DNA of 64,000 nucleotides from a virus (lineage: Duplodnaviria; Heunggongvirae; Uroviricota; Caudoviricetes). The position numbers and the translations under genes were made by a program. Positions 1 through 64,000 of the stretch are shown here, piece by piece (position 1 is the first letter of the stretch; every line of letters starts with the position of its first letter). The notes beneath the pieces are model-generated. The model was not told the DNA's origin. It searched no databases and worked only from the letters and a program-made list of their open reading frames with translations. Location: IMG/VR virus record IMGVR_UViG_3300027712_000017; one strand, 5' to 3'.

Positions 1-29
1 CACGGGTTCGAACCCCGTTATCCGCTCCA
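1..29 (+). tRNA. 3' end of a tRNA truncated by the window edge (T-arm GGGTTCGAACCCCG, acceptor ...CCGCTCCA)
   Basis: T-loop-like GTTCGAA flanked by ACGGG/CCCGT stem and terminal CCA; closely resembles 3' end of tRNA-Gly at 1613..1687. Confidence 0.5.
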
Positions 30-31
30 AT

Positions 32-105
32 GTCGGTGAAGTGTTATGGTAGCACGGCGGTCTCCAAAACCGCAAGCCAGAGTTCGACTCTCTGCACCCT
101 CGCCA
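32..105 (+). tRNA. tRNA-like, anticodon loop CTCCAAA (anticodon CCA, Trp-type); acceptor stem has 2 mismatches
   Basis: D-arm GTGT/TATGGTA/GCAC, anticodon stem GCGGT/ACCGC, T-arm CAGAG-TTCGACT-CTCTG, 3' CCA; acceptor pairing imperfect. Confidence 0.4.
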
Positions 106-111
106 AATTAT

Positions 112-186
112 GCCCGGTTAGCTCAGAGGTAGAGCGCTTCCTTTACACGGAAGATGTCATCTGTTCGATCCAGATACTGGGTACCA
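112..186 (+). tRNA. tRNA-Val (anticodon TAC)
   Basis: cloverleaf: acceptor GCCCGGT/ACTGGGT (2 GU), D-arm GCTC-AGAGGTA-GAGC, anticodon loop TTTACAC, T-arm ATCTG-TTCGATC-CAGAT, CCA. Confidence 0.75.
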
Positions 187-196
187 TTCAAGGAGG

Positions 197-397
197 TTGT
201 TATATGTCAATGCGTCAAGCGTCAAGGTTGTTTTAACTTACTGGTATGATATTCGAAAGACTATCCCAGTAGATTGGAACAACAAAGAGTCTATAAACCG
301 CTTCAAAGAAGCAAGTGATAAATATGCTAAGACCTGGTCGAAACTGAGTAGTGAAGATCAAGGATTAGTATGCGAATATATCTCAGGGGTATTGTAA
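197..397 (+). CDS. hypothetical small protein (TTG start directly after SD; start uncertain)
   Basis: ORF track 66 aa; strong SD AAGGAGG at 190-196; first in-frame ATG absent; low confidence. Confidence 0.25.
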   Translation: MLYVNASSVKVVLTYWYDIRKTIPVDWNNKESINRFKEASDKYAKTWSKLSSEDQGLVCEYISGVL

Positions 398-537
398 TGA
401 TTACAGTAAAGTATAAAGATTTGACTGCAACATATGATGAACAGACCGCAAAAGATTTAAAAGATGCACACGGTATAGACATTGAAAAAGAGTTGTTAGA
501 AACTATGAAATGTCTATACAAAGAACAAAAAGAATAA
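397..537 (+). CDS. hypothetical small protein (46 aa)
   Basis: ATG overlapping upstream TAA (TAATG), ends TAA 2 nt before next tRNA; lysine/glutamate rich. Confidence 0.4.
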   Translation: MITVKYKDLTATYDEQTAKDLKDAHGIDIEKELLETMKCLYKEQKE

Positions 538-538
538 T

Positions 539-614
539 GCCTCGGTGGTGAAATGGTAAACACACCGGTCTTAGAAGCCGTAAGCTGAGAGTTCGAGTCT
601 CTCCCGGGGCACCA
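539..614 (+). tRNA. tRNA, anticodon loop CTTAGAA (anticodon TAG, Leu-type anticodon on a class-I-length tRNA)
   Basis: acceptor GCCTCGG/CCGGGGC, T-arm GAGAG-TTCGAGT-CTCTC, discriminator A, CCA; anticodon stem 4 bp with 27-43 mismatch. Confidence 0.55.
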
Positions 615-631
615 ATAAATAGGAGGACTAT

Positions 632-847
632 ATGCGTGATCGTGCGTTTCGTCGTTTCCAGGAAATCAAAAAGAAGAAATGGGTCGTTAAGATCTTTTCT
701 CGATGGCGACCTCTTGATGAATCTTCGATAGGACAATTAGCGCATACTCCACACAATTGTTCTTGTCATATGTGCGGTAATCCTCGCAAGCACTGGAAAA
801 ACAAGACGATGCAAGAAAAACGCATCGACCAATACGAATACGAATAA
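632..847 (+). CDS. small Cys/His-rich protein (possible zinc-binding), embedded in tRNA cluster
   Basis: strong SD ATAGGAGGACTAT-ATG; motif HNCSCHMCGNPRKH; 71 aa. Confidence 0.55.
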   Translation: MRDRAFRRFQEIKKKKWVVKIFSRWRPLDESSIGQLAHTPHNCSCHMCGNPRKHWKNKTMQEKRIDQYEYE

Positions 848-848
848 C

Positions 849-922
849 GCTGCTATCGTCTAGTGGTAATACACATCCTTGGTACGGATGAGATGGAAGT
901 TCGATTCTTCCTAGCAGCACCA
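849..922 (+). tRNA. tRNA-Thr (anticodon GGT)
   Basis: perfect acceptor GCTGCTA/TAGCAGC, anticodon stem CATCC/GGATG loop TTGGTAC, T-arm GGAAG-TTCGATT-CTTCC, CCA. Confidence 0.7.
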
Positions 923-926
923 ATTT

Positions 927-1002
927 GGGTCTAGAGCATGAACGGTGTATGCAGTCGCCTCTAAAACGAACAATCTGGGCTCGAGTCCCAGTAGGCCCAC
1001 CA
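927..1002 (+). tRNA. atypical tRNA-like gene; anticodon arm irregular (3-bp stem, loop CCTCTAAAA; possible anticodon CTA)
   Basis: good acceptor GGGTCTA/TAGGCCC, D-arm GCAT-GAACGGTGT-ATGC, T-arm CTGGG-CTCGAGT-CCCAG, CCA; anticodon arm does not fold canonically. Confidence 0.45.
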
Positions 1003-1106
1003 ACATTAACATGGAGAACTACAATGAGCGATAACTCGTAGATTACTGGTCCACCCTAAATTGAACTTTCAGTATAAACAACTTGAAATCAATTTAGGAG
1101 AATAAA

Positions 1107-1565
1107 ATGTCTGTAGAACTTAAAGTAAAATCTAAACACCTTTCTGAAGAAGCTCGTATCATTCGTTTTGAAGAGCGTAAACAACTCAAACAATATCAGT
1201 GGGGATTGAAACAATGGCATGCTGCTGGAAACAACGGTATGTATCCTCGTTGGGATGATAAAGCGTTCGGTGATTACTATTCATTAAAACATCACCGTAC
1301 ATGGGATGTTCGCAATGAGAATCGTGCCACGTTTCTTGCTCGTGCTTACATTGCTGGTGTGCCTTATGCATCAGTCGAACAAAAGCGTAAGCCTGAAAAA
1401 GAGAGTTACTTCCAGGTAATGGTCTTGCCCCGTGTATGGGCTATGGTTATCAAGTATGGTAAGTGCGAAGACAGCGATAGGGTCTGGGATCGTCAAAAAG
1501 GTAAATACGAAGCAACTGCTGTTTTAAAACAAAAAATTCAGCAATGGGCAACATTGCCTGCATAA
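1107..1565 (+). CDS. hypothetical protein
   Basis: 152-aa ORF with SD AGGAGAATAAA-ATG. Confidence 0.6.
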   Translation: MSVELKVKSKHLSEEARIIRFEERKQLKQYQWGLKQWHAAGNNGMYPRWDDKAFGDYYSLKHHRTWDVRNENRATFLARAYIAGVPYASVEQKRKPEKESYFQVMVLPRVWAMVIKYGKCEDSDRVWDRQKGKYEATAVLKQKIQQWATLPA

Positions 1566-1573
1566 ATAAAACG
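1562..1573 (+). promoter_or_regulatory. T4-late-promoter-like motif CATAAATAAAACG
   Basis: one of five intergenic (T/A)ATAAATAAA(A/G)(C/G) motifs; T4 late consensus is TATAAATA. Confidence 0.3.
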
Positions 1574-1612
1574 AAGGTTTGCCAGTTTCCTTAATAACTG
1601 GACCATATTCAT

Positions 1613-1687
1613 GCGGGTGTAGCTCAGCGGTAGAGCGCTATCCTTCCAAGTTAGATGTCGTGGGTTCGACCCCCATCTCCCGCTCCA
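1613..1687 (+). tRNA. tRNA-Gly (anticodon TCC)
   Basis: D-arm GCTC-AGCGGTA-GAGC, anticodon loop CTTCCAA, T-arm GTGGG-TTCGACC-CCCAT, CCA; one acceptor mismatch. Confidence 0.65.
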
Positions 1688-1691
1688 ATAT

Positions 1692-1767
1692 GCTGTCATA
1701 GCTCATCCGGTAGAGCAGTTGCCTTGTAAGCATCAGGTGCGGGGTTCAAGTCCTCGTGGCAGCACCA
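1692..1767 (+). tRNA. tRNA-Thr (anticodon TGT)
   Basis: perfect acceptor GCTGTCA/TGGCAGC, D-arm GCTC-ATCCGGTA-GAGC, anticodon loop CTTGTAA, T-loop TTCAAGT, CCA. Confidence 0.65.
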
Positions 1768-1802
1768 TTTAAACACATAAATAATTCAAAAGGAGTTATT
1801 TT

Positions 1803-2354
1803 ATGCTGTCATTTTCTACCTTCCTAAATGAACATATCTTGTCTATCGGATTCAACAAAGCCCATGAAGGTTTGCGTGAAAAACATAGACAAGAAATTCA
1901 CGACATGATCCGTAAGTCATATGAATCTGAAAATGGCTACGGCGGGCACGCTTCAGGATCAGAAGATGAATCTAAAGAAATCCATGACGCTATATCTAAA
2001 TCTAATATCAAAGCGGTAAGACGCGATGGTAAAATTACGGCGGTCAACTTGTATAAGGATCAGCATGGACGCAAGTCAATTGCATCTGCACAAAATGGCA
2101 CACCACAAGGTAAGAAAGATTGGTATAAGTTAAAACATGAAGATCATACTCAGAAAAGAGCTTGGGGTGAAGTCTCGCATAAAGTCCTACACATCCAAAA
2201 TAAAATGGGTGTACCAAAGATACCTTCTTCGAGAGCTAAAGAATTACTTGGAAAAGATGTGACACCTACACCCGGTGACGAGCATGAATATTCACGCAAA
2301 ATTGGCAAAGAAGTTTATCAAAAAACTATGATGGGTCACCCAAAAACCTCTTGA
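1803..2354 (+). CDS. hypothetical basic protein
   Basis: 183-aa ORF, SD AAAGGAG upstream; stop TGA lies inside downstream -35 box (TCTTGACA). Confidence 0.55.
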   Translation: MLSFSTFLNEHILSIGFNKAHEGLREKHRQEIHDMIRKSYESENGYGGHASGSEDESKEIHDAISKSNIKAVRRDGKITAVNLYKDQHGRKSIASAQNGTPQGKKDWYKLKHEDHTQKRAWGEVSHKVLHIQNKMGVPKIPSSRAKELLGKDVTPTPGDEHEYSRKIGKEVYQKTMMGHPKTS

Positions 2355-2378
2355 CATCTTTTGCAATTAATCGTATAT
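2350..2378 (+). promoter_or_regulatory. sigma70-type early promoter TTGACATCTTTTGCAATTAATCG-TATATT (same family as the cassette promoters)
   Basis: TTGACA, 17-nt spacer, TATATT; shares TTGACATCTTTT core with 43.9-58 kb cassettes. Confidence 0.5.
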
Positions 2379-2400
2379 TCATTATGAAGGAGTGATAAAC

Positions 2401-2916
2401 ATGAAGAAGATTGTAGTATACTTTCACGGATATGGTTCGTCGGCACAGACTGACAAGGTTCAACAATTGCGTGACGCTGAAATTGAAACCTATTCGTGGG
2501 ACATTAATGTAGATCCTGATGTGTCAATTGAAGTCTTGATGAAAAATATTGATGACATGTTGATGGATGAGATGCACGAACCTGCTCGTGTCTTTTTCGT
2601 AGGCACTTCACTCGGTGCGTGGTATGCTTCTTTGTTGGGTAATCTTTATGGTATCAAAACTATTCTGATCAATCCATCATACAATCCTAAAGAATCGCTT
2701 GCAAAGTATGGTGTTGATCGTAGTATCCTTGAGAACTATATGATCGGTGTTGACTTTGATCCTACTCAAAAAGTATTCATCGGGACTGCAGACGAAGTAA
2801 TCGACTTCAGCGATGTTGACTTTAACGGTGCAGATATAACTTATATTGAAGGTGGCGATCATCGGTTCAATAAAGAGTTTCATCATGTGATTAACTATAT
2901 TAAGGATTTTAAATGA
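2401..2916 (+). CDS. alpha/beta-hydrolase fold esterase-like protein
   Basis: SD AAGGAG; motifs VVYFHGYGSS and GTSLGAWYA (GxSxG nucleophile elbow). Confidence 0.6.
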   Translation: MKKIVVYFHGYGSSAQTDKVQQLRDAEIETYSWDINVDPDVSIEVLMKNIDDMLMDEMHEPARVFFVGTSLGAWYASLLGNLYGIKTILINPSYNPKESLAKYGVDRSILENYMIGVDFDPTQKVFIGTADEVIDFSDVDFNGADITYIEGGDHRFNKEFHHVINYIKDFK

Positions 2917-3326
2917 AGATAGGATTTACTTGTTCAACCTTTGATTTGTTTCATGCAGGTCATGTTGCAATGCTTGAAGAAGCTAAACAGCAATGTGATT
3001 GGTTGATTGCAGGTATTCAAATTGATCCTTCGCTTGATAGAACTGAAAAGAAAAAACCAGTTCAATCGCTAATCGAAAGACAAATTCAAGTTCGTGGATG
3101 TAGATATGTTGATGAAACAATTGTATATGGATCAGAAAATGATTTGTATGATTTACTAACGACAGTTCCTATTGATATTCGAATACTCGGTGAAGAGTAT
3201 TACAATAAAAAATTCACTGGAGATGATCTTCACATGGAATTTTACTTCAACAAAAGACGCCATAAATTCAGTAGCACTGAATTGAGGCAACGTGTTCATA
3301 AAGCTAATGGAGAAATAAAGGTGTAA
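2913..3326 (+). CDS. cytidylyltransferase-like nucleotidyltransferase (HxGH family)
   Basis: N-terminal CSTFDLFHAGH (HxGH motif); ATGA overlap with upstream gene. Confidence 0.6.
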   Translation: MKIGFTCSTFDLFHAGHVAMLEEAKQQCDWLIAGIQIDPSLDRTEKKKPVQSLIERQIQVRGCRYVDETIVYGSENDLYDLLTTVPIDIRILGEEYYNKKFTGDDLHMEFYFNKRRHKFSSTELRQRVHKANGEIKV

Positions 3327-3328
3327 CT

Positions 3329-3814
3329 ATGTTTACTCAGAGACAAATCGAAGAAATAGTCGACTTGCTAATCACTCTTGACACATCAACCAAAGTATAT
3401 CTAGGTTGTGACTCAGTGAGATTCATGAGAGAAGGTCGCTGGCACGCAAGATACGCAACAGTTGCTATCATCCACAAAAATGGCAAGAATGGTTGCAGAA
3501 TCTTCAGCAATGTTTCTATCGAAGCAGATTACGATCTGAAGAAGAACCGTCCGAAGATGCGTATGATGAATGAAGTCTCTAAAGTATGTTCACTTTACAC
3601 ACAACTAGCTCCGTTCATTGATGAATATGACATTGAAATTCATCTTGACATTAACACCGACCCAAAGCATGGATCAAACTGCGCTGCAAACGAAGCAGCA
3701 GGTTTTGTTCTAGGTATGACTGGTATCGAACCAAAACTGAAACCAGATTCATGGGCAGCATCATTCGGTGCTGACGGCGTTGCTCACGGCAGAGGATATA
3801 AAGCAGTTGCCTAA
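3329..3814 (+). CDS. hypothetical protein, possibly RNase H-fold DUF458/YkuK-like
   Basis: motifs LGCDS and IEIHLDINTDPKHGS reminiscent of DUF458; inference only. Confidence 0.45.
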   Translation: MFTQRQIEEIVDLLITLDTSTKVYLGCDSVRFMREGRWHARYATVAIIHKNGKNGCRIFSNVSIEADYDLKKNRPKMRMMNEVSKVCSLYTQLAPFIDEYDIEIHLDINTDPKHGSNCAANEAAGFVLGMTGIEPKLKPDSWAASFGADGVAHGRGYKAVA

Positions 3815-3869
3815 AAAATCAATCTACAGGGGTGCAGGTAACCTCAATATGAAGGGTAAAAAGACTATG

Positions 3870-3900
3870 CGTATGCGCTGTGGGTGTTGCAGCGCATACG
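3870..3900 (+). other. strong intergenic hairpin (11-bp stem CGTATGCGCTG/CAGCGCATACG, 9-nt loop), no U-tract
   Basis: perfect inverted repeat read directly from sequence between ORF 3329..3814 and tRNA-Ser. Confidence 0.5.
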
Positions 3901-3943
3901 ACTTTCGTGATGATGAGTTGAAGAAAGAGCACAAAAAAGAAAT

Positions 3944-4035
3944 GGATCATTGGGTGAGTGGCTTAAACCAGCGGTTTGCTAAACCGTCGAACCTGTAATA
4001 GGGTTCCGCGAGTTCGAATCTCGCATGATCCGCCA
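3944..4035 (+). tRNA. tRNA-Ser (anticodon GCT), type II
   Basis: acceptor GGATCAT/ATGATCC, anticodon loop TTGCTAA, long variable arm, T-arm GCGAG-TTCGAAT-CTCGC, discriminator G, CCA. Confidence 0.75.
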
Positions 4036-4053
4036 TATCTAATAGGATTTGTG

Positions 4054-4326
4054 ATGCAAAGCATATATTATGACCCCCTCATGAGATCATCATGGTCTGA
4101 TGAACAACTGAATTTAATTCGTGATTTGCGTAAGATTAAAGCACAGCAAGAAGGTAATCCTTTGCTGTCTAAAATTCATCGCAAAGAACATCAAAGTTTT
4201 GTTAAAGCTTGCACTATTTTAATTGAGTATTTTTATGGTACAGGAAGATTTGCTGAACGCAGTTCATATACTGATTTTCCTGAAGAACTTGAACCTTATA
4301 TGTACTATGCTCTGAGTTTGCTTTAA
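4054..4326 (+). CDS. hypothetical protein (90 aa)
   Basis: first ATG after tRNA-Ser with SD AGGA; longer track ORF would overlap the tRNA. Confidence 0.5.
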   Translation: MQSIYYDPLMRSSWSDEQLNLIRDLRKIKAQQEGNPLLSKIHRKEHQSFVKACTILIEYFYGTGRFAERSSYTDFPEELEPYMYYALSLL

Positions 4327-4337
4327 TAAATAAAACG
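4326..4337 (+). promoter_or_regulatory. T4-late-promoter-like motif AATAAATAAAACG upstream of hsp20
   Basis: motif family (see 1562, 10571, 16135, 20571). Confidence 0.3.
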
Positions 4338-4391
4338 TCTATGCCAAATGGGTAGATACACAACAACCTTGCTTTTAAGAAGGAAACTAAC

Positions 4392-4841
4392 ATGACAAAC
4401 ACCGTATTTGATACGTTTTTTAAGCAATTCCCAACCACAGTCGGTTTTGATGTAATGGTGAAACAACTAGACGATATGCAAAAATCATTTGCAAAAACTG
4501 TCACGTATCCCCCATATAATGTAAAGAAGATTGACGAAAACAAGTATGTCATTGAATTGGCAGTTGCTGGTTTCGGCAAACAAGATATTGAAGTTGAACT
4601 GAAGGAAAAGGTCCTCAGCATCAAGGGCAATGTCAATTCGGATGAAAAAGACGATCCGTTCTATCTTTACAAAGGTATCGCCAATCGTGCGTTTACTCGC
4701 CAATTCACAATCGCAGACACAGTTGAAATTCAGAATGCTGAACTCATGAATGGTATGCTAAAGATTTGGCTAGAGAATATGACTCCTGCTCCTAAGTCTC
4801 GTAAAATCGAAGTCACAGAACAGAAGGAACGCAACCTATGA
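4392..4841 (+). CDS. small heat-shock protein, Hsp20/alpha-crystallin family (IbpA-like)
   Basis: SD AAGAAGGAAACTAAC-ATG; alpha-crystallin core AVAGFGKQDIEVELKEKVLSIKGN. Confidence 0.8.
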   Translation: MTNTVFDTFFKQFPTTVGFDVMVKQLDDMQKSFAKTVTYPPYNVKKIDENKYVIELAVAGFGKQDIEVELKEKVLSIKGNVNSDEKDDPFYLYKGIANRAFTRQFTIADTVEIQNAELMNGMLKIWLENMTPAPKSRKIEVTEQKERNL

Positions 4842-4990
4842 TTGGTAGATTATTTTTGTTAATGAGACAAATTTTCCATCGCAGATCTGAATATGAACAG
4901 ATGGAAGAATATTTAAGTCAAGCAGAAAACAATGTCCATCTTGAAATTTTACAAAAGAAATGGGACTTGGGCTATAGACCATAATAAAGA

Positions 4991-5014
4991 AAGGGAGCTT
5001 CGGCTCCCTTTTTG
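4991..5014 (+). terminator. rho-independent terminator (GGGAGC-TTCG-GCTCCC + T5)
   Basis: UUCG tetraloop hairpin followed by TTTTTGC. Confidence 0.7.
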
Positions 5015-5023
5015 CATTTCTGC

Positions 5024-5052
5024 TTGACATAATTACATTATCGTCGTATAAT
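5024..5052 (+). promoter_or_regulatory. sigma70 consensus promoter TTGACA-17-TATAAT upstream of DNA polymerase
   Basis: TTGACATAATTACATTATCGTCGTATAAT. Confidence 0.65.
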
Positions 5053-5077
5053 GTAAGTGTAACCTATTGGAGATAAC

Positions 5078-7591
5078 ATGAAGTTCTATACCTCAGTAAA
5101 CCTTGTTCGCAACAATATCCTTCTTCGTGGATACGACGATGGCAAGCGTGTTCAAGAATCTATTCCATATGAACCATTTTTGTTTATTTCATCACAAAAG
5201 AATAATGTAAAATATAAAACACTCGATGGTGATCCAGTTGATCGTATTGACTTCGGTTCACCTTCTGAAGCACGAGAGTTTCTTAAGACATATAAAGATG
5301 TGAATGGTATGACTGTTTATGGTTTCGACCGTTTTCAGTATTCATATATCTATGAAGCATACCCAGGTGAAATTCAATACGATCCTGATTTAATCAATGT
5401 TCTGAATATCGACATTGAAACGCCGACCGATCAGGGGTTCCCTGATATGCAGAAGGCAGAAGTTCCCGTCACTGCAATCACTATGAAGTGTCGAGACGAG
5501 TATATCGTTCTCGGGTTGCAAGAGTATGAGTCGAAAGATCCTAAAGTAAAATATATTCTATGCAAGGATGAGTATGCGTTGCTGTCGAATTTCATCAAGG
5601 TATGGAATATGCCTTCATGGAATCCCGACATCGTGACAGGTTGGAACATTGAGTTCTTCGACATCCCATACCTTGTCAATCGTATCACGAAACTATTTGG
5701 TGAGCGTGAAGCAAAGAAGTTGTCTCCTTGGGGTATCCTAGAAGAACATGAAATTGAGAACCGTGGTCGTAAGCAGCAGGCATTCCGTCCTATGGGTGTT
5801 GCTGTGCTTGACTATGTGCAACTATATAAGAAGCACACATATGTAAAGCAAGAGACATATAAACTTGATTACATCGCACAAGTCGAACTAGGTGAACAGA
5901 AACTCGACTATAGCGAGTATGATTCTTTATATGATCTGTATATCAAAAACCATACCAAGTTCATTGACTATAACATTCATGATGTTAAACTAGTGTCGAT
6001 GCTTGATGATAAGTTGAAGTTGTTTGAACTTGTATATGCGCTTGCATATGATGCAAAGGTCAACTATGAAGATACATTTGCATCGGTTAAACCATGGGAT
6101 GTGATCATACATAATTATCTACTAGAAGATAAAATCGTCATTCCTCAGTTTGATATGCGGGCACCTGATCGTGATCTTGCTGGTGGATATGTCAAGGAAC
6201 CTAAACCTGGGTTGTATAAGTGGGTTGTGTCTTTCGACTTGAACTCGCTATATCCTCACTTGATCATGCAGTATAACATCTCGCCAGATACTTTCGTGAC
6301 TCGTTTGATGCACAACTTCTCTGTTGACGAGTTGTTGAATGGTGCACTGGATGATATTCGAGATGAGTTTGAATCTCGTAATTGTGCAATCACAGCGAAC
6401 CTGTGCTTGTATGATAAAAAAAAGAAGGGTTTCCTTCCTAAACTCATGCAGAAAATGTATGATGACCGGGTTGTTTACAAGAAGAAAATGATCGAGTCAA
6501 AGAAGGAATACGAGGCAACTAAATCTGTGCAAGCGTCAAAGGATGTTGCTCGTTACCATAATATGCAACAGGCAAAGAAGATTCAGTTGAACTCAGCTTA
6601 TGGTGCACTCGGCAATCAATACTTCCGCTGGTTTGATATGAACCACGCAGAAGCAATCACGCTATCAGGTCAGTTGTCTATTCGCTGGATGGCAAACAAG
6701 ATGAATGGTTATCTGAATAAACTATTCAAAACACAAGGAGAAGATTATGTCATTGCTTGCGATACGGACTCGATGTATGTTAATTTTGATAAATTGGTGC
6801 AGTTGGTTTTTGCTGGAAGAAGTGAAGCTCCGAGTGATCTTGAAATCACCCGATACATGGACAAGGTATGTAAGGAGAAGATTGAGCCTTTCATTGATAG
6901 TTGTTACCAAGAGCTTTCTGTATATGTTAATGCATTTGATCAGAAGATGACAATGAAGCGGGAAGCAATCTCGAATAAGGGAGTGTGGACCGCAAAGAAA
7001 CGATATATTCTAAATGTGTATAACCTTGAAGGTGTCGAGTATGCAACTCCCAAACTCAAGATGCAAGGTATCGAAGCAGTTCGTTCTTCAACACCATCAG
7101 TTGTGCGAACTGCAATTCATGATGCACTTGAAATTATCATGAATAAAGATGAAAAGGCATTGCATAAATTCATTGATGACTTTCGTGACAAGTTCAAAAC
7201 ATTGCCATTCGATGAAGTCGCATTCCCTCGTGGGTGTAATGGATTGAGTAAATACAAAGATGCAACGCTAATTTATAAGAAGGGAACACCTATTCAAGTT
7301 AAGGGTGCGCTTTTATTCAATGACTTCCTAGAGAAGAAAGGATTGTCAAAGAAATATTCGCCGATCTATGAGGGTGATAAAATCAAGTTCGCTTATTTGA
7401 AAATGCCCAACCCGTTGCATAATCCTGTCGTGTCGGTTCCTGATGAACTACCCAAGCAATTAGGTCTACATAATTACGTTGACTATAATATGCAGTTTGA
7501 AAAATCATTCCTTGATCCCATTCAAACAATTCTAGATGCAATTGGTTGGCATTCAGAAGAAACAGTGACAATTGAAGATTTCTTTTCATGA
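5078..7591 (+). CDS. 43: family B DNA polymerase, T4 gp43 type
   Basis: 837 aa; motifs TGWNIEFFDIPYL (exo), SFDLNSLYPHLI (motif A), NSAYGALGN, CDTDS (motif C), KKRY. Confidence 0.95.
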   Translation: MKFYTSVNLVRNNILLRGYDDGKRVQESIPYEPFLFISSQKNNVKYKTLDGDPVDRIDFGSPSEAREFLKTYKDVNGMTVYGFDRFQYSYIYEAYPGEIQYDPDLINVLNIDIETPTDQGFPDMQKAEVPVTAITMKCRDEYIVLGLQEYESKDPKVKYILCKDEYALLSNFIKVWNMPSWNPDIVTGWNIEFFDIPYLVNRITKLFGEREAKKLSPWGILEEHEIENRGRKQQAFRPMGVAVLDYVQLYKKHTYVKQETYKLDYIAQVELGEQKLDYSEYDSLYDLYIKNHTKFIDYNIHDVKLVSMLDDKLKLFELVYALAYDAKVNYEDTFASVKPWDVIIHNYLLEDKIVIPQFDMRAPDRDLAGGYVKEPKPGLYKWVVSFDLNSLYPHLIMQYNISPDTFVTRLMHNFSVDELLNGALDDIRDEFESRNCAITANLCLYDKKKKGFLPKLMQKMYDDRVVYKKKMIESKKEYEATKSVQASKDVARYHNMQQAKKIQLNSAYGALGNQYFRWFDMNHAEAITLSGQLSIRWMANKMNGYLNKLFKTQGEDYVIACDTDSMYVNFDKLVQLVFAGRSEAPSDLEITRYMDKVCKEKIEPFIDSCYQELSVYVNAFDQKMTMKREAISNKGVWTAKKRYILNVYNLEGVEYATPKLKMQGIEAVRSSTPSVVRTAIHDALEIIMNKDEKALHKFIDDFRDKFKTLPFDEVAFPRGCNGLSKYKDATLIYKKGTPIQVKGALLFNDFLEKKGLSKKYSPIYEGDKIKFAYLKMPNPLHNPVVSVPDELPKQLGLHNYVDYNMQFEKSFLDPIQTILDAIGWHSEETVTIEDFFS

Positions 7592-7598
7592 GGAAACA

Positions 7599-7823
7599 AT
7601 GACAGATTATATACCAAAACTAAACGAAGATGACTTCGGGTTTTCGTTCACAAGTGCTGAAGAGATAGCACCCACAGACAAAGTGCAGGGGATTTACAAT
7701 ATGATTCTTCCCCTGCTAAACAACCTACAAGCAAATCCTGAAAAGGAAATGATACACTGGCCCGACCGTGTGAAAAAAATTGAAGCATTCAAAGCAAAAC
7801 TGAAAAAATATATTGATCAATGA
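7599..7823 (+). CDS. hypothetical protein (74 aa)
   Basis: SD GAGGAAACA-ATG just after gp43 stop. Confidence 0.45.
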   Translation: MTDYIPKLNEDDFGFSFTSAEEIAPTDKVQGIYNMILPLLNNLQANPEKEMIHWPDRVKKIEAFKAKLKKYIDQ

Positions 7824-7840
7824 AAAATATGTGTTATACT
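7813..7840 (+). promoter_or_regulatory. putative promoter TTGATC-16-TATACT upstream of uvsX
   Basis: read from sequence; weaker match. Confidence 0.35.
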
Positions 7841-7864
7841 AAATAATACAACACAGGAGGCATA

Positions 7865-8935
7865 ATGTCATCACTACGAGAAAAATTAATTAGAAACAGC
7901 ACAATCGCGTTCACTGCTACTTTAGAAGATAGCAAGATTTACACGAAGAAGGATATGATCCCGACTCATATTCCTATGATTAACGTTGCACTATCAGGTT
8001 CAGTTGATGGCGGGATTACACCCGGCATTACAATGCTTGCAGGTCCATCGAAACACTTCAAGACAGGTTTCGCATTGTTATTGGGATCTGCATTTCTAAA
8101 GAAGTATAAGGATGGTATGATTCTATTCTATGACAGTGAATTTGGCACACCGCAAGAATATTTCAAGTCATACGGTATTCCATTTGATTCTGTCATTCAT
8201 TCACCACTCACTGATATTGAAGAACTAAAGTTCGACATCATGCAGCAATTGAAAGAATTGAAACGTGATGATCACGTTATGATTATCATTGACTCAATTG
8301 GCAATATCGCTTCAAAGAAAGAAGTCGAAGATGCGCTTGATGGTAAATCAGTTGCGGATATGTCTCGTGCAAAGCAATTGAAGTCATTGTTCCGTATGAT
8401 CACGCCACACATGACTTTGAAGGACATCCCGTTAGTTGCAATCAACCATACCTATAAGGAAATTGGTTTGTATCCTAAAGACATCGTGTCGGGTGGTACA
8501 GGTTCATATTACGGCGCTGACAATATATGGATCATTGGACGTCAACAAGACAAGGAATCAAGCGGTGAAATTTCAGGTTATCACTTTGTGATTAATATCG
8601 AGAAGTCACGCTATGTCCGTGAGAAGTCAAAGATTCCGATCACTATTTCGTTTGACGGCGGCATCAATCGCTGGTCGGGATTGTTCGACCTTGCACTTGA
8701 AGGTGGTTATCTCACAAAGACAAAGCAAGGTTGGTATGCACTTGTTGACAAGACAACCGGTGAAGTAGAAGAAAAGAATATGCGTGCCGGCGATATTGCA
8801 GAAAACAAAGATCTATGGTTGAAGATGTTTAAGGAAACAGATTTCGCTGCATGGATCAAGAGTCACTATTCGTTATCTTCGGGTAGTTTAGTATCAGCAG
8901 ATGATTTTGAGGTAGAAGTAGGAAATGCGGATTGA
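7865..8935 (+). CDS. uvsX: UvsX RecA-like recombinase
   Basis: close alignment to T4 UvsX: IPMINVALSG..., LAGPSKHFKT (Walker A), FYDSEFG, IDSIGNIASKKE, AINHTY. Confidence 0.9.
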   Translation: MSSLREKLIRNSTIAFTATLEDSKIYTKKDMIPTHIPMINVALSGSVDGGITPGITMLAGPSKHFKTGFALLLGSAFLKKYKDGMILFYDSEFGTPQEYFKSYGIPFDSVIHSPLTDIEELKFDIMQQLKELKRDDHVMIIIDSIGNIASKKEVEDALDGKSVADMSRAKQLKSLFRMITPHMTLKDIPLVAINHTYKEIGLYPKDIVSGGTGSYYGADNIWIIGRQQDKESSGEISGYHFVINIEKSRYVREKSKIPITISFDGGINRWSGLFDLALEGGYLTKTKQGWYALVDKTTGEVEEKNMRAGDIAENKDLWLKMFKETDFAAWIKSHYSLSSGSLVSADDFEVEVGNAD

Positions 8936-10355
8936 AACAACTATTCTTTCACATCTCGTTTATAACGAAGAATTTGCAAGAAAGACAATCCCATTCCTGA
9001 AGTCAGATTACTTTTCTGATCCTACTGAAAGAGTAATCTATGAAGAAATAGATACTTACATCAAGAAATACAACGCCTTCCCATCAAAGGAGGCGTTGAC
9101 TATTGATCTATCAGCGCGTGATAACTTGTCCGAAGATCAGTTTGTAGCAACTCAACGTTATGTTGACGCGCTGCATCCTGATGCGGATACGCAGAATGAA
9201 TGGTTGTTTGACCAGACAGAGAAGTTTTGTCAGGATAAAGCAATCTATAATGCAATCATGAAAAGCATTGGGATTCTCGACAACAAAAGCGGGGAAGTAT
9301 CTAAAGGCTCTATCCCGCAAATTCTTTCAGATGCACTAGCAGTATCATTTGATACGAGTATTGGTCACGACTTCCTGGATGATTATATACCTCGTTATGA
9401 GTTCTATCACATGAAAGAATCTCGTATTCCTTTTGACTTAGAATTCATGAACAAGATCACAAAGGGCGGATTGCCTAATAAGACACTTAATATCGCACTT
9501 GCAGGCACTGGTGTGGGTAAGTCATTGTTCATGTGTCATTGTGCGGCAGGCAATTTGTTGCAAGGCATAAATGTTCTGTATATCACAATGGAAATGTCAG
9601 AAGAACGTATTGCAGAACGTATTGACGCAAACATGCTTAATACACCTATTGACGAATTAGAACTCATGCCTAAAGATGTGTATGAGAAGAAGATTCTAAA
9701 GTTGCAATCAAAGACAACCGGTAAGTTGATCATCAAGGAATACCCGACTGCATCAGCAGGATCTGCAAACTTTCGTCACCTGTTGAATGAATTGAAGATC
9801 AAAAAGAACTTCAAACCTCAGATCATTTATATCGACTATTTGAATATTTGCGCTTCATCAAGAATCAAGATGAGTTCAAGTATCAATTCATATACTTACA
9901 TCAAAGCAATCGCAGAAGAATTGCGAGGACTTGCAGTTGAGTTCAATGTTCCTATTGTATCAGCAACGCAAACTACTCGTTCAGGTTATGGTTCATCTGA
10001 CGTTGATCTAACTGATACATCAGAATCATTTGGTTTGCCTGCAACTGCTGACTTGATGTTCGCTTTGATCTCTACTGAACAACTGCAGGATCTAAATCAG
10101 ATCATGATCAAACAGTTGAAGAATCGTTATAATGATCCATCTATGTTCAAAAGGTTCGTAGTAGGGGTTGACAGAAGTAGAATGAGGTTGTATGATGTAG
10201 AACAGTCTAGTCAAGATGATTTGCTAGATAGTGGCGTAATGGATAAAACTGAGTTCGGGCAACGAGATTCTGCAGAGGGTTTCGAGGAAGAAACAAAGTT
10301 TATCTCTAACTTCAAAAAGAAACTGAACACGGATAAATTCAAAGGATTTAAATAG
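8925..10355 (+). CDS. 41: DnaB-family replicative helicase, T4 gp41 type
   Basis: Walker A GTGVGKS, DnaB-like motifs; directly follows uvsX as in T4. Confidence 0.9.
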   Translation: MRIETTILSHLVYNEEFARKTIPFLKSDYFSDPTERVIYEEIDTYIKKYNAFPSKEALTIDLSARDNLSEDQFVATQRYVDALHPDADTQNEWLFDQTEKFCQDKAIYNAIMKSIGILDNKSGEVSKGSIPQILSDALAVSFDTSIGHDFLDDYIPRYEFYHMKESRIPFDLEFMNKITKGGLPNKTLNIALAGTGVGKSLFMCHCAAGNLLQGINVLYITMEMSEERIAERIDANMLNTPIDELELMPKDVYEKKILKLQSKTTGKLIIKEYPTASAGSANFRHLLNELKIKKNFKPQIIYIDYLNICASSRIKMSSSINSYTYIKAIAEELRGLAVEFNVPIVSATQTTRSGYGSSDVDLTDTSESFGLPATADLMFALISTEQLQDLNQIMIKQLKNRYNDPSMFKRFVVGVDRSRMRLYDVEQSSQDDLLDSGVMDKTEFGQRDSAEGFEEETKFISNFKKKLNTDKFKGFK

Positions 10356-10356
10356 A

Positions 10357-10575
10357 ATGGGCTACAAGGTTGTGCAAACTGCTATTCTGCAAACTGGTGA
10401 AGTTACTCCTGCATGGGAGATCGTTGAAAAGCGTCCAGCCTTCGGAGAGGATGTGACGATTAAAGTGTTGCAAGATGAAGACACAGCAAAAAAAATGTCA
10501 CGAAATTTAAATTTTGGGCATGGATTTGATGGTTGGACGCCAAATTTCTTCAACTTACAATACAATGTTGTATAA
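10357..10575 (+). CDS. hypothetical protein (72 aa)
   Basis: ATG 1 nt after gp41 stop. Confidence 0.45.
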   Translation: MGYKVVQTAILQTGEVTPAWEIVEKRPAFGEDVTIKVLQDEDTAKKMSRNLNFGHGFDGWTPNFFNLQYNVV

Positions 10576-10578
10576 ATA
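10571..10578 (+). promoter_or_regulatory. perfect T4-type late promoter box TATAAATA
   Basis: exact match to T4 gp55-dependent late -10 consensus. Confidence 0.35.
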
Positions 10579-10720
10579 AAGCATTGATTGATCATGGTGA
10601 TCAGTCCACAACCATCTGACACTTTGCGTTTATCGCAAGAGGCAAGAGTGCTAATTCAGCATGAAGGAATAGTTGAGGTCGCCCATAGGGGCTAGTGGGG
10701 TTCTACTTAACAGTGTCACA

Positions 10721-10747
10721 GGGGTCCTTCGGGACCCCTTTTTTTTG
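10721..10747 (+). terminator. rho-independent terminator GGGGTCC-TTCG-GGACCCC + T9
   Basis: 7-bp GC stem, UUCG loop, long U-tract. Confidence 0.85.
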
Positions 10748-10748
10748 G

Positions 10749-10777
10749 TTGACAAAATTGTTTCTTTATCATATAAA
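10749..10777 (+). promoter_or_regulatory. sigma70-type promoter TTGACA-17-TATAAA
   Basis: TTGACAAAATTGTTTCTTTATCATATAAA. Confidence 0.6.
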
Positions 10778-10801
10778 TGTCATGTAATCAATGAGGATCC
10801 C

Positions 10802-11329
10802 ATGAACATTTTCTATATCTCCCATGACCCTATTCAAGCAGCACAATGGATGGTTGACAAGCATGTTGTCAAAATGATCCTCGAGTCAGCACAGCTTTTG
10901 TCAACAGCACACCGAGTGCTTGATGGCAAAGAGTGGGTTGATGCATCGTCCGGTCGTCGTATCAAGCGCTGGGAATTGGGTGATGGTCGTGAGTCAGTCA
11001 TGTATAAGGCGACCCATATCAACCATCCGTCAGCAGTATGGTGCCGTCAATCAGTTGAAAACTACCTGTGGCTTGTCGAGCATTTCCATGCATTGCTTGA
11101 CGAATACACCTATCGCTACAACAAGAAACATAAGTGTCATGAGATGTTGTATCTTTTGCAATCGCCGCCCCTGAACCTCAAGGAATGGGATGCTACTCTT
11201 ATGCCATGCGCTATGCCTGACGAGTATCAAACTTCAGCTGATCCCGTCGAGAATTATCGCAACTATTATCGTGTAGGTAAGGCTCGTATGCACAAATGGA
11301 CTGGGCGCTCCGCACCCGATTGGATTTGA
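10802..11329 (+). CDS. hypothetical protein (175 aa)
   Basis: ATG with SD GAGGAT; longer track ORF would span terminator and promoter. Confidence 0.5.
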   Translation: MNIFYISHDPIQAAQWMVDKHVVKMILESAQLLSTAHRVLDGKEWVDASSGRRIKRWELGDGRESVMYKATHINHPSAVWCRQSVENYLWLVEHFHALLDEYTYRYNKKHKCHEMLYLLQSPPLNLKEWDATLMPCAMPDEYQTSADPVENYRNYYRVGKARMHKWTGRSAPDWI

Positions 11330-11364
11330 TAAATACATCAAACAATCAACACATGGAGTATTTA

Positions 11365-12543
11365 ATGCTTAGTTTTATCGGATTTTTAACTGAAGCTGCT
11401 GATGGAATGGTGGGAACTATTGGCTCAGATGGAAAAGGTAAAAGACATACAAAGAATTATGTTATGGATTATCTTTCTGCCGAAGGCCGCAAAAAGACCG
11501 CACAAAGTTTTGCACAGCATGGCGGTATGGGTGATGTAGGAACAGGTAATGGGAGTCTTCACACAGGCGAAGCTACACACATACTAAAAACTGCACAAAA
11601 CGGTCATCCCGCAGGCACAAAAGTTAAAATAACCCATGCAACTGCAGATGACAAAGGTGCAATCACCATACACACCCAAGATCATGGTTCATTCTCACAA
11701 GCAGCGTTAATGAAGCCAAAAGAATTGCAAAAATCTTCTAGAACTCAATCAGGTTTTGACGTTGAAGGTAAGATTGCAAGTAACCTCGGCACTGAAGCAG
11801 CAGGATCAACTAAGCATGGATATGATTATCAGTATAGCTCAGGTCGTGGCCATGTCCGCGGTAAAGTAAAAGAAGTCGGTGCAGCTCCTGATATTCGCGG
11901 CGAATCTAAACTTGATAAAGGTAAAATGGGTCAATCAGTATTCAAGCATGATCCAGAAAAAGGTTGGCATTTCACCAATTCTCCTATTGGCAATCACTTT
12001 GAAAAAGCAAGAATCAAAGGATCTGATGGCGTCGAAAGAGGTTTGATTGACCATTTCAATCATTTCCATAGCAATGGAAAAATCGACAAAAGTTATTCAA
12101 TTGATGTTCCTAAGGGTGCAACAAGAAATTATTTGAATACTAGCAACGTAAATTCATTGCACTTGCATAATAAAGCAACGAATAAGGGAACTACCTTTAC
12201 AATCGGCGATACAGATCTAAAAGGTAGAACTAAATTAGGACATTTGAGCGATGAACACTTAGATGCACTAGATGGTAAATTGGTGATTGAAAAAACTTCA
12301 ACTGGAAGTACTCAAGCAATACATCGTCCTAAAGCCACTGTTATGAAACAATATGCAAACTTGTCAACAACTGATTCTGCAAATCACCGCGATTTGACTA
12401 ATGAAGATCATGCAAAAGAATTTAGAACTCATGTTGATGCAATGTCAAATGCAGGCGGAACGTCAGCTCCTGCTGCAGCTAAGCCTGCTAGAAATAAAAA
12501 ACCATCATTAGCAGAAGCGATATTCAACGTAGTGAGACAGTAA
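11365..12543 (+). CDS. hypothetical His/Lys/Gly-rich protein
   Basis: ATG preceded by GGAG; 392 aa. Confidence 0.5.
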   Translation: MLSFIGFLTEAADGMVGTIGSDGKGKRHTKNYVMDYLSAEGRKKTAQSFAQHGGMGDVGTGNGSLHTGEATHILKTAQNGHPAGTKVKITHATADDKGAITIHTQDHGSFSQAALMKPKELQKSSRTQSGFDVEGKIASNLGTEAAGSTKHGYDYQYSSGRGHVRGKVKEVGAAPDIRGESKLDKGKMGQSVFKHDPEKGWHFTNSPIGNHFEKARIKGSDGVERGLIDHFNHFHSNGKIDKSYSIDVPKGATRNYLNTSNVNSLHLHNKATNKGTTFTIGDTDLKGRTKLGHLSDEHLDALDGKLVIEKTSTGSTQAIHRPKATVMKQYANLSTTDSANHRDLTNEDHAKEFRTHVDAMSNAGGTSAPAAAKPARNKKPSLAEAIFNVVRQ

Positions 12544-12546
12544 GAT

Positions 12547-13755
12547 ATGATCAGTTTCAGAACATTTATAACTGAACAAGTCGTGAGTCAACTTAAACAC
12601 TTGACTCACGTTGAAGATCATCCTATTGATTCTGGCGCTGCAGGATTTGAACACGCAAAAAATACTTTAAATTCACTGCATAGTCATTTGTCGGGTGAAG
12701 GATCAGATAACGGCATTAAAGTTACTGAAAAGTTTGACGGCGCTCCGTCAGTTGTTTTCGGTCGTCATCCGGGAACTGGTAGATTTTTTGTTGCATCGAA
12801 ATCAGCATTCAATAAGAATCCTAAGATCAATTACACACCAGAAGATATAGAAACGAATCATGGACATGCTCCTGGTCTTGTTGAGAAGCTAAAAACAGCA
12901 TTACATGAACTCCCTAAGATAGCACCAAAAACAGGTGTCTATCAGGGAGATATGCTATTTAGTAAGCCTGATGTGAAGAAGGAACAAGGATTAACGCATT
13001 TTACTCCGAACACTATTACATATTCTGCGCCGACTAATTCAGAAGAAGGTAAGAAAATCGGTTCAGCTAAAATGGGTATTGTTGTTCACACAAAATATCA
13101 TCCTACTGATAGCGGCAAATTAGAAGATATGCATGCTGGATTTGATGTTGATCATGGCAGTTTCAATCATCATAGTGATGTTTATAATACATCTCCTGAA
13201 ATTCATTTTCAAGGACATTATCCAAAAGAAAGCCAAAATCTTTATAGATCACATATGCAAAAAGCACAAGCACATCATGATGCAATGCTTAAAAACGGTG
13301 CATATGGACACATGGCAGGGCATGATGTTCATCTCAATACTTATATCAATTCGACTGTGAGAAATAATTCAAAACCATCTACACAAGGTTATAAGAATTT
13401 CTTGCAAGAAAGACAAACCAAAGATGTTGCATCAGTAAAAACTGATAAATCAAAACAACAAAAACATCAAGCAATGCAATCAATGGTTGACTCTGTTGAA
13501 AACCATAGAGACTCATTTGATCATGCTTTTGCTATGCATCATCATTTGCAACAAGCTAAAAATGTATTGACATCTGCACTTGAAACCCACAATCGCGGAT
13601 TGCAATATAGCATTGCAGGTGAACAATCAAAGCCTGAAGGTTTTGTTGCTACTTTAAAGAATAAAAAAGGCGAGTCGATGCCTAGTAAGTTTGTAAATCG
13701 TGCAGAGTTTTCTCGTGCGAACTTCTCATCAGGTAAACCTGGGGATAAAAAATGA
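12547..13755 (+). CDS. putative nucleotidyltransferase of the ligase superfamily (RNA-ligase-like), tentative
   Basis: motif I-like EKFDGAPSVVFGRH (KxDG); C-terminal EGFVATLKNKKG resembling ligase motifs IV/V; inference. Confidence 0.4.
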   Translation: MISFRTFITEQVVSQLKHLTHVEDHPIDSGAAGFEHAKNTLNSLHSHLSGEGSDNGIKVTEKFDGAPSVVFGRHPGTGRFFVASKSAFNKNPKINYTPEDIETNHGHAPGLVEKLKTALHELPKIAPKTGVYQGDMLFSKPDVKKEQGLTHFTPNTITYSAPTNSEEGKKIGSAKMGIVVHTKYHPTDSGKLEDMHAGFDVDHGSFNHHSDVYNTSPEIHFQGHYPKESQNLYRSHMQKAQAHHDAMLKNGAYGHMAGHDVHLNTYINSTVRNNSKPSTQGYKNFLQERQTKDVASVKTDKSKQQKHQAMQSMVDSVENHRDSFDHAFAMHHHLQQAKNVLTSALETHNRGLQYSIAGEQSKPEGFVATLKNKKGESMPSKFVNRAEFSRANFSSGKPGDKK

Positions 13756-14366
13756 TTAAAAGATTCTTATCCTTCATATTAGAAAATGCTAGCTTTAAAG
13801 AGAATCATGTTGTTTCATTTGTTAGAATGAACCCAGTGCATGAAGGTCACCGAGAAGTTGTTGATGCAGTTACTGACGAAGCAAAAAAACAAAATGCTTC
13901 ACATAGTATAGTACTATCACAAACTCATGACGCAGCAAAAAATCCACTGACACCTCAACAAAAACTGAAGCATGCTAAAATTGCGTTCCCAGGAGCTAAC
14001 ATTGAGACTGCGACAAAAGAAAGCCCTACATTACTGCATCACCTATCACATCTGCATGATAAGGGTGTCCGTAATATAACTGTAGTCGGCGGTTCTGATA
14101 GAGATACATTTAATGATCTTGCTAAACAATATAACGGCGTAAAGGGTCGCCATGGCTATTACAAATTTGACAGCATCAAATTCAAACAAGCCGGCGCTGA
14201 AAGAAGTGATTCTGCAGAAGGTAAAGCAAGCTATTCAGCATCTAAAATGCGCGAAGCTGCAAAAAGTAATGACAGAAAATCATTCCATGCAATGGCTCCT
14301 GCAAACATGACACCCGCACAAAAAGATGATATGATGAATGACGTTCAAAAAGGTATGAAAAAATGA
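13752..14366 (+). CDS. HxGH / ISxSxxR nucleotidyltransferase (NMN/NaMN adenylyltransferase-like)
   Basis: VRMNPVHEGH (HxGH) and SASKMRE (SxSxxR) motifs. Confidence 0.5.
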   Translation: MIKRFLSFILENASFKENHVVSFVRMNPVHEGHREVVDAVTDEAKKQNASHSIVLSQTHDAAKNPLTPQQKLKHAKIAFPGANIETATKESPTLLHHLSHLHDKGVRNITVVGGSDRDTFNDLAKQYNGVKGRHGYYKFDSIKFKQAGAERSDSAEGKASYSASKMREAAKSNDRKSFHAMAPANMTPAQKDDMMNDVQKGMKK

Positions 14367-14983
14367 AAACGTTCAACGAGTTCTTCTTAAATGAAAGTAA
14401 TAGCATTCACTATTTTGATGTGGATGATACATTGATGAAAACAAGCAATGCAAATACCAAGGTTCATGTAAAAGATGAAAATGGAAAACGTGTTGCAAGT
14501 TTAAATTCAGGTGAATACAATTCACATAAGTTGCAACCCGGGCACTCATATGATTATTCAGAATTTAAATCATCAGACAACTTTGCTAAAAATGCAAAAC
14601 CTATTCGCAAGGTTCTTGCAAAGATGAAAGCGATCCATAAGAACGGCGGCAAGACAGAGATTCTGACCGCCCGTTCTGATTTTGATGACAAAGATAAATT
14701 TGCAAAGAAATGGAAAAGTTACGGCGTCGATATTAGCCCGGGTAATACTCATGTTCGTCGTGCAGGTAATATTGCACTTCCTACACACGAAGCAAAAGCA
14801 AAAATCATTTCTGATGCTATCAAAAAGAATGGTCATAAAGAAGTTCATTTATATGACGATCACAAGCCAAACATTGACGCGATGCTTGCATTGAAGAAAG
14901 ACCATCCCGATGTGACATTTCATGGGCACCATGTCATACATAATGATGACGGTTCCGTAACAATGAAACATTATAAGGCATAA
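14363..14983 (+). CDS. HAD-superfamily phosphatase
   Basis: motif I FDVDDTLM (DxDxT), motif II ILTARS, motif III K...YDDHKPNIDA. Confidence 0.6.
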   Translation: MKTFNEFFLNESNSIHYFDVDDTLMKTSNANTKVHVKDENGKRVASLNSGEYNSHKLQPGHSYDYSEFKSSDNFAKNAKPIRKVLAKMKAIHKNGGKTEILTARSDFDDKDKFAKKWKSYGVDISPGNTHVRRAGNIALPTHEAKAKIISDAIKKNGHKEVHLYDDHKPNIDAMLALKKDHPDVTFHGHHVIHNDDGSVTMKHYKA

Positions 14984-14985
14984 AC

Positions 14986-15825
14986 ATGGCACAGTTTAGA
15001 AAAGATACCCAATCATATTTAAGTGACGGGAAAACTATTTTTGAAGTCGGAATGATGGCTGTTTCAAATGGGTCTGTAGTTAGTAATGCAAACCCATTCC
15101 CTGTATCTACAATAGGTGGAAGTGCTCAGGGTAAGTTATGGTCATTGCAAATAACACAGGGATTAATTGCTGGATATACAACAGAAAAAATTACAGGATA
15201 CAATCCTGCTACGTCAGCAGGCGATGCTGTGTGGTCAGCTGCCACGCCGTATCCATGGAGTAGTTTAGTTACAGCACAAACTCTGTATCTAAAAAGTTCA
15301 ACTAACAATGCTACTGATAGAAGTATGCCGATTTTAATTGACGGGTTAGATGCTAACTATGCCAATCAAACAGAAGTAGTGACATTAGACGCTGCAAACT
15401 CAACAACAGCAGTTACATCAACCAAGCAATTTTTGCGTATTCATAGTATAATGTGTAATGGCGCAAACACTAATGCGGGTGATATTACCACCTATGTCAC
15501 ATCAGGCACAGGCACTATAGTCTCTAAAATGTCGGCAGGCAGAGGTATTGCGAAAGCGGGTGTATATACTATTCCTGCAGGTTATACTGGATATTTGTTT
15601 AAGGGTGATGCGTCTTCAACAGCAGCAACTGTGGTAAACTTTATGGGTCGATATTTTGGCAAAGCCTTTATGGTTCTTCACGTAGCCATTGTGGACAATA
15701 GCACATACATTTACGACTTCCCATTCCCATTAGAATTACCTGCAAAAACTGATATATATACTGTGATCGAAGCAGGTTCAGGTAAGACAGCTGTGAATTA
15801 TGAAATTTTATTAGTAGCTAACTGA
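14986..15825 (+). CDS. hypothetical protein, possibly virion structural (Ser/Thr/Gly/Ala rich)
   Basis: 279-aa ORF; composition typical of fibre/tail proteins. Confidence 0.45.
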   Translation: MAQFRKDTQSYLSDGKTIFEVGMMAVSNGSVVSNANPFPVSTIGGSAQGKLWSLQITQGLIAGYTTEKITGYNPATSAGDAVWSAATPYPWSSLVTAQTLYLKSSTNNATDRSMPILIDGLDANYANQTEVVTLDAANSTTAVTSTKQFLRIHSIMCNGANTNAGDITTYVTSGTGTIVSKMSAGRGIAKAGVYTIPAGYTGYLFKGDASSTAATVVNFMGRYFGKAFMVLHVAIVDNSTYIYDFPFPLELPAKTDIYTVIEAGSGKTAVNYEILLVAN

Positions 15826-15886
15826 AATATGTAAACACAGATATGCAATAACAACATAGCTCTTTTAAATAAATAACATTATAATG

Positions 15887-15919
15887 ATCGTCGCCACTAT
15901 AATGTGTGCGGCGATTTTT
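15887..15919 (+). terminator. rho-independent terminator (ATCGTCGC/GCGGCGAT stem + T5)
   Basis: 8-bp stem with one GU, followed by TTTTTG. Confidence 0.55.
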
Positions 15920-15940
15920 GTATGTAAAAGAGGAAAAAAA

Positions 15941-16117
15941 ATGTATGTAATAGATAAACCAAGAGAAAATAACCTAGTAAAGCTTTATCGTATTGAGTTC
16001 TCTAAGGATTACAATATGGCAGTTAAAAATAATCTAGAAATTACTGATGCCACAGTTCGTGCAATTCTTAATATGCCTGAAGAACCTAAGCGCAAAAAGA
16101 TTTTCGGTATATTTTAA
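15941..16117 (+). CDS. hypothetical small protein (58 aa)
   Basis: SD AGAGGAAAAAAAA-ATG downstream of terminator. Confidence 0.4.
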   Translation: MYVIDKPRENNLVKLYRIEFSKDYNMAVKNNLEITDATVRAILNMPEEPKRKKIFGIF

Positions 16118-16134
16118 AGTCAACAATCAATTTG

Positions 16135-16142
16135 TATAAATA
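16135..16142 (+). promoter_or_regulatory. perfect T4-type late promoter box TATAAATA
   Basis: exact TATAAATA followed by AAACG as in other copies. Confidence 0.4.
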
Positions 16143-16244
16143 AAACGTCTGATCAGGGCACGCCAACCTCAGATCGGATTCTTGTTGTTTTTAGCTACGA
16201 CAAGAATCTGCATAATTTTTCGGATCAGTCTAAGGAAAACTCCG

Positions 16245-17636
16245 TTGCAAATTGATAAAGAATCTAAAAGACCTAAAGCGGTTGCAAACGCAAATAGCAA
16301 AGCAATCAAATCTGTTATTAACACCAATCCTCAGCTCCCTGGTGTCGTTGAAAACGGTCCTGTCGTAGCTAAATCTCCTCTTGCGGAGAAAATTCTTTCG
16401 CTATCAGCACGCAAAAAACGTGACATTGAAATGCGTGAAGAACAATCTAAAATCAGAACATTAGAGCCAGTTGTAGAACTTGCTCCTGCTGACAAAATGA
16501 AGTTGCGTGCCGAATCAATGGCACGCAACGCTTTACGTCAGCGCTTCTCTAACAACGATTACTATATGATGAACGAGGCAAATAGAACTCGTGTTGACAT
16601 GATTGTTGAGAGCAAACCAGAATTAATCCAGTCAGTTGCAAAACGTTTAATGCCTAAGATTCGTGAAAGCGAACTTCAGCGCATGAATAAGCCATTGATT
16701 GAAGCACACATATTTGAGTCATTGATTGACGCAATGTTGACTGAAGCCCTTGATGCAAAGATTGAGAAATTAATTCGCATCGGGTTGGGTGATAGAAATC
16801 AATTAAACAAAGTTCGTCAAGCATTAAGCAATCCCGCAGCAGCTGCAAATACAGTTGTATTGCGTAAGTATATTATTGACACATTAAACACATTAATGAA
16901 ACTTGTCACAGATGATGCTGTTGTATATCAGCGCATAGTTGCAACATTAATGAAGAAACGCAATTTGAAAGAATCTGCAGTTACAGTTGCACTCAGAAGA
17001 AAATCAGAAAAATCAGGTTACGACTTCGAAACACTTGCAGAAGTGTATATTCGTGGTGTGCAATCATGGGATGAAAGTTCATTGGCAGAACCAACTCAAC
17101 ACGCTTTCAATCGGGTCAACTCATTCGTGAGTGGCGGCAAAGCAATGCGTCTTGATGAAGATTTGGTTACAACTAATCGTGCTGATAGAAAAGGTGTGAT
17201 TAGTCGTGATAAAAATGGTCGGGCTATAACTGTTAAATCAGGACAAGGTGAAATTAAAATAAATGAAGCAGATCCTGTTATTGATACAACTCCCACCATT
17301 AAAAATAAAACTGTTAAGCGTGAAATTTCCGCAATAGTTAGAAGATCGCCTGATCCACTAGCAGAGAAGTTTGAAACAGCAGAAAAGCAATCAAAGAATT
17401 CTGCAAATTCTTCATCAAGATTTGATGGTACTACTTCTGTAAAAAATATATACACCAAAGATACTCCCGGGCAAGGCCTTGCGAAAAAATTTAAAAAGAT
17501 CGCAGAAACAACTACCGGCGGATTCAACGGCAAAAAAATAAATATCAAAAATGTTCCTGTTCGTCTAGCTAATGGTAAAATTAAAAGTTTGCCTCCAGGC
17601 AAGAGCAGCAGTTCAAAGGGGGGAGACGGAGAATGA
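16245..17636 (+). CDS. hypothetical protein (possible TTG start after SD AAGGAAAA)
   Basis: long ORF (track starts 16182 with TTG); no early ATG; start uncertain. Confidence 0.45.
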   Translation: MQIDKESKRPKAVANANSKAIKSVINTNPQLPGVVENGPVVAKSPLAEKILSLSARKKRDIEMREEQSKIRTLEPVVELAPADKMKLRAESMARNALRQRFSNNDYYMMNEANRTRVDMIVESKPELIQSVAKRLMPKIRESELQRMNKPLIEAHIFESLIDAMLTEALDAKIEKLIRIGLGDRNQLNKVRQALSNPAAAANTVVLRKYIIDTLNTLMKLVTDDAVVYQRIVATLMKKRNLKESAVTVALRRKSEKSGYDFETLAEVYIRGVQSWDESSLAEPTQHAFNRVNSFVSGGKAMRLDEDLVTTNRADRKGVISRDKNGRAITVKSGQGEIKINEADPVIDTTPTIKNKTVKREISAIVRRSPDPLAEKFETAEKQSKNSANSSSRFDGTTSVKNIYTKDTPGQGLAKKFKKIAETTTGGFNGKKINIKNVPVRLANGKIKSLPPGKSSSSKGGDGE

Positions 17637-18286
17637 TTACTTTTAAGCAACTACGAGAAGCAGCAGCTAAAAAGGACGACCATGAATATGGTTATGAAGG
17701 TGAGATGGTTATGTCTCAACTTAAATCAATGATGCGTAATGCAAAAGAATTGCTTAGCATGATTGAACCTAACACTGACTTCCCTGAATGGGTTCAAGCA
17801 AAGATCACTCTTGCTCAAGATTATATTCAAACAGCTGCTGATTATATGGCAACTGAAATGAGTGAAGAAACTATTGCAGAAAAAAGAGGTCTTTGGGATA
17901 ACATTCACGCGAAGCAAGAAAGAATCAAGAATGGTTCTAAAGAGCATATGCGTAAACCAGGATCAAAGGGTGCGCCAACTAAGCAAGATTTTGTCAATTC
18001 ACAAACTGAAGAAGTAGCTGCTTGGCAACGCAAAGAAGGTAAAAATCCCGAGGGAGGTCTCAATAAAGCAGGTGTGGATTCATACCGCAGAGAACACCCA
18101 GGATCACATCTTCAAACCGCTGTAACTACTAAACCATCTAAATTGAAAAAAGGTTCTAAAGCAGCAAATAGACGTAAATCATTCTGTGCTAGAATGAGTG
18201 GCATGAAGAAGCGATTAACATCTAGTGAAACTGCAAACGATCCCAATTCCCGTATCAACAAATCATTAAGAAAATGGAACTGCTAA
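17633..18286 (+). CDS. hypothetical protein
   Basis: 217-aa ORF, ATGA overlap with upstream. Confidence 0.55.
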   Translation: MITFKQLREAAAKKDDHEYGYEGEMVMSQLKSMMRNAKELLSMIEPNTDFPEWVQAKITLAQDYIQTAADYMATEMSEETIAEKRGLWDNIHAKQERIKNGSKEHMRKPGSKGAPTKQDFVNSQTEEVAAWQRKEGKNPEGGLNKAGVDSYRREHPGSHLQTAVTTKPSKLKKGSKAANRRKSFCARMSGMKKRLTSSETANDPNSRINKSLRKWNC

Positions 18287-18287
18287 A

Positions 18288-18725
18288 ATGGAAGATTTTA
18301 TTGAACAAATGAAGGTATGTCAAGCAAGCGTATTTGCTCTCTACCTTAAAGCACATTACTTTCACTGGAATGTAGAAGGTCCTAGCTTTCCACAATACCA
18401 TGAATTCTTCGGTGACTTCTATCAAGATGTGTGGGAATCTGTTGACACAATCGCAGAGCATACTCGCACACTAGATGTATATGTCCCAGGTTCATTAGGT
18501 CGTTTCCGTGAACTATCAGTCATTGCTGACGAGAATGCAATTCCAGATGCTCATGGCATGTTCTCAAAGCTGGGTGATGATAACAAGCGTATTGTTGACG
18601 AGTTGAAAAAAGCACAAGCACAAGCAGAGAAACTAGGTTATTCTGGCATTGCAAACTTCTTCCAGGATCGTATCGCAGCACATGATAAGCATGGCTGGAT
18701 GATCCGTTCTATATTAAAGAGCTAA
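18288..18725 (+). CDS. dps: Dps-like ferritin (DNA protection during starvation family)
   Basis: ferroxidase-site context YLKAHYFHWNVEGPSFPQYHEFFGDFYQD...DTIAEHTRTL. Confidence 0.7.
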   Translation: MEDFIEQMKVCQASVFALYLKAHYFHWNVEGPSFPQYHEFFGDFYQDVWESVDTIAEHTRTLDVYVPGSLGRFRELSVIADENAIPDAHGMFSKLGDDNKRIVDELKKAQAQAEKLGYSGIANFFQDRIAAHDKHGWMIRSILKS

Positions 18726-18727
18726 TT

Positions 18728-20281
18728 ATGGACAACGGATTACCACAAGACAAACCAGTTACGCTTAAGGATATTGAACAAATCAATAAACTAAAGCACC
18801 ACAAAAATATGCAAAATAAAATGCACAGAATAGATGACAGCTATCAAATTCCAGGAGAAAAACAAATGTCAACTGCCGACAAACCAACATCAAAGTTTAT
18901 GGATGCCATGCAGCAAGTTCTTGCGAATGAAGCTGAGATTATGGAAAAGAAGAAAATGACACAGGGTGACATTGCTGCGCTTGCAGGAGACCCTAAAAAG
19001 ATTGATGCAGACGATTTTGCTGCACTTCGTGCTAAAAAGCATTTGAAGAAAGAAGAGACTACTGAACCAAGACCCGGAACTTTAGCAAAAATTATAGCGA
19101 CACCCGGTCATCCTTTGAGATCTTCTGCTAGAAAAGAGTTGAAAGACAGAGAAAAAGAAGCGGCGGAGATGAAGAAAGAAGAAGTAGAATCACTTGATGA
19201 AATTTCACAAAAGACTGCGACTAGTGCATACGCTGATGCAACAACCGGGAGTTTTTATCATCCAAAAGCTGGTGCAATTTTAGACAAAATTAAAAAGAAG
19301 TTCGGCGATAAAGCAGCTGATAACGCTGAAACACATTCGCATGTCAATAATTATGGACGTAGAAACACATCTCAAAAAGATGATCTATTGACCAATTTTG
19401 CGAGCAGAACTAAGACAGGTCCGGTAAATACAAGTGGTGTTATTTACAAAGGAACTCAAAAAGCAAATGCTAATAGAATCAAAAGTCGCTTAGGATCACA
19501 CACAAAACCTAATCTTCCAGAAGAAGTTGAAATGAACGAAGCAGCAACTGTTCTTCTTCGTAAGGGCGGCGCAACTAAGCGTATGCGTTATAACCCTGCG
19601 TCAATTGAGAGATTGAAAAGAGAAGGTTGGGTTGTTGCATCAGAAGCATTCGTTGACAAAGTAAGAACAATGTTTGACATTGCAGAAGATATTTCATTCG
19701 AAGATGCACTTTCACTTGTTGAAGCGGTTGCTATATTTAAGGAAGAAGAAGCAGCACAGGCGCCTGGCGGTCTGCCCAAGCCTCGCGGTCGCGGTCGTCC
19801 TAGGAACCCACCCGATCCTGACGCAGCTCCAAAAAGAATATGGACACCAGGTAGCAGAGGTCGTAAGCCTAACAATTGGCAGGAACTCTCAAAAGTGACA
19901 ACTTCTAGCTCTAAAACAGCAGCGATGGCATCACCTGAACCCAAAGCAGCAGACGATGCAACTGATACAGGACATATCCTTGACCACCTACGCAAGGCAA
20001 TTTCAACCAATGGCACCAATTCATTCCGTCAAAAGAATGGATCAATGGCAAAGGTTTCTCAATCTGCTGCAATTGCATTGTTGACTCATCACGACAAGTT
20101 GCCAAAAGCATCTGATCGTTTTGCTATGCAACAGCACCTTGCAAAGTCACCCGAGCATCTACAAAATGCAATCAAGAATGTTAATGCAGGCAAGCCATAC
20201 AATGCTGGTTATGAAAAAGCAAAACCAAAAGCAATTTCATTAGCACCTGGCGGAAATCCTGATTGGTATAAGAAGAAGTAA
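18728..20281 (+). CDS. hypothetical protein with AT-hook motif (PKPRGRGRPRNPP)
   Basis: 517-aa ORF; GRGRP AT-hook; Lys/Ala rich. Confidence 0.55.
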   Translation: MDNGLPQDKPVTLKDIEQINKLKHHKNMQNKMHRIDDSYQIPGEKQMSTADKPTSKFMDAMQQVLANEAEIMEKKKMTQGDIAALAGDPKKIDADDFAALRAKKHLKKEETTEPRPGTLAKIIATPGHPLRSSARKELKDREKEAAEMKKEEVESLDEISQKTATSAYADATTGSFYHPKAGAILDKIKKKFGDKAADNAETHSHVNNYGRRNTSQKDDLLTNFASRTKTGPVNTSGVIYKGTQKANANRIKSRLGSHTKPNLPEEVEMNEAATVLLRKGGATKRMRYNPASIERLKREGWVVASEAFVDKVRTMFDIAEDISFEDALSLVEAVAIFKEEEAAQAPGGLPKPRGRGRPRNPPDPDAAPKRIWTPGSRGRKPNNWQELSKVTTSSSKTAAMASPEPKAADDATDTGHILDHLRKAISTNGTNSFRQKNGSMAKVSQSAAIALLTHHDKLPKASDRFAMQQHLAKSPEHLQNAIKNVNAGKPYNAGYEKAKPKAISLAPGGNPDWYKKK

Positions 20282-20283
20282 TA

Positions 20284-20574
20284 ATGGCTATTATTGTGAA
20301 AAATGGTATAAAGGTTGGCGTGCAAACGCCAACTCCTCAAGTTCAACCTGAACCTGTTGTATTGACAAAAAGAAATAATATTATAAAAAAATCTGAACCT
20401 AAACCTGAAAATGAACCAACAAGACAAGTATTGAATAGAAGATTCGTTATTGAACCAAAGAAAATAAACGGTGTTGCCTCACAAGACACAACTTTAGTTG
20501 TCAATGGCAAACAAAAGAGTATCGGCAGGAAGTCACACTATCTGCTTGATATGTTGACATTAGACGACGAATAA
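20284..20574 (+). CDS. hypothetical protein (96 aa)
   Basis: ORF immediately after upstream stop. Confidence 0.45.
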   Translation: MAIIVKNGIKVGVQTPTPQVQPEPVVLTKRNNIIKKSEPKPENEPTRQVLNRRFVIEPKKINGVASQDTTLVVNGKQKSIGRKSHYLLDMLTLDDE

Positions 20575-20581
20575 ATAAAAG
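20571..20581 (+). promoter_or_regulatory. T4-late-promoter-like motif AATAAATAAAAG upstream of fibre-like gene
   Basis: motif family member; followed by SD AGGAGGG. Confidence 0.3.
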
Positions 20582-20608
20582 AAAATTGTCCTTAGGAGGG
20601 AAAATAAA

Positions 20609-21691
20609 ATGCCACAATGGGGTAAAAATGACGTTAACACAAATTCTGTTTTCTGGTCACCTGACCTTTTAAAAGTCAGAGCAAATACAGCAAATAGAAA
20701 TGCTTTATATGAAAATACGACACCGAGCGCATTCATACCAGGTGAAACAACTGGTGTTTTTGCAGTTGATGCTACTGAACAAAATGTTACTAATGGTTCT
20801 ATCATTTCATATACTATTACCAATAATGGTTCTGGTTACACTGCAAATGCTGCTGTAACTGTTTCAGGTAACGGAACAGCAAACGCAACAGCAAATTCTA
20901 TCGGTCGTATTTCAGTCGTAAACGCTAATACGGGCGGCAATAATTACACAGGTACTAAACCAACAGTAACTATTGCTGCACCTGCTGCACAAACATTCAA
21001 CTCAAATACTGCAGTTTACAAAGATGCGACATTCAACGCAAATACTGGCGTGAACGGAACAACTGAATTTATCACTACTGGCGCGTCACATGGATTCTCA
21101 AACGGCGACCTAGTCACATATATCTTGGCTACAGGTAATACCACTGTAACAGGATTAACAAGCGGAAATACATATTATGTCCGTTATGCGAACTCAACAA
21201 CTGGACTTGCATTGTCGGCAACTGCAACTGGCGCAAACGTTGATTTGACTGCAACTGCTGTGTCTGAAACTGGTCATACACTTCGTCGTGTAGGTCAAGG
21301 TTTCATTTCAATCGGAACTAACGTTCTACAGAACGGCGATTATGTGACATACACAGTCGGAACAGGCAACACTGCGTTGACGGGGTTGACTTCAGGATCA
21401 AGATATTATGTTGTAGGTTCAAACACAACTGGCGTTAAATTGTCGGCAACAAGCGGCGGAAATGCCATCGTATTGACTCCTGGTGTTTCAGAAACAGGCC
21501 ACTCACTAACTGGTGAAACTGCAACTGCAGCAGCGGTTCTTTCATATACTGGTCACGCTGCAACACATGCTGGTTGGGTTCTACGCACTGTAGGAACTGG
21601 TGGACGTGCTGGTCGTGTTCAATACGAGACACTGGTTGCGATGGGTTCAATCACTGGCGACTCTGACGATACCGTATTTAAGGACGCATAA
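20609..21691 (+). CDS. fibre-like structural protein (Thr/Asn/Gly/Ser-rich repeats)
   Basis: SD TTAGGAGGGAAAATAAA-ATG; repetitive GNTxxTGLTSG motifs. Confidence 0.55.
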   Translation: MPQWGKNDVNTNSVFWSPDLLKVRANTANRNALYENTTPSAFIPGETTGVFAVDATEQNVTNGSIISYTITNNGSGYTANAAVTVSGNGTANATANSIGRISVVNANTGGNNYTGTKPTVTIAAPAAQTFNSNTAVYKDATFNANTGVNGTTEFITTGASHGFSNGDLVTYILATGNTTVTGLTSGNTYYVRYANSTTGLALSATATGANVDLTATAVSETGHTLRRVGQGFISIGTNVLQNGDYVTYTVGTGNTALTGLTSGSRYYVVGSNTTGVKLSATSGGNAIVLTPGVSETGHSLTGETATAAAVLSYTGHAATHAGWVLRTVGTGGRAGRVQYETLVAMGSITGDSDDTVFKDA

Positions 21692-21694
21692 TAG

Positions 21695-22207
21695 ATGACC
21701 GATAGAGCGAAGAAAATAAGTGAACTAACTACGACTACATCTGTTGCAAATACAGATAAAATCGTAGTATTAAAGGATGCGGCTAATTCATCCCTAGCAG
21801 CTACCCGCGCAATGACTATGACAAATTTTGCAAACTCTATCGGTCCTCTTATAAGATTTGATTTGCCAAATAGCACTGTCACTTCGAATACAGTGACAAG
21901 ACAATCAAACGGGACATCATCGGTTGCATTCTTCACTTTTGCAAATAATGACGCAGGTCATGTAGATTTCCATGCAAAAGACGAAACAACCGGTGATATT
22001 ACTGCAGGCCATTTTACATTAGTATCAAACAATACAGTAGCTAATTTATCTTTAGGACAAGGAACTACTAGTGTCGGACCGAATCAAATTTTGTTCGACA
22101 ATGCACCGACAATAAACGTTTCTACTAGTGTTGTTACATTGTATTTCAGAAGACAATCAGCGGCTACTTCAAACGTTATTATTAAATACCACGCGACACT
22201 ATATTAA
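21695..22207 (+). CDS. hypothetical structural-like protein
   Basis: 170-aa ORF, Thr/Ser/Asn rich. Confidence 0.5.
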   Translation: MTDRAKKISELTTTTSVANTDKIVVLKDAANSSLAATRAMTMTNFANSIGPLIRFDLPNSTVTSNTVTRQSNGTSSVAFFTFANNDAGHVDFHAKDETTGDITAGHFTLVSNNTVANLSLGQGTTSVGPNQILFDNAPTINVSTSVVTLYFRRQSAATSNVIIKYHATLY

Positions 22208-22210
22208 TCC

Positions 22211-22603
22211 ATGAATGATTATATTGATGATTCCAATTTTTTGTTATTCTGCGCTAAACATTATGACAATGCTCAATGTCATGATACTGAAGAATTTTAT
22301 GAGGATTTGAGACGTATTAAATACATTAAGAAGTTAATAACACGTTACATCATTACTGGTGATTTAAAAGAACGACTTATACTAAATCATATAATAATCT
22401 TACAAAATGTTTTTGGCCCTGATGCATTATGTAAAATTATTTTTTTGAAGATGGATAAACAATTAAAATATATCAAACCATTTTTAGTGATGTTAAATAT
22501 ATTACCTGAAAGAATATATCATGTTGGTAAAGAAGGCAATATTCACATAACTGATGACATTGAGATGGATGTAGCAATAATAGAGGCTCTCAGAAAAATA
22601 TGA
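22211..22603 (+). CDS. hypothetical protein
   Basis: 130-aa ORF. Confidence 0.45.
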   Translation: MNDYIDDSNFLLFCAKHYDNAQCHDTEEFYEDLRRIKYIKKLITRYIITGDLKERLILNHIIILQNVFGPDALCKIIFLKMDKQLKYIKPFLVMLNILPERIYHVGKEGNIHITDDIEMDVAIIEALRKI

Positions 22604-22760
22604 AAAAAATATTAGAAGACGGCGAAGGTATTGCAATGGCACCAACTAATAACACTACTAATTCCGCTGCTATGAATCCCAATGACCCTCGCAACCCTCC
22701 AGTTTTTAAAAAACGCAAACCACAACTATTAAAAAATATATTAAAAAGAAGAGGCCCGAA

Positions 22761-23234
22761 ATGAGCGAATTAACTGAACTTTCTAGAGAAGTTGCTATAC
22801 TTAAAACTGATATGGCTCAAGTTAGCGGTTTAATTGATCGTTTAGATTTGACTATCGCAAAATTGACCGAAGTTTCAACAACAGTATCACAATTACTTGC
22901 AGTGCAAGGTAATAGATTAGAACAACAGGAAAAGTCAGCTTATCAATTTTCAACATTGCTTGAAAAAAGAAGGGACGAAGCAGCGGAGAGTAATGACATT
23001 ATGCATAAAAGAATCTCTTCTGCAGAAAAAGAATTTCAAACAGAAATTGGAAAATTGAATGACAAAATTTTAGATGAAATGAAATCTATGCGTGCTGAGT
23101 CAAAGCAGCAGCATGATGAGTTGTCAAGTAAAATGTCAAAACTTGAGAAGTGGGTATGGGTCGTGTCGGGCGGCGGCGCGGTCGTAGGATTCCTGTTGTC
23201 TCACGTTGTAAACTTGGACAAATTTTTCAATTGA
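22761..23234 (+). CDS. coiled-coil protein with C-terminal transmembrane segment
   Basis: WVWVVSGGGAVVGFLLSHVV hydrophobic tail; SD AGAGGCCCGAA-ATG. Confidence 0.5.
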   Translation: MSELTELSREVAILKTDMAQVSGLIDRLDLTIAKLTEVSTTVSQLLAVQGNRLEQQEKSAYQFSTLLEKRRDEAAESNDIMHKRISSAEKEFQTEIGKLNDKILDEMKSMRAESKQQHDELSSKMSKLEKWVWVVSGGGAVVGFLLSHVVNLDKFFN

Positions 23235-23258
23235 CATTTTGAAGCGCTCGTGTATAAT
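23231..23258 (+). promoter_or_regulatory. sigma70 promoter TTGACA-16-TGTATAAT (extended -10) upstream of primase
   Basis: TTGACATTTTGAAGCGCTCGTGTATAAT. Confidence 0.6.
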
Positions 23259-23293
23259 CATCAATGATGATGTGAAATACAATAGAGAACAAT

Positions 23294-24361
23294 ATGTCCT
23301 GGTTAGAACAAAAGTATATCAATCTACTATCAGGTAGGTTGTCAAAGTTTAAACGTAAAAACCAAAACCTATGGAATTTCCGCTGTCCTATTTGTGGCGA
23401 TTCCGACACGAACAAATCAAAAGCTCGTGGCTACATATATGCACAGAAGGGTGAATACATCTTTCACTGCCATAATTGTAATGATACTAAATCCATTAAA
23501 AATTTCATCAAGGTCCTAGATCTCAATCTTTATAACGAATATGTTATGGAGAAATTGAAGGAGACAGGTCAGTATAAACATGATGAAGTTGCAAACTTTG
23601 ATGTGAAAATGGATGCACCTAAATTTCGTAAGGCAGATGATCCTCTAAAACAATTAAAGAAAATTTCGTCGCTTGTAAATCATCCTGCAAAGAGATATGT
23701 AACTCAAAGACAAATCCCAACTCCCTTTCATGCTAAGTTATTTTACTGCGCCAAATTCAAAGCGTGGGTCAATACATTCATGCCTGATAAGTTTGATGAC
23801 GTAAGATTTGATGAACCTCGACTGATTATTCCCTTCATGAATGACAAGGGTGATATGATAGGATTGCAAGGCAGATCGTTCAATCCCGATGCTAAACTTC
23901 GATATATAACACTCATGGTTGATGAAACCCACCCTAGATTGTATGGAGTCGATGCTATGGACACAAGAGATATGATTTATGTGTTCGAAGGACCAATTGA
24001 CTCGATGTTTATCCCGAATAGCATTGCTAGTGCGGGTGGTGATATTATTTCAGAATTGCCACGATTAGGGCTTGACAAGACACAATATGTTGTGATATAC
24101 GATAATGAGCCACGCAACCCACATACAATCAAGAAAATGGAGAAGGCAATAGATGCAGGATATTCAGTTTGTATCTGGCCTGACACTATATTACAGAAAG
24201 ATGTCAATGATATGATAAAAAATGAGATCATAGATACATCATTCACTAACACAGAACTCATAAATCGTATTGCGACCCGTCTGAGAAAGGTCATTGATCA
24301 GAATTCTCATAACGGTTTGGCAGCAAAATTGAAATTAACAGCATGGAGAAAATGTCAATGA
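23294..24361 (+). CDS. 61: DNA primase, T4 gp61 type
   Basis: zinc ribbon CPICGDS...HCHNCN; EGPIDSMFIPNSIASAGG; DNEPRNP, all aligning to T4 gp61. Confidence 0.85.
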   Translation: MSWLEQKYINLLSGRLSKFKRKNQNLWNFRCPICGDSDTNKSKARGYIYAQKGEYIFHCHNCNDTKSIKNFIKVLDLNLYNEYVMEKLKETGQYKHDEVANFDVKMDAPKFRKADDPLKQLKKISSLVNHPAKRYVTQRQIPTPFHAKLFYCAKFKAWVNTFMPDKFDDVRFDEPRLIIPFMNDKGDMIGLQGRSFNPDAKLRYITLMVDETHPRLYGVDAMDTRDMIYVFEGPIDSMFIPNSIASAGGDIISELPRLGLDKTQYVVIYDNEPRNPHTIKKMEKAIDAGYSVCIWPDTILQKDVNDMIKNEIIDTSFTNTELINRIATRLRKVIDQNSHNGLAAKLKLTAWRKCQ

Positions 24362-25044
24362 AAGTGACACTATTTGGATATACACAACCTGATAAAGATA
24401 TTGACATTGAAGGACTAGAGGATATTCAGGATCTAATCGTATATTGCGCTAAGGTTTCTAATCCACAATTCCAAAATAACTTTGATACATCAGAACGACT
24501 ATTAACATATCTTGCAGAACATTCGCATTGGTCGCCATTTGAAATGGTCAGTGCGACACTTGAGATTGAAACAACTCGTGATATTGCAAGACAGATGTTG
24601 CGCCATCGTTCATTTTCATTCCAGGAATTTAGTCAGCGTTACAAAGAAGTTGACGCGCTAAAAGAATATTACATTATTCGTTCAGCAAGGTTGCAACACC
24701 CAACCAATCGTCAAGATTCAATTGCACTTGATATGAGAGATCCTGCACAGCGTGAACTTGCAGGACAATGGGTTACTCGTCAAGAACAACTTATCATGTA
24801 TGCAAAGGAGCAATATGATTGGGCTCTGAGCAAAGGTATCGCAAAGGAAGTTGCAAGAGCTGTTTTACCAGAAGGTAATACAGTATCTCGTTTGTATATG
24901 CAAGGTTCTATTCGTTCATGGATTCATTATATACAACTAAGGTCAGGTAACGGGACTCAAAAAGAACATATGGAAATTGCTGTTGAAGTGGCAAAAGCAA
25001 TCCATAAGATCTTCCCGCTGGTTGACAGATTTATCAGTAATTAA
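24343..25044 (+). CDS. thyX: flavin-dependent thymidylate synthase ThyX
   Basis: ThyX motif RHRSFSFQEFSQRY. Confidence 0.85.
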   Translation: MEKMSMKVTLFGYTQPDKDIDIEGLEDIQDLIVYCAKVSNPQFQNNFDTSERLLTYLAEHSHWSPFEMVSATLEIETTRDIARQMLRHRSFSFQEFSQRYKEVDALKEYYIIRSARLQHPTNRQDSIALDMRDPAQRELAGQWVTRQEQLIMYAKEQYDWALSKGIAKEVARAVLPEGNTVSRLYMQGSIRSWIHYIQLRSGNGTQKEHMEIAVEVAKAIHKIFPLVDRFISN

Positions 25045-25054
25045 GAGGTACTAA

Positions 25055-26029
25055 ATGCTATTCGAAGAACAAATTTCACGAAAGCCAGATCAATATCCAT
25101 GGACCAAAGAGTTCATTGATGCAATCTGGAGTGGTTTTTGGACTCCTGATGAGTTCAATTTCCGTGCAGATTATTCACAATTCAAATCAGAGTTATCACC
25201 TGCAGAACAACAAGTAATTGTTCGCGCACTATCAGCAATCGGACAAATTGAAGTTGCAGTCAAAACATTTTGGTCAAATATTGGCGACAAAATGCCACAT
25301 CCGTCAATTCGTGACCTAGGGTATGCTATGGCAAACTCAGAAGTTATTCACAATATGGCATATGAAAAACTATTAGATGTTTTGCATCTGACCCATATCT
25401 TTGAAGAAAATATGAACGAAGCAGTAATCAAAGGTCGTGTTGATTATCTTCGTAAATATTTAAACAAAGTTTACAAGAACGATAACAAGAAGCAATACAT
25501 TTATTCAATTATTCTATTTACATTGTTTGTTGAAAATGTTTCATTGTTCTCTCAATTCTATATCATCATGCACTTTAATCGTAATCGTGCAGTATTGAAA
25601 GATTGTGCTCAACAAGTTCAGTATACTCGCAATGAAGAAATGCTTCATGCTCAAGTAGGTATTAAGTTGATCAATACAATGCGTGAAGAATATCCTGAAT
25701 TGTTTGATGAAGAACTTGAAGCACGTATTGCAGCAGAATGTATTGACTCACTTAAAGCAGAAAGCAAAGTCATTGACTGGATCATGACTGACTACAACAT
25801 TCCAGGATTGAATGCAGAGATTCTTAAATCATTTATTGCAAAGCGCATGAAAGATTCTATTGATCAAATTGGATTTGATTCTAGCAAGATTTATTACAAC
25901 CCCCAACACATTGAACAGACCTATTGGTTTGATGAAGAACTTCTCGGCGCAAATATGACTGACTTCTTTCAAAAGCGTCCTGTTGAATATGCAAAAGGTT
26001 TGGGTATTACAGCAGACGATTTATTTTAA
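25055..26029 (+). CDS. nrdB: ribonucleotide reductase class I small (beta) subunit
   Basis: di-iron ligand context EVIHNMAYEKLLD; 324 aa; adjacent to alpha subunit. Confidence 0.8.
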   Translation: MLFEEQISRKPDQYPWTKEFIDAIWSGFWTPDEFNFRADYSQFKSELSPAEQQVIVRALSAIGQIEVAVKTFWSNIGDKMPHPSIRDLGYAMANSEVIHNMAYEKLLDVLHLTHIFEENMNEAVIKGRVDYLRKYLNKVYKNDNKKQYIYSIILFTLFVENVSLFSQFYIIMHFNRNRAVLKDCAQQVQYTRNEEMLHAQVGIKLINTMREEYPELFDEELEARIAAECIDSLKAESKVIDWIMTDYNIPGLNAEILKSFIAKRMKDSIDQIGFDSSKIYYNPQHIEQTYWFDEELLGANMTDFFQKRPVEYAKGLGITADDLF

Positions 26030-26038
26030 GGAGACGAC

Positions 26039-27682
26039 ATGGCATTCGAATGGGCAAATGAAGATTCACGCACCTTCCTATCTAGAGGTTATATTGACGG
26101 CAATATGACTGTCGAGGAAAGAGTTCGTGAAATCGCAAAGACAGCAGAGAAAATTCTTGACAAAGATGGATTTGCTGATAAATTCTATGACTACATGAGC
26201 AGGGGGTTCTATTCCCTCTCCTCGCCCGTGTGGTCAAATTTCGGCACAAAGAAGGGACTTCCCATCTCGTGCAATGGCGTTTATGTTGAAGATTCTATTG
26301 AAAGTATGCTCGATAAACTAGGTGAAGTTAGTATTCAATCAAAACATGGTTCAGGCACTTCTGTTTATTTGAGCAAGATTCGTCCTCGTGGCACCCCTAT
26401 CAAGACAGGCGGTAAAGCAAACGGACCTGCATACTATGCATCATTGTTTGAAACTGCTGTTGACATTATCAGTCAAGGCAATGTAAGACGTGGCTCATGC
26501 GCTGCATATCTAGACATTGAACATCCAGATATTATGGAATTCCTAGAGATGCGTGAAGTAGGAAGTTCAATTCAGAACTTGTCTATGGGCGTTTGTATCG
26601 GTGATGCATGGATGGAATCTATGATTGCTGGTGATAAAGACAAGCGTGACATTTGGGCAAGAATTCTGCGTAAGCGTAAAGAATCAGGTTATCCTTATTT
26701 GTTTTTCACTGATACTGTCAATAATAACCGTCCACAGGTTTTGAAAGATAAAAATATCAAAATCTATGCGTCAAATCTTTGCTCTGAAATTGCATTGCCT
26801 TCGTCAAAGGAATGGTCATTCGTATGCAACCTAGCATCAATGAATTGCTTGACATTTGACGAATGGGTTAATACTGATGCAGTTGAAACAATGATCTGGT
26901 TCCTTGATGCTGTCATGGAAGAATATATTGAGAAAACTTCAAAGATCAAATATATGGAAGCATCAAATAACTTTGCTCGTACTTGGCGTGCATTGGGATT
27001 AGGACAACTAGGTTGGCATTCGTATTTGCAATCAAAGATGATTCCGTTCGAATCTTTTGATGCACACATGATGGCAATTAAAATCAGCAAATTTATTGAT
27101 GATCGTTCACTAATTGCATCAAAAGAACTTGCAGAAGAATATGGCGAACCAGAAGGACTATTGGGATATGGTGTTAGAAATCTTACACGCACTGCTATTG
27201 CCCCTACTACTTCTAGCAGTTTTATTCTCGGTCAAGTATCTCCAGCGATTGAACCTCTTGCGTCGAACTACTTCACAAAGGACCTTGCAAAAGGTAAATT
27301 CACTTACAAGAATCCTTATCTTACAAAAGTTCTCGAAGCGTATGGCAAAGATACATTTGAAGTTTGGGAAACCATTCTAATTCGTGGCGGATCAGTTCAG
27401 CATCTAGATTTCTTGACACAAACTGAAAGAGATGTATTCAAGACATTCAGCGAAATTGCACCTATCAGTATTGTGCAACAAGCTGCTGCAAGACAACCTT
27501 ACATTGATCAAGCGCAATCACTTAACATTATGATTGCACCTGAAGTGCCTATAAAGGATGTAAATGCGCTTATCATTGAAGGTTGGCGTTTGGGTGTAAA
27601 GACGTTTTACTATCAACGTTCAGCAAATCCTGCACAGCAACTTGTGAGAGATATTATGACCTGCGCCGTATGTGAGGCCTAA
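26039..27682 (+). CDS. nrdA: ribonucleotide reductase class I large (alpha) subunit, short form lacking N-terminal ATP-cone
   Basis: SLSSPVWSNFGT, NLCSEI active-site motif, C-terminal CAVCEA cysteine pair; 547 aa. Confidence 0.85.
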   Translation: MAFEWANEDSRTFLSRGYIDGNMTVEERVREIAKTAEKILDKDGFADKFYDYMSRGFYSLSSPVWSNFGTKKGLPISCNGVYVEDSIESMLDKLGEVSIQSKHGSGTSVYLSKIRPRGTPIKTGGKANGPAYYASLFETAVDIISQGNVRRGSCAAYLDIEHPDIMEFLEMREVGSSIQNLSMGVCIGDAWMESMIAGDKDKRDIWARILRKRKESGYPYLFFTDTVNNNRPQVLKDKNIKIYASNLCSEIALPSSKEWSFVCNLASMNCLTFDEWVNTDAVETMIWFLDAVMEEYIEKTSKIKYMEASNNFARTWRALGLGQLGWHSYLQSKMIPFESFDAHMMAIKISKFIDDRSLIASKELAEEYGEPEGLLGYGVRNLTRTAIAPTTSSSFILGQVSPAIEPLASNYFTKDLAKGKFTYKNPYLTKVLEAYGKDTFEVWETILIRGGSVQHLDFLTQTERDVFKTFSEIAPISIVQQAAARQPYIDQAQSLNIMIAPEVPIKDVNALIIEGWRLGVKTFYYQRSANPAQQLVRDIMTCAVCEA

Positions 27683-27873
27683 CATGATAACTCAACTGAA
27701 TCCTCCGATTCCTTTGCAGACCCCAAAAGGGTCTGCGCTGGCACACTTCTTAATTGATTATGGACCAGAATCACATCTATATTGGGTGTGTTTTAATGAT
27801 GAAGATGGACAATGTTGGACCTGGTCGAATCCAAATATAAGAGCACAAAAAAACACATCACTGGATAGACCAA

Positions 27874-28527
27874 ATGTCGATAATATTAGATGATATAACT
27901 GCATGGCATAAATTTCCCAGAAGTCGTTGGATGTTGAATAAACTATATGTTCAACAAAAATTAGGAAATGAATGTGGACCTGTTGGTGTCACCCCAACTG
28001 CATATCCAGTATGGGTTAAACCCGTAATCAATGTTCATGGTTTAGGTATAGGATCTAAAAAAGTCGAATCTCGTCATCTGATGCATTATGAGCCAGGTAT
28101 GATGTGGATGCCATTTTATGAGGGTGAACATATTAGTTATGACATAAAATGGGAAGCAGGCAGTGATATGGAAGTATATGCTGCAAAGGGTTTGAATGGA
28201 CCCAACTTCAATGAATGGCAGATCGAAAAGATTGAACCTGATAATAAACTTAAATTTCTTGTTTATAAATTAACAGTAGCAGGTGAATTGCCTACATATT
28301 TTAATATTGAAACTATTGGTGGTAATCTTATTGAATGTCACCCTAGATGGTCTGCAGAATTTGTAGATTATTACGATAGATGTCCATTTACTCAAAAAGT
28401 ATTATGGTCAGATAATATCCATGAACCCACACCTGAATCATGGATTGATTGCAGAAATGATCCTTGCAATCAATGGACTGGTGAAATGAAAAGAATAGCT
28501 TACACTTATCAATTTAAGGAGAAATAA
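27874..28527 (+). CDS. hypothetical protein
   Basis: 217-aa ORF. Confidence 0.5.
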   Translation: MSIILDDITAWHKFPRSRWMLNKLYVQQKLGNECGPVGVTPTAYPVWVKPVINVHGLGIGSKKVESRHLMHYEPGMMWMPFYEGEHISYDIKWEAGSDMEVYAAKGLNGPNFNEWQIEKIEPDNKLKFLVYKLTVAGELPTYFNIETIGGNLIECHPRWSAEFVDYYDRCPFTQKVLWSDNIHEPTPESWIDCRNDPCNQWTGEMKRIAYTYQFKEK

Positions 28528-28528
28528 T

Positions 28529-28759
28529 ATGGGATGGAGCAGTGGCTCGAGAGTAGCAGATGATCTTATCAAAGCGTTGTCAGAAACAGTTGATGATGAC
28601 TATGTAAGAGAATCATTTTACAAAAAGATGATTGAAATTTTTGAAGATCATGATTGTGATACACTAGACGAATGTGTCGGTGTTGATGCAGCATTTGATT
28701 CTGCATTTGAAGAATTTACTGATACAGTTGAAGATGACTGGGCAGATGACGAAGAATAA
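28529..28759 (+). CDS. hypothetical acidic protein
   Basis: 76 aa, Asp/Glu-rich C-terminus. Confidence 0.45.
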   Translation: MGWSSGSRVADDLIKALSETVDDDYVRESFYKKMIEIFEDHDCDTLDECVGVDAAFDSAFEEFTDTVEDDWADDEE

Positions 28760-28769
28760 CTAACAATAA

Positions 28770-28800
28770 CCCTCATATATAATTAAAATGTATGAGGGTG
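28770..28800 (+). other. hairpin CCCTCATA...TATGAGGG enclosing TATATAATTAAAATG (possible terminator/promoter element before GIY-YIG gene)
   Basis: 8-bp inverted repeat read from sequence. Confidence 0.4.
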
Positions 28801-28803
28801 ACT

Positions 28804-29238
28804 ATGACTTGGTATCTGAACAGTGAAGAATTTACTTCAGAAAAAATCGGTGATTCTATCGGATTTGTGTATAGAATCACCAACAAAACTAACGACATGA
28901 AATATATAGGCAAGAAACTATTCGTGTCAACAAATCGCTTGCCACCTCTTAAAGGTAAGACACGCAAAAGAATCGTGAAGAAAGAGTCTGATTGGAAGAC
29001 CTACTTCGGTTCATCAGAAGAAGTCAAGATGCTCGTTGAACAGCTAGGCGCTGATGCGTTCCATCGTGAAATCTTGTATGTCTGTAAGAGCAAGGGCGAA
29101 ATGTCATACATAGAAGCTAAACTACAGTTCCAATATGATGTGCTGTTGCGGGATGACTACTACAACGGTATCATCCAGTGCAAAATTCATCGAACTCATG
29201 CGAAAAGTTTGAAATTTATGCTTGACAATATTGTTTGA
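28804..29238 (+). CDS. GIY-YIG homing endonuclease (Seg/I-TevI-like)
   Basis: GFVYRITNKTNDMKYIGKK (GIY...YIG); located next to nrd genes as in T4. Confidence 0.75.
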   Translation: MTWYLNSEEFTSEKIGDSIGFVYRITNKTNDMKYIGKKLFVSTNRLPPLKGKTRKRIVKKESDWKTYFGSSEEVKMLVEQLGADAFHREILYVCKSKGEMSYIEAKLQFQYDVLLRDDYYNGIIQCKIHRTHAKSLKFMLDNIV

Positions 29239-29274
29239 TAATGCTATAACATAAATGAGGCAACAAAACATGGA

Positions 29275-29463
29275 ATGAAAATGGACAACCTGGTAGTAGA
29301 CGAAATCGCTCGTATCAACGCATATCATGTTCAAAGTGAGTTCGAGAAGGATATTCGTAAAACCATTATCGAATGGGTCTTATCCTCACCTGACAATACT
29401 TTTACCAAAGGTGCGGTAATGGAAAACGCAATCGAAATGTTCTGGGATGAAAGGTTGAACTGA
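29275..29463 (+). CDS. hypothetical protein (62 aa)
   Basis: ORF with ATG. Confidence 0.4.
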   Translation: MKMDNLVVDEIARINAYHVQSEFEKDIRKTIIEWVLSSPDNTFTKGAVMENAIEMFWDERLN

Positions 29464-29660
29464 TGGCTGATAAAACTGTGAGTGTGCAAGTAGGACCAGG
29501 ATTTTTGGGTTTGTTGACCCTGATCTTTATCACCCTTAAATTGACTGGGTATATCGCTTGGTCATGGGTTTGGGTTCTTTCTCCGTTGTGGATTGGATTT
29601 GCAATTTTTGCGAGTTTACTTGCAATTTTTGTTATTGCTGTCCTACTATTCGATAAATAA
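29463..29660 (+). CDS. small membrane protein (2 TM)
   Basis: hydrophobic 65-aa ORF, ATGA overlap. Confidence 0.45.
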   Translation: MADKTVSVQVGPGFLGLLTLIFITLKLTGYIAWSWVWVLSPLWIGFAIFASLLAIFVIAVLLFDK

Positions 29661-29667
29661 GAATAAT

Positions 29668-29743
29668 GCCCGTGTAGTCCAAAGGTAGAGACAGCAGACT
29701 TAAAATCTGTCCAGCGTCGGTTCGACCCCGACCACGGGTACCA
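29668..29743 (+). tRNA. tRNA, anticodon loop CTTAAAA (anticodon TAA, Leu-type) but class-I length (76 nt)
   Basis: acceptor GCCCGTG/CACGGGT, anticodon stem GCAGA/TCTGT, T-arm GTCGG-TTCGACC-CCGAC, discriminator A, CCA. Confidence 0.6.
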
Positions 29744-29758
29744 ATTTAAGGATATAAC

Positions 29759-30001
29759 ATGAAGATTACACTTGAAGATGTCATTGAGATGGCAAAGGAA
29801 GCAGAGAAAGAGAATCCTCTTTTGTGGGAACATCTCAATCTAAATCAAGACATGGCATATCGTGTAATCGCTTCTGAAACCTTTGAAATGCTTAATGAGA
29901 TCGAAGATGCAAATGAACGGCAATTGACTTTGCTTGTTGCGTTTGTATTGTCACAGATGGAGAACTATGTTCTCAATGTCAAATTAGGTCTAATGAATTG
30001 A
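29759..30001 (+). CDS. hypothetical protein (80 aa)
   Basis: SD AAGGATATAAC-ATG. Confidence 0.45.
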   Translation: MKITLEDVIEMAKEAEKENPLLWEHLNLNQDMAYRVIASETFEMLNEIEDANERQLTLLVAFVLSQMENYVLNVKLGLMN

Positions 30002-30006
30002 TTTAT

Positions 30007-30083
30007 GGGCCTGTAGCTCAATTGGTCAGAGCTGAGCGCTCATAACGCTTAGGTTGGGGGTTCGAGTCCCTCCGGGCCTACCA
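30007..30083 (+). tRNA. tRNA with anticodon CAT (elongator Met or lysidine-Ile2)
   Basis: acceptor GGGCCTG/CGGGCCT, D-arm GCTC-AATTGGTCA-GAGC, anticodon loop CTCATAA, T-arm GGGGG-TTCGAGT-CCCTC, CCA. Confidence 0.75.
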
Positions 30084-30100
30084 TCAACAAAGAGGTAACT

Positions 30101-30253
30101 ATGTCTAAATCTAGTCTAGAATATACTGAAATGGCGGGATTAACACAAGCGATGGTAAAACTACGATGTATCCCTATTACGGATCAAGACGAAGATTGGG
30201 TTGTTATTACTGAATGGATGAATAAACGTATTGACGAATTAGCAAAGAAATAA
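30101..30253 (+). CDS. hypothetical small protein (50 aa) between two tRNAs
   Basis: SD AAAGAGGTAACT-ATG; stop 1 nt before next tRNA. Confidence 0.35.
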   Translation: MSKSSLEYTEMAGLTQAMVKLRCIPITDQDEDWVVITEWMNKRIDELAKK

Positions 30254-30254
30254 T

Positions 30255-30346
30255 GGAAGTGAGACTGGGTAGTCAGAGAGGACTTATAAACCTTTTAGCG
30301 CCTGATTAGCGTTCTTGACTGGGTTCGAGTCCCAGCACTTCTACCA
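30255..30346 (+). tRNA. type II (long variable arm) tRNA with unusual anticodon loop CTTATAA (anticodon TAT?)
   Basis: acceptor GGAAGTG/CACTTCT, 3-bp D-stem, 5-bp variable-arm stem, T-arm CTGGG-TTCGAGT-CCCAG, discriminator A, CCA. Confidence 0.55.
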
Positions 30347-30390
30347 TAAACTCTTATGTTATAAATAATAACACACAATAGGGGAATCAT

Positions 30391-30876
30391 ATGTCAATCA
30401 AAGCAATTCATAAAGATATAATGTCGCATGTAAAAACCGCTGATAATGGTAGGGGCTTTAAATCTAACGAAAATGTTGAGCATCTTGCAGATGATGGTCA
30501 TACACATCAATATACTTATAGTAGTGGCCAAGGACATGCTGCAAATCTAATGTCCCATTTGAAATCTAAAGGTTGGACTATTAGTAACCATAAGACATAT
30601 GAAGGTGCTTTGACATACGAAGGTGAATATCCAGGTAAAACTCATCGTTATACTGCGACTAAAGGTGATGCAAAAATTCATGTTAATCACGCTGAAGGAG
30701 AACATGATGATGATACTGCAGGACATTATCACGAACTTCAAGTTTCTGATATGCCGCACCATCCAATTGAACATATGAGAAGTATTCCTACCTTCGGACA
30801 ATTCTTACAATCGACTGGCAAAGACAAAGAATTAGCACACGCTGCAGGATTAGTTCCTAAAAATAAGATGAATTAA
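30391..30876 (+). CDS. hypothetical His-rich protein
   Basis: SD AGGGGAATCAT-ATG; 161 aa with many His. Confidence 0.5.
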   Translation: MSIKAIHKDIMSHVKTADNGRGFKSNENVEHLADDGHTHQYTYSSGQGHAANLMSHLKSKGWTISNHKTYEGALTYEGEYPGKTHRYTATKGDAKIHVNHAEGEHDDDTAGHYHELQVSDMPHHPIEHMRSIPTFGQFLQSTGKDKELAHAAGLVPKNKMN

Positions 30877-30894
30877 TCTAGAAGGAGAATACAC

Positions 30895-31095
30895 ATGACT
30901 AAATATGCAATTGAAAGAGATAATGCTATTGTGAATCATATTGTATTCGTAGGTAAAGGATTGTATCGCAAAACTGATGTAATCCCACTTGTATTGAATA
31001 CAACTAAGAAAGCGCAAGAGATCGCAGAAGTTCTTGATGGAACAGTAGTTGACTACGATGCTTACATGACAGAAGATTTTGCGATTGCTGCGTAA
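30895..31095 (+). CDS. hypothetical protein (66 aa)
   Basis: SD GAAGGAGAATACAC-ATG. Confidence 0.45.
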   Translation: MTKYAIERDNAIVNHIVFVGKGLYRKTDVIPLVLNTTKKAQEIAEVLDGTVVDYDAYMTEDFAIAA

Positions 31096-31101
31096 TACTG
31101 G

Positions 31102-31130
31102 TTGACAATATTACTACAATATACTATATA
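31102..31130 (+). promoter_or_regulatory. sigma70-type promoter TTGACA-17-TATATA upstream of tRNA-Leu
   Basis: TTGACAATATTACTACAATATACTATATA. Confidence 0.55.
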
Positions 31131-31138
31131 ATAACAAT

Positions 31139-31225
31139 GCCCCTATGGTGGAACTGGTAGACACGGTGGATTCAAACTCCGCTCGAAGATAGTAGGTGCA
31201 GGTTCGAGTCCTGCTAGGGGCACCA
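31139..31225 (+). tRNA. tRNA-Leu (anticodon CAA), type II
   Basis: perfect acceptor GCCCCTA/TAGGGGC, anticodon stem GTGGA/TCCGC loop TTCAAAC, long variable arm, T-loop TTCGAGT, CCA. Confidence 0.75.
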
Positions 31226-31244
31226 ATAATCATGAGGATGTGAA

Positions 31245-31445
31245 ATGACTAAAATCTACCTAAAGGCTGTATTCTTTGTTGCAGTTACGGTTGCAACATT
31301 CTGCCTTATTCTTCCCTTCCTATTTTCTGCACGAGATGACTCCCTAGTACTTGCAGGGATCGTTGTGCTTGCTGCCTATCCTGTATTTGCATGGCATTAC
31401 GGGATCAATGTTCTTAATCAAATCAAACAAAAGGTTTCTAAATAA
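31245..31445 (+). CDS. small membrane protein
   Basis: 66-aa hydrophobic ORF. Confidence 0.45.
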   Translation: MTKIYLKAVFFVAVTVATFCLILPFLFSARDDSLVLAGIVVLAAYPVFAWHYGINVLNQIKQKVSK

Positions 31446-32305
31446 TGAAGTTTCGTAATGTAGCTCTTGCTGTGTTGATGTTGGGTTCTGTCGCTGCTTG
31501 TTCAACTGTTCCTGCAGGTCATGTTGGCGTGAAAGTATTCCTGTTGGGCGGTGACAAGGGTGTTGATTCTGAGGAATTGGGTGTAGGTCGTTATTGGATT
31601 GGTCCTAACGAACAACTATACATCTTCCCAACTTTTATGCAAAACTATGTGTGGACGAAAGATGTAAATGAAGGTTCGCCTAATGACGAATCTATTTCGT
31701 TTCAAACTGCAGACGGCATGACTGCAAATGCGGATGTAGGTATTTCTTATTCAATTGATCCTTCTAAAGTAACGACAATCTTCCAGACCTATCGTCGTGG
31801 CGTTGATGAGATTACTGACACCTTCCTGCGTAATATGGTTCGTGATGCACTCGTAAAAGAAGCGTCAAGTAAACCTATTGAATATGTTTACGGTGCAGGT
31901 AAAGCAGAGTTGATGGCATCTGTGCAAAAAGATGTTTCAGATCAGGTTGCAGCAATCGGTATTAAGATCGACAAAATTTACTGGATTGGTGAAATTCGTT
32001 TGCCGCAAACTGTGATTGAATCTATCAACAACAAGAATGCTGCAACTCAAATGGCGCAACAACGCCAAAACGAAGTTGCACAAGCAACTGCTGAAGCACA
32101 AAAGCGTGTTGCTGAGGCAAAAGGTGAAGCAGATTCTATTCTGTTGAAAGCAGAAGCACAAGCTCAAGCAAACAAGATCCTTGCTCAATCACTTACTGCA
32201 GAATTTGTGCAATATGAAGCTCTGCAAAAATGGGATGGTAAGTTGCCTACTATGACGGGTTCGAGCGCGATTCCGTTTGTCAATGTCACTAATGGAGGTC
32301 AGTAA
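31445..32305 (+). CDS. SPFH/band-7 (prohibitin-like) lipoprotein
   Basis: lipobox LGSVAAC in signal peptide; SPFH-type sequence with C-terminal coiled coil. Confidence 0.7.
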   Translation: MKFRNVALAVLMLGSVAACSTVPAGHVGVKVFLLGGDKGVDSEELGVGRYWIGPNEQLYIFPTFMQNYVWTKDVNEGSPNDESISFQTADGMTANADVGISYSIDPSKVTTIFQTYRRGVDEITDTFLRNMVRDALVKEASSKPIEYVYGAGKAELMASVQKDVSDQVAAIGIKIDKIYWIGEIRLPQTVIESINNKNAATQMAQQRQNEVAQATAEAQKRVAEAKGEADSILLKAEAQAQANKILAQSLTAEFVQYEALQKWDGKLPTMTGSSAIPFVNVTNGGQ

Positions 32306-32496
32306 TGGCTAAGAAAAAAGTAAAAGGTGAAGTATCTGAAATTCAAATTCAATTCATGGACAATGGATATAATGTAAATTATTCCGGTCGTGATGACAGC
32401 GGTGATTGGGTCTCAATTCGTCTAGTTATGAATGATCTTAATGCAGTAATCGAACATCTAAAGTTTGTAGATGCGGGCTTGAAAGAAGGACTCTAA
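32305..32496 (+). CDS. hypothetical protein (63 aa)
   Basis: ATGG overlap with upstream stop. Confidence 0.4.
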   Translation: MAKKKVKGEVSEIQIQFMDNGYNVNYSGRDDSGDWVSIRLVMNDLNAVIEHLKFVDAGLKEGL

Positions 32497-32497
32497 T

Positions 32498-32914
32498 ATG
32501 GCTGCTAAATGGGCTGAACCAGCATGCGGTTGCGAAGTAAGCAACTTTGATCGTGTTATTGATTTTATGAAAACATTCGGGCAGGAGGTTAAAGACTCCC
32601 CCGAGTTCCCCAAACCTGAGGTTGTTAGCCTTCGACAAGATCTTATTATCGAAGAATACAATGAGTTGCGTGATGCTATTATAGCAAAAGACATTGTAGA
32701 AGTTGCAGATGCTCTTACTGATCTTCTATATGTTATCTATGGTGCAGGTGTTGCATTCGGTATTGATCTTGACGCTTGCTTTCAAGAAGTTCATGCAAGC
32801 AATATGTCGAAGTTGATGCCTGATGGGACTATCTTGCGCCGTGAAGATGGTAAGGTTCTAAAAGGTCCAAATTATTTTGTGCCTGACCTGAAAAAAGTGC
32901 TTGACATTAAATAA
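32498..32914 (+). CDS. mazG: MazG-like nucleoside triphosphate pyrophosphohydrolase
   Basis: EEYNELRDAI ... EVADALTDLLYVIYG MazG signature. Confidence 0.75.
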   Translation: MAAKWAEPACGCEVSNFDRVIDFMKTFGQEVKDSPEFPKPEVVSLRQDLIIEEYNELRDAIIAKDIVEVADALTDLLYVIYGAGVAFGIDLDACFQEVHASNMSKLMPDGTILRREDGKVLKGPNYFVPDLKKVLDIK

Positions 32915-32951
32915 GTAATCGTGTACTGTGATTATATGGTAATGGAGATAG

Positions 32952-33179
32952 ATGATGGCTTATGTGAATGTTGACGTTGATATTGATCTCAGTGAGTTTG
33001 ATGATCAAGAATTGATTGATGAACTAGAAGATCGTGGTTGGTTTGTCGGACCTGAAAAGGAATGGGAACCTACTGAAGATCTTGAACACGACGAAATTAC
33101 TGCAATTCTAGAACTATTCCAGATGTCACTTCCAGGTAGCATTGGATATAACATCTACGAAAAACTACGAAAACGATGA
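32952..33179 (+). CDS. hypothetical acidic protein (75 aa)
   Basis: ORF with ATG. Confidence 0.4.
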   Translation: MMAYVNVDVDIDLSEFDDQELIDELEDRGWFVGPEKEWEPTEDLEHDEITAILELFQMSLPGSIGYNIYEKLRKR

Positions 33180-33334
33180 TAGAACTAAACGACCGTAATT
33201 ACGAAGAATTTAAGAAGCAGTTTTGGGAATGGTTTGATACCTTAACCCTAGCTGAAAAAATGAGATTCTGGTATTATGGTGCGGATATGGCAGAGTTGAA
33301 CTTTTATAACAGAGTTTACTCTAAACGTAATTAG
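33176..33334 (+). CDS. hypothetical small protein (52 aa)
   Basis: ATGA overlap with upstream gene. Confidence 0.3.
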   Translation: MIELNDRNYEEFKKQFWEWFDTLTLAEKMRFWYYGADMAELNFYNRVYSKRN

Positions 33335-33339
33335 GGATG

Positions 33340-33725
33340 ATTACAGCAACCTCTTATCATAAAAAGATCCTCCGGGATCATGCACAGCTCGACTTAAATC
33401 CTTCGGGATCGAGCAAAACGCCAGAGTTAATTCTGGATATTGCATGAGAATACATGATATTGTCAGTAGAAACTGAATATAGCATAGGTGAAACCAATGT
33501 CGCGGCAGATGAGTTTTAAAAGGTCTGCAAACGATAGTAAAATTAATTACGTCTCGCCCATCCCGTAGACTTTTAGGTTACCTACAGCAAACCTTACACG
33601 CCATGGTGGCAATTTTTTTATCAAAAAACCTAACGGTTCGATTCCGTAAATGCGTAACCTGCTGAATTTAGATTCAGTTCCGCCTACAATAGCTCGATAA
33701 GCAAACCCTATGAATCTGTGAAAAG
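33340..33725 (+). ncRNA. candidate Y RNA-like structured non-coding RNA upstream of Ro60/Rsr gene
   Basis: 390-bp ORF-free gap; UUCG hairpins GATCC-tccg-GGATC and ATCC-ttcg-GGAT; tRNA-like T-arm AACGG-TTCGATT-CCGT; extra hairpin CTGAAT-ttag-ATTCAG. Confidence 0.35.
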
Positions 33726-33734
33726 GAAAATATA

Positions 33735-35177
33735 ATGAACTCTTTTGTGAATGCCGTTAAAAATCAAGACGCTCGTACCGCAAATGGTATGAAGTCTCGT
33801 AAGTCGTCTTCTTCTGCTGCAGTTGATCTGTTCTTCAAGATCGGTGCGTCTCGTGGTAAGAACATTACCCCTGACTTTACTGCAGCATTCGTGGAAAACC
33901 GTGATTATGCAATTCGTATTGCTCAATGGGCGCGTGACGCTCGTGAGGGTGCTGGTGAGCGTAAGATCTTCCGCGATGTGTTGATTGACCTTGAGGTTCG
34001 TGATACTGACACCGCAAAGTCTCTTGCCCGTAAGGTCCCAGAGATCGGTCGTTGGGATGACATCCTCGTATTCAAGACTGCAGAAATGCAAGCATTTGCA
34101 TTTGACCTTGTAAAGGCAGCGCTTGACGCTGGCAATGGTCTATGTGCAAAGTGGATGCCTCGTAAGGGTGCAGTATCACTTGCATTGCGCGCTCACTTGG
34201 GCTGGTCACCTAAGTTTTATCGCAAGCGTCTTGTTGAATTGACTAAGGTCGTTGAGCAAGATATGTGCGCTAACAAGTGGGATGAAATCAATTTCAACCA
34301 CGTCCCTTCTGTGGCGTCTGCACGCTATAAGAAGGCGTTTACTCGTCATACTGACGCATATAAGGAATGGGCTGCAAAGCTTGTTTCTACTGATCCTGAA
34401 GTCACAAAGACCGTAAAGGTCAATGCCGGTGCGGTTTATCCGTATGACGTATTGAAGGGTTTGATCAGACCTGCGGGTTATGGTTCTGTAAAGTATGATA
34501 AGGCAAACTTGAACCACATCGTTGCACAATGGGAGGCTATGCCTAACTTTGTTGGTGATGCGAACATTTTGCCTATTGTGGACGTATCGGGCTCTATGAC
34601 TTGCAAAGCAGGTGGTTATGGTTCTAAATCAGAAACTACTTGTCTTGATGTGTCGGTTTCTTTGGGTCTGTATCTTGCAGATAAGAACAAGGGTAAGTTC
34701 AAGGATACCTTCTTGACTTTCTCTGGCAATCCAGAACTTGTTCATCTTAAGGGTAATGTTGTTGAGAAGATTGATCAAATGGTCAAAGTTTCTTGGCAAA
34801 TGAATACCAACCTCAATGCAGCGATCCAAAAGATCCTTGATGTTGCAGTTAATGGTAAAGTCCCTGCAGAAGAAATGCCATCAATGCTGTTGATCCTTTC
34901 GGATATGCAATTTGATTCTTGCGCTCGTTACGACGATTCCGCACAAGAGATGATTGCACGGAAGTATGAAGCAGCAGGTTATAAGATGCCTCAAATCGTA
35001 TACTGGAACCTAAATGCTGCGGACAATGTCCCAGTGAAGATGGATGCGCGAGGTGTCGCCATGGTATCAGGTTTCAGCCCTTCTATTGTTAAAAGCGTTC
35101 TGTCTGCGAACATGGATGAGTTTACTCCAGAAGGTATCATGCGAAAGACCATCATGGCTGCTCGATACGATTACTAA
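33735..35177 (+). CDS. rsr: Ro60/Rsr orthologue (TROVE domain + C-terminal vWA domain with MIDAS)
   Basis: SD AAAGGAAAATATA-ATG; GWSPKFYRKRL region like Ro60 GWSHKDLLRL; MIDAS LPIVDVSGSMT like Ro60 LAVDVSASM. Confidence 0.7.
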   Translation: MNSFVNAVKNQDARTANGMKSRKSSSSAAVDLFFKIGASRGKNITPDFTAAFVENRDYAIRIAQWARDAREGAGERKIFRDVLIDLEVRDTDTAKSLARKVPEIGRWDDILVFKTAEMQAFAFDLVKAALDAGNGLCAKWMPRKGAVSLALRAHLGWSPKFYRKRLVELTKVVEQDMCANKWDEINFNHVPSVASARYKKAFTRHTDAYKEWAAKLVSTDPEVTKTVKVNAGAVYPYDVLKGLIRPAGYGSVKYDKANLNHIVAQWEAMPNFVGDANILPIVDVSGSMTCKAGGYGSKSETTCLDVSVSLGLYLADKNKGKFKDTFLTFSGNPELVHLKGNVVEKIDQMVKVSWQMNTNLNAAIQKILDVAVNGKVPAEEMPSMLLILSDMQFDSCARYDDSAQEMIARKYEAAGYKMPQIVYWNLNAADNVPVKMDARGVAMVSGFSPSIVKSVLSANMDEFTPEGIMRKTIMAARYDY

Positions 35178-35259
35178 AAACAAGGGGGAGCGAAAGTTCC
35201 CCCTTGACATATTTTAACGTATATGCGATAAATGATTATGATGAAAAATAGGTGATGCG

Positions 35260-35808
35260 ATGACAAAGAACATCTGGGTGATCTCTGATACCCATTTCAA
35301 CCATGCCAACATTCTGAAGTTCGAAGATCGTGTAGGTAAAGCAGTTCGTGGTCAATTCAGTTCTGTCGAAGAAATGAATGAACACATGATCCAGCGTTGG
35401 AATGAAGTTGTTAAACCTGGCGATAAAGTATATCATCTGGGCGATGTTGTTTTCGGTGACAACAAAGTAGAATGGATGGATAAACACATGCCACGCATGA
35501 ATGGTTCAAAGCGTCTGATCTTTGGTAACCACGATGAACCATCACACTTTGTTGGTAAAGGTCATTTCCAAAAGACATCGCTGTGGCGTGTATTCAAAGA
35601 GTTTAACATTCTGTTGACTCACGTTCCAGTGCATGAATCTACAGTAATGGAAGGTCGCGGCGGTTCAATTCGTCCTATGCTGAATGTTCACGGGCATATT
35701 CACCAAAACGAATCTCCTTCACAATTCCATCATTGCGTCAGCGTAGAACATACTGACTATTACCCTGTCAATATCGAAGATCTGGCAAAAATTGCAAATA
35801 AACTTTAA
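35260..35808 (+). CDS. calcineurin-like metallophosphoesterase
   Basis: VISDTHFNH, GDVVFG, FGNHD, HGHIH metallophosphatase motifs. Confidence 0.75.
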   Translation: MTKNIWVISDTHFNHANILKFEDRVGKAVRGQFSSVEEMNEHMIQRWNEVVKPGDKVYHLGDVVFGDNKVEWMDKHMPRMNGSKRLIFGNHDEPSHFVGKGHFQKTSLWRVFKEFNILLTHVPVHESTVMEGRGGSIRPMLNVHGHIHQNESPSQFHHCVSVEHTDYYPVNIEDLAKIANKL

Positions 35809-35849
35809 GGGCGGTTGACATTGCCCTTGATATATAATACAATGGTGAT

Positions 35850-36077
35850 ATGATGAGTAATCAACGACCAGGTAAAACACACCGCGCTGCTCTCGGTGAT
35901 GATATGAAAGAGATGAAATTGAAAATCTTCTTTCGTACTTGCAAAGAACTTTTAGAATCTGCGGATGAACCTGCATCATTTGCTGCATTCTATTTTGAGC
36001 AGCTCCAAGAACATATTGAAGCGGGTAATACCCTTCCACAAGACAAGCGTGAAATTCAACGTTTGCTTGGCATCTAA
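35850..36077 (+). CDS. hypothetical protein (75 aa)
   Basis: ORF downstream of TTGACA...TATATAAT region. Confidence 0.4.
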   Translation: MMSNQRPGKTHRAALGDDMKEMKLKIFFRTCKELLESADEPASFAAFYFEQLQEHIEAGNTLPQDKREIQRLLGI

Positions 36078-36079
36078 AT

Positions 36080-36155
36080 GCTTCCGTAGCTCAATGGATA
36101 GAGTCACGAGTTTCTACCTCGCAGGTTGGGGGTTCGAGTCCCTCCGGGAGCACCA
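36080..36155 (+). tRNA. tRNA-Arg (anticodon TCT)
   Basis: acceptor GCTTCCG/CGGGAGC, D-arm GCTC-AATGGATA-GAGT, anticodon loop TTTCTAC, T-arm GGGGG-TTCGAGT-CCCTC, CCA. Confidence 0.75.
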
Positions 36156-36184
36156 TTCTTCTTTCATAAACATAAGGTGATAAA

Positions 36185-36448
36185 TTGGCTAAGAAATCTT
36201 CTGGTAAAACCTACACCTCTAAAGGTGAGCGTATGTCTTCAATTAAGACTCCGAATACCGATGGGGGTCAGCGTTTGCTTAACCAGATTAAGGCGCTTAA
36301 GCAAGGCAAGAACATTGTATGGTCTCTGCCCAATGTAAGCAAAGATGGCACTAAAGTGCATTCTTCTACTCGTATTGCTGTTAATGGCAAAGATTATATT
36401 ACGAACCTCAAGCACATGAGTAAAGGGCAAAAAGAGGTCGAGGCATGA
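36185..36448 (+). CDS. hypothetical protein (TTG start at 36185 or ATG at 36233)
   Basis: SD AAGGTGA before TTG; alternative SD+ATG 48 nt downstream. Confidence 0.45.
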   Translation: MAKKSSGKTYTSKGERMSSIKTPNTDGGQRLLNQIKALKQGKNIVWSLPNVSKDGTKVHSSTRIAVNGKDYITNLKHMSKGQKEVEA

Positions 36449-36675
36449 TTGAAATCTATACTAAAGAGCAATGCATCTATTGTGCAATGGCAAAATCACA
36501 ACTACAACTTCGTGGTGTTGCATATGTAGAACGTAAATTGCATGAAGATTTTGATCGTGAATTTGTTCTAGAAAAATTTGCACCTCAAACGACATTTCCG
36601 TTTATTGTTATTGACAATATGTTGATTGGGGGTTATACTGATCTCATGGAACATTACAAAAAGGAAACAGCATGA
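36445..36675 (+). CDS. glutaredoxin/NrdH-like redoxin
   Basis: CIYC active-site motif near N-terminus, 76 aa. Confidence 0.7.
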   Translation: MIEIYTKEQCIYCAMAKSQLQLRGVAYVERKLHEDFDREFVLEKFAPQTTFPFIVIDNMLIGGYTDLMEHYKKETA

Positions 36676-36959
36676 CACTAGAAGAATTTAAAGAATCAAA
36701 AAGCGCGTACCATACTTTTCTGAAGGGCAATGTTGCTCGTGTTAAATTCAAAAAAGTAAATGGCGATATTCGTGATATGCTTTGCACATTGCGTGAAGAT
36801 TTGATTCCTGCGGTAGTAAGCGAACCTACAACTTTAGTTAAACGTCAGCATGAAGGTAATGATGAAGTCGTTGCTGTATATGACATTGAGTCAGAAGGTT
36901 GGCGTTCATTCCGCATTGACAATGTAATTGAGATGACTCTTGTGTCGGAGTATTTGTAA
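36672..36959 (+). CDS. hypothetical protein (95 aa)
   Basis: ATGA overlap with upstream gene. Confidence 0.45.
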   Translation: MTLEEFKESKSAYHTFLKGNVARVKFKKVNGDIRDMLCTLREDLIPAVVSEPTTLVKRQHEGNDEVVAVYDIESEGWRSFRIDNVIEMTLVSEYL

Positions 36960-37948
36960 TGCCAATTGCAATTGATAAATTTTCAGGATCTGCAAAGGGC
37001 GGAACTGAGTTGATGAAAGAGAAACTTGCAAAAGCAATTCCGACAGAGTTGTTAGACAAGTTTCAAATCTTTGTGTCAAGAGTGCATGAAGAACTCTCTG
37101 ACAAGCATGTGCGTGTTCTATGGTTGCATGATCTTCCGGGTGATCCTGAATCAGAACATCTTGCTAATAGCGGATGGTCACGTTTCCATAAACTTGTATT
37201 TACTTCTAATTGGCAGATGCGTGGATATATTGAACGTTATAACATTCCATGGTCAAAGTGTATTGTTGTTCGCAATGGAATTGAACCCATCGAATGGAAA
37301 GAGAAAGATCGTTCAAAGATCAAACTCGTATATACACCAACACCGCATCGTGGTTTGAATATTCTTTATCCTGTTTTTGCTAAACTAGCAGAAGAATATG
37401 ACAACATTGAACTTGACGTTTATTCGTCATTTAAATTATATGGATGGGATGATCGTGATAAACCATTCAAGGACTTGTTTAAAGCGTTAGAAGATCATCC
37501 TAAGATCAACTATCACGGAACAGTTTCTAATGATGAATTGCGTAGATCATTACAAGATTCGCATATTTTTGCATATCCGTCAACTTGGGCAGAAACTTCT
37601 TGTATATGCCTAATGGAAGCAATGAGTGCAGGACTTGTATGCGTTCATTCGAATTTTGGTGCATTGTCTGAAACTGCCGCCAATTGGACACATATGTATC
37701 AGTTTCAAGATACCCCGCAAGATCATGCAAATATTTTCTATACAGTCCTGAAAGCTACTATTGAAGAAGTTAAAGGAATGGACGAGAAAAGTTATAATAG
37801 CAAAATTTTAACCCAAAAAGCATACGCTGATGTATTCTACAATTGGGAAATGCTACAGCAACAATGGTTAGCATTGCTAAATTCGTTGCAGGATTACTCG
37901 ACAGAAATTGTAAAAACTTCAGGGCAGATGTTTGAATATAGAACATAA
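36959..37948 (+). CDS. glycosyltransferase family 1 (GT-B)
   Basis: C-terminal motif ICLMEAMSAGLVCVHSNFGALSE (E-x7-E GT1 signature). Confidence 0.65.
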   Translation: MPIAIDKFSGSAKGGTELMKEKLAKAIPTELLDKFQIFVSRVHEELSDKHVRVLWLHDLPGDPESEHLANSGWSRFHKLVFTSNWQMRGYIERYNIPWSKCIVVRNGIEPIEWKEKDRSKIKLVYTPTPHRGLNILYPVFAKLAEEYDNIELDVYSSFKLYGWDDRDKPFKDLFKALEDHPKINYHGTVSNDELRRSLQDSHIFAYPSTWAETSCICLMEAMSAGLVCVHSNFGALSETAANWTHMYQFQDTPQDHANIFYTVLKATIEEVKGMDEKSYNSKILTQKAYADVFYNWEMLQQQWLALLNSLQDYSTEIVKTSGQMFEYRT

Positions 37949-37980
37949 TGCAAAAGAATTTTTTTGATAAAATTTACATA

Positions 37981-38011
37981 GGACCGGAGAACACACACTC
38001 CGGTCCTTTTT
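37981..38011 (+). terminator. rho-independent terminator GGACCGGAG...CTCCGGTCC + T5
   Basis: 9-bp perfect stem followed by TTTTTACC. Confidence 0.8.
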
Positions 38012-38101
38012 ACCATAAGCAAAATTTGCCTGTTAATACATCAGTTTGGATATATAATGCAAAAGAATTAAAAGCTGTTTCTAACAGCGGAAAGGTTTCC
38101 T

Positions 38102-38470
38102 TTGAGTAACGTAGTTCAGTTCCCAAAAGAAAAAAGAGGCAGTCCTCCTCAATCATTGGATGAAGTGCATGACAATCTAGAAAATGTCAGACATGTCCAT
38201 GTTGATGAGACAATGGCTATTATTGCAGAAGTCATATTTGACAATTTAGCAATATCTGGATTTAACTTCACACCAGAAGATGGATCCTATGTCAAAGATG
38301 TTGCGCTAGCATTCGAGGCAATAGCATCCATGCTGTATAAATATCATTCGATGGATTATCCCTTACAGGTCGTGGCAGATCAATTATTTACTTTACAAGA
38401 CGATGGAACTGTGATATTTTCAGGTGTGGGCGACGAAAATGATGATGAAACAACAGAGGAACAGGTTTGA
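38102..38470 (+). CDS. hypothetical acidic protein (TTG start)
   Basis: SD GGAAAGG 6 nt before TTG; no in-frame early ATG. Confidence 0.4.
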   Translation: MSNVVQFPKEKRGSPPQSLDEVHDNLENVRHVHVDETMAIIAEVIFDNLAISGFNFTPEDGSYVKDVALAFEAIASMLYKYHSMDYPLQVVADQLFTLQDDGTVIFSGVGDENDDETTEEQV

Positions 38471-38485
38471 ATACCTGATTTTGAA

Positions 38486-39340
38486 ATGATTATTCTTGAC
38501 CTAAATCAAGTGATGCTGTCGAACCTTATGATGAGTCTAGGTTCACATACCAATACCAAAATTGAACCGGATTTGATTCGTCACATGGTATTGAATTCCA
38601 TTAGAATGTATATGACGAAGTTCAAAGAAGATTTCGGCGAACTCGTCATTGCTTGCGACAATAAACGCTATTGGCGCCGAGATATCTTCCCCTATTACAA
38701 AGCAAGTCGCAAAAAAGATCGTGAGAAATCAGATCTTGATTGGAAAGCTGTATTCGAATGTCTGCATATGATCCGTGCAGAATTGACTGAATACTTTCCC
38801 TATCGCATTATTGATGTTGATGGTGCAGAAGCGGATGATGTTATTGGTTCGCTTGTTCAACACTTCGGCAATAACATGATGGAGCCTATTCTGATTCTTT
38901 CAGCAGATAAGGACTTCATTCAACTACAGCAATTCCTAAATGTAAAACAATTCGATCCTATTCGGAAGAAATATGTTTCGCACAATAATCCAGCCCAATA
39001 TACTAAAGAGCATATCTTGCGTGGTGACGCAGGTGATGGTGTTCCTAATGTATTGTCACCCGATAATTGCTTTGTAATTGGGACTAGACAGAAACCTGTT
39101 ACCACAAAGAAACTTGAACAGTGGTTGCAGATGCTACCTGAAGCATTTGGTGATGATAACTTGTTGCGTAATTATAAGCGCAATCAGCAATTGATTGATC
39201 TCAACTTCATTCCAGAAGAGATCAAAAAGAATATCATAAATCAATATGAGACCCAATCAGGCAAGGGTCGCAGTAAACTGTTTAACTATTTTGTGCAATT
39301 CAAGTTGCGAAACTTAATGGAATCAATTGGAGAATTCTAA
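38486..39340 (+). CDS. rnh: RNase H / 5'-3' exonuclease (FEN family), T4 rnh type
   Basis: alignable to T4 RNase H: IACDNKRYWRRDIFPYYKASRK, EADDVIG, SADKDFIQL. Confidence 0.85.
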   Translation: MIILDLNQVMLSNLMMSLGSHTNTKIEPDLIRHMVLNSIRMYMTKFKEDFGELVIACDNKRYWRRDIFPYYKASRKKDREKSDLDWKAVFECLHMIRAELTEYFPYRIIDVDGAEADDVIGSLVQHFGNNMMEPILILSADKDFIQLQQFLNVKQFDPIRKKYVSHNNPAQYTKEHILRGDAGDGVPNVLSPDNCFVIGTRQKPVTTKKLEQWLQMLPEAFGDDNLLRNYKRNQQLIDLNFIPEEIKKNIINQYETQSGKGRSKLFNYFVQFKLRNLMESIGEF

Positions 39341-39750
39341 TGCGTTTAGGCATTGCAGAAGTTCTGAAAATGGTATCAGAACAAAAAACTAAAGAAGAAA
39401 AAATCAACGTCTTTCGTAAGAATGACTCGTCGGCATTGCGAACTGTTTTGAAATATGCGCTTGATCCCGCAGTCAAATGGGCATTGCCGCCAGGAGCACC
39501 CCCCTATAAACCAGCTCCATATCTAGATCAGCAGTCAATGTTGTATCATGAAGCTCGCCGTCTATATTTATTTATTGAAGGTGGCAATCCCGCTCTAACA
39601 CCACTAAAGCGAGAAACACTTTTCATCGGATTGCTAGAATCAATTGATCCTCATGATGCTAATTTACTAGTAACAATAAAAGACAAAAAGTTACCAGTCA
39701 AAGGTATTACTACTGCAATCGTTAATGAGGCATTTCCGGGTCTAATCTAA
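39340..39750 (+). CDS. hypothetical protein (136 aa)
   Basis: TAATG overlap with rnh. Confidence 0.5.
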   Translation: MRLGIAEVLKMVSEQKTKEEKINVFRKNDSSALRTVLKYALDPAVKWALPPGAPPYKPAPYLDQQSMLYHEARRLYLFIEGGNPALTPLKRETLFIGLLESIDPHDANLLVTIKDKKLPVKGITTAIVNEAFPGLI

Positions 39751-39926
39751 TGGGTAAATCTAAACAAAGCAAGTGGTTTGATGATAGTTATGAAGATGAG
39801 CGTAGCCGTCTTAATACATGGGAGCAGCGCCGTGCTGCTAAGCGCATTGCATGGGAACAAAAGAACGTCACAATAGACGAATCTGCTGAAACCGATACTA
39901 GAGCCTCGAGAAGGGATTATGACTAG
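39750..39926 (+). CDS. hypothetical small basic protein (58 aa)
   Basis: TAATG overlap. Confidence 0.35.
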   Translation: MGKSKQSKWFDDSYEDERSRLNTWEQRRAAKRIAWEQKNVTIDESAETDTRASRRDYD

Positions 39927-40177
39927 TGCCAACTTATCTTTTTAAGAATAAAGACACGGGCGAGCAATGGGAAGAATTCATGGGTATTTCCGCAGCGGAT
40001 AAATATCTCGTGGAAAACCCGCATATAGAAAGAATGGTGAATGGGTTTCCTGGAATGGCTAGTTCAGCAATGGGTGCGTCAAAAACAAAACCTGATGATG
40101 GATTTAGAGACGTTCTTCGAGAAATTAAAAAGAAATCACAACGGGGGATCTCACGTAGTACTATCAATACTTTCTAA
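39926..40177 (+). CDS. hypothetical protein (GTG start)
   Basis: SD AAGGGA upstream; GTG overlapping TAG. Confidence 0.4.
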   Translation: MPTYLFKNKDTGEQWEEFMGISAADKYLVENPHIERMVNGFPGMASSAMGASKTKPDDGFRDVLREIKKKSQRGISRSTINTF

Positions 40178-40205
40178 ATGCAATAACAATAAAAAAGAAG
40201 AAAGA

Positions 40206-40964
40206 ATGGATCAACAAACATTACAGCAGAAACGCTTGACCCGCAAACAAAAAAGAATGATGCAACAGATGGGTGTAGAAATACCCGAAACTGAAGTAAG
40301 ATATTCTTTAACACTAGATGACTTTAGACCTTTGACTGAAAATCAAAAGAATGCCTATCGTTCATATAAAGCAGGTAATAACCTACTTCTACATGGATTG
40401 CCAGGAACAGGTAAAACTTATCTAGGAATGCACTTTGCGATTAAGGATGTGCTATCGTCTGAAACACCTTATGAGAAGGTTTATATCATACGATCAACAG
40501 TGCCAACAAGAAATCAAGGTTTCTTGCCTGGTAAAAAGCAAGATAAAGAAGCAGTTTATGAAGCACCCTATATTAGAAACGCTTCGAAGATGTTTAGAAC
40601 TGCAAATGCTTATGCACAATTAAAGCAAAAGGGAGTTGTTGAATTTCTATCTACTTCTTATTTGCGTGGCGAGACATTTGAAAATTGCATTATGGTTGTT
40701 GATGAAATTAATAACATGACTGGTCACGAACTAGATTCAGTTATTACTAGAGCAGGTGAGAATTGTCGTGTAATCTTCTGTGGTGACGGACGTCAAACAG
40801 ATTTTACTCGTGGTGAAGATAAAGAAGGTTTGAGAAATTTCATGAGAATACTTGACAATATGGATTCTTTCGATTATGTTGAATTTGAAGTAGAGGATAT
40901 TGTCCGTTCAGGACTGGTGAAGGAATACATTATTGCTAAGCACAAACTTGGAATCACGACATAA
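40206..40964 (+). CDS. phoH: PhoH-like ATPase
   Basis: Walker A GLPGTGKT, Walker B IMVVDEINN; start at first Met after upstream gene. Confidence 0.8.
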   Translation: MDQQTLQQKRLTRKQKRMMQQMGVEIPETEVRYSLTLDDFRPLTENQKNAYRSYKAGNNLLLHGLPGTGKTYLGMHFAIKDVLSSETPYEKVYIIRSTVPTRNQGFLPGKKQDKEAVYEAPYIRNASKMFRTANAYAQLKQKGVVEFLSTSYLRGETFENCIMVVDEINNMTGHELDSVITRAGENCRVIFCGDGRQTDFTRGEDKEGLRNFMRILDNMDSFDYVEFEVEDIVRSGLVKEYIIAKHKLGITT

Positions 40965-41619
40965 ACTTTTTAATCATAAGTTTATTGATAAAATAGAACT
41001 AGAAGCTAACTATGAGACGGGACAAAGGCGCTATCTATTACCAGATGGTTCTCTTGTTCCGTCTGTCACTACAGTGCTTTCATCACTCGACAAAGGTCAT
41101 CTAGACGAATGGCGTAAAAGAATTGGTGAAGCAGAAGCAAATAAAATCACAACTCAAGCAAGTAATCGCGGAACAGCGATCCATCAACTTGCCGAAGATT
41201 ATTTAATGAATAAGGAGGACTATCATGTTGGAGCGATGCCAATCAATCTTTATGACTTCCGGAATAACATCAAACCATATCTTGATAGCCGAGTTGATAA
41301 CATACTTGGCATTGAATACCCTCTATTTTCAAAGCGTCTAAAGACAGCAGGTCGCACCGATCTTATTGCAGATTGGGATGGCAGCCCTGCTATCATTGAC
41401 TTTAAGACATCACGAAAACCAAAGAAGCAAGAATGGATCAAGAATTATTTTTTGCAAGCGACTTGTTATTCTCTTATGTTACAAGAGCGAACTGGTATTG
41501 TGTGTCCGGATATTGTCATTCTAATCTCAGTAGATGACCACGAACCGCAAGTGTTTCATAAGAAGCGCAAGGACTACCTCGAGGAGGTTGTTCGCATCTT
41601 CACGAATTATTCTGCTTGA
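40933..41619 (+). CDS. PD-(D/E)xK-family nuclease (phage exonuclease-like)
   Basis: motif D...AIIDFKTS (D-x-K) and N-terminal LPDGSLVPSVTTVL. Confidence 0.5.
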   Translation: MLSTNLESRHKLFNHKFIDKIELEANYETGQRRYLLPDGSLVPSVTTVLSSLDKGHLDEWRKRIGEAEANKITTQASNRGTAIHQLAEDYLMNKEDYHVGAMPINLYDFRNNIKPYLDSRVDNILGIEYPLFSKRLKTAGRTDLIADWDGSPAIIDFKTSRKPKKQEWIKNYFLQATCYSLMLQERTGIVCPDIVILISVDDHEPQVFHKKRKDYLEEVVRIFTNYSA

Positions 41620-41644
41620 CATATTTTTCAATATGCTGTATAAT
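41616..41644 (+). promoter_or_regulatory. sigma70 consensus promoter TTGACA-17-TATAAT
   Basis: TTGACATATTTTTCAATATGCTGTATAAT. Confidence 0.65.
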
Positions 41645-41664
41645 AAATTGTGATCAAGGAGAAC

Positions 41665-41814
41665 ATGATGAAACAGTATGTTATCGCTATCTACGAAGGG
41701 CTATTGAAGATTGGTCAGAAAATCGAGTATGACGCAAAGATCGCTGGATATATTGCTGATTGGTATCAAAGTCAAGGATATGAGACACAGGTGTTTGAAT
41801 ATGAGGTGAACTAA
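41665..41814 (+). CDS. hypothetical small protein (49 aa)
   Basis: SD AAGGAGAAC-ATG downstream of promoter. Confidence 0.4.
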   Translation: MMKQYVIAIYEGLLKIGQKIEYDAKIAGYIADWYQSQGYETQVFEYEVN

Positions 41815-42254
41815 TGGAACCAGAAACTAAATGGTATTTAACTGACCCGCCAAAACAAATCAACATTACTTGGAAATATGCACAAAAGGAAGATGACATG
41901 AACGAATTGTATGAAATTAAACTCGGCTCTGAAACCGCTTATGGTTATAAGTTGGCAATGAACTCTGAAAACAAACTTGTTATGGAGATCAAAGGCACTG
42001 GCAATATTGTCGTTGTCTCTCCTGATGATGTAAAAGAGATTATGCCTTATACCATCAGTGTGACTTCTTTCAGTGGTGATGCTCAACGCAGCTATACTAT
42101 TGAAAATGGCAAAGTTGCAGTCAATGATATTGTGTTGCATATGCCTAAAGGTTCAAAGACAGTGGGTCTCGGTGTTGTAACTGCACTTGATACCAAAGTC
42201 AAGGGTGCTGCTCAATTCACCGGTTCTAAACTAGTTGCAGAACACATTGTGTAA
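41814..42254 (+). CDS. hypothetical protein (146 aa)
   Basis: TAATG overlap. Confidence 0.5.
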   Translation: MEPETKWYLTDPPKQINITWKYAQKEDDMNELYEIKLGSETAYGYKLAMNSENKLVMEIKGTGNIVVVSPDDVKEIMPYTISVTSFSGDAQRSYTIENGKVAVNDIVLHMPKGSKTVGLGVVTALDTKVKGAAQFTGSKLVAEHIV

Positions 42255-42262
42255 TAATTGAC

Positions 42263-42284
42263 GAGGGGGAGTTGCATCCCCCTC
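42263..42284 (+). terminator. GC-rich hairpin GAGGGGGA-gttgca-TCCCCCTC (terminator-like, no clean U-tract)
   Basis: 8-bp perfect stem. Confidence 0.45.
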
Positions 42285-42306
42285 TAACCTCAATAGGAGA
42301 TATAAG

Positions 42307-42882
42307 ATGGATCAATACAATAAGATGCCGCCTGCCGTTCAAGAAGTATTCGATTCTCTTGTCGGCGATAAAATGCTGTTCGGATCTCGCTCAATGGCGG
42401 CACGCTGGGCATCTGAAACTTTTAATCCTGCAGTTAAAATCGGTTGTAAGATTGCCGCTGACACCGATTGGGATATTGCAGCAGAATTTAACGCAGAAAA
42501 CATTGTAGCATTACGGAATGCTGGTTTTACTTCTAGAGAAGGCGATGAGTTGTATGCAAAAGATGATCTAACCCAAATCATCTTTTCGAAAAATATTGTT
42601 GATGATCCTGGCGATATTTTTGCTCAAATTGTGCCTATTCATGTTATTTTGCGTAAAAGAAACTCTTTCTTCATGACTGTATGGGATAACATTGACGCAG
42701 AATATTACTACAATCACTTGTGGAAGCGTGGTCCTAAATTTACAAACACTCGATATAAAGGTCACAGAGACTTAGTTAAAAAGGAAATTCGTGACGCAAT
42801 GAACCAGTTGTATGCGTCTGCCGAGTTTAATGAATTTAGTGGTAACCCAGTCAAGGCTCATATTTATGCTTTACACTCCTAA
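42307..42882 (+). CDS. hypothetical protein (191 aa)
   Basis: SD AGGAGATATAAG-ATG. Confidence 0.5.
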   Translation: MDQYNKMPPAVQEVFDSLVGDKMLFGSRSMAARWASETFNPAVKIGCKIAADTDWDIAAEFNAENIVALRNAGFTSREGDELYAKDDLTQIIFSKNIVDDPGDIFAQIVPIHVILRKRNSFFMTVWDNIDAEYYYNHLWKRGPKFTNTRYKGHRDLVKKEIRDAMNQLYASAEFNEFSGNPVKAHIYALHS

Positions 42883-43093
42883 AGAATATAATCCGTTCTT
42901 AGATTGCACAGTTGAAAAGAATGAAGATACGGGTCGATTCCGTATTTCATCTAAATATTGGACAGTTGATGTTCCGAGTAAACCTGCTGGGATGCGAATT
43001 GTAGAAATCATTCAAGCAGCTTACAGGAATGGTGTCGCTGATAATCAAAAAGCAATCAAAGAAGTATTAGGAATAAAAGATGTCGTTGATTGA
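42866..43093 (+). CDS. hypothetical protein (75 aa; internal Met of track ORF)
   Basis: overlaps upstream by 17 nt. Confidence 0.35.
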   Translation: MLYTPKEYNPFLDCTVEKNEDTGRFRISSKYWTVDVPSKPAGMRIVEIIQAAYRNGVADNQKAIKEVLGIKDVVD

Positions 43094-43361
43094 CGCAGAA
43101 ACTAATAAAAAATACGCTAAGTTTGTACTCAATGAGATTAAACCTAGAGCCGACAAATTGAATAAATCTATGGCGGATTATATTCCAGCAACAGCAGCGT
43201 ATTATATCTTCATGCTAGAAAAAATGGGTAAAACGTTTCGAAAACAAACTAGAGAAGCATTGGATTTTCTTATGGACCCATCTGATAAGAGTCCTGATAA
43301 AACAACTATGATGATTATTGATTCTATCTTTCTAATGGGTAAAGCAGAGGAGTTGCAATAA
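43080..43361 (+). CDS. hypothetical protein (93 aa)
   Basis: ORF. Confidence 0.45.
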   Translation: MSLIDAETNKKYAKFVLNEIKPRADKLNKSMADYIPATAAYYIFMLEKMGKTFRKQTREALDFLMDPSDKSPDKTTMMIIDSIFLMGKAEELQ

Positions 43362-43772
43362 ATGGCACTGACTAAAAATGATCTAGTAATCGGTAATATC
43401 GTCTATCGTATGGTTGTAAATAATAATGCGTATAGCCGTAAGAAAATTAAGATGGTAGATGATGCAGGATTAGAATGGTTTCGCTACGATATATCTCAAT
43501 GGACTTTTCGTGTAACTCCATTGAAAATTTGTGGAACAATTAAACAAGTAGTTCTTGGAATTATTAATGATGATTGTATAGAAGAAGATCAATATCATAT
43601 GCAATATCTCGCAGATGAAGATGGAAAAGCGGAAGGTAAAATGAACTATTGGGAAGAAACTGTATTGCTAGAAACATTTCGAGAATCAACTTATAATTGT
43701 GAGTTTTTTAGCAATGAAGATAATGCAATTGCTCTTGGTGAAAGCATTTGCGCTAATAATAACCAAGTCTAA
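43362..43772 (+). CDS. hypothetical protein (136 aa)
   Basis: ATG 1 nt after upstream stop. Confidence 0.5.
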   Translation: MALTKNDLVIGNIVYRMVVNNNAYSRKKIKMVDDAGLEWFRYDISQWTFRVTPLKICGTIKQVVLGIINDDCIEEDQYHMQYLADEDGKAEGKMNYWEETVLLETFRESTYNCEFFSNEDNAIALGESICANNNQV

Positions 43773-43802
43773 TTGCTTAAAATATCGCTTAAAATATGTC
43801 AA

Positions 43803-43831
43803 CCCTGCATCTTGTGGTGCAGGGTTTTTTC
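43803..43831 (+). terminator. rho-independent terminator CCCTGCA...TGCAGGG + T6; boundary between AT-rich core and GC-rich cassette array
   Basis: 7-bp stem, TTTTTT. Confidence 0.75.
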
Positions 43832-43846
43832 ATACAAGATCTCGTC

Positions 43847-43869
43847 TTGACATTTCTTAGGTCGATAAC
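43847..43869 (+). repeat. degenerate (6-nt deleted) copy of promoter cassette TTGACATTTCTTAGGTCGATAAC
   Basis: TTGACA and GATAAC present but spacer only 11 nt. Confidence 0.4.
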
Positions 43870-43898
43870 CCATTGAGAACCCACCAAAATTTTCGTGG

Positions 43899-43927
43899 TT
43901 GACATCTTTTTTGGAATATTCGATAAA
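43899..43927 (+). promoter_or_regulatory. cassette promoter copy 1 (TTGACATCTTTTTTGGAATATTC-GATAAA)
   Basis: member of repeated promoter-leader family. Confidence 0.55.
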
Positions 43928-43957
43928 CAAAGCATGGAAACGAAGGGAACGAAGAAA

Positions 43958-44206
43958 ATGGCAAAGTTTGATACCGCGACCGTGACCCGCTGGGCGAAAA
44001 TGGCAGAAATGTTTTTGCTGCGACTGGAGGGCGTCACCGGCACCACGAAGGACATCCATCTCGGTGTCGAGGCATGGACCATTGCTCACTTGTCGGGCAT
44101 CACCAGTGAGGCCTATGACGACCGGTCGGTCACGGACGCGCATATTAAAACCGCCCTCGAGAAAATCTTCCCCAATGCGAATTTCAAGGATCGCTACTCC
44201 TACTAG
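43958..44206 (+). CDS. hypothetical protein (82 aa), cassette gene
   Basis: GC-rich ORF; ATG after leader AACGAAGAAA. Confidence 0.5.
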   Translation: MAKFDTATVTRWAKMAEMFLLRLEGVTGTTKDIHLGVEAWTIAHLSGITSEAYDDRSVTDAHIKTALEKIFPNANFKDRYSY

Positions 44207-44210
44207 GGGT

Positions 44211-44239
44211 TGACATCTTTTCTATTTAATTCGATAACA
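44211..44239 (+). promoter_or_regulatory. cassette promoter copy 2
   Basis: TTGACATCTTTTCTATTTAATTCGATAAC. Confidence 0.55.
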
Positions 44240-44264
44240 CAATAGAAGAAACAGGGAGAACGCC

Positions 44265-44438
44265 ATGGATTACCAATCTGCTGAAGCAATTGCTATTCGT
44301 CTCGAAGGCATCCGCCGCCGTGCTGATCTGTTCGGTCAGGACCGTGACAGCGTGCTGAGCGAGATCGAGTTCCTCGCTCAGGACTTCCGCAAGTGGGCTG
44401 CGAAGATCGAGGAAGAGATGGTCGCACAAACCGCTTGA
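44265..44438 (+). CDS. hypothetical protein (57 aa), cassette gene; stop TGA inside next -35
   Basis: not in ORF track (<60 aa); SD GGGAGAACGCC-ATG. Confidence 0.45.
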   Translation: MDYQSAEAIAIRLEGIRRRADLFGQDRDSVLSEIEFLAQDFRKWAAKIEEEMVAQTA

Positions 44439-44463
44439 CATCTTTTCTGGAATATTCGATAAC
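44435..44463 (+). promoter_or_regulatory. cassette promoter copy 3
   Basis: TTGACATCTTTTCTGGAATATTCGATAAC. Confidence 0.55.
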
Positions 44464-44491
44464 ACAATAGTAGAAACGAAAAGGACACAAG

Positions 44492-44740
44492 ATGAACGGC
44501 TGGAAGAATCACGCGACCTGGAACATGAACCTGTGGTATGGCGATGTCTTCGCCGATCTCGCCGAGAATGGCATGGAGATCACCGGCGACTCGCTGCTTG
44601 AGTATGTCTATGACACCGAAGGGCTAAACGCTATGCCTGTGGGGTTCACCCGCGACGCCGCCATGCTGACCTTCAACTCGGTCGACTGGGACGAGATCGC
44701 ATCTCACTATGTCTTGCCCGAAGACGAAGAAGACGCTTGA
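44492..44740 (+). CDS. hypothetical acidic protein (82 aa), cassette gene
   Basis: SD AAAAGGACACAAG-ATG. Confidence 0.5.
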   Translation: MNGWKNHATWNMNLWYGDVFADLAENGMEITGDSLLEYVYDTEGLNAMPVGFTRDAAMLTFNSVDWDEIASHYVLPEDEEDA

Positions 44741-44746
44741 CATCTT

Positions 44747-44775
44747 TTCTCGAATATTCGATAACACAATAGAAA
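44747..44775 (+). promoter_or_regulatory. cassette promoter copy 4
   Basis: TTGACATCTTTTCTCGAATATTCGATAAC. Confidence 0.55.
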
Positions 44776-44795
44776 AAACGCGAAGGAGAAACGCG

Positions 44796-45125
44796 ATGGG
44801 TTTTGAAGATCTGATGTGGAAAGTGAGCGAAGCGGTCGAGGCCTTCTTGAGTGAAGCACGGGAGGTGTCCGCCTCGGAGCTTGGCCTCGACCAGCGTGCT
44901 GCATGGGGTAAAGTTTGCGTCACTCCCGAGTGCCTGGCAGTGCTTGCTGATAGCGAAGGCAGTCTCCGCTACTATGGCGGTTTCGAGTATGTTAGCAAGG
45001 AATACCGGGTTGGCATGGGCGAGTGGGTTTTCTACCTCGCCGAGGACGACCGTGTCCGCGAGCATCTTGCCCATGTCTTCCCTGAACTGCGCGATGGCGA
45101 GTGGGACGAAGAAGATGCCGCTTGA
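44796..45125 (+). CDS. hypothetical protein (109 aa), cassette gene
   Basis: SD GAAGGAGAAACGCG-ATG. Confidence 0.5.
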   Translation: MGFEDLMWKVSEAVEAFLSEAREVSASELGLDQRAAWGKVCVTPECLAVLADSEGSLRYYGGFEYVSKEYRVGMGEWVFYLAEDDRVREHLAHVFPELRDGEWDEEDAA

Positions 45126-45150
45126 CATCTTTTCTAGAATATTCGATAAC
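45122..45150 (+). promoter_or_regulatory. cassette promoter copy 5
   Basis: TTGACATCTTTTCTAGAATATTCGATAAC. Confidence 0.55.
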
Positions 45151-45180
45151 ACAATAGAAGAAACAAAAAGGAAGACACAG

Positions 45181-45375
45181 ATGTCCATGACTAAGCAAGA
45201 GCTGGTGACCGCCATCAGCAGCAACTTCTTCGGCGAGCGTGACACCCTGCAGGAGGCCTTCGACTATGCCTTCGCTGTCGCAAAAGCGACTGGGGATAAT
45301 GCCGCAGTGATCACCGCACTGATGGTCGTTGCCAACACCATCGCCAAGGAGATCAAAACCCTCGCCGATGCGTGA
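45181..45375 (+). CDS. hypothetical protein (64 aa), cassette gene
   Basis: SD AAAGGAAGACACAG-ATG. Confidence 0.5.
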   Translation: MSMTKQELVTAISSNFFGERDTLQEAFDYAFAVAKATGDNAAVITALMVVANTIAKEIKTLADA

Positions 45376-45379
45376 GGGG

Positions 45380-45408
45380 TTGACATCTTTTCGCTTTAAT
45401 TCGATAAC
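45380..45408 (+). promoter_or_regulatory. cassette promoter copy 6
   Basis: TTGACATCTTTTCGCTTTAATTCGATAAC. Confidence 0.55.
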
Positions 45409-45434
45409 ACAATAGAAGAAGAGGGAGATCGAAG

Positions 45435-45647
45435 ATAGCAGTCAAGTTTGTCGAAGGGTATAAAGACCCAGCATGGCCCGAAGTCAAAGAGGCGTTCTAT
45501 CGCAATTTCAACCCCGACGACTGGGATAGCATCACCATCGCCAAGACCCGTGCGACCGTGAAGCGTCACGCTGAGCAGCGTCTGGTGTGCGACTACGCTA
45601 TAAAGAAAGTAGGCGACGACTGGTGGGCTGTCAATTATCACTCTTGA
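45435..45647 (+). pseudogene. cassette ORF without an ATG start (ATA at the position where paralogous leader at 49148 has ATG); possible pseudogene or non-canonical start
   Basis: 70-codon open frame from TAA in -10 box to TGA in next -35; contains no Met codon. Confidence 0.35.
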
Positions 45648-45672
45648 CATCTTTTCTGGAATATTCGATAAC
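45644..45672 (+). promoter_or_regulatory. cassette promoter copy 7
   Basis: TTGACATCTTTTCTGGAATATTCGATAAC. Confidence 0.55.
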
Positions 45673-45701
45673 ACAATAGAAGAAACGGGAAGGAACCCAA
45701 C

Positions 45702-45914
45702 ATGACTGATCTGCACGCTAAAACCGCCGAATCTGTGACCGATGCCTTCTGCCAACTGCTGATCGCCAAGCACGGGCACGCCTATGCTGCGGGCTATATC
45801 TCCTCGCTGCTGCTGTCGCTTGTGTCATATACTTTGACCGGCGAACAGCAAGCAGAATTCGCCGCTGACATCTCGAAGCGCCTGTCCGATGAAGTTCGCA
45901 AGATGTCCGCCTAG
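45702..45914 (+). CDS. hypothetical protein (70 aa), cassette gene
   Basis: SD GGGAAGGAACCCAAC-ATG. Confidence 0.5.
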   Translation: MTDLHAKTAESVTDAFCQLLIAKHGHAYAAGYISSLLLSLVSYTLTGEQQAEFAADISKRLSDEVRKMSA

Positions 45915-45919
45915 GGTGG

Positions 45920-45948
45920 TTGACATCTTTTCTAGAATATTCGATAAC
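45920..45948 (+). promoter_or_regulatory. cassette promoter copy 8
   Basis: TTGACATCTTTTCTAGAATATTCGATAAC. Confidence 0.55.
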
Positions 45949-45969
45949 ACAAGAATGGAAACAAAGGAA

Positions 45970-46140
45970 ATGACCATGACACTCCACAAGATGCTTGCTA
46001 ACCTGATCGCTAATGCTGAAGCCGCTGCTGTCGCGGATGACCACGCTCGCCGTGAGGCCTGCGTTGCTGTTGCAGGCAAAGTGATGGATATGATCCACGC
46101 TGGCAATGGCAACCTGAAACTGGAGGTTGCCCATGTCTAA
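45970..46140 (+). CDS. hypothetical protein (56 aa), cassette gene
   Basis: SD AAAGGAA-ATGACC-ATG; stop overlaps next start (ATGTCTAA). Confidence 0.45.
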   Translation: MTMTLHKMLANLIANAEAAAVADDHARREACVAVAGKVMDMIHAGNGNLKLEVAHV

Positions 46141-46438
46141 TTATAGCGAAGGCGCGAATTGGAGTAATGAAGCGACCAAAATTGTAAATATCTGGTTTGA
46201 CGATCTTTTTGAGATGTGTGCTTTATACCCGATTGACGAAGAAACCGGCGAGATGGACGAGATAGATGCTGGATATTTCAAAGCTCTTGTCTGTGACTCC
46301 ATGGACTTTGATACCATAAACAATGGGTTTCTGATGGCTGTTGCTTATAAGGTTCTTGACCAGGTCAACTGGGAAGAGCTTGCAGCCTTTTGGGCTGGGG
46401 TTCAGGCCGCTGAACTTGTGCAGCAAAAAGCCGCTTGA
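46133..46438 (+). CDS. hypothetical acidic protein (101 aa), translationally coupled
   Basis: ATG within ATGTCTAA overlap; no separate promoter. Confidence 0.5.
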   Translation: MSNYSEGANWSNEATKIVNIWFDDLFEMCALYPIDEETGEMDEIDAGYFKALVCDSMDFDTINNGFLMAVAYKVLDQVNWEELAAFWAGVQAAELVQQKAA

Positions 46439-46463
46439 CATCTTTTCGCTTTAATTCGATAAC
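46435..46463 (+). promoter_or_regulatory. cassette promoter copy 9
   Basis: TTGACATCTTTTCGCTTTAATTCGATAAC. Confidence 0.55.
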
Positions 46464-46493
46464 ACAATAGAAGAAACAAAAAGGAAGACAAGA

Positions 46494-46880
46494 ATGGGTA
46501 CTCGCAGCATGATCGGCATGGTCGAAGCAGACAACTCGGTGTCGGCGATCTATTGCCATTGGGATGGTTATCTGTCGCATAACGGCGACCTCCTGGACAA
46601 GCACTATGACTCGGATGTCAAGGTCGCTGAATTGCTCGCCATGGGCGATCTGTCAACCCTCGGCGCGACCCTGCAAGAGCCCGACACTCGCGTGCTGAGC
46701 GGCGGCGCTGCTGCTGTGCGCTTCGAATCCATCGCCGCTTACCGCGAAGCCCTGGGGGAAAGCGGCGATCAGTTTCGCTACCTCTGGGATTCTGCAGCAT
46801 GGTTCTATATCGGCGGCGGTCGCACGGTCTGGGACGATGTCCGTGAGGGTCTGAAAGACGTCCGTGGCGTGACTGCCTAA
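46494..46880 (+). CDS. hypothetical protein (128 aa), cassette gene
   Basis: SD AAAGGAAGACAAGA-ATG. Confidence 0.55.
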   Translation: MGTRSMIGMVEADNSVSAIYCHWDGYLSHNGDLLDKHYDSDVKVAELLAMGDLSTLGATLQEPDTRVLSGGAAAVRFESIAAYREALGESGDQFRYLWDSAAWFYIGGGRTVWDDVREGLKDVRGVTA

Positions 46881-46886
46881 CGTCTT

Positions 46887-46940
46887 GAGAACGCAGCACA
46901 ATTCCGACCCAGGTGCTGCGTTCTCGATAAATTGTTTTTC
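46887..46940 (+). terminator. rho-independent terminator (13-bp stem GAGAACGCAGCAC/GTGCTGCGTTCTC, then TTGTTTTTC)
   Basis: perfect 13-bp inverted repeat read from sequence. Confidence 0.75.
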
Positions 46941-47049
46941 AGCATTGTCTATAGTTTTCAATAGTTTACACCAAAAACACTTTCAGTCGCGTCTTGTTCT
47001 TGTGCTATCATGCCTCGAACAAGGCGCTGCTGCGCGTCCACAAGGGTGG

Positions 47050-47078
47050 TTGACATCTTTTCCATTTAATTCGATAAC
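47050..47078 (+). promoter_or_regulatory. cassette promoter copy 10
   Basis: TTGACATCTTTTCCATTTAATTCGATAAC. Confidence 0.55.
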
Positions 47079-47107
47079 ACAATAGAAGAAACGGGAAGGA
47101 ACCCAAG

Positions 47108-47893
47108 ATGATCTATGACCTGTCGAAGTTGTCGGACGAAGTGCGCGCCCAGATCGAGGGCACCGCGAAGTATCGCAAACTGTTCAGCGAGAAGCCCAAG
47201 CGCCTGCTTGCTATTGATGGCAATGCCAAAACTGTCAAAGGCCGCGCTGCTGGGTTCATGACCGCTATCTTGTATCTTACACCTGCTTCGGCCTCGGGCG
47301 AGAACGTCTGTCCGATGGCAGCAATTGCTGCTTGCGATGAACCGTGCTTGAACACCGCTGGTCGTGGTGCGATGGGTTCGGTGCAATTGGCGCGTCTTCG
47401 TAAGACGCTGTTCTATATTCAATACCGCGAAGAATTCATGGCGCAGATCAAGAAAGAGATCGCTGCTGCCGTGCTCAAGATCAAGAAGAAGGGCTTCACG
47501 CCTTTGGTCCGCTTGAACGGCACGTCTGATCTGCGCTGGGAGAATTTCGGCATTCCCCAGGCATTCCCGGATGTCCAGTTTTACGACTACACCAAGATCC
47601 TGAACCGCAAGAACATCCCTGCCAATTATGACTTGACGTTCTCCTACTCGGGCGTTGCTGCTTTCAAGCCCTTTGCTATGAAGGCAATTGCTGCTGGTAT
47701 GCGCTTGGCGGTCGTGTTCCGTTCTCGCGCCGTGGTCGAAGGCATGCTTGCTGCTCAGGAGTCGTTCTTGGGGATGCCCGTGGTAGATGGTGACAATACA
47801 GACATCCGTCATATTGACCCGCAAGGCGCTGCTGTCGCGCTTTATGCCAAGGGCAAGGCAAAAACCGACCGCAGCGGGTTCGTGGTGGGTTGA
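47108..47893 (+). CDS. conserved hypothetical protein with Cys motif (CP...C...C), possibly GP88-family-like
   Basis: 261 aa; LAIDGNAKTVKG...LTPASASGENVCPMAAIAACDEPCLNTAGRG; family assignment from memory only. Confidence 0.55.
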   Translation: MIYDLSKLSDEVRAQIEGTAKYRKLFSEKPKRLLAIDGNAKTVKGRAAGFMTAILYLTPASASGENVCPMAAIAACDEPCLNTAGRGAMGSVQLARLRKTLFYIQYREEFMAQIKKEIAAAVLKIKKKGFTPLVRLNGTSDLRWENFGIPQAFPDVQFYDYTKILNRKNIPANYDLTFSYSGVAAFKPFAMKAIAAGMRLAVVFRSRAVVEGMLAAQESFLGMPVVDGDNTDIRHIDPQGAAVALYAKGKAKTDRSGFVVG

Positions 47894-47918
47894 CATCTTT
47901 TCCGTTTAATTCGATAAC
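47890..47918 (+). promoter_or_regulatory. cassette promoter copy 11
   Basis: TTGACATCTTTTCCGTTTAATTCGATAAC. Confidence 0.55.
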
Positions 47919-47947
47919 ACAATAGAAGAAACGCGAAGGGAAACAAG

Positions 47948-48127
47948 ATGATCGAATATGAATTTAGCGCCTACGGCAAGACCATGTGGATTTGGGTCGA
48001 TACGGTCGGTGAGGCGATGCACGAAGCAAACCTCGTGCTGATCTGGCCCGAGGAAGGCAAGCCCGGCGCCTGGTTCGAAACCACTGAGACGAAGTTCCGC
48101 TGGGTCGAAGGGAACTTCTCCGACTAA
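47948..48127 (+). CDS. hypothetical protein (59 aa), cassette gene
   Basis: not in track (<60 aa); SD GAAGGGAAACAAG-ATG. Confidence 0.45.
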   Translation: MIEYEFSAYGKTMWIWVDTVGEAMHEANLVLIWPEEGKPGAWFETTETKFRWVEGNFSD

Positions 48128-48134
48128 TCTGTGG

Positions 48135-48163
48135 TTGACATCTTTTCTAGAATATTCGATAAC
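48135..48163 (+). promoter_or_regulatory. cassette promoter copy 12
   Basis: TTGACATCTTTTCTAGAATATTCGATAAC. Confidence 0.55.
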
Positions 48164-48192
48164 ACAATAGTAGAAACAAAAAGGAAGACAAG

Positions 48193-49071
48193 ATGCCTCG
48201 TGGTGTTCCCGCTAACGGTTTTCGCATGACTAAGAACGCAGTTGTCCGCACTGGCGGCGCTGCCATCCTGGACAAGATCGTCCCCGTTGCTGCCGTGCAG
48301 CACGAAACTGACGCTGAGATTGACGCTCGTCTGCGTGACCGCTTCGAGATCATGGATACCCTGACCCAGGCAGCCCTGTTCGGTGATGCCCGCTCGGTAA
48401 TCATCTCGGGTCCTGCAGGTCTCGGCAAATCTTTTAACGTCGAGAAAGAATTGACCAACTGGGATCCTGACGCAATTAACCACACTATCGTCAAGGGCTT
48501 TTTGCGTACTACTGGTCTTTATAAGCTCTTGTTCCAATACCGTGAGCGTGGTCAGGTCATTGTTTTTGACGATGCTGACGCGATCTTTTATGACGATAAC
48601 TCGCTTAATTTGCTCAAGGCAGTATGTGATACTACCGATGTCCGCAAAGTTTCTTGGTTGGCAGAGACTAATATGGTTGACGAAGAGTCTGCCGTTAAAA
48701 TCCCTCGCCAATTCGAGTTCAATGGTACCATCGTTTTTATCACTAACCTCGACTTTGACTCGTTAATCGAGAAAGGTCATAAACTCGCTCCGCATCTTCA
48801 GGCGCTTGTTTCTCGCTCGCATTATATCGACTTGGCGATGAAAACCAAGCGCGACTATCTTGTGCGTATTAAGCAGGTAGTTGATGCGGGTATGTTAAAA
48901 GATCAAGGTCTCAATGCAGATCAAGAAAAGGCGGTCGTTGACTATATTACGACTAACCAGAACAAGTTGCGCGAATTGTCGCTCCGTATGGCTGTTAAAA
49001 TCGGCAACCTGGTTAAGATGAAAGCAGACTGGAAGCGTTTGGCAAATGTGACCTGCTGCAAGAATCAGTAA
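48193..49071 (+). CDS. AAA-family P-loop ATPase
   Basis: Walker A GPAGLGKS, Walker B VIVFDDAD, sensor-1 TIVFITN. Confidence 0.7.
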   Translation: MPRGVPANGFRMTKNAVVRTGGAAILDKIVPVAAVQHETDAEIDARLRDRFEIMDTLTQAALFGDARSVIISGPAGLGKSFNVEKELTNWDPDAINHTIVKGFLRTTGLYKLLFQYRERGQVIVFDDADAIFYDDNSLNLLKAVCDTTDVRKVSWLAETNMVDEESAVKIPRQFEFNGTIVFITNLDFDSLIEKGHKLAPHLQALVSRSHYIDLAMKTKRDYLVRIKQVVDAGMLKDQGLNADQEKAVVDYITTNQNKLRELSLRMAVKIGNLVKMKADWKRLANVTCCKNQ

Positions 49072-49078
49072 CGCAGGG

Positions 49079-49094
49079 GGCAGCAATGCCCCTT
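49079..49094 (+). other. hairpin GGGGCA-gcaa-TGCCCC immediately upstream of cassette promoter
   Basis: 6-bp GC stem, GNRA-like loop. Confidence 0.4.
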
Positions 49095-49121
49095 GACATC
49101 TTTTCCGGAATATTCGATAAC
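49093..49121 (+). promoter_or_regulatory. cassette promoter copy 13
   Basis: TTGACATCTTTTCCGGAATATTCGATAAC. Confidence 0.55.
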
Positions 49122-49147
49122 ATAATAGAAGAAGAGGGAGATCGAAG

Positions 49148-49318
49148 ATGTCTTATGTCTATGCTGTCACTATTAACGACCATGCTGTCCGTGTCTTCAC
49201 GCAGCGCGCAGACGCCGAGACGTTCATTGCTACTTGTGAAGACACGGACGACCGGACCTGCTGGAGCTATGATATTGAGAAGATCGAACTGGATGGCGAT
49301 CCCAGGGGGACGATTTAG
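49148..49318 (+). CDS. hypothetical protein (56 aa), cassette gene
   Basis: leader GAAGAGGGAGATCGAAG-ATG identical to leader of startless ORF at 45435. Confidence 0.45.
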   Translation: MSYVYAVTINDHAVRVFTQRADAETFIATCEDTDDRTCWSYDIEKIELDGDPRGTI

Positions 49319-49321
49319 GGC

Positions 49322-49350
49322 TTGACATCTTTTCCGTTTAATTCGATAAC
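49322..49350 (+). promoter_or_regulatory. cassette promoter copy 14
   Basis: TTGACATCTTTTCCGTTTAATTCGATAAC. Confidence 0.55.
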
Positions 49351-49380
49351 ACAATAGAAGAAACGCGAAGGAGAGACGCG

Positions 49381-49602
49381 ATGAAATACCAGGACCTGAC
49401 GCTCGACCAAATCCGCCATGCCATTCCGTTTATCGTTGCCAATGCGAAGGCAGCAGCACGCGCTGACGCCCTTGATCTAGCTGCTATGCTGCAGGATCGG
49501 GCTGAGTCAATGTGGGACGAATTGGTGCGGCGCATCCGCGCTGAGGACCCTCACACCACCGAGGCAGACATCCGTTATTTCGAAGGGATCCAACTATGCT
49601 AA
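49381..49602 (+). CDS. hypothetical protein (73 aa), last GC-rich cassette gene before AT-rich sub-island
   Basis: SD GAAGGAGAGACGCG-ATG. Confidence 0.5.
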   Translation: MKYQDLTLDQIRHAIPFIVANAKAAARADALDLAAMLQDRAESMWDELVRRIRAEDPHTTEADIRYFEGIQLC

Positions 49603-49823
49603 CTTACACTATCAAACTTAAAAGCGCAGAAGCTCTTATGGCATTGCGTGCTGAGAATGAAGCAATTATGGATTTGGAATCGTGTAAAACTCACGGCGAT
49701 AAAATCTATTCTAATGCTGTGCTGAATGAAGATAGTTATGCCTTTCCGGGTTCTTATTCAATCAGCGGTTTTATGTCGGGTCTGTTCTTGCCAGAAGAAA
49801 TTGAATGGGTAAAGGAGAACTAA
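49596..49823 (+). CDS. hypothetical protein (75 aa), AT-rich
   Basis: ORF overlapping upstream by 7 nt. Confidence 0.45.
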   Translation: MLTYTIKLKSAEALMALRAENEAIMDLESCKTHGDKIYSNAVLNEDSYAFPGSYSISGFMSGLFLPEEIEWVKEN

Positions 49824-49825
49824 AA

Positions 49826-50107
49826 ATGGCTAAGGCAACTGTTAAACTGAAAGAGATCAACCCTATTGAGTCGGTCACTATTACTATTAACCAATACGAA
49901 CTAGACACTCTTATGGTCATTCTAGCGCGAATTGGCGGATGTCCAGATAAATCCCCGCGAAAGCATTCTGCCAACATTTTAATGGCACTGCAACGAGCAA
50001 CTAAGGATATTCGTGGTCGATTTGAATTGTATGAAACTTCTGTATTGATTGACGATTCTGGCAAATATGCTGCCATCTATTTTAACGACTATCCCGAGGA
50101 GGAATAA
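49826..50107 (+). CDS. hypothetical protein (93 aa)
   Basis: SD AAGGAGAACTAAAA-ATG. Confidence 0.45.
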   Translation: MAKATVKLKEINPIESVTITINQYELDTLMVILARIGGCPDKSPRKHSANILMALQRATKDIRGRFELYETSVLIDDSGKYAAIYFNDYPEEE

Positions 50108-50108
50108 A

Positions 50109-50249
50109 ATGATGTATGTTTTAATTCTAATTCAATGGAATTCTGGCTCTATGACAACTGCTGAGTTTAATTCACTACAGAATTGTCAATACGCTATTGA
50201 GCAAGTTGAAAAACATTTAATGGTAGATGGGATATGCGTGCCAAAATGA
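50109..50249 (+). CDS. hypothetical small protein (46 aa)
   Basis: SD GAGGAGGAATAAA-ATG. Confidence 0.4.
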   Translation: MMYVLILIQWNSGSMTTAEFNSLQNCQYAIEQVEKHLMVDGICVPK

Positions 50250-50458
50250 ATAAAATAGTAGAAGCAATCACTTTATACTCAACCTTCTTTGTTATTGCTG
50301 CATTTATATTCTTGTTTCTTCCATTCGGATATTGTTTTATCACATGGGACTGGCATTATGCAACAATTCAAAATGTGCTGGAATTGCTACGATTAGATGC
50401 TATTGTAAGCGCAATTCTGTTATTCTTATTCTATATAAATCAAATGGAAGCAAACTGA
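50234..50458 (+). CDS. small membrane protein (74 aa)
   Basis: hydrophobic ORF. Confidence 0.4.
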   Translation: MRAKMNKIVEAITLYSTFFVIAAFIFLFLPFGYCFITWDWHYATIQNVLELLRLDAIVSAILLFLFYINQMEAN

Positions 50459-50613
50459 TGCAGGCATATATTAACTATAAGACATGGTGGATGACTGTGC
50501 AAAGACAGCGATATATTACGGCTGACGAGTGGCGGGTTCAAGATGATTTCCGTGACCATATTAACGAGTTCACACTTCACGAATTGCTCGAAAGACTAAT
50601 CGACTGGAGTTAA
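50458..50613 (+). CDS. hypothetical small protein (51 aa)
   Basis: TGATG coupling with upstream. Confidence 0.35.
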   Translation: MQAYINYKTWWMTVQRQRYITADEWRVQDDFRDHINEFTLHELLERLIDWS

Positions 50614-50614
50614 A

Positions 50615-50773
50615 ATGACTGTCTCAACAGAAGTAAAACTCTGGTGGTTACATCGTCAACCTGATTCTTATTTTATGCAAAAGAATCCTCCTATCACGGA
50701 CGACTTCCAAGAGTTTATTAAGAACATTCCCAATCACGAACTAAGAAAGATAATTGAGAAGATATATGATTGA
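50615..50773 (+). CDS. hypothetical small protein (52 aa)
   Basis: ATG 1 nt after upstream TAA. Confidence 0.35.
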   Translation: MTVSTEVKLWWLHRQPDSYFMQKNPPITDDFQEFIKNIPNHELRKIIEKIYD

Positions 50774-51017
50774 CTTAGATGACATACAGAATCGCTTTCA
50801 TGAAATTGATTATTGGGAAAAATACCACTCGGATATTATTCTCACAGTCAACATATTATTAACTGAACTCGCTTGTCCATTAGCAACTATTCGATTTGAA
50901 TCTCCTGATCGGGCAGGGATGGATATTATCGCTCAATGCTATGGTGATACAATAGAAGAAGCAATTCAAAAAGTAATAGAAGAAGCATTCAACACACTCA
51001 AAGGAAATGCCAAATGA
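50766..51017 (+). CDS. hypothetical protein (83 aa)
   Basis: ATGATTGA overlap. Confidence 0.4.
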   Translation: MIDLDDIQNRFHEIDYWEKYHSDIILTVNILLTELACPLATIRFESPDRAGMDIIAQCYGDTIEEAIQKVIEEAFNTLKGNAK

Positions 51018-51211
51018 ATAAAAAAGCGCTCACAATAGCTCTAGCAATAACAACTACAGCATCAGCAGTAATAGCAGCAATAGTCGCGGCAATGATCTAT
51101 TTCCCGATCATTTCATTCTATATTCTCTTTGCTGCTATATTCGCAATAACATTCGTCGGAATAACAACTGTGATATACCAATTCATAACTAAAGAATTTG
51201 ATATACTCTAG
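51014..51211 (+). CDS. small membrane protein (65 aa, 2 TM)
   Basis: ATGA overlap; Ala/Ile-rich hydrophobic. Confidence 0.45.
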   Translation: MNKKALTIALAITTTASAVIAAIVAAMIYFPIISFYILFAAIFAITFVGITTVIYQFITKEFDIL

Positions 51212-51339
51212 TCACGGATTGATAGTTGCAATAGATGAACTACATTCATAATAGCTTAAATGATTATGAATTAATTTAATAATGGTATTTAACCAAATAA
51301 TTTGCGCGAATGAAGACACACAAAATGAAGAAAAAAGAC

Positions 51340-51395
51340 TACAAATTGTGCGGTAAAATGTGCAAAAAATTGTGCAAAATGTATTGCACCTACGT
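51340..51395. repeat. direct repeats of AAATTGTGC/AAATGTGCAAAA (3 copies) in non-coding hub
   Basis: aaattgtgcggtaaaatgtgcaaaaaattgtgcaaaatgtattgcac. Confidence 0.5.
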
Positions 51396-51412
51396 CAAAT
51401 TGATCGGAATCA

Positions 51413-51513
51413 CCGTGAGGTGCCGAGTCGTGCCGTGTCTTTGAAATCACTCCGCGTGATGTCTGTGCAGCGCCTGTGCATCCTCGCCGTGAGAATCTGT
51501 GTGCTCCCGTGAC
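51413..51513. repeat. iteron-like short direct repeats: CCGTGAG (x2-3) and CTGTGC (x3)
   Basis: CCGTGAG at 51413 and 51487, CCCGTGAC at 51506; CTGTGC at 51463, 51474, 51497. Confidence 0.5.
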
Positions 51514-51559
51514 TCCTCCCCCCGACCGAATCACTTTCCGATCAAATATCTATACTGCA

Positions 51560-51590
51560 ATTACTCGGAAATCTTGTCAACCATTATCTG
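51560..51590 (-). promoter_or_regulatory. inverted (minus-strand) copy of cassette promoter GGTTGACAAGATTTCCGAGTAATTG; no convincing ORF downstream
   Basis: reverse complement of tcggaaatcttgtcaacc; near-identical to minus-strand promoter at 51930. Confidence 0.45.
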
Positions 51591-51595
51591 TGTCC

Positions 51596-51607
51596 ACAAG
51601 ATCTTGT
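51596..51607. repeat. perfect 12-bp palindrome ACAAGATCTTGT (second near-copy CAAGATCTTG at 51681..51690)
   Basis: read directly; contains AGATCT. Confidence 0.6.
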
Positions 51608-51615
51608 CCGCCTCC

Positions 51616-51652
51616 CCCCGATTTCTCCCGAATTGATCCCGATTTCCCCCGG
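51616..51652. repeat. direct repeat CCCCGATTTC(T/C)CCC x2
   Basis: cccccgatttctcccgaattgatcccgatttcccccgg. Confidence 0.5.
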
Positions 51653-51692
51653 AAAAGACATCTGATCCGCGACCCCACCACAAGATCTTGAT

Positions 51693-51905
51693 TTAATCAA
51701 ACTCGACCCCGCCGCACTCGCTGACATAAAACTTACCGCGCTCGAAAAGATTTGCCGCATTCTGCGCGAACTGTTCCGTCTTGTAACAATGCCGATCCAT
51801 CACCGCGCCGTCCGCGAGAAAAGTGACCTCCCACGCCCAATCTTCGATCTTGCGACCATTCCGCTTGACTTCGCCCCACTCCTTCGACACCACCGCTTCG
51901 CGCAT
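51693..51905 (-). CDS. hypothetical protein (70 aa) on minus strand, driven by inverted cassette promoter
   Basis: minus-strand SD AAAGGAGATCGGG-ATG and promoter GGTTGACATATTTTCCGAGTAAATC-CATAAG at 51930..51960; GC-rich codon usage. Confidence 0.55.
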   Translation of the reverse strand: MREAVVSKEWGEVKRNGRKIEDWAWEVTFLADGAVMDRHCYKTEQFAQNAANLFERGKFYVSECGGVEFD

Positions 51906-51929
51906 CCCGATCTCCTTTTGCTACTATTC

Positions 51930-51960
51930 ACTTATGGATTTACTCGGAAAATATGTCAAC
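51930..51960 (-). promoter_or_regulatory. minus-strand cassette-type promoter for ORF 51693..51905
   Basis: reverse complement GGTTGACATATTTTCCGAGTAAATCCATAAG. Confidence 0.5.
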
Positions 51961-52009
51961 CACAGATTTCCGCCCCCTGCCCCCCACAAAATTTTGTTTT
52001 TTTCGTCAA

Positions 52010-52300
52010 TTAAACAATATTCGCAAAATAATGTCAACCCCCAAAAATGCCCAGAATTCCCCGAGGCCATGCCCCTATCGCGTCGACTATCGTCTGTGCG
52101 GTTTATGATACGTTTAAACAATATTCGCAAAATAATGTCAACCCCCAAACGACGCTGCGCTCCCCTTCGATAGCGGTCCATTCATGTTATCGCATTTATT
52201 CGAAATAATGTCAACCCCTCGCGTTGGCTGTTCGTAGCATGCGCTCGATGTAGTCTATTGTGGCTCGTGAGCGCATATATTATTTCGAAAATAATGTCAA
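52010..52300. repeat. four copies of TATTCG(C/A)AAA(A)TAATGTCAACCCC (reverse-complement promoter-like elements) in non-coding region
   Basis: copies near 52017, 52115, 52195, 52275; reverse complement reads GGGGTTGACATTATTTTGCGAATA. Confidence 0.55.
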
Positions 52301-52313
52301 ACGAATTTTGTTG

Positions 52314-52342
52314 TTGACATATTTTCGATTTAATTCGATAAC
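52314..52342 (+). promoter_or_regulatory. cassette promoter variant TTGACATATTTTCGATTTAATTCGATAAC
   Basis: family member. Confidence 0.55.
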
Positions 52343-52375
52343 GTATATTCGATAAAACGCGAAAAAGGATACGCG

Positions 52376-52636
52376 ATGAAATATGACATGAATGCGGACA
52401 CAGCGACGATTTTGATGCGCGGTTTGATTTACGCGATGGAAGATGAAGAAGCAACAGAATATGCGAAAGCAGAATTTCAAATCGAATGGTATCTGATCGG
52501 TGAGGCATTCGATTTGTTGGACGAAGATCAAATCGAAGAAATGGATTCTGTTATTGATGATATGCAACAAATCAAAGCAGAAATCGAATTTGAATTGGGG
52601 TATCAAAGATCGTCGATCACGATAAAAGAGGGTTGA
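52376..52636 (+). CDS. hypothetical acidic protein (86 aa)
   Basis: SD AAAAAGGATACGCG-ATG. Confidence 0.5.
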   Translation: MKYDMNADTATILMRGLIYAMEDEEATEYAKAEFQIEWYLIGEAFDLLDEDQIEEMDSVIDDMQQIKAEIEFELGYQRSSITIKEG

Positions 52637-52661
52637 CAACATTTTTGCAATAATGCATAAA
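52633..52661 (+). promoter_or_regulatory. weaker promoter variant TTGACAACATTTTTGCAATAATGCATAAA
   Basis: TTGACA + 17 + CATAAA. Confidence 0.35.
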
Positions 52662-52697
52662 TGTAAAATGACGAAAACGCGAATGAGGAGACATCGC

Positions 52698-52874
52698 ATG
52701 ACGTTCGAAATTATCAAAAAAGAAGTCAACGCAATTCAGAAGGATTGTTTTGATTTGACGATAATCAATCATGACACAAATGAAATTGTCGTGTTTGATT
52801 GCGTTAAAATCTGGGACGAAGATCAAGAATCATTAGAAGATATGTTTTATTATGACGAATCGTTAGACGCATAA
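52698..52874 (+). CDS. hypothetical acidic protein (58 aa)
   Basis: SD GAGGAGACATCGC-ATG. Confidence 0.45.
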   Translation: MTFEIIKKEVNAIQKDCFDLTIINHDTNEIVVFDCVKIWDEDQESLEDMFYYDESLDA

Positions 52875-52898
52875 TATCGCGTTTTACAATTCGTTAAA

Positions 52899-52933
52899 AT
52901 CAGGCGATTCAATTCGTTAAAATCGCCTGATTT
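52899..52933 (+). other. 12-bp perfect hairpin AATCAGGCGATT...AATCGCCTGATT (terminator-like) with flanking TTCGTTAAAATC direct repeat
   Basis: read directly. Confidence 0.5.
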
Positions 52934-52987
52934 AATTCTTAAAAGATCGTGGCTGCGCCCTCGGGCTGGCTGCCAATCAGGACCCGG

Positions 52988-53016
52988 TTGACATCTTTTC
53001 CCGAATATTCGATAAG
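52988..53016 (+). promoter_or_regulatory. cassette promoter variant TTGACATCTTTTCCCGAATATTCGATAAG
   Basis: family member. Confidence 0.55.
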
Positions 53017-53051
53017 TGATCATGAAGAAACGCGATGAAGGAGATCACGCG

Positions 53052-53264
53052 ATGCAAGTCACGATCCGGTTCAAAGACTATGTCTCTATGAACGCCATGG
53101 CTGTTGTGGGCAGCATTCTGACCAACGAGGAGCTAGCTACCATGCACGGGCTGCGCGGTGGCTTCTGGTATACGACCGATGTCTCGCCGATGGTCGTGCT
53201 CGCTGCCTTCGAATCGGAGGGAATCGAGTATCAGGACTTCGAGTCGATCTCCTTCGAACCGTGA
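53052..53264 (+). CDS. hypothetical protein (70 aa)
   Basis: SD GAAGGAGATCACGCG-ATG; leader with GTGATC...GATCAC inverted repeat. Confidence 0.5.
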   Translation: MQVTIRFKDYVSMNAMAVVGSILTNEELATMHGLRGGFWYTTDVSPMVVLAAFESEGIEYQDFESISFEP

Positions 53265-53272
53265 GATCCTGG

Positions 53273-53301
53273 TTGACATATTTTCGATTTAATTCGATAA
53301 A
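53273..53301 (+). promoter_or_regulatory. cassette promoter variant TTGACATATTTTCGATTTAATTCGATAAA
   Basis: family member. Confidence 0.55.
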
Positions 53302-53313
53302 TGATCATGAAGT

Positions 53314-53333
53314 AGGGCGGAAGGGTTCCGCCT
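53314..53333 (+). other. conserved 5'-UTR hairpin GGGCGGAAGGGTTCCGCCTC (copy 1 of 2)
   Basis: identical apart from 1 nt to 57644..57663. Confidence 0.55.
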
Positions 53334-53357
53334 CAACGCGATGCAGGAGACCACGCG

Positions 53358-53525
53358 ATGCTGAAAGAGATGTCCAAGATGACCGCCAAGCAGATGGAGC
53401 TGGTCAAGTCCCTCACCCTCGCCGCTTACGCTGACGGCAAGATGAAGGCGTCCGAGAAAGACGCGATCTTCGCAACCATGAAGCAGGTGCTGATCGCTCG
53501 CATCCAGGCGAAAAAAGCCGCTTGA
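53358..53525 (+). CDS. hypothetical protein (55 aa)
   Basis: SD GCAGGAGACCACGCG-ATG; stop TGA in next -35. Confidence 0.45.
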   Translation: MLKEMSKMTAKQMELVKSLTLAAYADGKMKASEKDAIFATMKQVLIARIQAKKAA

Positions 53526-53550
53526 CATATTTTCGATTTAATTCGATAAC
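53522..53550 (+). promoter_or_regulatory. cassette promoter variant TTGACATATTTTCGATTTAATTCGATAAC
   Basis: family member. Confidence 0.55.
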
Positions 53551-53578
53551 ATAATAGTAGAAAAAGGGAGATGACAAG

Positions 53579-53710
53579 ATGATCACTGCTGAGATGATGA
53601 CTGGCTGGATGAACGAGGCTGTGGTCTCGCTGTTCGCCGCTGTGGATGGTATGACGGAAGACGACTACGTCATGACTCGCCTGGTTTCTTTCTCTGTTAA
53701 CGAGGTCTAA
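53579..53710 (+). CDS. hypothetical small protein (43 aa)
   Basis: SD AAAGGGAG; Met-rich N-terminus. Confidence 0.35.
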   Translation: MITAEMMTGWMNEAVVSLFAAVDGMTEDDYVMTRLVSFSVNEV

Positions 53711-53711
53711 G

Positions 53712-53879
53712 ATGGCTAAACGGTTCGTTCTCACTTCGTCCGCTCGGCTGGAAGCGCTGTCCTTCGAGACTGTCGCCGACGCTGAGGCCTTCTTGGCATC
53801 GCGGAAGATCTCGCAAGAGAACATCTGCCTCGCCGACAAGATCAAGGACGAGGTCATATTCATCCGCAACTATTATTGA
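53712..53879 (+). CDS. hypothetical protein (55 aa)
   Basis: ATG 1 nt after upstream TAA. Confidence 0.4.
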   Translation: MAKRFVLTSSARLEALSFETVADAEAFLASRKISQENICLADKIKDEVIFIRNYY

Positions 53880-53889
53880 GGAGACCCCT

Positions 53890-54000
53890 ATGAAATACCG
53901 CATCCGTGACTTCCTAGAAGATCTTGCCTCTGTGGTCATGCTGTTCGCTATGATCCCCCTATTCCCCTACGCCATCGCAATTGTAAAGGCTCTGATATGA
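53890..54000 (+). CDS. small hydrophobic peptide (36 aa)
   Basis: SD GAGGAGACCCCT-ATG. Confidence 0.3.
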   Translation: MKYRIRDFLEDLASVVMLFAMIPLFPYAIAIVKALI

Positions 54001-54242
54001 CCCCCTTCCTGAAAACCATCACTACCCATACCGTCCAAGAAGCCATTAACGAGCATGGTCCTATGCTCTGTCTGATGTCTGTGGTCCCGCAATTCCGCCT
54101 CGATGGCAAGGTTACCTCTATTGACTTGGTGATCGGTGCTGACTACACTAAACGCTGCGCTTCTGCTTTCAGTAAGAGGGGCGTGCTAGAACTCGCGGCG
54201 CTCCTGGCTGAGATCGGCGCTGCGATGGATGAACCCCAGTAA
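53997..54242 (+). CDS. hypothetical protein (81 aa)
   Basis: ATGA overlap. Confidence 0.45.
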   Translation: MTPFLKTITTHTVQEAINEHGPMLCLMSVVPQFRLDGKVTSIDLVIGADYTKRCASAFSKRGVLELAALLAEIGAAMDEPQ

Positions 54243-54269
54243 CCCTCCTATGCCCCCTGCGTCCTACTT

Positions 54270-54318
54270 GACCCGCGTAGCGCGCCTTCTCCTGGGCAGG
54301 CTGCGTGGGTCTTTTTTT
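54270..54318 (+). terminator. rho-independent terminator (GACCCGCGTAGC...GCTGCGTGGGTC + T7)
   Basis: imperfect 12-bp stem followed by TTTTTTT. Confidence 0.65.
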
Positions 54319-54341
54319 CGGACAGGAGGGCAAAATCCCTC

Positions 54342-54370
54342 TTGACAACATTTCGATTTAATTCGATAAA
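54342..54370 (+). promoter_or_regulatory. cassette promoter variant TTGACAACATTTCGATTTAATTCGATAAA
   Basis: family member. Confidence 0.5.
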
Positions 54371-54405
54371 TGATCATGAAGAAACGCGATGAAGGAGATC
54401 ACGCG

Positions 54406-54585
54406 ATGGCTAGCACTGTGGTGAGACTCAAGACGAAGATCGAGGTGGGCTCGGTCGTGGCGACGGCGTTCAAGCGCTCGCGCGCTGAGGTCCTCGGGTT
54501 CGTGGACGAAAAAACCATGACCGTCCGCTGGGAGGCATCGGGCGAAGTCGCCGATGTTCTTCGCGTCGCTTTTATTCTGGCTTAA
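54406..54585 (+). CDS. hypothetical protein (59 aa)
   Basis: same leader as 53052 gene (GATCATGAAGAAACGCGATGAAGGAGATCACGCG-ATG). Confidence 0.45.
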   Translation: MASTVVRLKTKIEVGSVVATAFKRSRAEVLGFVDEKTMTVRWEASGEVADVLRVAFILA

Positions 54586-54595
54586 GGAGACCGTT

Positions 54596-54760
54596 ATGGA
54601 AAAGATCGCCGCCCTTTTGAGTGATGACCGGTTTGAATCCAAGGACTGGAAACACGCCGACGCCGCAGGCCGTATTGAATGGCTGATCGCCATGCTTGAG
54701 CAAAAAACCAAAGAAGTAAATATGTGGGTTGATTTGATCAACGCCATCAAGGATAACTGA
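54596..54760 (+). CDS. hypothetical protein (54 aa)
   Basis: SD AAGGAGACCGTT-ATG. Confidence 0.4.
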   Translation: MEKIAALLSDDRFESKDWKHADAAGRIEWLIAMLEQKTKEVNMWVDLINAIKDN

Positions 54761-54761
54761 G

Positions 54762-54965
54762 ATGACCGGATGGGTTATGAAGACAGTGTTCGTGACAACG
54801 ACCCCCCTCGAGCATGGGAACTGGTCGGCTGTCGAATTTGAAACCGCTGAAGAGGCTTGGGCTTGGTGGGACGCCGTTGCGACCAGGTCAGTGCACCCCC
54901 GTCAGATGACCGTGGCTGATCCATCGGGGCGGGTTTGGGCTTCGCGGTTCGTGCCAGTAAAGTAG
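54762..54965 (+). CDS. hypothetical Trp-rich protein (67 aa)
   Basis: TGAGATG coupling. Confidence 0.45.
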   Translation: MTGWVMKTVFVTTTPLEHGNWSAVEFETAEEAWAWWDAVATRSVHPRQMTVADPSGRVWASRFVPVK

Positions 54966-54975
54966 GAGTGCAGGG

Positions 54976-55191
54976 ATGACTTATATCATACAGGACCTAG
55001 CAGACGCCATAGTCAATATGGATGAAAATGTGCTAGTTGACTCGCGGGATCTTTACTTGCTCCTGAACCGGGCTGTAGGGGCTATTGATAGCAGGGACCG
55101 CGAGATCAAAAGACTACAGATAGCAATTATGCGGGGCGGTGATTTACTCGCAGAAGAAATTAAAAGAATAGGGATAGATGACTTTGAGTGA
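54976..55191 (+). CDS. hypothetical protein (71 aa)
   Basis: ORF with ATG after AGGAGTGCAGGG. Confidence 0.45.
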   Translation: MTYIIQDLADAIVNMDENVLVDSRDLYLLLNRAVGAIDSRDREIKRLQIAIMRGGDLLAEEIKRIGIDDFE

Positions 55192-55201
55192 GGAGACCGC
55201 T

Positions 55202-55402
55202 ATGACCCCCCGTTACTATGCCCGTAGTGCTAGTGACCGCACCGACGACTGGCCTTGGTGGTTTGTCGCCGACAGTAAGCGCGGGGGTCTCAATGTCACT
55301 ATGGAAATCTGTAAACTTTTAAACCGTCCTCCGGTGCATGGGGCTACACTATGTGCCAGGGAGTATGCTGAACATCTAGCTGAGGAGGCTAACAAGCTAT
55401 GA
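55202..55402 (+). CDS. hypothetical protein (66 aa)
   Basis: SD GAGGAGACCGCT-ATG. Confidence 0.45.
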   Translation: MTPRYYARSASDRTDDWPWWFVADSKRGGLNVTMEICKLLNRPPVHGATLCAREYAEHLAEEANKL

Positions 55403-55599
55403 GTACCTCTTATGAATACTGGGACGAGCTCTGTGAGCGGGTCAAGAAGCTGCGGGACCAAGGCTACACCGTCCTACAGATCGAGGATGAGACCGGGATA
55501 GACTACGAGGATATTCTGTGGGCTATTCATCAAGAGGTCCTCCTACAAGAAATGAAAGAAGCATTGGAGAAACGGAATGAGACTTATATCGAAGAATGA
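55399..55599 (+). CDS. hypothetical acidic protein (66 aa)
   Basis: ATGA overlap. Confidence 0.45.
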   Translation: MSTSYEYWDELCERVKKLRDQGYTVLQIEDETGIDYEDILWAIHQEVLLQEMKEALEKRNETYIEE

Positions 55600-55777
55600 A
55601 AGCCTACCCCTGACGCTATGGGAGGACCTTGATGGCAAGACCGTAGAGGAGGTGCTGGCTATGCTGGAGGCCTATCCTGCGGGGGCTGTCATAGACGCCA
55701 GGACGAGATGGGCAAAGCCAGATCAGCTGTGGGGCGGTCCCGAAGAAGACTATTTTGTTATTACATGGGAGGATTGA
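55577..55777 (+). CDS. hypothetical protein (66 aa)
   Basis: SD GGAGAAACGGA-ATG; 23-nt overlap with upstream. Confidence 0.4.
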   Translation: MRLISKNESLPLTLWEDLDGKTVEEVLAMLEAYPAGAVIDARTRWAKPDQLWGGPEEDYFVITWED

Positions 55778-55780
55778 GTG

Positions 55781-55978
55781 ATGGACTTAGTAGATAGAAA
55801 AGCGGTGATAGAGGCTATCCGCCTTGGTATGACAGTGACCCAGATAGAGCGGGAGGTTATGGCGATCCCGCAAGTCACTTTAGATGAAGTGATGGCTGAA
55901 AGATTCCGTCAGCACAATGAAGATAGGGGTGATGTACCAGGACGGTTCGGCTACTGGAAGCGTAAATGGCAGGAATAG
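55781..55978 (+). CDS. hypothetical protein (65 aa)
   Basis: SD GGGAGGATTGAGTG-ATG. Confidence 0.45.
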   Translation: MDLVDRKAVIEAIRLGMTVTQIEREVMAIPQVTLDEVMAERFRQHNEDRGDVPGRFGYWKRKWQE

Positions 55979-56194
55979 ATGAAGACCATCATCCATGTTA
56001 ATCAGCACGTAGTAAAGCGCAACAGTAAGACCGGGGAGCGAGAACCCTGCCTTACAGTGAAGCAGGGGCCTCTTAATACCTACGTTCATGAAGTAGAGAT
56101 CGCCGGTCCCTCTAGAGTGGTGTATAGACCCGACAAGCCTCTTAGCTGTGGCGCTAAGGTCTGCCTCTTAGCTGTGGCGCTAAGGTCTGGATAG
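55979..56194 (+). CDS. hypothetical protein (71 aa); C-terminus altered by a 26-bp tandem duplication
   Basis: TAGATG coupling; duplication units at 56138..56163 and 56164..56189. Confidence 0.45.
   Translation: MKTIIHVNQHVVKRNSKTGEREPCLTVKQGPLNTYVHEVEIAGPSRVVYRPDKPLSCGAKVCLLAVALRSG
56138..56189 (+). repeat. 26-bp perfect tandem duplication CCTCTTAGCTGTGGCGCTAAGGTCTG x2
   Basis: read directly from sequence. Confidence 0.8.
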
Positions 56195-56257
56195 AAACCG
56201 AAAGTGAAGTAACTCTAATAGGACCGGTGAAAGTAATGGGAAGGGCTAATAATGCTC

Positions 56258-56286
56258 TTGACAACATTTCCAAATAATTCTATAAC
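56258..56286 (+). promoter_or_regulatory. cassette promoter variant TTGACAACATTTCCAAATAATTCTATAAC
   Basis: family member. Confidence 0.5.
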
Positions 56287-56313
56287 TAAAAAGTAATTTG
56301 AAAGGAAACGACA

Positions 56314-56565
56314 ATGTATAAATTTCTCTTAGTGACCGGTTACCAGCTTTGGATGGTCCAGAAGAAGAACGACTTCACCGATCATGGTGGTGGCGAGCTT
56401 TACCACAAAGGTGAGCTAGTGGGCTATATGGAGGAGACCGACCGTGACGAGGACCGTATCTGGTACGACCACTTTGTCCGGGAAGATTTCTATCCTCACG
56501 AGATGGTGCAGGCGGAGAAAGAACGCCTCGAGAAACTATATAAAGGATTGAAGAAAAATGAGTGA
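56314..56565 (+). CDS. hypothetical protein (83 aa)
   Basis: SD GAAAGGAAACGACA-ATG. Confidence 0.5.
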   Translation: MYKFLLVTGYQLWMVQKKNDFTDHGGGELYHKGELVGYMEETDRDEDRIWYDHFVREDFYPHEMVQAEKERLEKLYKGLKKNE

Positions 56566-56743
56566 AGTTAAACTTAAGCCTATCGAAACCGAAGACGACG
56601 ATGGCATCATTTACATCAGCTTTACCGAAGATCACACCGTTCGGGATATTATCCGCTACCTACTGTCAACAGGTGTGAATGCAGAGGAATTGATTTACCA
56701 TATCAACGATCCGCATTTGCTGGAGAAACCAAATGACATTTAA
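56558..56743 (+). CDS. hypothetical acidic protein (61 aa)
   Basis: overlapping start. Confidence 0.4.
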   Translation: MSEVKLKPIETEDDDGIIYISFTEDHTVRDIIRYLLSTGVNAEELIYHINDPHLLEKPNDI

Positions 56744-56897
56744 AAATAACATGGAAGAAATTCGTTCATACTTTATCGAGATTTTTATTCGCCTAAATGA
56801 TATTGAGCAAGAAATTGGAAAGCAACGTAAAGAACAACACACCGACCGACTTTATGGTGACGAGCGGTATACTGACCATGGAAGGATTGAAGAATGA
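56733..56897 (+). CDS. hypothetical small protein (54 aa)
   Basis: not in track; 11-nt overlap with upstream. Confidence 0.3.
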   Translation: MTFKNNMEEIRSYFIEIFIRLNDIEQEIGKQRKEQHTDRLYGDERYTDHGRIEE

Positions 56898-57250
56898 CTA
56901 TGCATATGATTAGGGGCGTCATGGCTCCCGGTTCGGGCAAAAAGAAGCCCAAAGTGAAGACTGCTTCGATCCTCGCTGCTGAGAAAGCACTACGGGACAC
57001 TCTAGCACGGGTCGGATATAAGGGACCCCTTACCACAAGTAAACGCGCTTACAAGCATGACCTCGGCGTGGTTCGTGATGCTACCCGCACTCACAGCATT
57101 CCCGGTAACGGCACCAAGAAGGATGCCAATGTCTATACGGGTGACGAGATCTGCGGTATCGCAACCATGCACAAGAGCAACGCCGTTCCTATTCGGCGGG
57201 ATAACAAACAAGCAGCAGTAGACGTAGCAAACATGAGGACAGGCGGATGA
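56894..57250 (+). CDS. hypothetical basic protein (118 aa)
   Basis: ATGA overlap. Confidence 0.45.
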   Translation: MTMHMIRGVMAPGSGKKKPKVKTASILAAEKALRDTLARVGYKGPLTTSKRAYKHDLGVVRDATRTHSIPGNGTKKDANVYTGDEICGIATMHKSNAVPIRRDNKQAAVDVANMRTGG

Positions 57251-57438
57251 CTAAAGGTGATGTAGAAGTATTGGATATTGAAGATCAAGAGGATGGTAGC
57301 TCTATTATCACCTTCGACTTGTCGCAAGAAGCAACTAAGAGCATGGCGCAGTATGGGTTGAAGTTCGTGCTTTTCTGTGCCGCTTATGACGTAACCATTG
57401 ACGAAGGCTTTAACCGTATCGCAGGGAGAACAAAATAA
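57247..57438 (+). CDS. hypothetical acidic protein (63 aa)
   Basis: ATGA overlap. Confidence 0.45.
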   Translation: MTKGDVEVLDIEDQEDGSSIITFDLSQEATKSMAQYGLKFVLFCAAYDVTIDEGFNRIAGRTK

Positions 57439-57596
57439 TGATGACAGTAGCAATGCTCATTGAGCGTCTTAAGTCGTATCCGCAAGACGCTAAGATTATC
57501 ATTGATGCTCACAACTTCAACGTGGCGCATGATATGAAGCAACTCTACTGGTGTGAAGGTCGAGATGACAAAGATGAAGGTGTCTACTTCGAATAG
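57438..57596 (+). CDS. hypothetical small protein (52 aa)
   Basis: TAATG overlap; not in track. Confidence 0.35.
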   Translation: MMTVAMLIERLKSYPQDAKIIIDAHNFNVAHDMKQLYWCEGRDDKDEGVYFE

Positions 57597-57599
57597 CGG

Positions 57600-57628
57600 T
57601 TGACATCTTTTTTCATTAATTCTATAAA
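57600..57628 (+). promoter_or_regulatory. cassette promoter variant TTGACATCTTTTTTCATTAATTCTATAAA
   Basis: family member. Confidence 0.5.
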
Positions 57629-57643
57629 CAAAGAGTAATGAAA

Positions 57644-57663
57644 GGGCGGAGGGGTTCCGCCTC
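57644..57663 (+). other. conserved 5'-UTR hairpin GGGCGGAGGGGTTCCGCCTC (copy 2 of 2)
   Basis: matches 53314..53333. Confidence 0.55.
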
Positions 57664-57676
57664 GAAAGGAAACGAC

Positions 57677-57940
57677 ATGGCTGCGAATAACAACGGCAAA
57701 TCTGAGTTCAAAACTGAAAAACTGACTCGTGAAGATGTGATGGCTCGTTATGACGCACTTCCCAAGGAATATCGGGATGTGCTGAAAGATACAGTCATGA
57801 ACATAATCTGTTCTGATCCTAAAACTATCAAGCGCACTTTTCCCACGGCTCGTCACATGAAGTCGTGGGTTCGTCAAAAGGACCTTTTAGGTACTCGTGA
57901 TACCTATGGACGTCAACATCCGGCGGTATCTTACAAATAA
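57677..57940 (+). CDS. hypothetical protein (87 aa)
   Basis: SD AAAGGAAACGAC-ATG after UTR hairpin. Confidence 0.5.
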   Translation: MAANNNGKSEFKTEKLTREDVMARYDALPKEYRDVLKDTVMNIICSDPKTIKRTFPTARHMKSWVRQKDLLGTRDTYGRQHPAVSYK

Positions 57941-57949
57941 AGGTGTAAA

Positions 57950-58303
57950 ATGAAGCTAGATTTCCCCCTCGTAATCAACGAAGAACCACTTTCCGACGAT
58001 TTCTTACACTACCCAGGCAAGATGGCGAAGGTTGCTTACGAGGTTGCTCACTGGCAATGGCTCAGATGTCGCCTTTCCGAAGCGCAAAACTGGAAATGTT
58101 GCTGGTGTGGTGTAAAAACGACCGATCTCCGCAAGGTTCGGCACGCTTCTACTGTCGAGCATGTCCTACCAAAGTCACTGGGCGGCTCGAATGAGTGGGA
58201 AAATCTTGCTATGTCTTGTGAAAAGTGCAATAACGCCCGTGGAAACATGACGGCGGATGAGTTTATGGAAAAATTAACCGGCTCGTCCACGCCTTCAGCG
58301 TGA
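57950..58303 (+). CDS. HNH endonuclease
   Basis: CCWCG...HASTVEHVLPKSLGGSNEWENLAMSCEKCNNARGN (zinc-finger HNH motif). Confidence 0.8.
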   Translation: MKLDFPLVINEEPLSDDFLHYPGKMAKVAYEVAHWQWLRCRLSEAQNWKCCWCGVKTTDLRKVRHASTVEHVLPKSLGGSNEWENLAMSCEKCNNARGNMTADEFMEKLTGSSTPSA

Positions 58304-58343
58304 GTATGTAGTCCCAAATAAATAATCTCTTTAATGGAGGTAC

Positions 58344-58494
58344 TATGTCTTTAGTTGATGAACTTAAAGAATTGATAGAGAGAACAGGTTCTTATAACGA
58401 CCGCGATCTTCTTGTGCGTATTTTGTATGAAATGGAGAAAGAATCCAAAAATCACTGGGGTTCTGAGGAAATGTATTATAGGAACAGAAAATGA
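58344..58494 (+). CDS. hypothetical small protein (49 aa)
   Basis: SD ATGGAGGTACT-ATG. Confidence 0.35.
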
Positions 58495-58700
58495 CTTTAA
58501 AATGGATAGAGAACCCAAATCATAAACAGTTCGTTGCTGTGTCAGAATCACAACTTAACGGAACGTTCCGTGTCTTCTATGATGATGTGATGTATTGGCC
58601 TTCTTGGTCACCCGACTGCACACAGGACTTAGATGCTCTTAAACAAGAAGCGCAAGACATTCATGACCAATGGATTAGGCTTTCAACGCTGTCCAGTTAA
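58491..58700 (+). CDS. hypothetical protein (69 aa)
   Basis: ATGA overlap. Confidence 0.45.
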   Translation: MTLKWIENPNHKQFVAVSESQLNGTFRVFYDDVMYWPSWSPDCTQDLDALKQEAQDIHDQWIRLSTLSS

Positions 58701-58890
58701 CACAATACCAGTCTCTTGGTTCATAATCTTCAAACTTGAGTGCTAGGGTTCCTGATCCTAGCACTTTTTTTATTGATTGTTCACAAACTTCCTGATTTGA
58801 AAACATAGCATTAGGAGAAACAGTAAAGCATGATCCTATGTCTTTACCTTCAGTATGTAAAGCACACATTAGAATAAGAGCAGTAAACAT
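58675..58890 (-). CDS. small secreted/lipoprotein-like protein on minus strand (71 aa)
   Basis: minus-strand SD AAGGAA-CATTT-ATG; N-terminal signal-like MFTALILMCALHTEGK; a plus-strand terminator hairpin lies inside this ORF, so real status uncertain. Confidence 0.35.
   Translation of the reverse strand: MFTALILMCALHTEGKDIGSCFTVSPNAMFSNQEVCEQSIKKVLGSGTLALKFEDYEPRDWYCVNWTALKA
58740..58771 (+). terminator. rho-independent terminator GTGCTAGG...CCTAGCAC + T7
   Basis: 8-bp perfect stem followed by TTTTTTT. Confidence 0.7.
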
Positions 58891-58921
58891 GAAAATGTTC
58901 CTTAAAGAAAAGTATTTATGG

Positions 58922-58950
58922 TTGACATGTTTTTAGAATAATGTGATATT
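58922..58950 (+). promoter_or_regulatory. promoter TTGACATGTTTTTAGAATAATGTGATATT (cassette-related)
   Basis: TTGACATGTTTTT core. Confidence 0.45.
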
Positions 58951-58974
58951 GAATCATAGGAAAGGAGAACTGAC

Positions 58975-59187
58975 ATGACTGTAAAGTATCGCATCAACTG
59001 CTCCGCATCTGAACGAGGATGGGGGCGTGAATATTGGAGTGAAGATTATGACACCTATGAAGAAGCCCGAAAGCGTATCTACGAAATCAACAGCAAGAAC
59101 ACCTCGCTTACAGCCCCCGACTACTACGAGCAAGCCGAACTTAGAATCGAAGCAGTCGACACCTCAATCGTTGCACAAAGGCATTGA
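58975..59187 (+). CDS. hypothetical protein (70 aa)
   Basis: SD GGAAAGGAGAACTGAC-ATG. Confidence 0.5.
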   Translation: MTVKYRINCSASERGWGREYWSEDYDTYEEARKRIYEINSKNTSLTAPDYYEQAELRIEAVDTSIVAQRH

Positions 59188-59188
59188 A

Positions 59189-59341
59189 ATGTATATCTTG
59201 AAATTTCTTATGTTTGTCCTTGCTATCAACCTATTAACCGTCTTGTTGGTCCATGCGTTGGTTGCATCGTTCAATCCATCGCTGTATGGTAAGTATCTGC
59301 AGACAATGGATGACTCTCGCTATGCATATGTAGATCCATGA
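59189..59341 (+). CDS. small membrane protein (50 aa)
   Basis: hydrophobic ORF MYILKFLMFVLAINLLTVLLV. Confidence 0.35.
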   Translation: MYILKFLMFVLAINLLTVLLVHALVASFNPSLYGKYLQTMDDSRYAYVDP

Positions 59342-59380
59342 GTGAACTAACAAAACATCAAAACTAAAATATTGACAGAA

Positions 59381-59405
59381 ACACGCCTTCGGGCGTGTTT
59401 TTTTA
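59381..59405 (+). terminator. rho-independent terminator ACACGCC-TTCG-GGCGTGT + T7
   Basis: UUCG hairpin + U-tract. Confidence 0.8.
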
Positions 59406-59434
59406 TTGACAAAATATCTCCAATATTGTATAAG
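59406..59434 (+). promoter_or_regulatory. sigma70 promoter TTGACA-17-TATAAG
   Basis: TTGACAAAATATCTCCAATATTGTATAAG. Confidence 0.6.
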
Positions 59435-59461
59435 TAATAATAATGAAAAAAGGAGGATACC

Positions 59462-59665
59462 ATGTACTACAAAGTCGTCACCGGTCGTCTGACTGATACT
59501 TACGGTCACGAGAAGATTCACTTTCAATCACGCAATGTCGAGGACTGCTTTCAGTTCGTCGCTGCCCGTGCTAATTCTAAGATGAAGACCGTCCGTCTTA
59601 CTACTAAGGGTATGAAGGTTGTGGATGCCTTCGGAGATGTTGTCAAGCTGAAAAAGAACGCTTGA
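59462..59665 (+). CDS. hypothetical protein (67 aa)
   Basis: SD AAAAAGGAGGATACC-ATG. Confidence 0.5.
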   Translation: MYYKVVTGRLTDTYGHEKIHFQSRNVEDCFQFVAARANSKMKTVRLTTKGMKVVDAFGDVVKLKKNA

Positions 59666-59690
59666 CATTATTTAAAAAATAAACGATAAA
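59662..59690 (+). promoter_or_regulatory. promoter TTGACA-17-GATAAA (stop of upstream gene in -35: GCTTGACA)
   Basis: TTGACATTATTTAAAAAATAAACGATAAA. Confidence 0.45.
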
Positions 59691-59726
59691 CAATCATACG
59701 AAAACAAACACACAAGGAACTACATC

Positions 59727-60680
59727 ATGGCACATCAAGTTGAAACTATGGCTTACGCTGGCGAAACCCCTTGGCACGGATTAGGCATTCCCGTCAGTGC
59801 TGATCTGACCCCCGATCAGATGCTCGTCAAGGCTGATCTGAATTGGGATGTTGATAAGGTCCCTGCTTTTGTCGACTACAAAGGCGAAGTGATCAATACC
59901 GGCAAACACGCGCTGGTTCGCTCGACTGACTCTCGCGTTCTTACTATGATCTCAGACGACTGGGAACCTGTTCAGAATATCGAAGCATTTGAGTTCTTCA
60001 ATGACTTCGTTATGGCAGGTGACATGGAGATGCACACTGCTGGCTCGTTGCGTGAAGGCAATATGGTATGGGCACTCGCAAAGGTCAAAGAGTCCTTCTC
60101 GTTGTTCAAAGGCAAAGATACTGTCGAGTCGTATCTGTTGTTCTCGAACCCACACGAATATGGCAAGTCGATTGATATTCGCTTCACGCCGATCCGGGTT
60201 GTCTGCAATAACACCTTGACTCTTTCTTTGTCACAGAAATCCGATATGATGATGAAGATGAACCATCGTCGTAAGTTCGATGCTGAAATGGTTAAAAAGA
60301 CCATGGGTATCGCAAAGGACAAGCTGGGTCAATACAAGGAGATGGCAGAGTTCCTGTCGGTCAAGCGTTACACTGACGAAACCGTCTCGAACTACTTGCA
60401 GGAAGTGTTTCCGCTTGTTACGACCAAAGAGAAGGTCGAAGGCGAACCTTTGAAGATGTCTCGTCCTGCAGCGCTAGCATACGACATCATGGGCACACAG
60501 CCCGGCGCTGAGATGGGTGAAGGCACCTTCTGGCAAGCGTTTAACGCTGTCACCTACTCGATTGATCACTTGCTCGGACACTCGGCAGAGACTCGCTTGA
60601 ACTCTTCTTGGTATGGCACCAATCGTAATAAAAAGATTCAAGCACTCGAAAAAGCGGTCGAATACGCTAACGTTGCTTAA
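59727..60680 (+). CDS. DUF932 / phage-plasmid-like protein (TIGR03299-type)
   Basis: N-terminus MAHQVETMAYAGETPWHGLG characteristic of DUF932 proteins of ICEs and phages; from memory. Confidence 0.55.
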   Translation: MAHQVETMAYAGETPWHGLGIPVSADLTPDQMLVKADLNWDVDKVPAFVDYKGEVINTGKHALVRSTDSRVLTMISDDWEPVQNIEAFEFFNDFVMAGDMEMHTAGSLREGNMVWALAKVKESFSLFKGKDTVESYLLFSNPHEYGKSIDIRFTPIRVVCNNTLTLSLSQKSDMMMKMNHRRKFDAEMVKKTMGIAKDKLGQYKEMAEFLSVKRYTDETVSNYLQEVFPLVTTKEKVEGEPLKMSRPAALAYDIMGTQPGAEMGEGTFWQAFNAVTYSIDHLLGHSAETRLNSSWYGTNRNKKIQALEKAVEYANVA

Positions 60681-60714
60681 TGAAAAGAGTTGAGGGGAGT
60701 CACACGATTCCCCT

Positions 60715-60743
60715 TGACAACCTCAATAACCACCTGTATAATA
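60715..60743 (+). promoter_or_regulatory. perfect sigma70 consensus promoter TTGACA-17-TATAAT
   Basis: TTGACAACCTCAATAACCACCTGTATAAT, preceded by hairpin GGGGA...TCCCC. Confidence 0.65.
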
Positions 60744-60774
60744 GCTAATGTAGCTCTGAAAATAAAAGGAATAT

Positions 60775-61383
60775 ATGATGATTGACTTCACCAAAGAGAT
60801 CAAAGGTATCACTTCGTGGACTGTTCTAGGTGAAATGCCCACGGGTAAAGGTCCTATCGTGCGAGCTTTAAAAGAACAATATAACACCGAAGGTCATGGT
60901 GTGTATCAATTGATCGAAGCTAGCCATATTTCAAAAAATATCGACAACAAAAGTTTTGTTGATCCTGATATTGGTTATACTGGTATGAGTGCTAACATTT
61001 TCAATAGGGCAGGTCAAATCAAGACCGGCGCCCACAATGCTGGTAAGATGGTTTACCAGAAATTCAAAAGCCCGTTGACAGAAGTTTATATTCGGTATAT
61101 TTTTTGTGAACCTTCGAAAGAGAAATTGATTGAAGATTCCATTCACAAAGAGTCACTCATCAAATACAAATACAAGTTTAAATGGCGTGAGGCTAGTGGC
61201 GGTATTGATGGTATTTCTACTCGCATTCAAGCAGATCTTGATAAAGTAGAAAATCCTGCTGAAATCATCAACATCATCAAAAAAGCAGAAGAACGTTGGG
61301 CTGAAATCACTCTTTCAGCAGCTAAAAGTGGCACCACTTCATTTCGAGACCTTGTAGATGAATACTTCACCGAAGACGAGTAA
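60775..61383 (+). CDS. hypothetical protein (202 aa)
   Basis: SD AAAGGAATAT-ATG. Confidence 0.5.
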   Translation: MMIDFTKEIKGITSWTVLGEMPTGKGPIVRALKEQYNTEGHGVYQLIEASHISKNIDNKSFVDPDIGYTGMSANIFNRAGQIKTGAHNAGKMVYQKFKSPLTEVYIRYIFCEPSKEKLIEDSIHKESLIKYKYKFKWREASGGIDGISTRIQADLDKVENPAEIINIIKKAEERWAEITLSAAKSGTTSFRDLVDEYFTEDE

Positions 61384-61443
61384 TATGTGTCCCCCATGTA
61401 ATCACGACTGTAATCAGGGCAGAGATTGTCCGGCGAGGAAGAA

Positions 61444-61914
61444 ATGAACATCAAACATCATCCACACTTCAACACTATGATCATCAGCAAACACTTCTCT
61501 CAGAAGGATGATGTTCCTCTCGAATATGTTTGCACTTCTGCACCAAACAAAAACGCAGATTATGCTGCAGATATCTTCTATCGTGATACACCTCATCCTG
61601 ACTATGGTAATCGCTACCTTGGCGTTTATCGCAATGGCGACAATCAAGTTATGATCACAAACTGTGATACGATTGAAGATCTTACATTCAGTATGATTGA
61701 AGGACCTGATGGATGGGAATACTCACAGCATCGTCATGATTATCGTCAAGTAGGTCGAACTGCTATTGATGGTGGTCGTTCATATGTTAGATTGATCGGT
61801 GATATTCACGCTAAGGTTAAGGTCATGAAAGTCAAAAACGGGGTGTTTGAGGAAAGCAGGGAATATAAAGTCATCGGCACCACAGAAGTAGGTGGAGTAA
61901 CCATTGAGTCTTGA
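61444..61914 (+). CDS. hypothetical protein (156 aa)
   Basis: SD GAGGAAGAA-ATG. Confidence 0.5.
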   Translation: MNIKHHPHFNTMIISKHFSQKDDVPLEYVCTSAPNKNADYAADIFYRDTPHPDYGNRYLGVYRNGDNQVMITNCDTIEDLTFSMIEGPDGWEYSQHRHDYRQVGRTAIDGGRSYVRLIGDIHAKVKVMKVKNGVFEESREYKVIGTTEVGGVTIES

Positions 61915-61934
61915 AAAAACTGGAGAATTAATAG

Positions 61935-62159
61935 ATGTCAGCTCTACCTAAAGAATATATGGAACAACTCAAACGCACGATGGCTCCTATTGATCGTCAT
62001 ATCATGCTATGTGACAATGAAGAAGAGATTCTCATGTTCGGGACTGTCATGTTGTCAAAAGCAAAAACTATTCTTCAGTGTCAACTAGGTAAGGATGCAA
62101 CTGCTGACATTCTTTTATCTCTTTCTAAGAAGGTTCGAGAAGAAAAAGATGAGCGTTGA
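61935..62159 (+). CDS. hypothetical protein (74 aa)
   Basis: ORF with ATG. Confidence 0.45.
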   Translation: MSALPKEYMEQLKRTMAPIDRHIMLCDNEEEILMFGTVMLSKAKTILQCQLGKDATADILLSLSKKVREEKDER

Positions 62160-62460
62160 AGATTTCTATGAAGAAGAAAGTGTTCTTGCAGTAACGAGGA
62201 TTCCTCAAGAGATTGAAGTGTGGCGACGGATTAAATTGTCCGTCGCTGCATATGCTTACGAGTTCTGTGACAACTCAATCATGACTGATGCAGAATTTGA
62301 CGAGATGTGTAAATCAATCAATCCGTTGATCAAAACAGGTAATAAATTGATGGATAAGTTCTTCAAAGAGAAGTTTGATCCTTCAACTGGTCAATGGATT
62401 CATCAACATCCAGAACTAGATAAGATCAAATATCTTTATGAAACCTATTACAATAAATAA
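62149..62460 (+). CDS. hypothetical protein (103 aa)
   Basis: internal Met of track ORF, 11-nt overlap with upstream. Confidence 0.45.
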   Translation: MSVEDFYEEESVLAVTRIPQEIEVWRRIKLSVAAYAYEFCDNSIMTDAEFDEMCKSINPLIKTGNKLMDKFFKEKFDPSTGQWIHQHPELDKIKYLYETYYNK

Positions 62461-62484
62461 TAGGTAATTTGAAAGGAGACTACA

Positions 62485-62691
62485 ATGTTCCTACAATACT
62501 GGATGCTAGGTATTCTTATTATCCTTACAGGTCTTTGGGCAGAATACAGAAATCGTGTAGGTTTTAGATCAGGAGTCTCTGTAGGTATGGAAAAAACCTT
62601 ATGGACCCTAAAAGAAAAAAATATTATTGATATTGATTCTAAAGGGAAAATCTTACCTAAATTTAAGCAGGAGATATTGGATGTCAGATAA
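62485..62691 (+). CDS. small membrane protein (68 aa)
   Basis: SD GAAAGGAGACTACA-ATG; N-terminal TM. Confidence 0.45.
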   Translation: MFLQYWMLGILIILTGLWAEYRNRVGFRSGVSVGMEKTLWTLKEKNIIDIDSKGKILPKFKQEILDVR

Positions 62692-62863
62692 CCCAGCAAA
62701 CACCATTACCGTTGAATCTACTTATACCCAATTGCCATGGGATCAATCTAAGTACTCACAACGAGAATGGGATAGGGTTGTTGGTATCGGGTCTGTTCCT
62801 GCAGAATATAAGAAGAAAAAATACACGATACATGATCTAGTAAGATTGTATGATCGCGGCTGA
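62681..62863 (+). CDS. hypothetical protein (60 aa)
   Basis: SD CAGGAGATATTGG-ATG. Confidence 0.4.
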   Translation: MSDNPANTITVESTYTQLPWDQSKYSQREWDRVVGIGSVPAEYKKKKYTIHDLVRLYDRG

Positions 62864-62884
62864 ATAATTTTAAATGGAGATATA

Positions 62885-63520
62885 ATGACTATAGAATTAG
62901 AACTTAGAGATTGTGGATTTGAAAACGTTGAAAAACTTTACTGGATTAAAGGTGATACTGGCGCATGGTCAGGACCCCTTGATGATTGGAATGAAGGTAT
63001 TGAAGATTTCTTATCTCATGTGAGCAATTTTGGGACTGTTGTGCAAGCAGGCGGATGTTGCGGAATGTATCCTCGATTCTATAAGAATCACTTTAATAAA
63101 GTAATTACATTCGAACCGAACAAAGACAATTATATTTGTTTGTCGAAGAATTGTGAGAACACTGATATTGTTCATTACAATAAAGCATTAGGTTCAGAAA
63201 TCACTACAGCAACGATGAGTTATGCTCGTCCGGGTGGCGATAATATGAATGTCGGAATGCATCGTGTAAACGAATCCGTTCCAGGAGAAATCGAAGTTAC
63301 GACTGTCGATAGTTTAAAACTTAAATCCCTCGATCTATTACATCTTGATCTTGAAGGATCTGAAGAAGATGCACTGATGGGTGCCATTCAAACTATTACT
63401 CGCTATTGGCCTGTTATTATCACTGAACGAGCAAATGGTGACAGTTTGCTAAAACTTTTAGGATATGAATGCGTCAAGACAATGCGTATGGATAGCATCT
63501 TCGTGAAAAAGTTTTGGTGA
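62885..63520 (+). CDS. FkbM-family SAM-dependent methyltransferase
   Basis: VVQAGGCCGMYP (SAM-binding Gly motif), ITFEPN, LDLLHLDLEGSEEDAL (FkbM hallmark). Confidence 0.65.
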   Translation: MTIELELRDCGFENVEKLYWIKGDTGAWSGPLDDWNEGIEDFLSHVSNFGTVVQAGGCCGMYPRFYKNHFNKVITFEPNKDNYICLSKNCENTDIVHYNKALGSEITTATMSYARPGGDNMNVGMHRVNESVPGEIEVTTVDSLKLKSLDLLHLDLEGSEEDALMGAIQTITRYWPVIITERANGDSLLKLLGYECVKTMRMDSIFVKKFW

Positions 63521-63901
63521 TACGACACAATAGTTATTGACATTATGTGTATCAGATGATATACATATAGATGTAGTGATGATATTCACTGAACACGTTC
63601 TGGACTCGGGGGCGGTACCCGACGACTCCACCACAGATACATTGGTCACCATAGTCGGAACAAATATGGTGTAATAGGTTTCTCCGAACACCCAATGTAT
63701 CTTTGCTGGGGTCGAAATAGGATCGACAGGCGTACTAGGCAGGATGGAGCTACCCGGCGAAAGCTCGGTTAACGCAATAAAATCAAGAAATGCAAATGAA
63801 AATTTCGCACCGGTAGCTTACGCTCTAGCAGCATAATCTACCTGGGTATGGGCTCCACCTAGAAACAGAACGGGCCTTCACACGTAACATAATAGGATGA
63901 A

Positions 63902-64000
63902 ATGATGAAAACTTTTCTTTTGACTGCTACTGCAGTTTTGGCACTTACTGCTGGTTCAGCTTTTGCAGTTGACCTAGGCAAGAGCAACTTTCAGTTTAAT
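63902..64000 (+). CDS. 5' end of a secreted protein gene (signal peptide MMKTFLLTATAVLALTAGSAFA), truncated by window
   Basis: N-terminal signal peptide with AFA-V cleavage site. Confidence 0.4.
   Translation, partial: MMKTFLLTATAVLALTAGSAFAVDLGKSNFQFN

What the first reader, a model, noticed from the sequence alone, without database searches (positions are those of the whole stretch)
33340..35177. Ro60/Rsr orthologue with an upstream Y RNA-like structured ncRNA in a T4-like phage
ORF 33735..35177 has the TROVE-type N-terminal region and a C-terminal vWA domain with MIDAS (LPIVDVSGSMT). This is the architecture of Ro60/Rsr.

The 390-bp ORF-free stretch just upstream (33340..33725) contains:
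- UUCG-tetraloop hairpins GATCC-tccg-GGATC and ATCC-ttcg-GGAT;
- a further hairpin CTGAAT-ttag-ATTCAG;
- a canonical tRNA T-arm AACGG-TTCGATT-CCGT on the same strand.

Bacterial Y RNAs (YrlA type) are encoded next to rsr and carry a tRNA-like module. A Ro60/Y RNA RNP in a T4-like lytic phage would be unusual. It could act in RNA quality control, tRNA surveillance, or as a counter to host anticodon nucleases.
Basis: partly seen in the sequence, partly recalled or inferred. Interest (0 to 1): 0.85.

Follow-up and report, generated by a model that had tools for sequence, protein, structure and literature searches.

The report
Ro60-like protein plus modular Y-like RNAs
A T4-like phage encodes a distant structural relative of the RNA-chaperone Ro60, and just upstream lie three small structured RNAs of an unannotated family that travels with this gene in many phages and often mimics parts of tRNAs.

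Summary

The 390-nt gap is not one RNA. It holds three head-to-tail modules:
- M1, 33334-33568
- M2, 33575-33664
- M3, 33670-33720

Each module is closed by a covarying 6-8 bp helix, with YAGCAA just inside the 5' strand and CCYGUU at the 3' end. A covariance model built only from other phages finds M2 as the sole significant hit in the window (E=3e-5). In 40 related loci all 59 hits lie on the gene's strand.

These modules sit inside phage tRNA arrays and next to the gene, from a mycobacteriophage to E. coli Felixounavirus. Their inserts include YrlA-like permuted tRNA mimics (sub-threshold Rfam YrlA hits) and anticodon-loop mimics. The window's M2 is a reduced cloverleaf with a conserved T-arm.

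Verdict: a Ro60-like/Y-RNA-like system, a new variant of a known kind. It is not rare: 710 phage records carry the gene. RNA binding and function are inferred, not shown.

The parts
33334..33568 (+). Module M1: a large framed RNA of about 235 nt. The closing helix is GGGATG (33334-33339) with CATCCC (33559-33564). The 5' inner motif is ATTACAGCAA (33340-33349) and the 3' tail is GTAG.
   Evidence: Descriptor hit. The same GGGATG...CATCCC frame around a 190-240-nt insert is seen in L001, L062, L003, L004, L064, L031 and L011. The frame helix is kept in all 7 aligned sequences, and the 3' part AAAATTAAT...CTCG.CCATCCCGTAGA is conserved. The interior is poorly conserved. R1 finds only its 5' half (E=0.35), because the model cannot span the insert.
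33575..33664 (+). Module M2: a framed tRNA-like cloverleaf.
- The closing helix is AGGTTAC (33575-81) with GTAACCT (33654-60).
- The inner motif is CTACAGCAA (33582-90).
- H1 is GCCA-TGG-TGGC (33600-10) and resembles a D-arm.
- H2 is an A/U hairpin (33613-29) in the anticodon-arm position.
- The T-arm is ACGG-TTCGATT-CCGT (33633-47).
- The tail is GCTG.
   Evidence: R1, trained on other phages, scores 33.2 bits, E=3.3e-5, the only significant hit in the window. RNAalifold on the window, L001, L062, L063 and L035 gives 21 pairs, 6 of them with compensatory changes, and an invariant T-arm. The single-sequence MFE shows the same helices.
33662..33677 (+). Junction hairpin CTGAAT-TTAG-ATTCAG, formed by the M2 tail and the M3 5' strand. 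It is a possible alternative pairing, mutually exclusive with the M3 closing helix.
   Evidence: It is present in the MFE fold. In L062 and L063 it reads TTGAATC-TTA/TAA-GATTCAA, so C:G becomes T:A, one compensatory change. This rests on only two independent lineages. It cannot form in most other loci.
33670..33720 (+). Module M3: a short framed module abutting the ribosome-binding site. The closing helix is AGATTCA (33670-76) with TGAATCT (33711-17). The inner motif is GTTCCGCC and the tail is GTG.
   Evidence: Descriptor hit. An RBS-adjacent last module with covarying helices (AGATTCA/TGAATCT, AGATTGA/TCAATCT, AGGTTCA/TGAACCT, AGGTTAA/TTAACCT and others) is seen in L002, L004, L005, L011, L012, L018, L019, L021, L027, L062-L066. 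In 16 of 49 exact-pattern cases a frame ends 26-34 nt before the start of the gene match. R1 does not detect M3.
33723..33727 (+). Shine-Dalgarno AAGGA, 7 nt upstream of the ATG at 33735 and 5 nt downstream of the M3 helix.
   Evidence: Read from the sequence. The same ...ATCTGT(A/T)GAAAGGAAA...ATG arrangement occurs in relatives.
33735..35177 (+). Gene for a 480-aa Ro60-like protein of the DUF2828/DUF7788 family (phrog_850). The N-terminal part is alpha-helical repeat (about res 1-270). The C-terminal part is a vWA domain (res 278-460, nt 34566-35114) with MIDAS D283-x-S285-x-S287 (nt 34581-34595), T358 and D390.
   Evidence: - Family: Pfam; PHROG 7e-132 'RNA-binding protein'.
- Model: AF2 pLDDT 70.3, pTM 0.55.
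- Foldseek: only Ro60 entries at E<=1e-3.
- MIDAS residues invariant.
35181..35206 (+). Intrinsic terminator-like hairpin CAAGGGGGA-GCGAAAGT-TCCCCCTTG, closing the unit.
   Evidence: 11-bp stem with 7 GC pairs, followed by a T-containing tail.

Best explanation
**Shown**

The ORF encodes a protein whose predicted fold is that of Ro60: a helical-repeat region plus a vWA domain with an intact MIDAS. It belongs to a sequence family (DUF2828/DUF7788) distinct from TROVE.

The 390 nt upstream encode three tandem members of a widespread phage RNA family that has no family of its own in Rfam. Each member is closed by a 5'-3' terminal helix that covaries. It has a conserved purine-rich motif (T/A)NC(A/C/T)GCAA just inside the 5' strand, an A-rich 3' inner strand, and a CCYGUU-type 3' end. 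The family is strand-locked to the gene. It lies next to the gene or within the same tRNA array in very different phages.

**Inferred**

The terminal helix plus the YAGCAA internal loop is the docking site for the Ro60-like protein. This would be analogous to the terminal stem plus (G)NCGAA bulge of bacterial and phage Y RNAs. The variable insert is the 'cargo' module.

- In relatives the cargo is a YrlA-type permuted tRNA mimic (V hairpin, T arm, closed acceptor hairpin, D arm), an acceptor-less tRNA, or an anticodon stem-loop mimic (CUNNNAA loops).
- In this window the cargo is a large structured RNA (M1), a reduced cloverleaf with a canonical T-arm (M2), and a short module touching the RBS (M3).

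The modules are probably transcribed with neighbouring genes and tRNAs and released at the 6-8-nt U/A-rich linkers.

The resulting RNP would present tRNA-like surfaces to tRNA-recognising host factors, such as modification enzymes, PNPase or other nucleases, and defence nucleases. It would act in RNA surveillance or, more likely for a lytic phage, in counter-defence.

Binding of the protein to M3 next to the Shine-Dalgarno would give translational autoregulation.
For: **Protein**
- All five Foldseek hits at E<=1e-3 are Ro60 structures, aligned over the full length.
- The MIDAS residues are invariant.
- PHROG 850 is named 'RNA-binding protein', and actinophage annotators call homologues 'Ro-like'.

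**RNA**
- The frame helix is 93% paired in 22 modules from other phages. 7 of 8 pairs show double changes, 0 of 500 shuffles reach this, and slid controls give 36-47%.
- R1 finds M2 at E=3e-5 as the sole significant hit in the window.
- All 59 R1 hits in 252 kb of related loci are on the gene strand, including loci not used in training.
- The descriptor gives 101 hits on the gene strand against 15 on the other.

**Coupling of RNA and gene**
- Frames sit directly downstream of the gene in marine relatives that have no tRNAs nearby (L040, L042, L048, L050, L056).
- Mycobacteriophage Snenia has three frames plus a terminator after gp54.
- E. coli phage CL1 has four frames after the gene.
- Starting from the RNA pattern, 44 of 120 hits have the gene within the fetched stretch, and the strand count is 49 to 0.
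- The T4 and T5 tRNA regions give no hit. These phages appear to lack the gene, an inference from the organism counts.

**Y-RNA link**
- Ten framed modules in relatives hit Rfam YrlA at 34-46 bits.
- The architecture (terminal stem, internal loop with a short purine motif, variable module) matches the descriptions in PMC4201824 and PMC12135203.

**Function**
- Bas63 gp130 is a Felixounavirus protein described as Ro60-like and lying directly upstream of the tRNA genes. That is the position of the DUF2828 gene in Felixounavirus CL1. It counters the Ppl defence (PMC11482910).
Against: - There is no direct evidence that the protein binds these RNAs, or that discrete small RNAs accumulate.
- The AF2 model has only moderate confidence (pLDDT 70, pTM 0.55). 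Ring closure was not examined.
- There is no sequence-level link to TROVE.
- The conserved 5' motif is YAGCAA, not the GNCGAA of YrlA. The YrlA model's lower stem does not fit.
- The window's own modules get no YrlA hit. M2 lacks the closed acceptor hairpin and a full D-arm, M3 is not found by R1, and M1's interior is not conserved.
- Frames are also found up to 8 kb from the gene. 76 of 120 frame-bearing stretches show no gene within the stretch held. Frames lie a median of 8 nt from tRNAs, so part of the linkage could reflect shared residence in tRNA arrays.
- The whole-region folding energy is unremarkable (z = -1.05).
Confidence: 0.62

Rival explanations
1. The framed modules are components of phage tRNA arrays in their own right: processing or punctuation cassettes, or degenerate or permuted tRNA derivatives. 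They would be matured by RNase P/E like tRNAs. They would have no specific partnership with the DUF2828 protein, which simply tends to be encoded in the same tRNA region.
For: 113 of 120 frame-bearing stretches contain tRNAs. 336 of 343 frames share the tRNA strand, and the median gap to a tRNA is 8 nt. Frames occur up to 8 kb from the gene, and 76 of 120 stretches show no gene in the stretch held. Many inserts are tRNA fragments: Rfam tRNA model positions 5-66 at L002:925, L021:2594 and L064:1111.
Against: In relatives without nearby tRNAs the frames still abut the gene (L040-L056), and the same holds in Snenia. In this window the three other tRNA groups (1-4035, 29668-31225, 36080) have no frames; only the gene has them. 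The T4 and T5 arrays have none. A frame ends at a fixed 26-34 nt from the gene start in 16 cases. The conserved non-tRNA motif YAGCAA/CCYGUU is not explained by tRNA decay.
Confidence: 0.17
2. The stretch is only a cis-acting 5' leader of the gene. It would act as a translational operator or a structural switch (junction hairpin against the M3 helix) controlling ribosome access, not as a source of trans-acting RNAs.
For: M3 ends 5 nt before the Shine-Dalgarno. An RBS-adjacent module is conserved in the clade whose proteins are >=54% identical to the window's. The junction hairpin excludes the M3 helix and shows one compensatory change. No strong promoter is predicted between the upstream ORF and M1.
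Against: In other clades the same modules lie downstream of the gene and are followed by a terminator (Snenia, L040). They also lie between tRNAs kilobases away, where they cannot be leaders. In several relatives, sequences resembling sigma-70 promoters (TTGACT...TATAAT), read by eye and not scanned, sit inside the arrays just upstream of a module. This explanation can be true for M3 alongside the main one.
Confidence: 0.12
3. The protein is a vWA/MIDAS adaptor that works through protein-protein contacts. Examples would be an inhibitor of a host defence protein or a co-chaperone. The Ro60 resemblance of its helical part would be structural convergence without RNA binding.
For: The strongest sequence signal is in the vWA-type DUF7788 domain. 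There is no TROVE sequence signal. The model has moderate confidence, with low-pLDDT segments at residues 11-25, 180-205 and 227-251. The reported phenotype of the Felixounavirus protein gp130 is defence inhibition with no RNA data (PMC11482910).
Against: 355 residues align to phage Ro60, about twice the length of a vWA domain. The only full-length structural matches are Ro60 proteins. There is persistent strand-locked linkage to a conserved RNA family, some members of which are YrlA-like.
Confidence: 0.09

Closest known systems
Bacterial Ro60 (Rsr) with YrlA/YrlB Y RNAs (Salmonella, Mycobacterium smegmatis and mycobacteriophages; Chen et al. 2014, PMC4201824; Rfam RF02553)
   Same: - The fold is a ring-type helical repeat plus vWA/MIDAS.
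- Small RNAs are encoded next to the gene on the same strand, several per locus.
- The design is modular: a terminal stem and a short purine motif on the 5' strand, plus a variable domain.
- In relatives the variable domain is a permuted tRNA mimic in the order V, T, closed acceptor hairpin, D. It scores 34-46 bits on RF02553.
   Different: - The protein is not a TROVE member by sequence.
- The motif is YAGCAA with a CCYGUU 3' end, instead of GNCGAAN0-1G.
- All hits are below Rfam's gathering score of 69.
- The window's own module lacks the acceptor hairpin and a full D-arm.
- Modules occur in arrays of 2-8 and are interleaved with genuine tRNAs. Many carry only an anticodon-loop mimic or a 200-nt insert.
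Thermus phage phiLo Ro60 with Yrl1/Yrl2 (PMC12135203; PDB 9KOP, 9L5Y)
   Different: Sequence identity is 15-17%. phiLo Ro60 is deposited as a TROVE domain protein and uses a CGAA motif. No tRNA-array context or tRNA-mimic cargo is described for it. Binding to its RNAs and to host PNPase is shown experimentally for phiLo, and nothing is shown here.
Felixounavirus Bas63 gp130, counter of the Ppl defence (PhageMaP preprint, PMC11482910)
   Same: It is probably the same protein family. Felixounavirus homologues are 37-38% identical to the window protein, are DUF2828/DUF7788, and sit directly upstream of the tRNA block. The authors noted the Ro60-like structure and guessed that some 'tRNA genes' are Y RNAs.
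   Different: I did not retrieve Bas63 itself, so orthology is inferred from the synteny of Felixounavirus CL1. The preprint identified no RNAs. Here four framed modules, one of them YrlA-like, are located between the annotated tRNAs of CL1. The host and phage type also differ.
Stable non-tRNA RNAs of the phage T4 (rnaC, rnaD) and T5 (RNA I, III, 1, 2, X...) tRNA regions
   Same: They are small stable RNAs of unknown function, co-encoded and co-processed with phage tRNAs. Some are described as tRNA-like.
   Different: They have no frame motif: R1 gives no hit at E<0.8 in either region (T4 sequence read). From the organism counts these phages appear to lack the DUF2828 gene.

Membership tests
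Ro60 / TROVE (Pfam PF05731) protein family | Significant match to the TROVE domain profile | tested here: not met
   Pfam scan at E<=1 gives DUF7788, DUF2828 and weak VWA_2, with no TROVE. phmmer and a 41-sequence profile against all PDB sequences do not reach any Ro60.
Ro60 / TROVE (Pfam PF05731) protein family | Ro60 fold: alpha-helical (HEAT-like) repeat region joined to a C-terminal vWA domain | tested here: met
Ro60 / TROVE (Pfam PF05731) protein family | MIDAS motif (DxSxS ... T ... D) in the vWA domain | tested here: met
   D283, S285, S287, T358 and D390 are invariant in alignment A1.
Ro60 / TROVE (Pfam PF05731) protein family | Binds Y RNA on the outer surface and misfolded RNA ends in the central hole | not testable with these tools
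   This needs EMSA, CLIP or an RNP structure.
YrlA-type Y RNA (Rfam RF02553) | Reaches the Rfam gathering score (69 bits) | tested here: not met
   The window has no hit even at E<=10. Relatives' tRNA-mimic modules score 34-46 bits, which is significant but below threshold.
YrlA-type Y RNA (Rfam RF02553) | Encoded within 4 kb of the Ro60-type gene on the same strand | tested here: met
   M1-M3 end 15 nt upstream of the ATG on the + strand. All 59 R1 hits in relatives lie on the gene strand.
YrlA-type Y RNA (Rfam RF02553) | tRNA-like domain with T-arm, closed acceptor-like hairpin (AS) and D-arm | tested here: inconclusive
   The window's M2 has a canonical, conserved T-arm, a 4-bp hairpin with a UGG loop in the D-arm position and an anticodon-arm-like hairpin, but no AS hairpin. 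The full V-T-AS-D order is present in relatives (L013, L019, L021, L024, L027, L034, Snenia, CL1).
YrlA-type Y RNA (Rfam RF02553) | GNCGAAN0-1G motif near the 5' end (the proposed Rsr contact) | tested here: not met
   The conserved 5' motif is (T/A)NC(A/C/T)GCAA; C, G, C and A are invariant in 22 modules. The lower stem of the YrlA model is mismatched in the Snenia alignment.
Framed-module RNA family defined here (model R1) | Covarying terminal helix, YAGCAA inside the 5' strand and a CCYGUU-type 3' end, on the strand of a DUF2828 gene | tested here: met
   - M2: R1 gives 33.2 bits, E=3.3e-5.
- M1 and M3 satisfy the descriptor only. M1's 5' half scores E=0.35 and M3 is not detected by R1.
- Orthologous M1-M2-M3 order is seen in L001, L062 and L063.

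The most novel reading that the evidence does not exclude
The framed modules are a phage toolkit of scaffolded tRNA-part decoys. A Ro60-like protein would dock on the common YAGCAA helix and display either anticodon stem-loop mimics or tRNA-elbow mimics. The anticodon-loop mimics are CUNNNAA loops, most often with UUU as in tRNA-Lys, then GUU, UGU and UCU. The elbow mimics are T-arm/D-arm units. These would trap or mis-direct host tRNA-targeting defence nucleases, or tRNA-sensing immune proteins, during infection. This would be a new RNA-based anti-defence strategy, working alongside the phage's own tRNA genes.
Probability: 0.2. Interest if true: 0.85.

Novelty: new variant of a known kind. 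Interest (0 to 1): 0.62.

Why it matters
Ro60/Y-RNA particles are known in animals, bacteria and a few phages, but their roles in phage infection are unclear.

This work links a second, sequence-distinct Ro60-like protein family to a large, unannotated family of modular small RNAs. The protein family has more than 7,900 database relatives and occurs in 710 sequenced phages, including Felixounavirus, Listeria and Staphylococcus phages relevant to phage therapy. The RNAs are hidden inside phage tRNA arrays.

If the pairing is real, three things follow:
- It gives a concrete RNA partner, and testable binding site, for a protein of a family already implicated in overcoming a bacterial defence (Ppl).
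- It explains odd 'tRNA-OTHER' calls and intergenic gaps in phage tRNA regions.
- It suggests that phages deploy tRNA-part mimics, not only whole tRNAs, in their conflict with host tRNA-directed immunity.

Tried and rejected
1. **Rfam on the window.** The gathering-threshold search, and the E<=10 search on 33250-33800, gave no meaningful family. The Dictyostelium Class I RNA hit at E=0.02 merely reflects the M2 closing helix.
2. **Whole-region folding energy.** It is not distinguishable from shuffles (z = -1.05), so thermodynamics alone does not support the finding.
3. **Sequence routes to Ro60.** Pfam, NCBIfam, phmmer and a profile against PDB all found nothing. Only fold comparison made the link.
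4. **First descriptor.** It was too loose and buggy, giving 109 hits, and was discarded.
5. **Reverse search with only the 5' half-pattern TTTAGGN6TWCAGCAAAC.** About 116 of 120 hits were coincidences, many apparently coding (e.g. the reading LGxxTAN), with no 3' partner and no gene. The pattern was not specific enough. It was replaced by a two-sided pattern.
6. **A repeated promoter-like motif.** TTACCTACAGCAAACC occurs only once in the window.
7. **T4 rnaC/rnaD and the T5 stable RNAs as members of the family.** Rejected.
8. **A consensus structure for M1.** The alignment of 7 large modules is too poor beyond the frame helix.
9. **Weak R1 hit at 4133-4207, after tRNA-Ser.** It lies downstream of an ATG at 4070 and lacks the frame, so it looks coding.
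10. **Finding Bas63 by guessing its accession.** The guess failed.
Full report
**1. What is at the coordinates**

The ORF 33735-35177 (+) is real and encodes 480 aa. LPIVDVSGSMT is at residues 279-289. In an alignment of 41 homologues (47-83% identity) the complete MIDAS set is invariant: D283, S285, S287, T358, D390.

The stretch 33335-33734 contains no ORF above 39 aa. The first loop is UCCG rather than UUCG.

The window comes from a T4-like phage. Its DNA polymerase is about 52% identical to gp43 of T4-like cyanophages. It also carries a DnaB-type helicase and ribonucleotide reductase, 13 tRNA genes and a two-piece tmRNA.

**2. The protein**

Sequence methods do not call it Ro60.
- Pfam gives DUF7788 (E=3e-49, residues 279-460) and DUF2828 (E=1e-15, residues 166-269), VWA_2 only at E=0.09, and no TROVE at E<=1.
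- NCBIfam gives nothing.
- phmmer and a 41-sequence profile find no Ro60 among PDB sequences.
- PHROGs places it full-length in phrog_850, 'RNA-binding protein' (E=7e-132).

The family is very large. More than 7,900 proteins reach E<=1e-5. tblastn finds the gene in 710 of 50,697 phage records, including Felixounavirus, KVP40-like Vibrio phages, Listeria P100-like, Staphylococcus, Campylobacter, Bacillus and Enterococcus phages. It also finds about 95 mycobacteriophages, where it is annotated 'Ro-like RNA binding protein'. Those mycobacteriophage and Felixounavirus proteins are also DUF2828+DUF7788, not TROVE.

An AlphaFold2 model has moderate confidence (pLDDT 70.3, pTM 0.55). Compared with solved structures it gives a clear result.
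- Foldseek agrees. The only five hits at E<=1e-3 are Ro60 structures aligned over the full length.

So the protein has the Ro60 architecture at the level of fold, but it belongs to a separate sequence family. 'Orthologue' is too strong; 'distant structural homologue' is supported.

**3. The RNA: three framed modules, not one Y RNA**

Fifty-nine related viral loci were fetched through the protein. In nearly all loci whose protein is >=54% identical, the gene is preceded by a long ORF-free gap. That gap carries T-loop motifs on the gene strand that ARAGORN does not call as tRNAs.

Reading these gaps shows a repeating unit:
- a 5' (U)UUURGG lead;
- a 6-10-bp helix strand;
- the motif (T/A)NC(A/C/T)GCAA;
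- a variable insert;
- an A-rich segment;
- the complementary helix strand ending CCY;
- then GUU(A/G).

Units follow one another head-to-tail with 6-8-nt linkers. The window has three:
- M1, 33334-33568: helix GGGATG/CATCCC with an insert of about 220 nt that contains the two UNCG hairpins.
- M2, 33575-33664: helix AGGTTAC/GTAACCT.
- M3, 33670-33720: helix AGATTCA/TGAATCT, ending 5 nt before the Shine-Dalgarno.

The statistics are as follows.
- A strict descriptor finds 8 hits in the window against about 2 in shuffles. The only tiled ones are these three.
- In 382 kb of related loci the descriptor finds 101 hits on the gene strand and 15 on the other.
- In 22 short modules from other phages, including the mycobacteriophage and a marine clade, the closing helix is 93% paired. 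7 of 8 pairs show changes on both sides, 0 of 500 shuffles reach this, and slid controls give 36-47%. This set was chosen partly for pairing, so the strand asymmetry is the cleaner control.
- Covariance model R1 was built from those 22 sequences, with the window excluded. It finds M2 at 33.2 bits, E=3.3e-5, as the only significant hit in both strands of the 64-kb window. The next hit is the 5' half of M1 (E=0.35), and M3 is missed.
- Across 40 related loci (252 kb) all 59 hits at E<=0.01 lie on the gene strand, many in loci not used for training.

Close relatives show the same M1-M2-M3 order: L062 at 82% and L063 at 79% protein identity.

The consensus fold of M2 from five loci is a cloverleaf:
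- the frame helix;
- H1, a 4-bp stem with a UGG-type loop in the D-arm position;
- H2, a 5-bp stem that in relatives carries a 7-nt CUNNNAA loop, in the anticodon-arm position;
- an invariant T-arm, CGGTTCGAWTCCG.

Six pairs change on both sides.

M1's interior is poorly conserved. Only its frame, its 3' segment and a few hairpins align, and the UNCG hairpins are specific to the window and L001.

It recurs in L062 and L063 with one compensatory change. It may therefore be a real alternative to the M3 helix, but it cannot form in most other loci.

**4. What the modules carry, and where they live**

Rfam has no family of its own for the frame. The inserts fall into several classes.

- *YrlA-type permuted tRNA mimics.* About 110-130-nt modules have the order V hairpin, T-arm, closed acceptor hairpin, D-arm. 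Ten of these give significant but sub-threshold hits to Rfam YrlA RF02553 (34-46 bits against a gathering score of 69). The tRNA-like part aligns but YrlA's lower stem does not.
- *Acceptor-less tRNAs.* These match Rfam tRNA model positions 5-66.
- *Short modules of about 50-70 nt.* Their predicted hairpin loops are mostly 7 nt (91 of 172). 60 of those 91 read CUNNNAA, the canonical anticodon-loop frame. The central triplets are UUU (27), GUU (8), UGU (8) and UCU (7). These counts include related phages and are not independent.
- *Larger inserts of 160-250 nt*, of unknown nature.

A two-sided exact pattern was then used to start from the RNA.
- At least 120 viral stretches match.
- 44 of them contain the DUF2828 gene within the stretch held.
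- All 49 frames in those stretches are on the gene's strand.
- 16 frames end 26-34 nt before the gene.
- 113 of 120 stretches contain tRNAs, 336 of 343 frames share the tRNA strand, and the median distance to the nearest tRNA is 8 nt.

The modules are therefore members of phage tRNA arrays.

Several observations argue that the link is to the gene and not only to tRNAs.
- Marine relatives have no tRNA within 3 kb but still carry frames directly after the gene, followed by a terminator (L040, L042, L048, L050, L056).
- Mycobacteriophage Snenia has three frames, the middle one YrlA-like, plus a terminator right after its 'Ro-like' gp54.
- E. coli Felixounavirus CL1 has four frames, one YrlA-like, between the tRNAs that follow its DUF2828 gene.
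- In this window the three other tRNA groups have no frames.
- The tRNA regions of T4 and T5 have none. These phages appear to lack the gene, because the 120 Escherichia records with the gene equal the 120 Escherichia Felixounavirus records, against 675 Escherichia records with a T4-type polymerase.

**5. How it most likely works**

*Shown:* a Ro60-fold protein and a conserved, strand-locked, structurally constrained RNA family encoded with it.

*Inferred by analogy with Ro60/Y RNA.* Y RNAs have a terminal stem plus a short 5'-strand purine motif as the protein site, and a variable module that recruits other factors (PMC4201824, PMC12135203). By that analogy:
- The protein docks on the frame helix and YAGCAA loop.
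- The insert presents tRNA-like surfaces.
- The RNAs are cut out of polycistronic transcripts at the U/A-rich linkers.
- M3, sitting on the RBS, could let the protein repress its own translation.

A counter-defence role is suggested by the report that Felixounavirus Bas63 gp130 is Ro60-like in structure, lies directly upstream of the tRNA block, and is needed to overcome the Ppl system (PMC11482910). I infer it is the same family from the synteny of CL1, but I did not retrieve Bas63 itself.

RNA quality control or recruitment of host PNPase, as shown for phiLo, remains equally possible. None of the binding or processing steps has been tested.

**6. Comparison and novelty**

Ro60 homologues with adjacent Y-like RNAs are known in bacteria and phages (PMC4201824, PMC12135203, PMC7824862), and the Ro60-like structure of a Felixounavirus protein has been noted.

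I could not find the following described in the literature searched:
- a second protein family, DUF2828/DUF7788, with its own frame motif (YAGCAA / CCYGUU rather than GNCGAA);
- the organisation as arrays of interchangeable modules embedded in tRNA arrays;
- the anticodon-loop and reduced-cloverleaf cargos;
- the RBS-adjacent module.

I therefore rate it a new variant of a known kind. It is of moderate to good interest, mainly because it gives a testable RNA partner to a widespread phage protein of a family implicated in anti-defence.

**7. Caveats**

- The structural model is of moderate confidence.
- The module census used a hand-made descriptor and a model trained on one size class.
- Frames far from the gene, and stretches without the gene in view, leave room for the 'tRNA-array element' rival.
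- The window's own modules are the least YrlA-like of the family.

Noticed in passing
window 63533-63927 (+): A two-piece (permuted, alphaproteobacterial-type) tmRNA gene with tag ANENFAPVAYALAA in this T4-like phage. Rfam alpha_tmRNA scores 115.8 bits and tmRNA_permuted 109.2 bits. This may hint at an alphaproteobacterial host.
   Followed up: no
window 927-999 (+): Rfam calls a 13th tRNA (41.4 bits) that ARAGORN did not report.
   Followed up: no
window 31445-32305 (+); L060 259-1191: An SPFH/band-7-type lipoprotein gene (phrog_200) lies 1.4 kb upstream of the Ro60-like gene. Mycobacteriophage Snenia also has a 'band-7-like membrane protein' (gp48) a few genes upstream of its Ro-like gp54. 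This may be conserved linkage across very distant phages.
   Followed up: partly
window 35260-35808 (+); L062 4420-4880; L063 2737-3285: A metallophosphoesterase gene follows the Ro60-like gene here and in close relatives. In those relatives, YAcAr (PF10686) and cREC_REC (PF20274) genes lie in between. A MazG-like pyrophosphohydrolase is at 32498-32914. This may be a nucleotide or RNA-end-processing neighbourhood.
   Followed up: no
This excludes M3's own closing helix next to the RBS. One compensatory change is seen in L062 and L063. It could be a structural switch.
   Followed up: partly
L002 273-459; L004 1466-1582; L034 1258-1455; L003 1325-1424; L024 286-439; L031 2794-2901; L032 2863-2986: There are two recurrent, unidentified insert classes inside frames. 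One has the core AAAGGTCTCGGTGCAAATCCGAGG...GTGTAATAGCAGCAC. The other has GGGG(U/A)AACCCGAAC...GTGAGTTTCG...CTCAC...AAAAAGTAGA. Neither has an Rfam family.
   Followed up: no
L061 4708-5520 (Escherichia phage CL1) and about 250 Felixounavirus records: Four unannotated framed modules lie between annotated tRNAs just after the DUF2828 gene. Several Felixounavirus records annotate a 'tRNA-OTHER' in this block, which may be the YrlA-like module.
   Followed up: partly
L003 1430-1505; L012 3695-3766: ARAGORN predicts tRNAs with anticodon CTA (reported as tRNA-Pyl) in related phage tRNA arrays. These may be amber suppressors.
   Followed up: no
L310 (phage T5 28000-46000); L308 (phage T4 70908-71171): The T5 and T4 tRNA regions carry annotated stable RNAs of unknown function, some described as 'tRNA-like'. 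They lack the frame motif. They may be a separate class of RNA resident in tRNA arrays.
   Followed up: partly
L057, L058 (giant-virus MAG contigs): Distant DUF2828 homologues (25-26% identity) occur in giant-virus metagenome bins, with no frames detected nearby. Pfam's DUF2828 also covers eukaryotic proteins (my own knowledge, not checked here), so the RNA partnership may be specific to phages.
   Followed up: no

Follow-up and report, generated by a model that had tools for sequence, protein, structure and literature searches.

Bacteriophage T4 carries about 40 strong sigma-70 early promoters with an extended conserved context, many of which lie before small early ORFs such as those of the nrdC.1-nrdC.11 cluster. 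The -10 element of these promoters is TATAAT-like with a T at -7, and an A/T-rich element is located upstream. In the T4-like phages RB49/phi1, PST/T4, and nt-1/KVP40, repeated units known as promoter-early stem-loops (PeSLs) have been described, and recombination between the units was proposed as the mechanism of module shuffling (Arbiol et al. 2010, PMC2839356; Comeau et al. 2014, PMC4122927).

The DNA analyzed here, referred to as the window, is 64 kb long and belongs to an uncultured T4-like phage recovered from lake metagenomes. It encodes a family B polymerase with 52% identity to cyanomyovirus gp43 as well as UvsX, a DnaB/gp41-like helicase, primase (gp61), RNR, PhoH, and 12-13 tRNA genes. 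Its tmRNA is of the alphaproteobacterial two-piece type (Rfam RF01849, 115.8 bits), which makes an alphaproteobacterial host plausible; the same tmRNA tag was found in no genome of the collection searched. A promoter-plus-leader unit of 46-60 bases recurs, almost identical, before some two dozen unrelated tiny genes of this phage. We consider it probable, at roughly 70%, that these units are early promoter cassettes of the host sigma-70 type that, like PeSLs, also provide portable homology through which modules are shuffled.

Structure of the Cassette

The pattern TTGACA-N17-GATAAC, with at most one mismatch, has 24 matches in the window; across 100 shuffles it averaged 0.5 matches and never exceeded 4. 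The 46-nt unit, searched as an nhmmer profile, yielded 13 near-identical copies at 44210-49367 (E 1e-12 to 3e-16), an additional strong copy at 53522, and weaker copies at 43899, 52314, 52988, 53273, 54342, 56258, and 57600 on the + strand and at 52214 and 51959 on the - strand. Reading of the sequence added + strand copies at 52633, 58922, and, in degenerate form, 43847 (Table 1). The sequence-only reading had counted about 24 copies between 43847 and 58950; 24 are indeed present on the + strand, of which only 14-15 have the near-identical form, and the looser copies, about ten, extend to 58.9 kb. Two inverted copies that it had placed near 51560 and 51930 exist on the - strand, but their actual starts are 51580 and 51959, and three further - strand TTGACA sites start at 52214, 52141, and 52037.

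The consensus of the aligned cassettes is nnGCTTGACATCTTTTCTnGAATATTCGATAACACAATAGAAGAAAC..AAGGA..ATG. The -35 element is a perfect TTGACA, exactly 17 nt separate it from the -10 element nATAAn, the distance from the cassette to an SD-led ATG is constant at 55-59 nt, and the strand of the cassette is that of the gene in every case, an anatomy that supports the promoter form first assigned to the repeat. The two proposed spacer subtypes, ..GAATA.. and ..TTTAA.., are both real in the alignment and differ at four of five bases. Half of the copies contain the palindrome GAATATTC between the -35 and -10 elements, extending up to TCGAATATTCGA in P44737, and the first 8-10 bases after the predicted start, (AT)GA(A/T)GAAAC, are common to leader types I-III. 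An integral stem-loop is absent from most cassettes, a few of which have a hairpin beside the -35 element or in the leader.

Upstream of the -35 element, the sequence is coding, has no AT-rich tract, and favours G/C at -1 and -2. The stop codon of the preceding ORF is the TGA within TTGACA in nine cases, where at least eight had been claimed; eight lie within 43847-58950 (Table 1), the other is the stop of ORF 59462-59665 in the -35 element at 59662, and six have the exact GCTTGACA form. A T at -7 occurs in 2 of 101 unique cassettes, and a promoter scan that requires this base finds none of the cassettes. The canonical TTGACA-N16/17-TATAAT promoters of the phage are located only before backbone genes (polymerase, primase, and others).

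Table 1. Cassettes, related promoters, and terminator-like hairpins in and around the array.
Feature	Position	Strand	Details
Terminator-like hairpin	43801..43826	.	Two-way; ends low-GC backbone block immediately ahead of array
Array of 15 cassette-driven ORFs	43958..49602	+	Small, mutually unrelated; GC 0.48-0.60, GC3 0.54-0.77
Degenerate cassette	43847..43869	+	TTGACA, 11-nt spacer, GATAAC; directly after terminator; missed by 17-nt spacer searches; probably non-functional
P43899	43899..43960	+	-10 GATAAA; type II leader (CAAAGCATGGAAAC); before ORF 43958-44206; nhmmer E 3e-6
P44210	44210..44267	+	Type I leader, TTTAA spacer class; before 57-aa ORF; nhmmer E 3e-15
P44435	44435..44494	+	Upstream stop in -35; before 82-aa ORF
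P44737	44737..44798	+	Upstream stop in -35; before 109-aa ORF
P45122	45122..45183	+	Upstream stop in -35; before 64-aa ORF; whole module missing from L021
P45380	45380..45437	+	Downstream ORF 45435-45647 starts ATA vs ATG in relative L003/L021
P45644	45644..45704	+	Upstream stop in -35; before 70-aa ORF
P45920	45920..45978	+	Leader variant ACAAGAATGGAAAC; before 54-56-aa ORF
P46435	46435..46496	+	Upstream stop in -35; before 128-aa ORF (phrog_1987)
Hairpin after ORF 46494-46880	46887..46925	+	13 bp, perfect; candidate terminator inside array; -26.8 kcal/mol, z -4.6
P47050	47050..47110	+	Before 261-aa GP88-family ORF
P47890	47890..47950	+	Upstream stop in -35; before 59-aa ORF
P48135	48135..48195	+	Before 292-aa T4 NrdC.10-like AAA protein
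P49093	49093..49150	+	Hairpin 49074-49095 overlaps -35; before 56-aa ORF
P49322	49322..49383	+	Before 73-aa ORF; final member of tight array
Promoter-like TTGACA site	51548..51580	-	Poor -10; then ~200 nt without ORF
Cassette	51903..51959	-	-10 CATAAG; type I-like leader; before 70-aa ORF 51905-51693
Two copies of GGGGGTTGACATTATTTTGCGAATATTGTTTAA	52009..52141	-	104 nt apart; neither followed by ORF
Cassette	52186..52214	-	TTGACATTATTTCGAATAAATGCGATAAC
P52314	52314..52378	+	Looser; divergent from - strand promoters; nhmmer E 6e-6
P52633	52633..52700	+	Looser; -10 CATAAA; upstream stop in -35
P52988	52988..53054	+	-10 GATAAG; type III leader TGATCATGAAGAAAC; nhmmer E 1e-7
P53273	53273..53360	+	Type III leader; leader hairpin GGCGGAAGGGTTCCGCC at 53316-53332
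P53522	53522..53581	+	Near type I; upstream stop in -35; nhmmer E 6e-12
P54342	54342..54408	+	Type III leader; heads promoter-less operon of small GC-rich ORFs to ~56.2 kb
P56258	56258..56316	+	Looser; -10 TATAAC
P57600	57600..57679	+	Looser; -10 TATAAA; second leader-hairpin copy at 57645-57661
Generic promoter	58922..58977	+	TTGACA, N17, GATATT; end of examined range
Two generic promoters	59406..59729	+	Same general type, at 59406 and 59662; beyond 58950

Genes of the Array

The description of the genes as small, acidic, and domain-poor holds: cassette-driven genes encode products with a median length of 70 aa and pI 5.0, and only 3 of the approximately 20 tested have a convincing Pfam or PHROG family match. 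All-against-all BLASTP of 49 array proteins gave a single weak pair, 44492 and 46133 (28% identity). The GC content is 0.52 in the array versus 0.38 in the backbone, and GC3 is 0.6-0.8 in cassette genes versus approximately 0.3 in backbone genes. Low-GC genes without cassettes are interleaved in the region; the low-GC gene 46133-46438, which has no cassette, is missing from two relatives, L005 and L021. Within their codon families, TTA, CTA, AGA, GGA, ACA, and GTA, which the phage tRNAs read, have a share of 1-4% in array genes versus 14-39% in backbone genes. Such codon use would not need the phage tRNAs and is consistent with expression as soon as infection begins.

Module Exchange among Relatives

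The cassette pattern has no match among 185,579 species genomes and is matched in 3 viral contigs and 20 metagenome contigs; judged by this distribution, it is lineage-specific. In other T4-like lineages, the nrdC.10-like gene is likewise preceded by a cassette that is uniform within the lineage and peculiar to it. Among the relatives, L021 lacks the module P45122-P45380 and has an extra module at P44210 that is also present in L011, from a different sample. An additional 257-nt module is inserted at P49093 in L007, the P53273 module is absent from L013, and relatives carry two additional gene modules at P53273. Both L004 and L010 have a 208-nt insertion between 53521 and 53522 and a 431-nt insertion between 53312 and 53345, L014 has a 509-nt gene at P57600, and in L020 the 44796 gene is joined directly to the nrdC.10 cassette. 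The more distant relative L002/L024, only ~73% identical, has the same architecture with the module order permuted.

In approximately 20 related metagenome contigs, 23 of 31 unique breakpoint end-points fall in cassettes (-15 to +75 of a -35 start) versus 23% expected (p = 3e-9), an enrichment that is confounded when taken alone, since the dense array has no intergenic regions other than cassettes. Mosaic cassettes are stronger evidence for shuffling: in L020, L013, and L021, the cassettes at the junctions match two different cassettes of the window, with alignments of 40-64 nt. Furthermore, spacer class or leader type (I, II, or III) switches among relatives at 85-97% identity in about 11 of 24 groups of orthologous genes, and each of the four recurrent SD variants in the window is found with both spacer classes. 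Cassettes therefore recombine with each other. The relatives are metagenome assemblies in which repeats of 46-60 nt can cause misjoins, and some order differences are possibly artefacts; this objection does not apply to the shared indels, which come from independent samples, or to the spacer switches, because unique sequence flanks them within one read length.

The comparison with relatives shows that the cassettes exchange sequence with each other and mark the sites of module gain, loss, and reordering. With junctions inside cassettes and sub-segments swapped at orthologous genes, the motif is associated with gene-content breakpoints, and the earlier proposal of cassette-mediated shuffling is supported by relatives with modules inserted, deleted, and reordered.

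Proposed Mechanism

From the anatomy of the cassette, the host RNA polymerase carrying the primary sigma factor would bind the TTGACA, the 17-nt spacer, and the -10 element (G/C/T)ATAA(C/A), and transcription is predicted to start approximately 6-7 nt past the latter. The mRNA would have a purine-rich leader of 20-25 nt (..GAAGAAAC..AAGGAG) with the SD 6-9 nt ahead of the ATG, and the cassette would constitute the entire intergenic region, often providing the stop codon of the preceding gene. As few terminators lie between modules, the transcripts are probably nested. We infer both promoter activity and early timing from the sequence. The phage's own recombination machinery, of which the window encodes UvsX, may use the near-identity over 46-60 nt as portable homology, and crossovers or gene conversion between cassettes could delete, insert, replace, and reorder ORF modules while also keeping the cassettes of one lineage alike. 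The array would lie in a hyperplastic (gene-variable) region of the T4-like phage genome.

The T at -7 that 90-99% of promoters have in other bacteria is lacking in alphaproteobacterial sigma-70 promoters (Henry et al. 2020, PMC7703639; Myers et al. 2021, PMC8407463). The cassette -10 likewise lacks this base, although the cassettes are phage promoters and not host promoters; they would be poor promoters on an E. coli-type polymerase. Dependence of the cassette promoters on CarD is a conjecture.

Alternative Explanations

The cassettes could instead be ordinary early promoters, alike by selection for strength and without a causal part in shuffling, which would proceed by whole-gene indels. Breakpoint enrichment would be expected anyway where each gene of the dense array has a cassette, uniform early promoters occur in many other T4-like lineages, and gene-sized indels without a cassette exist (49598-49811 is missing from L004, and inserts lie at 55555 and 57940 in L014). 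Selection for strength, however, leaves unexplained the identity of the spacer and of the sequence from leader to ATG, as well as the four-gamete pattern of spacer class versus SD variant; switches of multi-base spacer or leader variants at one gene from one near-identical relative to another, and the double matches of the junction cassettes, also make this explanation unlikely. We consider it quite improbable that the GC-rich array and its GATAA(C/A) promoters were acquired horizontally from a GC-richer phage, so that composition would reflect foreign origin and not early expression. The GC difference, the separate class of backbone promoters, the interleaved low-GC genes, and a GP88-family gene nearest to Limnohabitans and alphaproteobacterial podophages are in its favour, but the architecture shared with L002/L024 indicates that the array is old, the cassettes themselves are AT-rich, and loose backbone promoters (35204 and 59662) share the TTGACAT.TTT..CGATAAA form. 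In addition, the GC3 of the vertically conserved nrdC.10-like gene exceeded the backbone median in each of 13 other lineages tested, which points to high GC3 being maintained in this expression class.

The palindrome, the transcribed bases common to the three leader types, and the difference between the array and TATAAT promoter classes, which suggests separate control, would fit the binding of spacers and leaders by a regulator (a protein of phage or host, or a factor that binds RNA) switching the whole array on or off, with constraint maintaining the identity of the units. Yet the TTTAA spacer class has no palindrome and serves the same genes in relatives, no candidate regulator was found, and a test for pairing of the spacer with the SD in read-through RNA was negative. 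Such regulation, very improbable in our estimate, is compatible with portable promoter cassettes and not exclusive of them. Tandem duplication of a gene with its promoter followed by divergence, or an assembly artefact, has a negligible probability: apart from the one weak paralogous pair, the ORFs are all unrelated, identical junctions are found in independent contigs from different samples, and both composition and cassettes interleave with backbone-like genes.

Comparison with Known Systems

Integron gene cassettes depend on an integrase and folded sites of the attC type for site-specific recombination. The array resembles them in that unrelated small promoter-proximal ORFs are parted by a recombination-prone repeat and that gene content differs among close relatives, but it has neither an integrase nor an attC-type folded site; its repeat is the promoter of each gene, and exchange presumably occurs by homologous recombination. 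The stoperators and start-associated sequences of mycobacteriophages, protein-binding or translation-associated sites of 13-14 bp, are likewise short conserved repeats at gene ends or starts in tight phage intergenic regions; unlike the cassettes, they are not complete promoters and have no link to module exchange. With the T4 early promoters, the cassettes share a strong consensus -35 element, 17-nt spacing, the association with small early ORFs in clusters (one being an nrdC.10 homologue), and the presumed use of the host polymerase, whereas the canonical TATAAT class is found here only before backbone genes.

PeSLs and the cassettes both occur in T4-like phages, with units that cover the upstream stop codon, a sigma-70-type -35/N17/-10 promoter, the SD, and the start codon, are clustered in a hyperplastic region before ORFans, have a lineage-specific consensus, and are linked to the insertion, deletion, replacement, and displacement of ORFs between close relatives. 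In contrast to PeSLs, most cassettes have no integral GC-rich stem-loop, the feature that defines a PeSL, nor do they have an AT-rich tract upstream of the -35 element; their -10 element is GATAA(C/A), almost always without T at -7, and their identity runs through the leader. The cassette system is a variant of the known PeSL cassette shuffling and not a new kind of system.

Phage Identity and Position of the Array

The window belongs to a T4-like phage. Alongside 12-13 tRNA genes it carries genes for a family B DNA polymerase best matched by cyanomyovirus gp43 (52% identity), UvsX, a gp41-type helicase, a primase, both ribonucleotide reductase (RNR) subunits, PhoH, and exonucleases. A permuted two-piece tmRNA is assigned to the Rfam family alpha_tmRNA (RF01849, 115.8 bits) and specifies the tag ANENFAPVAYALAA, which was found in 0 genomes of a 185,579-species collection in a degenerate search; a promoter-like TTGACA lies within the tmRNA region. 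The cassette pattern has 0 matches in the same 185,579 species genomes, and megablast of the array plus 20 kb of the backbone against 50,697 GenBank phages gave no nucleotide-level relative, similarity being at the protein level only. The pattern is present in three IMG/VR contigs and 20 JGI metagenome contigs. The array of cassette-led small ORFs is located downstream of the replication module, and its position and content match the hyperplastic region described in the T4 literature.

Anatomy of the Cassette

A sequence-only reading had counted about 24 copies of a promoter-leader cassette; this number holds for the broad family, while the near-identical form has only 14-15 members. With one mismatch at most allowed, TTGACA-N17-GATAAC has 24 matches in the window, whereas 100 shuffles averaged 0.5 and never exceeded 4. 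A profile search with the 46-nt unit confines the tight family to 43.9-57.6 kb. Alignment of the copies, a step proposed by the same reading, yielded the consensus (CCGC or GTGG)TTGACATCTTTTC-N7-TTCGATAAC-ACAATAGAAGAAAC-(3-6 nt)-AAGGA(G/A)-(5-9 nt)-ATG, in which N7 is of two kinds, xxGAATA and xxTTTAA. From the start of the -35 to the ATG the distance is 55-59 nt, and the upstream stop codon is positioned 0-12 nt before the -35 or within it. For nine upstream ORFs the stop is the TGA inside TTGACA, in agreement with the earlier count of at least eight. Immediately upstream of the -35, 76% of the cassettes have G at position -2, and 98% have G or C at -1. The strand of the cassette is always that of its gene.

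In leaders of types II and III, which are sequence variants of the cassette 5' leader (window 43899, 45920, 52988, and 54342; related loci L004, L010, L013, and L024), an ATG occurs 5-9 nt past the -10, that is, at the predicted transcript start, and hints at leaderless initiation. This early ATG is in frame and open with the ATG led by the Shine-Dalgarno (SD) sequence in 29 of 44 unique leaders, the extensions being Lys/Arg-rich (for example, MKKRDEGDHA); its frame is not kept at orthologous genes. The ATA that begins the ORF after P45380 may represent start-codon loss, a non-canonical start, or a sequencing error, and the TTGACA sites without ORFs on the minus strand may be small RNAs or decayed cassettes.

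Positions of features in the window (plus strand unless marked) and differences seen in related contigs and loci (L numbers); cassettes are named P followed by the start of their -35
Feature	Position	Description
T4-like core genes	5-42 kb	
tRNA genes	32-4035; 29668-36155	
uvsX	7865-8935	
Canonical TTGACA-N16/17-TATAAT before backbone genes	5024; 23231; 41616; 60714	5024, polymerase; 23231, primase
Two-way terminator-like hairpin	43801-43826	Array begins right after
Thirteen profile matches	44210-49367	E 1e-12 to 3e-16
Further profile match	53522	E 6e-12
Weaker profile matches	43899; 52314; 52988; 53273; 54342; 56258; 57600; 52214 (-); 51959 (-)	51959 heads minus-strand ORF 51905-51693
Copies added by reading the sequence	52633; 58922; 43847	43847 degenerate, 11-nt spacer
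Paralogue with cassette	44492-44740	GC-rich
Paralogue without cassette	46133-46438	GC 0.45; 46133-46424 missing in L005 and L021
ORF after P45380	45435-45647	Begins ATA; ATG in close relative L003/L021
Non-coding gap	46881-47049	170 nt in otherwise gap-free array; opens with 13-bp hairpin; 94% conserved in L007
Perfect 13-bp hairpin	46887-46925	-26.8 kcal/mol, z -4.6
Hairpin overlapping -35 of P49093	49074-49095	
GC-rich minus-strand block	51300-52250 (-)	Several TTGACA promoter-like sites without ORFs
Identical 33-nt units	52141 (-); 52037 (-)	Spaced 104 nt
TTGACA site	51580 (-)	Followed by about 200 nt non-coding, ended by terminator-like hairpin 51389-51372
Leader hairpin GGCGGA(A/G)GGGTTCCGCC, same in both	53316-53332 (P53273); 57645-57661 (P57600)	Relatives without hairpin, with 1-2 whole genes instead (L004/L010, 431 nt; L014, 509 nt)
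HNH endonuclease (PF14279/PF01844)	57950-58303	Inside variable region; L014 has 174-nt insertion just before, 57940|57942
tmRNA	63533-63882	Promoter-like TTGACA at 63537
L021	P45122 to P45380	Module between them absent
L021 and L011 (different samples)	P44210	Extra 220-nt module
L007	P49093	Extra 257-nt module
L020	44796	Gene joined directly to nrdC.10 cassette
L013	P53273	Module missing
L004 and L010	53521|53522; 53312|53345	Common insertions of 208 and 431 nt, respectively
L024		Shared modules in different order
L036 cassette		TTGACATTTAATCC
L065 cassette		TTGACATTTTTCC..TAGACT
L090 cassette		TTGACATTAATT
L096 cassette		TTGACATTTCGAAATGATTGTGCTATAAT

Genes of the Array

The ORFs led by cassettes have a median length of 70 aa and a median pI of 5.0. 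Searches of Pfam and PHROGs assigned three of the array genes to families (GP88/PF17338, NrdC.10-like phrog_1250, and phrog_1987), with sub-threshold matches to DUF7249 and DUF6525, and two array proteins gave no match in PDB sequence searches. A homologue of T4 NrdC.10, a member of the early nrdC cluster in that phage, lies in the array. Since no Rfam family reaches its gathering score there, a known RNA family was rejected as a candidate.

Exchange among Cassettes

Sequence is exchanged among the cassettes, and the window and its relatives, whose identity to it is 95-97% over the backbone for L003/L021 and about 73% for L002/L024, differ in a modular way. The sequence-only reading had proposed comparing gene content between cassette boundaries in related phages as a check on shuffling, and the comparison bore it out: indels, replacements, and displacements map to cassettes. 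Over the two cassette-dense stretches covered by the count, 23 of 31 unique end-points of structural differences lie within -15 to +75 of a -35 start (expected 23%, p = 3e-9), an enrichment that is confounded because every intergenic region in those stretches is a cassette. Indels of gene size are seen, too, at the cassette-less boundaries 49598-49811, 55555, and 57940.

Mosaic cassettes are stronger evidence than this enrichment. Grouping the cassettes according to the downstream protein yields 24 orthologous groups, of which about 11 switch spacer class (four of five bases differ) or leader type between relatives that are otherwise 85-97% identical. Before the nrdC.10-like gene, the spacer of the window reads TAGAATA, that of L020 TTGAATA, and that of L007 CGTTTAA, and L024 shows a type II leader there. 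A type III leader precedes the gene at 52988 in the window; L017 has type I at this gene. Both spacer classes are found with every one of the four SD variants that recur in the window, which constitutes a four-gamete incompatibility.

Other origins of this pattern can be weighed against the same data. Tandem gene duplication is ruled out by the near-absence of paralogy: all-against-all BLASTP of the array proteins gave a single weak pair (44492 and 46133, 28% identity), so that the genes standing under identical cassettes are mutually unrelated. Convergence over several bases cannot account for the four-gamete incompatibility. Assembly errors are an unlikely cause of the switches, since most have unique sequence on both sides at a distance of about 60 nt or less.

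Exchange between units also has a counterpart at larger evolutionary distance. The NrdC.10 protein led to further, uncultured T4-like lineages, each of which has a uniform cassette of its own ahead of this gene and the genes next to it; the IMG/VR contigs L036, L065, L090, and L096 carry 7-15 copies of uniform TTGACA cassettes per 10-19 kb around the nrdC.10-like gene. Homogenisation within lineages combined with divergence between them is, as read from these sequences, the signature of concerted evolution. We infer that the units serve as early promoters for the host polymerase, joined to a standard leader and SD. Being nearly identical, they would let the phage recombination system, for which UvsX is encoded, swap, remove, add, and rearrange ORF modules, and the same recombination would keep the cassettes alike.

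Two Promoter Classes and Codon Usage

The cassettes lack the T at position -7 of a canonical -10. A tally over 101 unique cassettes of the window and its near relatives gave C in 53, A in 42, G in four, and T in two; within the window, T is found in 0 of the 24 array promoters versus 11 of 24 TTGACA sites elsewhere. All cassettes escaped an E. coli-type promoter scan, since T at -7 is obligatory in it. The polymerase and primase genes of the backbone are among those with canonical promoters, and distant lineages with their own cassettes mostly retain T at -7. Promoters without -7T are typical of Alphaproteobacteria (PMC7703639, PMC8407463), and their presence fits the alpha-type tmRNA of the phage. 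The coexistence of two promoter classes in one phage suggests, as a conjecture, separate regulation rather than a simple host constraint.

The genes behind the two classes are also separated by composition. Cassette genes have a GC content of 0.48-0.60 and a GC3 of 0.54-0.82, against about 0.38 and 0.21-0.42 for backbone genes. The phage tRNAs read TTA, CTA, TTG, AGA, ACA, GGA, and GTA; in the array (genes 43958-54965) TTA, CTA, AGA, GGA, ACA, and GTA make up 1-4% of their codon families versus 14-39% in the backbone, with TTG as the exception (18% in cassette genes versus 31%). Recent import of the array could be considered as the source of this difference. GC rises in the same way in L024, L021, and L014, and in all 13 other lineages checked the GC3 of the nrdC.10-like gene lies above the median of the remaining large ORFs, by 0.03-0.37 (loci L025-L100, at about 10001-10900). 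This recurrence speaks less for recent import than for a maintained property, namely host-like codons in genes whose expression precedes the accumulation of phage tRNAs, though part of the array may be of foreign origin. For T4, codon use is known to be tied to the time of expression.

A broader scheme, which we regard as speculative and rather less probable than its failure, joins these observations. Two host-polymerase promoter classes would be in use, canonical TTGACA-N17-TATAAT for the replication backbone and a homogenised -7T-less class for the GC-rich, host-codon-adapted ORFan array. The latter would form a dedicated immediate-early system, perhaps dependent on CarD or a phage factor and translated by host tRNAs before phage tRNAs accumulate, while its units would double as a recombination substrate, providing a gene-capture platform for co-infecting phages.

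The spacer was also considered as an anti-SD in read-through RNA, by which only self-initiated transcripts would be translated. Pairing of the pyrimidine tract TCTTTTC of the promoter spacer with the SD was evaluated; SD accessibility averaged 0.48 in read-through RNA, rose to 0.53 when the promoter part was shuffled, and reached 0.70 in the cassettes' own transcripts. The idea was rejected because the effect is inconsistent across cassettes, and the alignment reveals no consistent covariation of the spacer with leader variants.

Comparison with Known Systems

An integron-like site-specific system was rejected, as no integrase was found among the array ORFs scanned, where the HNH endonuclease is the only nuclease, and the repeats have no attC-like fold. 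The closer comparison is with the promoter-early stem-loop (PeSL) elements of T4-like phages, in which a strong sigma-70-like early promoter is combined with a stem-loop terminator, and which are characterized by an AT-rich upstream region, bounds at stop and start codons, location in hyperplastic regions, association with indels, and possible encapsidated mini-circles arising by recombination of adjacent units (PMC2839356, PMC4122927).

The two differ in the stem-loop. Folding of 21 cassettes (-35 to +60) gave z-scores mostly between -1 and +1; hairpins were seen at P49093, P45380, P47890, P52314, P54342, and P57600 and none in cassettes 44210-45122, 45644-47050, 48135, and 49322, so that for most copies a stem-loop is not supported as part of the unit. 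Terminators are few within the array, the two hairpins of this kind being the 13-bp one at 46887-46925 and the one overlapping the -35 of P49093, and transcripts are therefore probably nested. The upstream region differs as well, being the 3' end of a GC-rich ORF rather than AT-rich.

Promoter-cassette shuffling, earlier reported for a handful of T4-like pairs in culture, is here extended to a freshwater lineage that is uncultured; the value of the finding lies in population-level cassette exchange, in a -7T-less class beside canonical promoters, and in a sharp codon partition. Natural population data reveal exchange of sub-segments, which is more direct evidence of recombination within the unit than pairwise genome comparison gave. 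The cassette tags, without culture, about two dozen probable early ORFans as candidates for host takeover or counter-defence. Some 100 natural variants with a strong -35 and a -10 without -7T, beside canonical promoters in one genome, offer a compact test case for alphaproteobacterial-type polymerases, and codon use divides cassette genes from the tRNA-supported backbone with unusual sharpness, which bears on why phages carry tRNAs.

The array described in the sequence-only reading is real, and the main lines of its interpretation, including the analogy with PeSLs, are correct. Like a PeSL, the cassette has by its anatomy a sigma-70-type promoter, here a predicted one with a perfect TTGACA, a spacer of exactly 17 nt, and an nATAAn -10 lacking -7T; it is bounded by an upstream stop codon and a downstream SD and start codon; it stands in the hyperplastic region of a T4-like genome before ORFans, most of them without a family match; and it coincides with the rearrangements that distinguish close relatives. 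In the way it works the cassette resembles a PeSL, of which it is a variant lacking the stem-loop in most copies.
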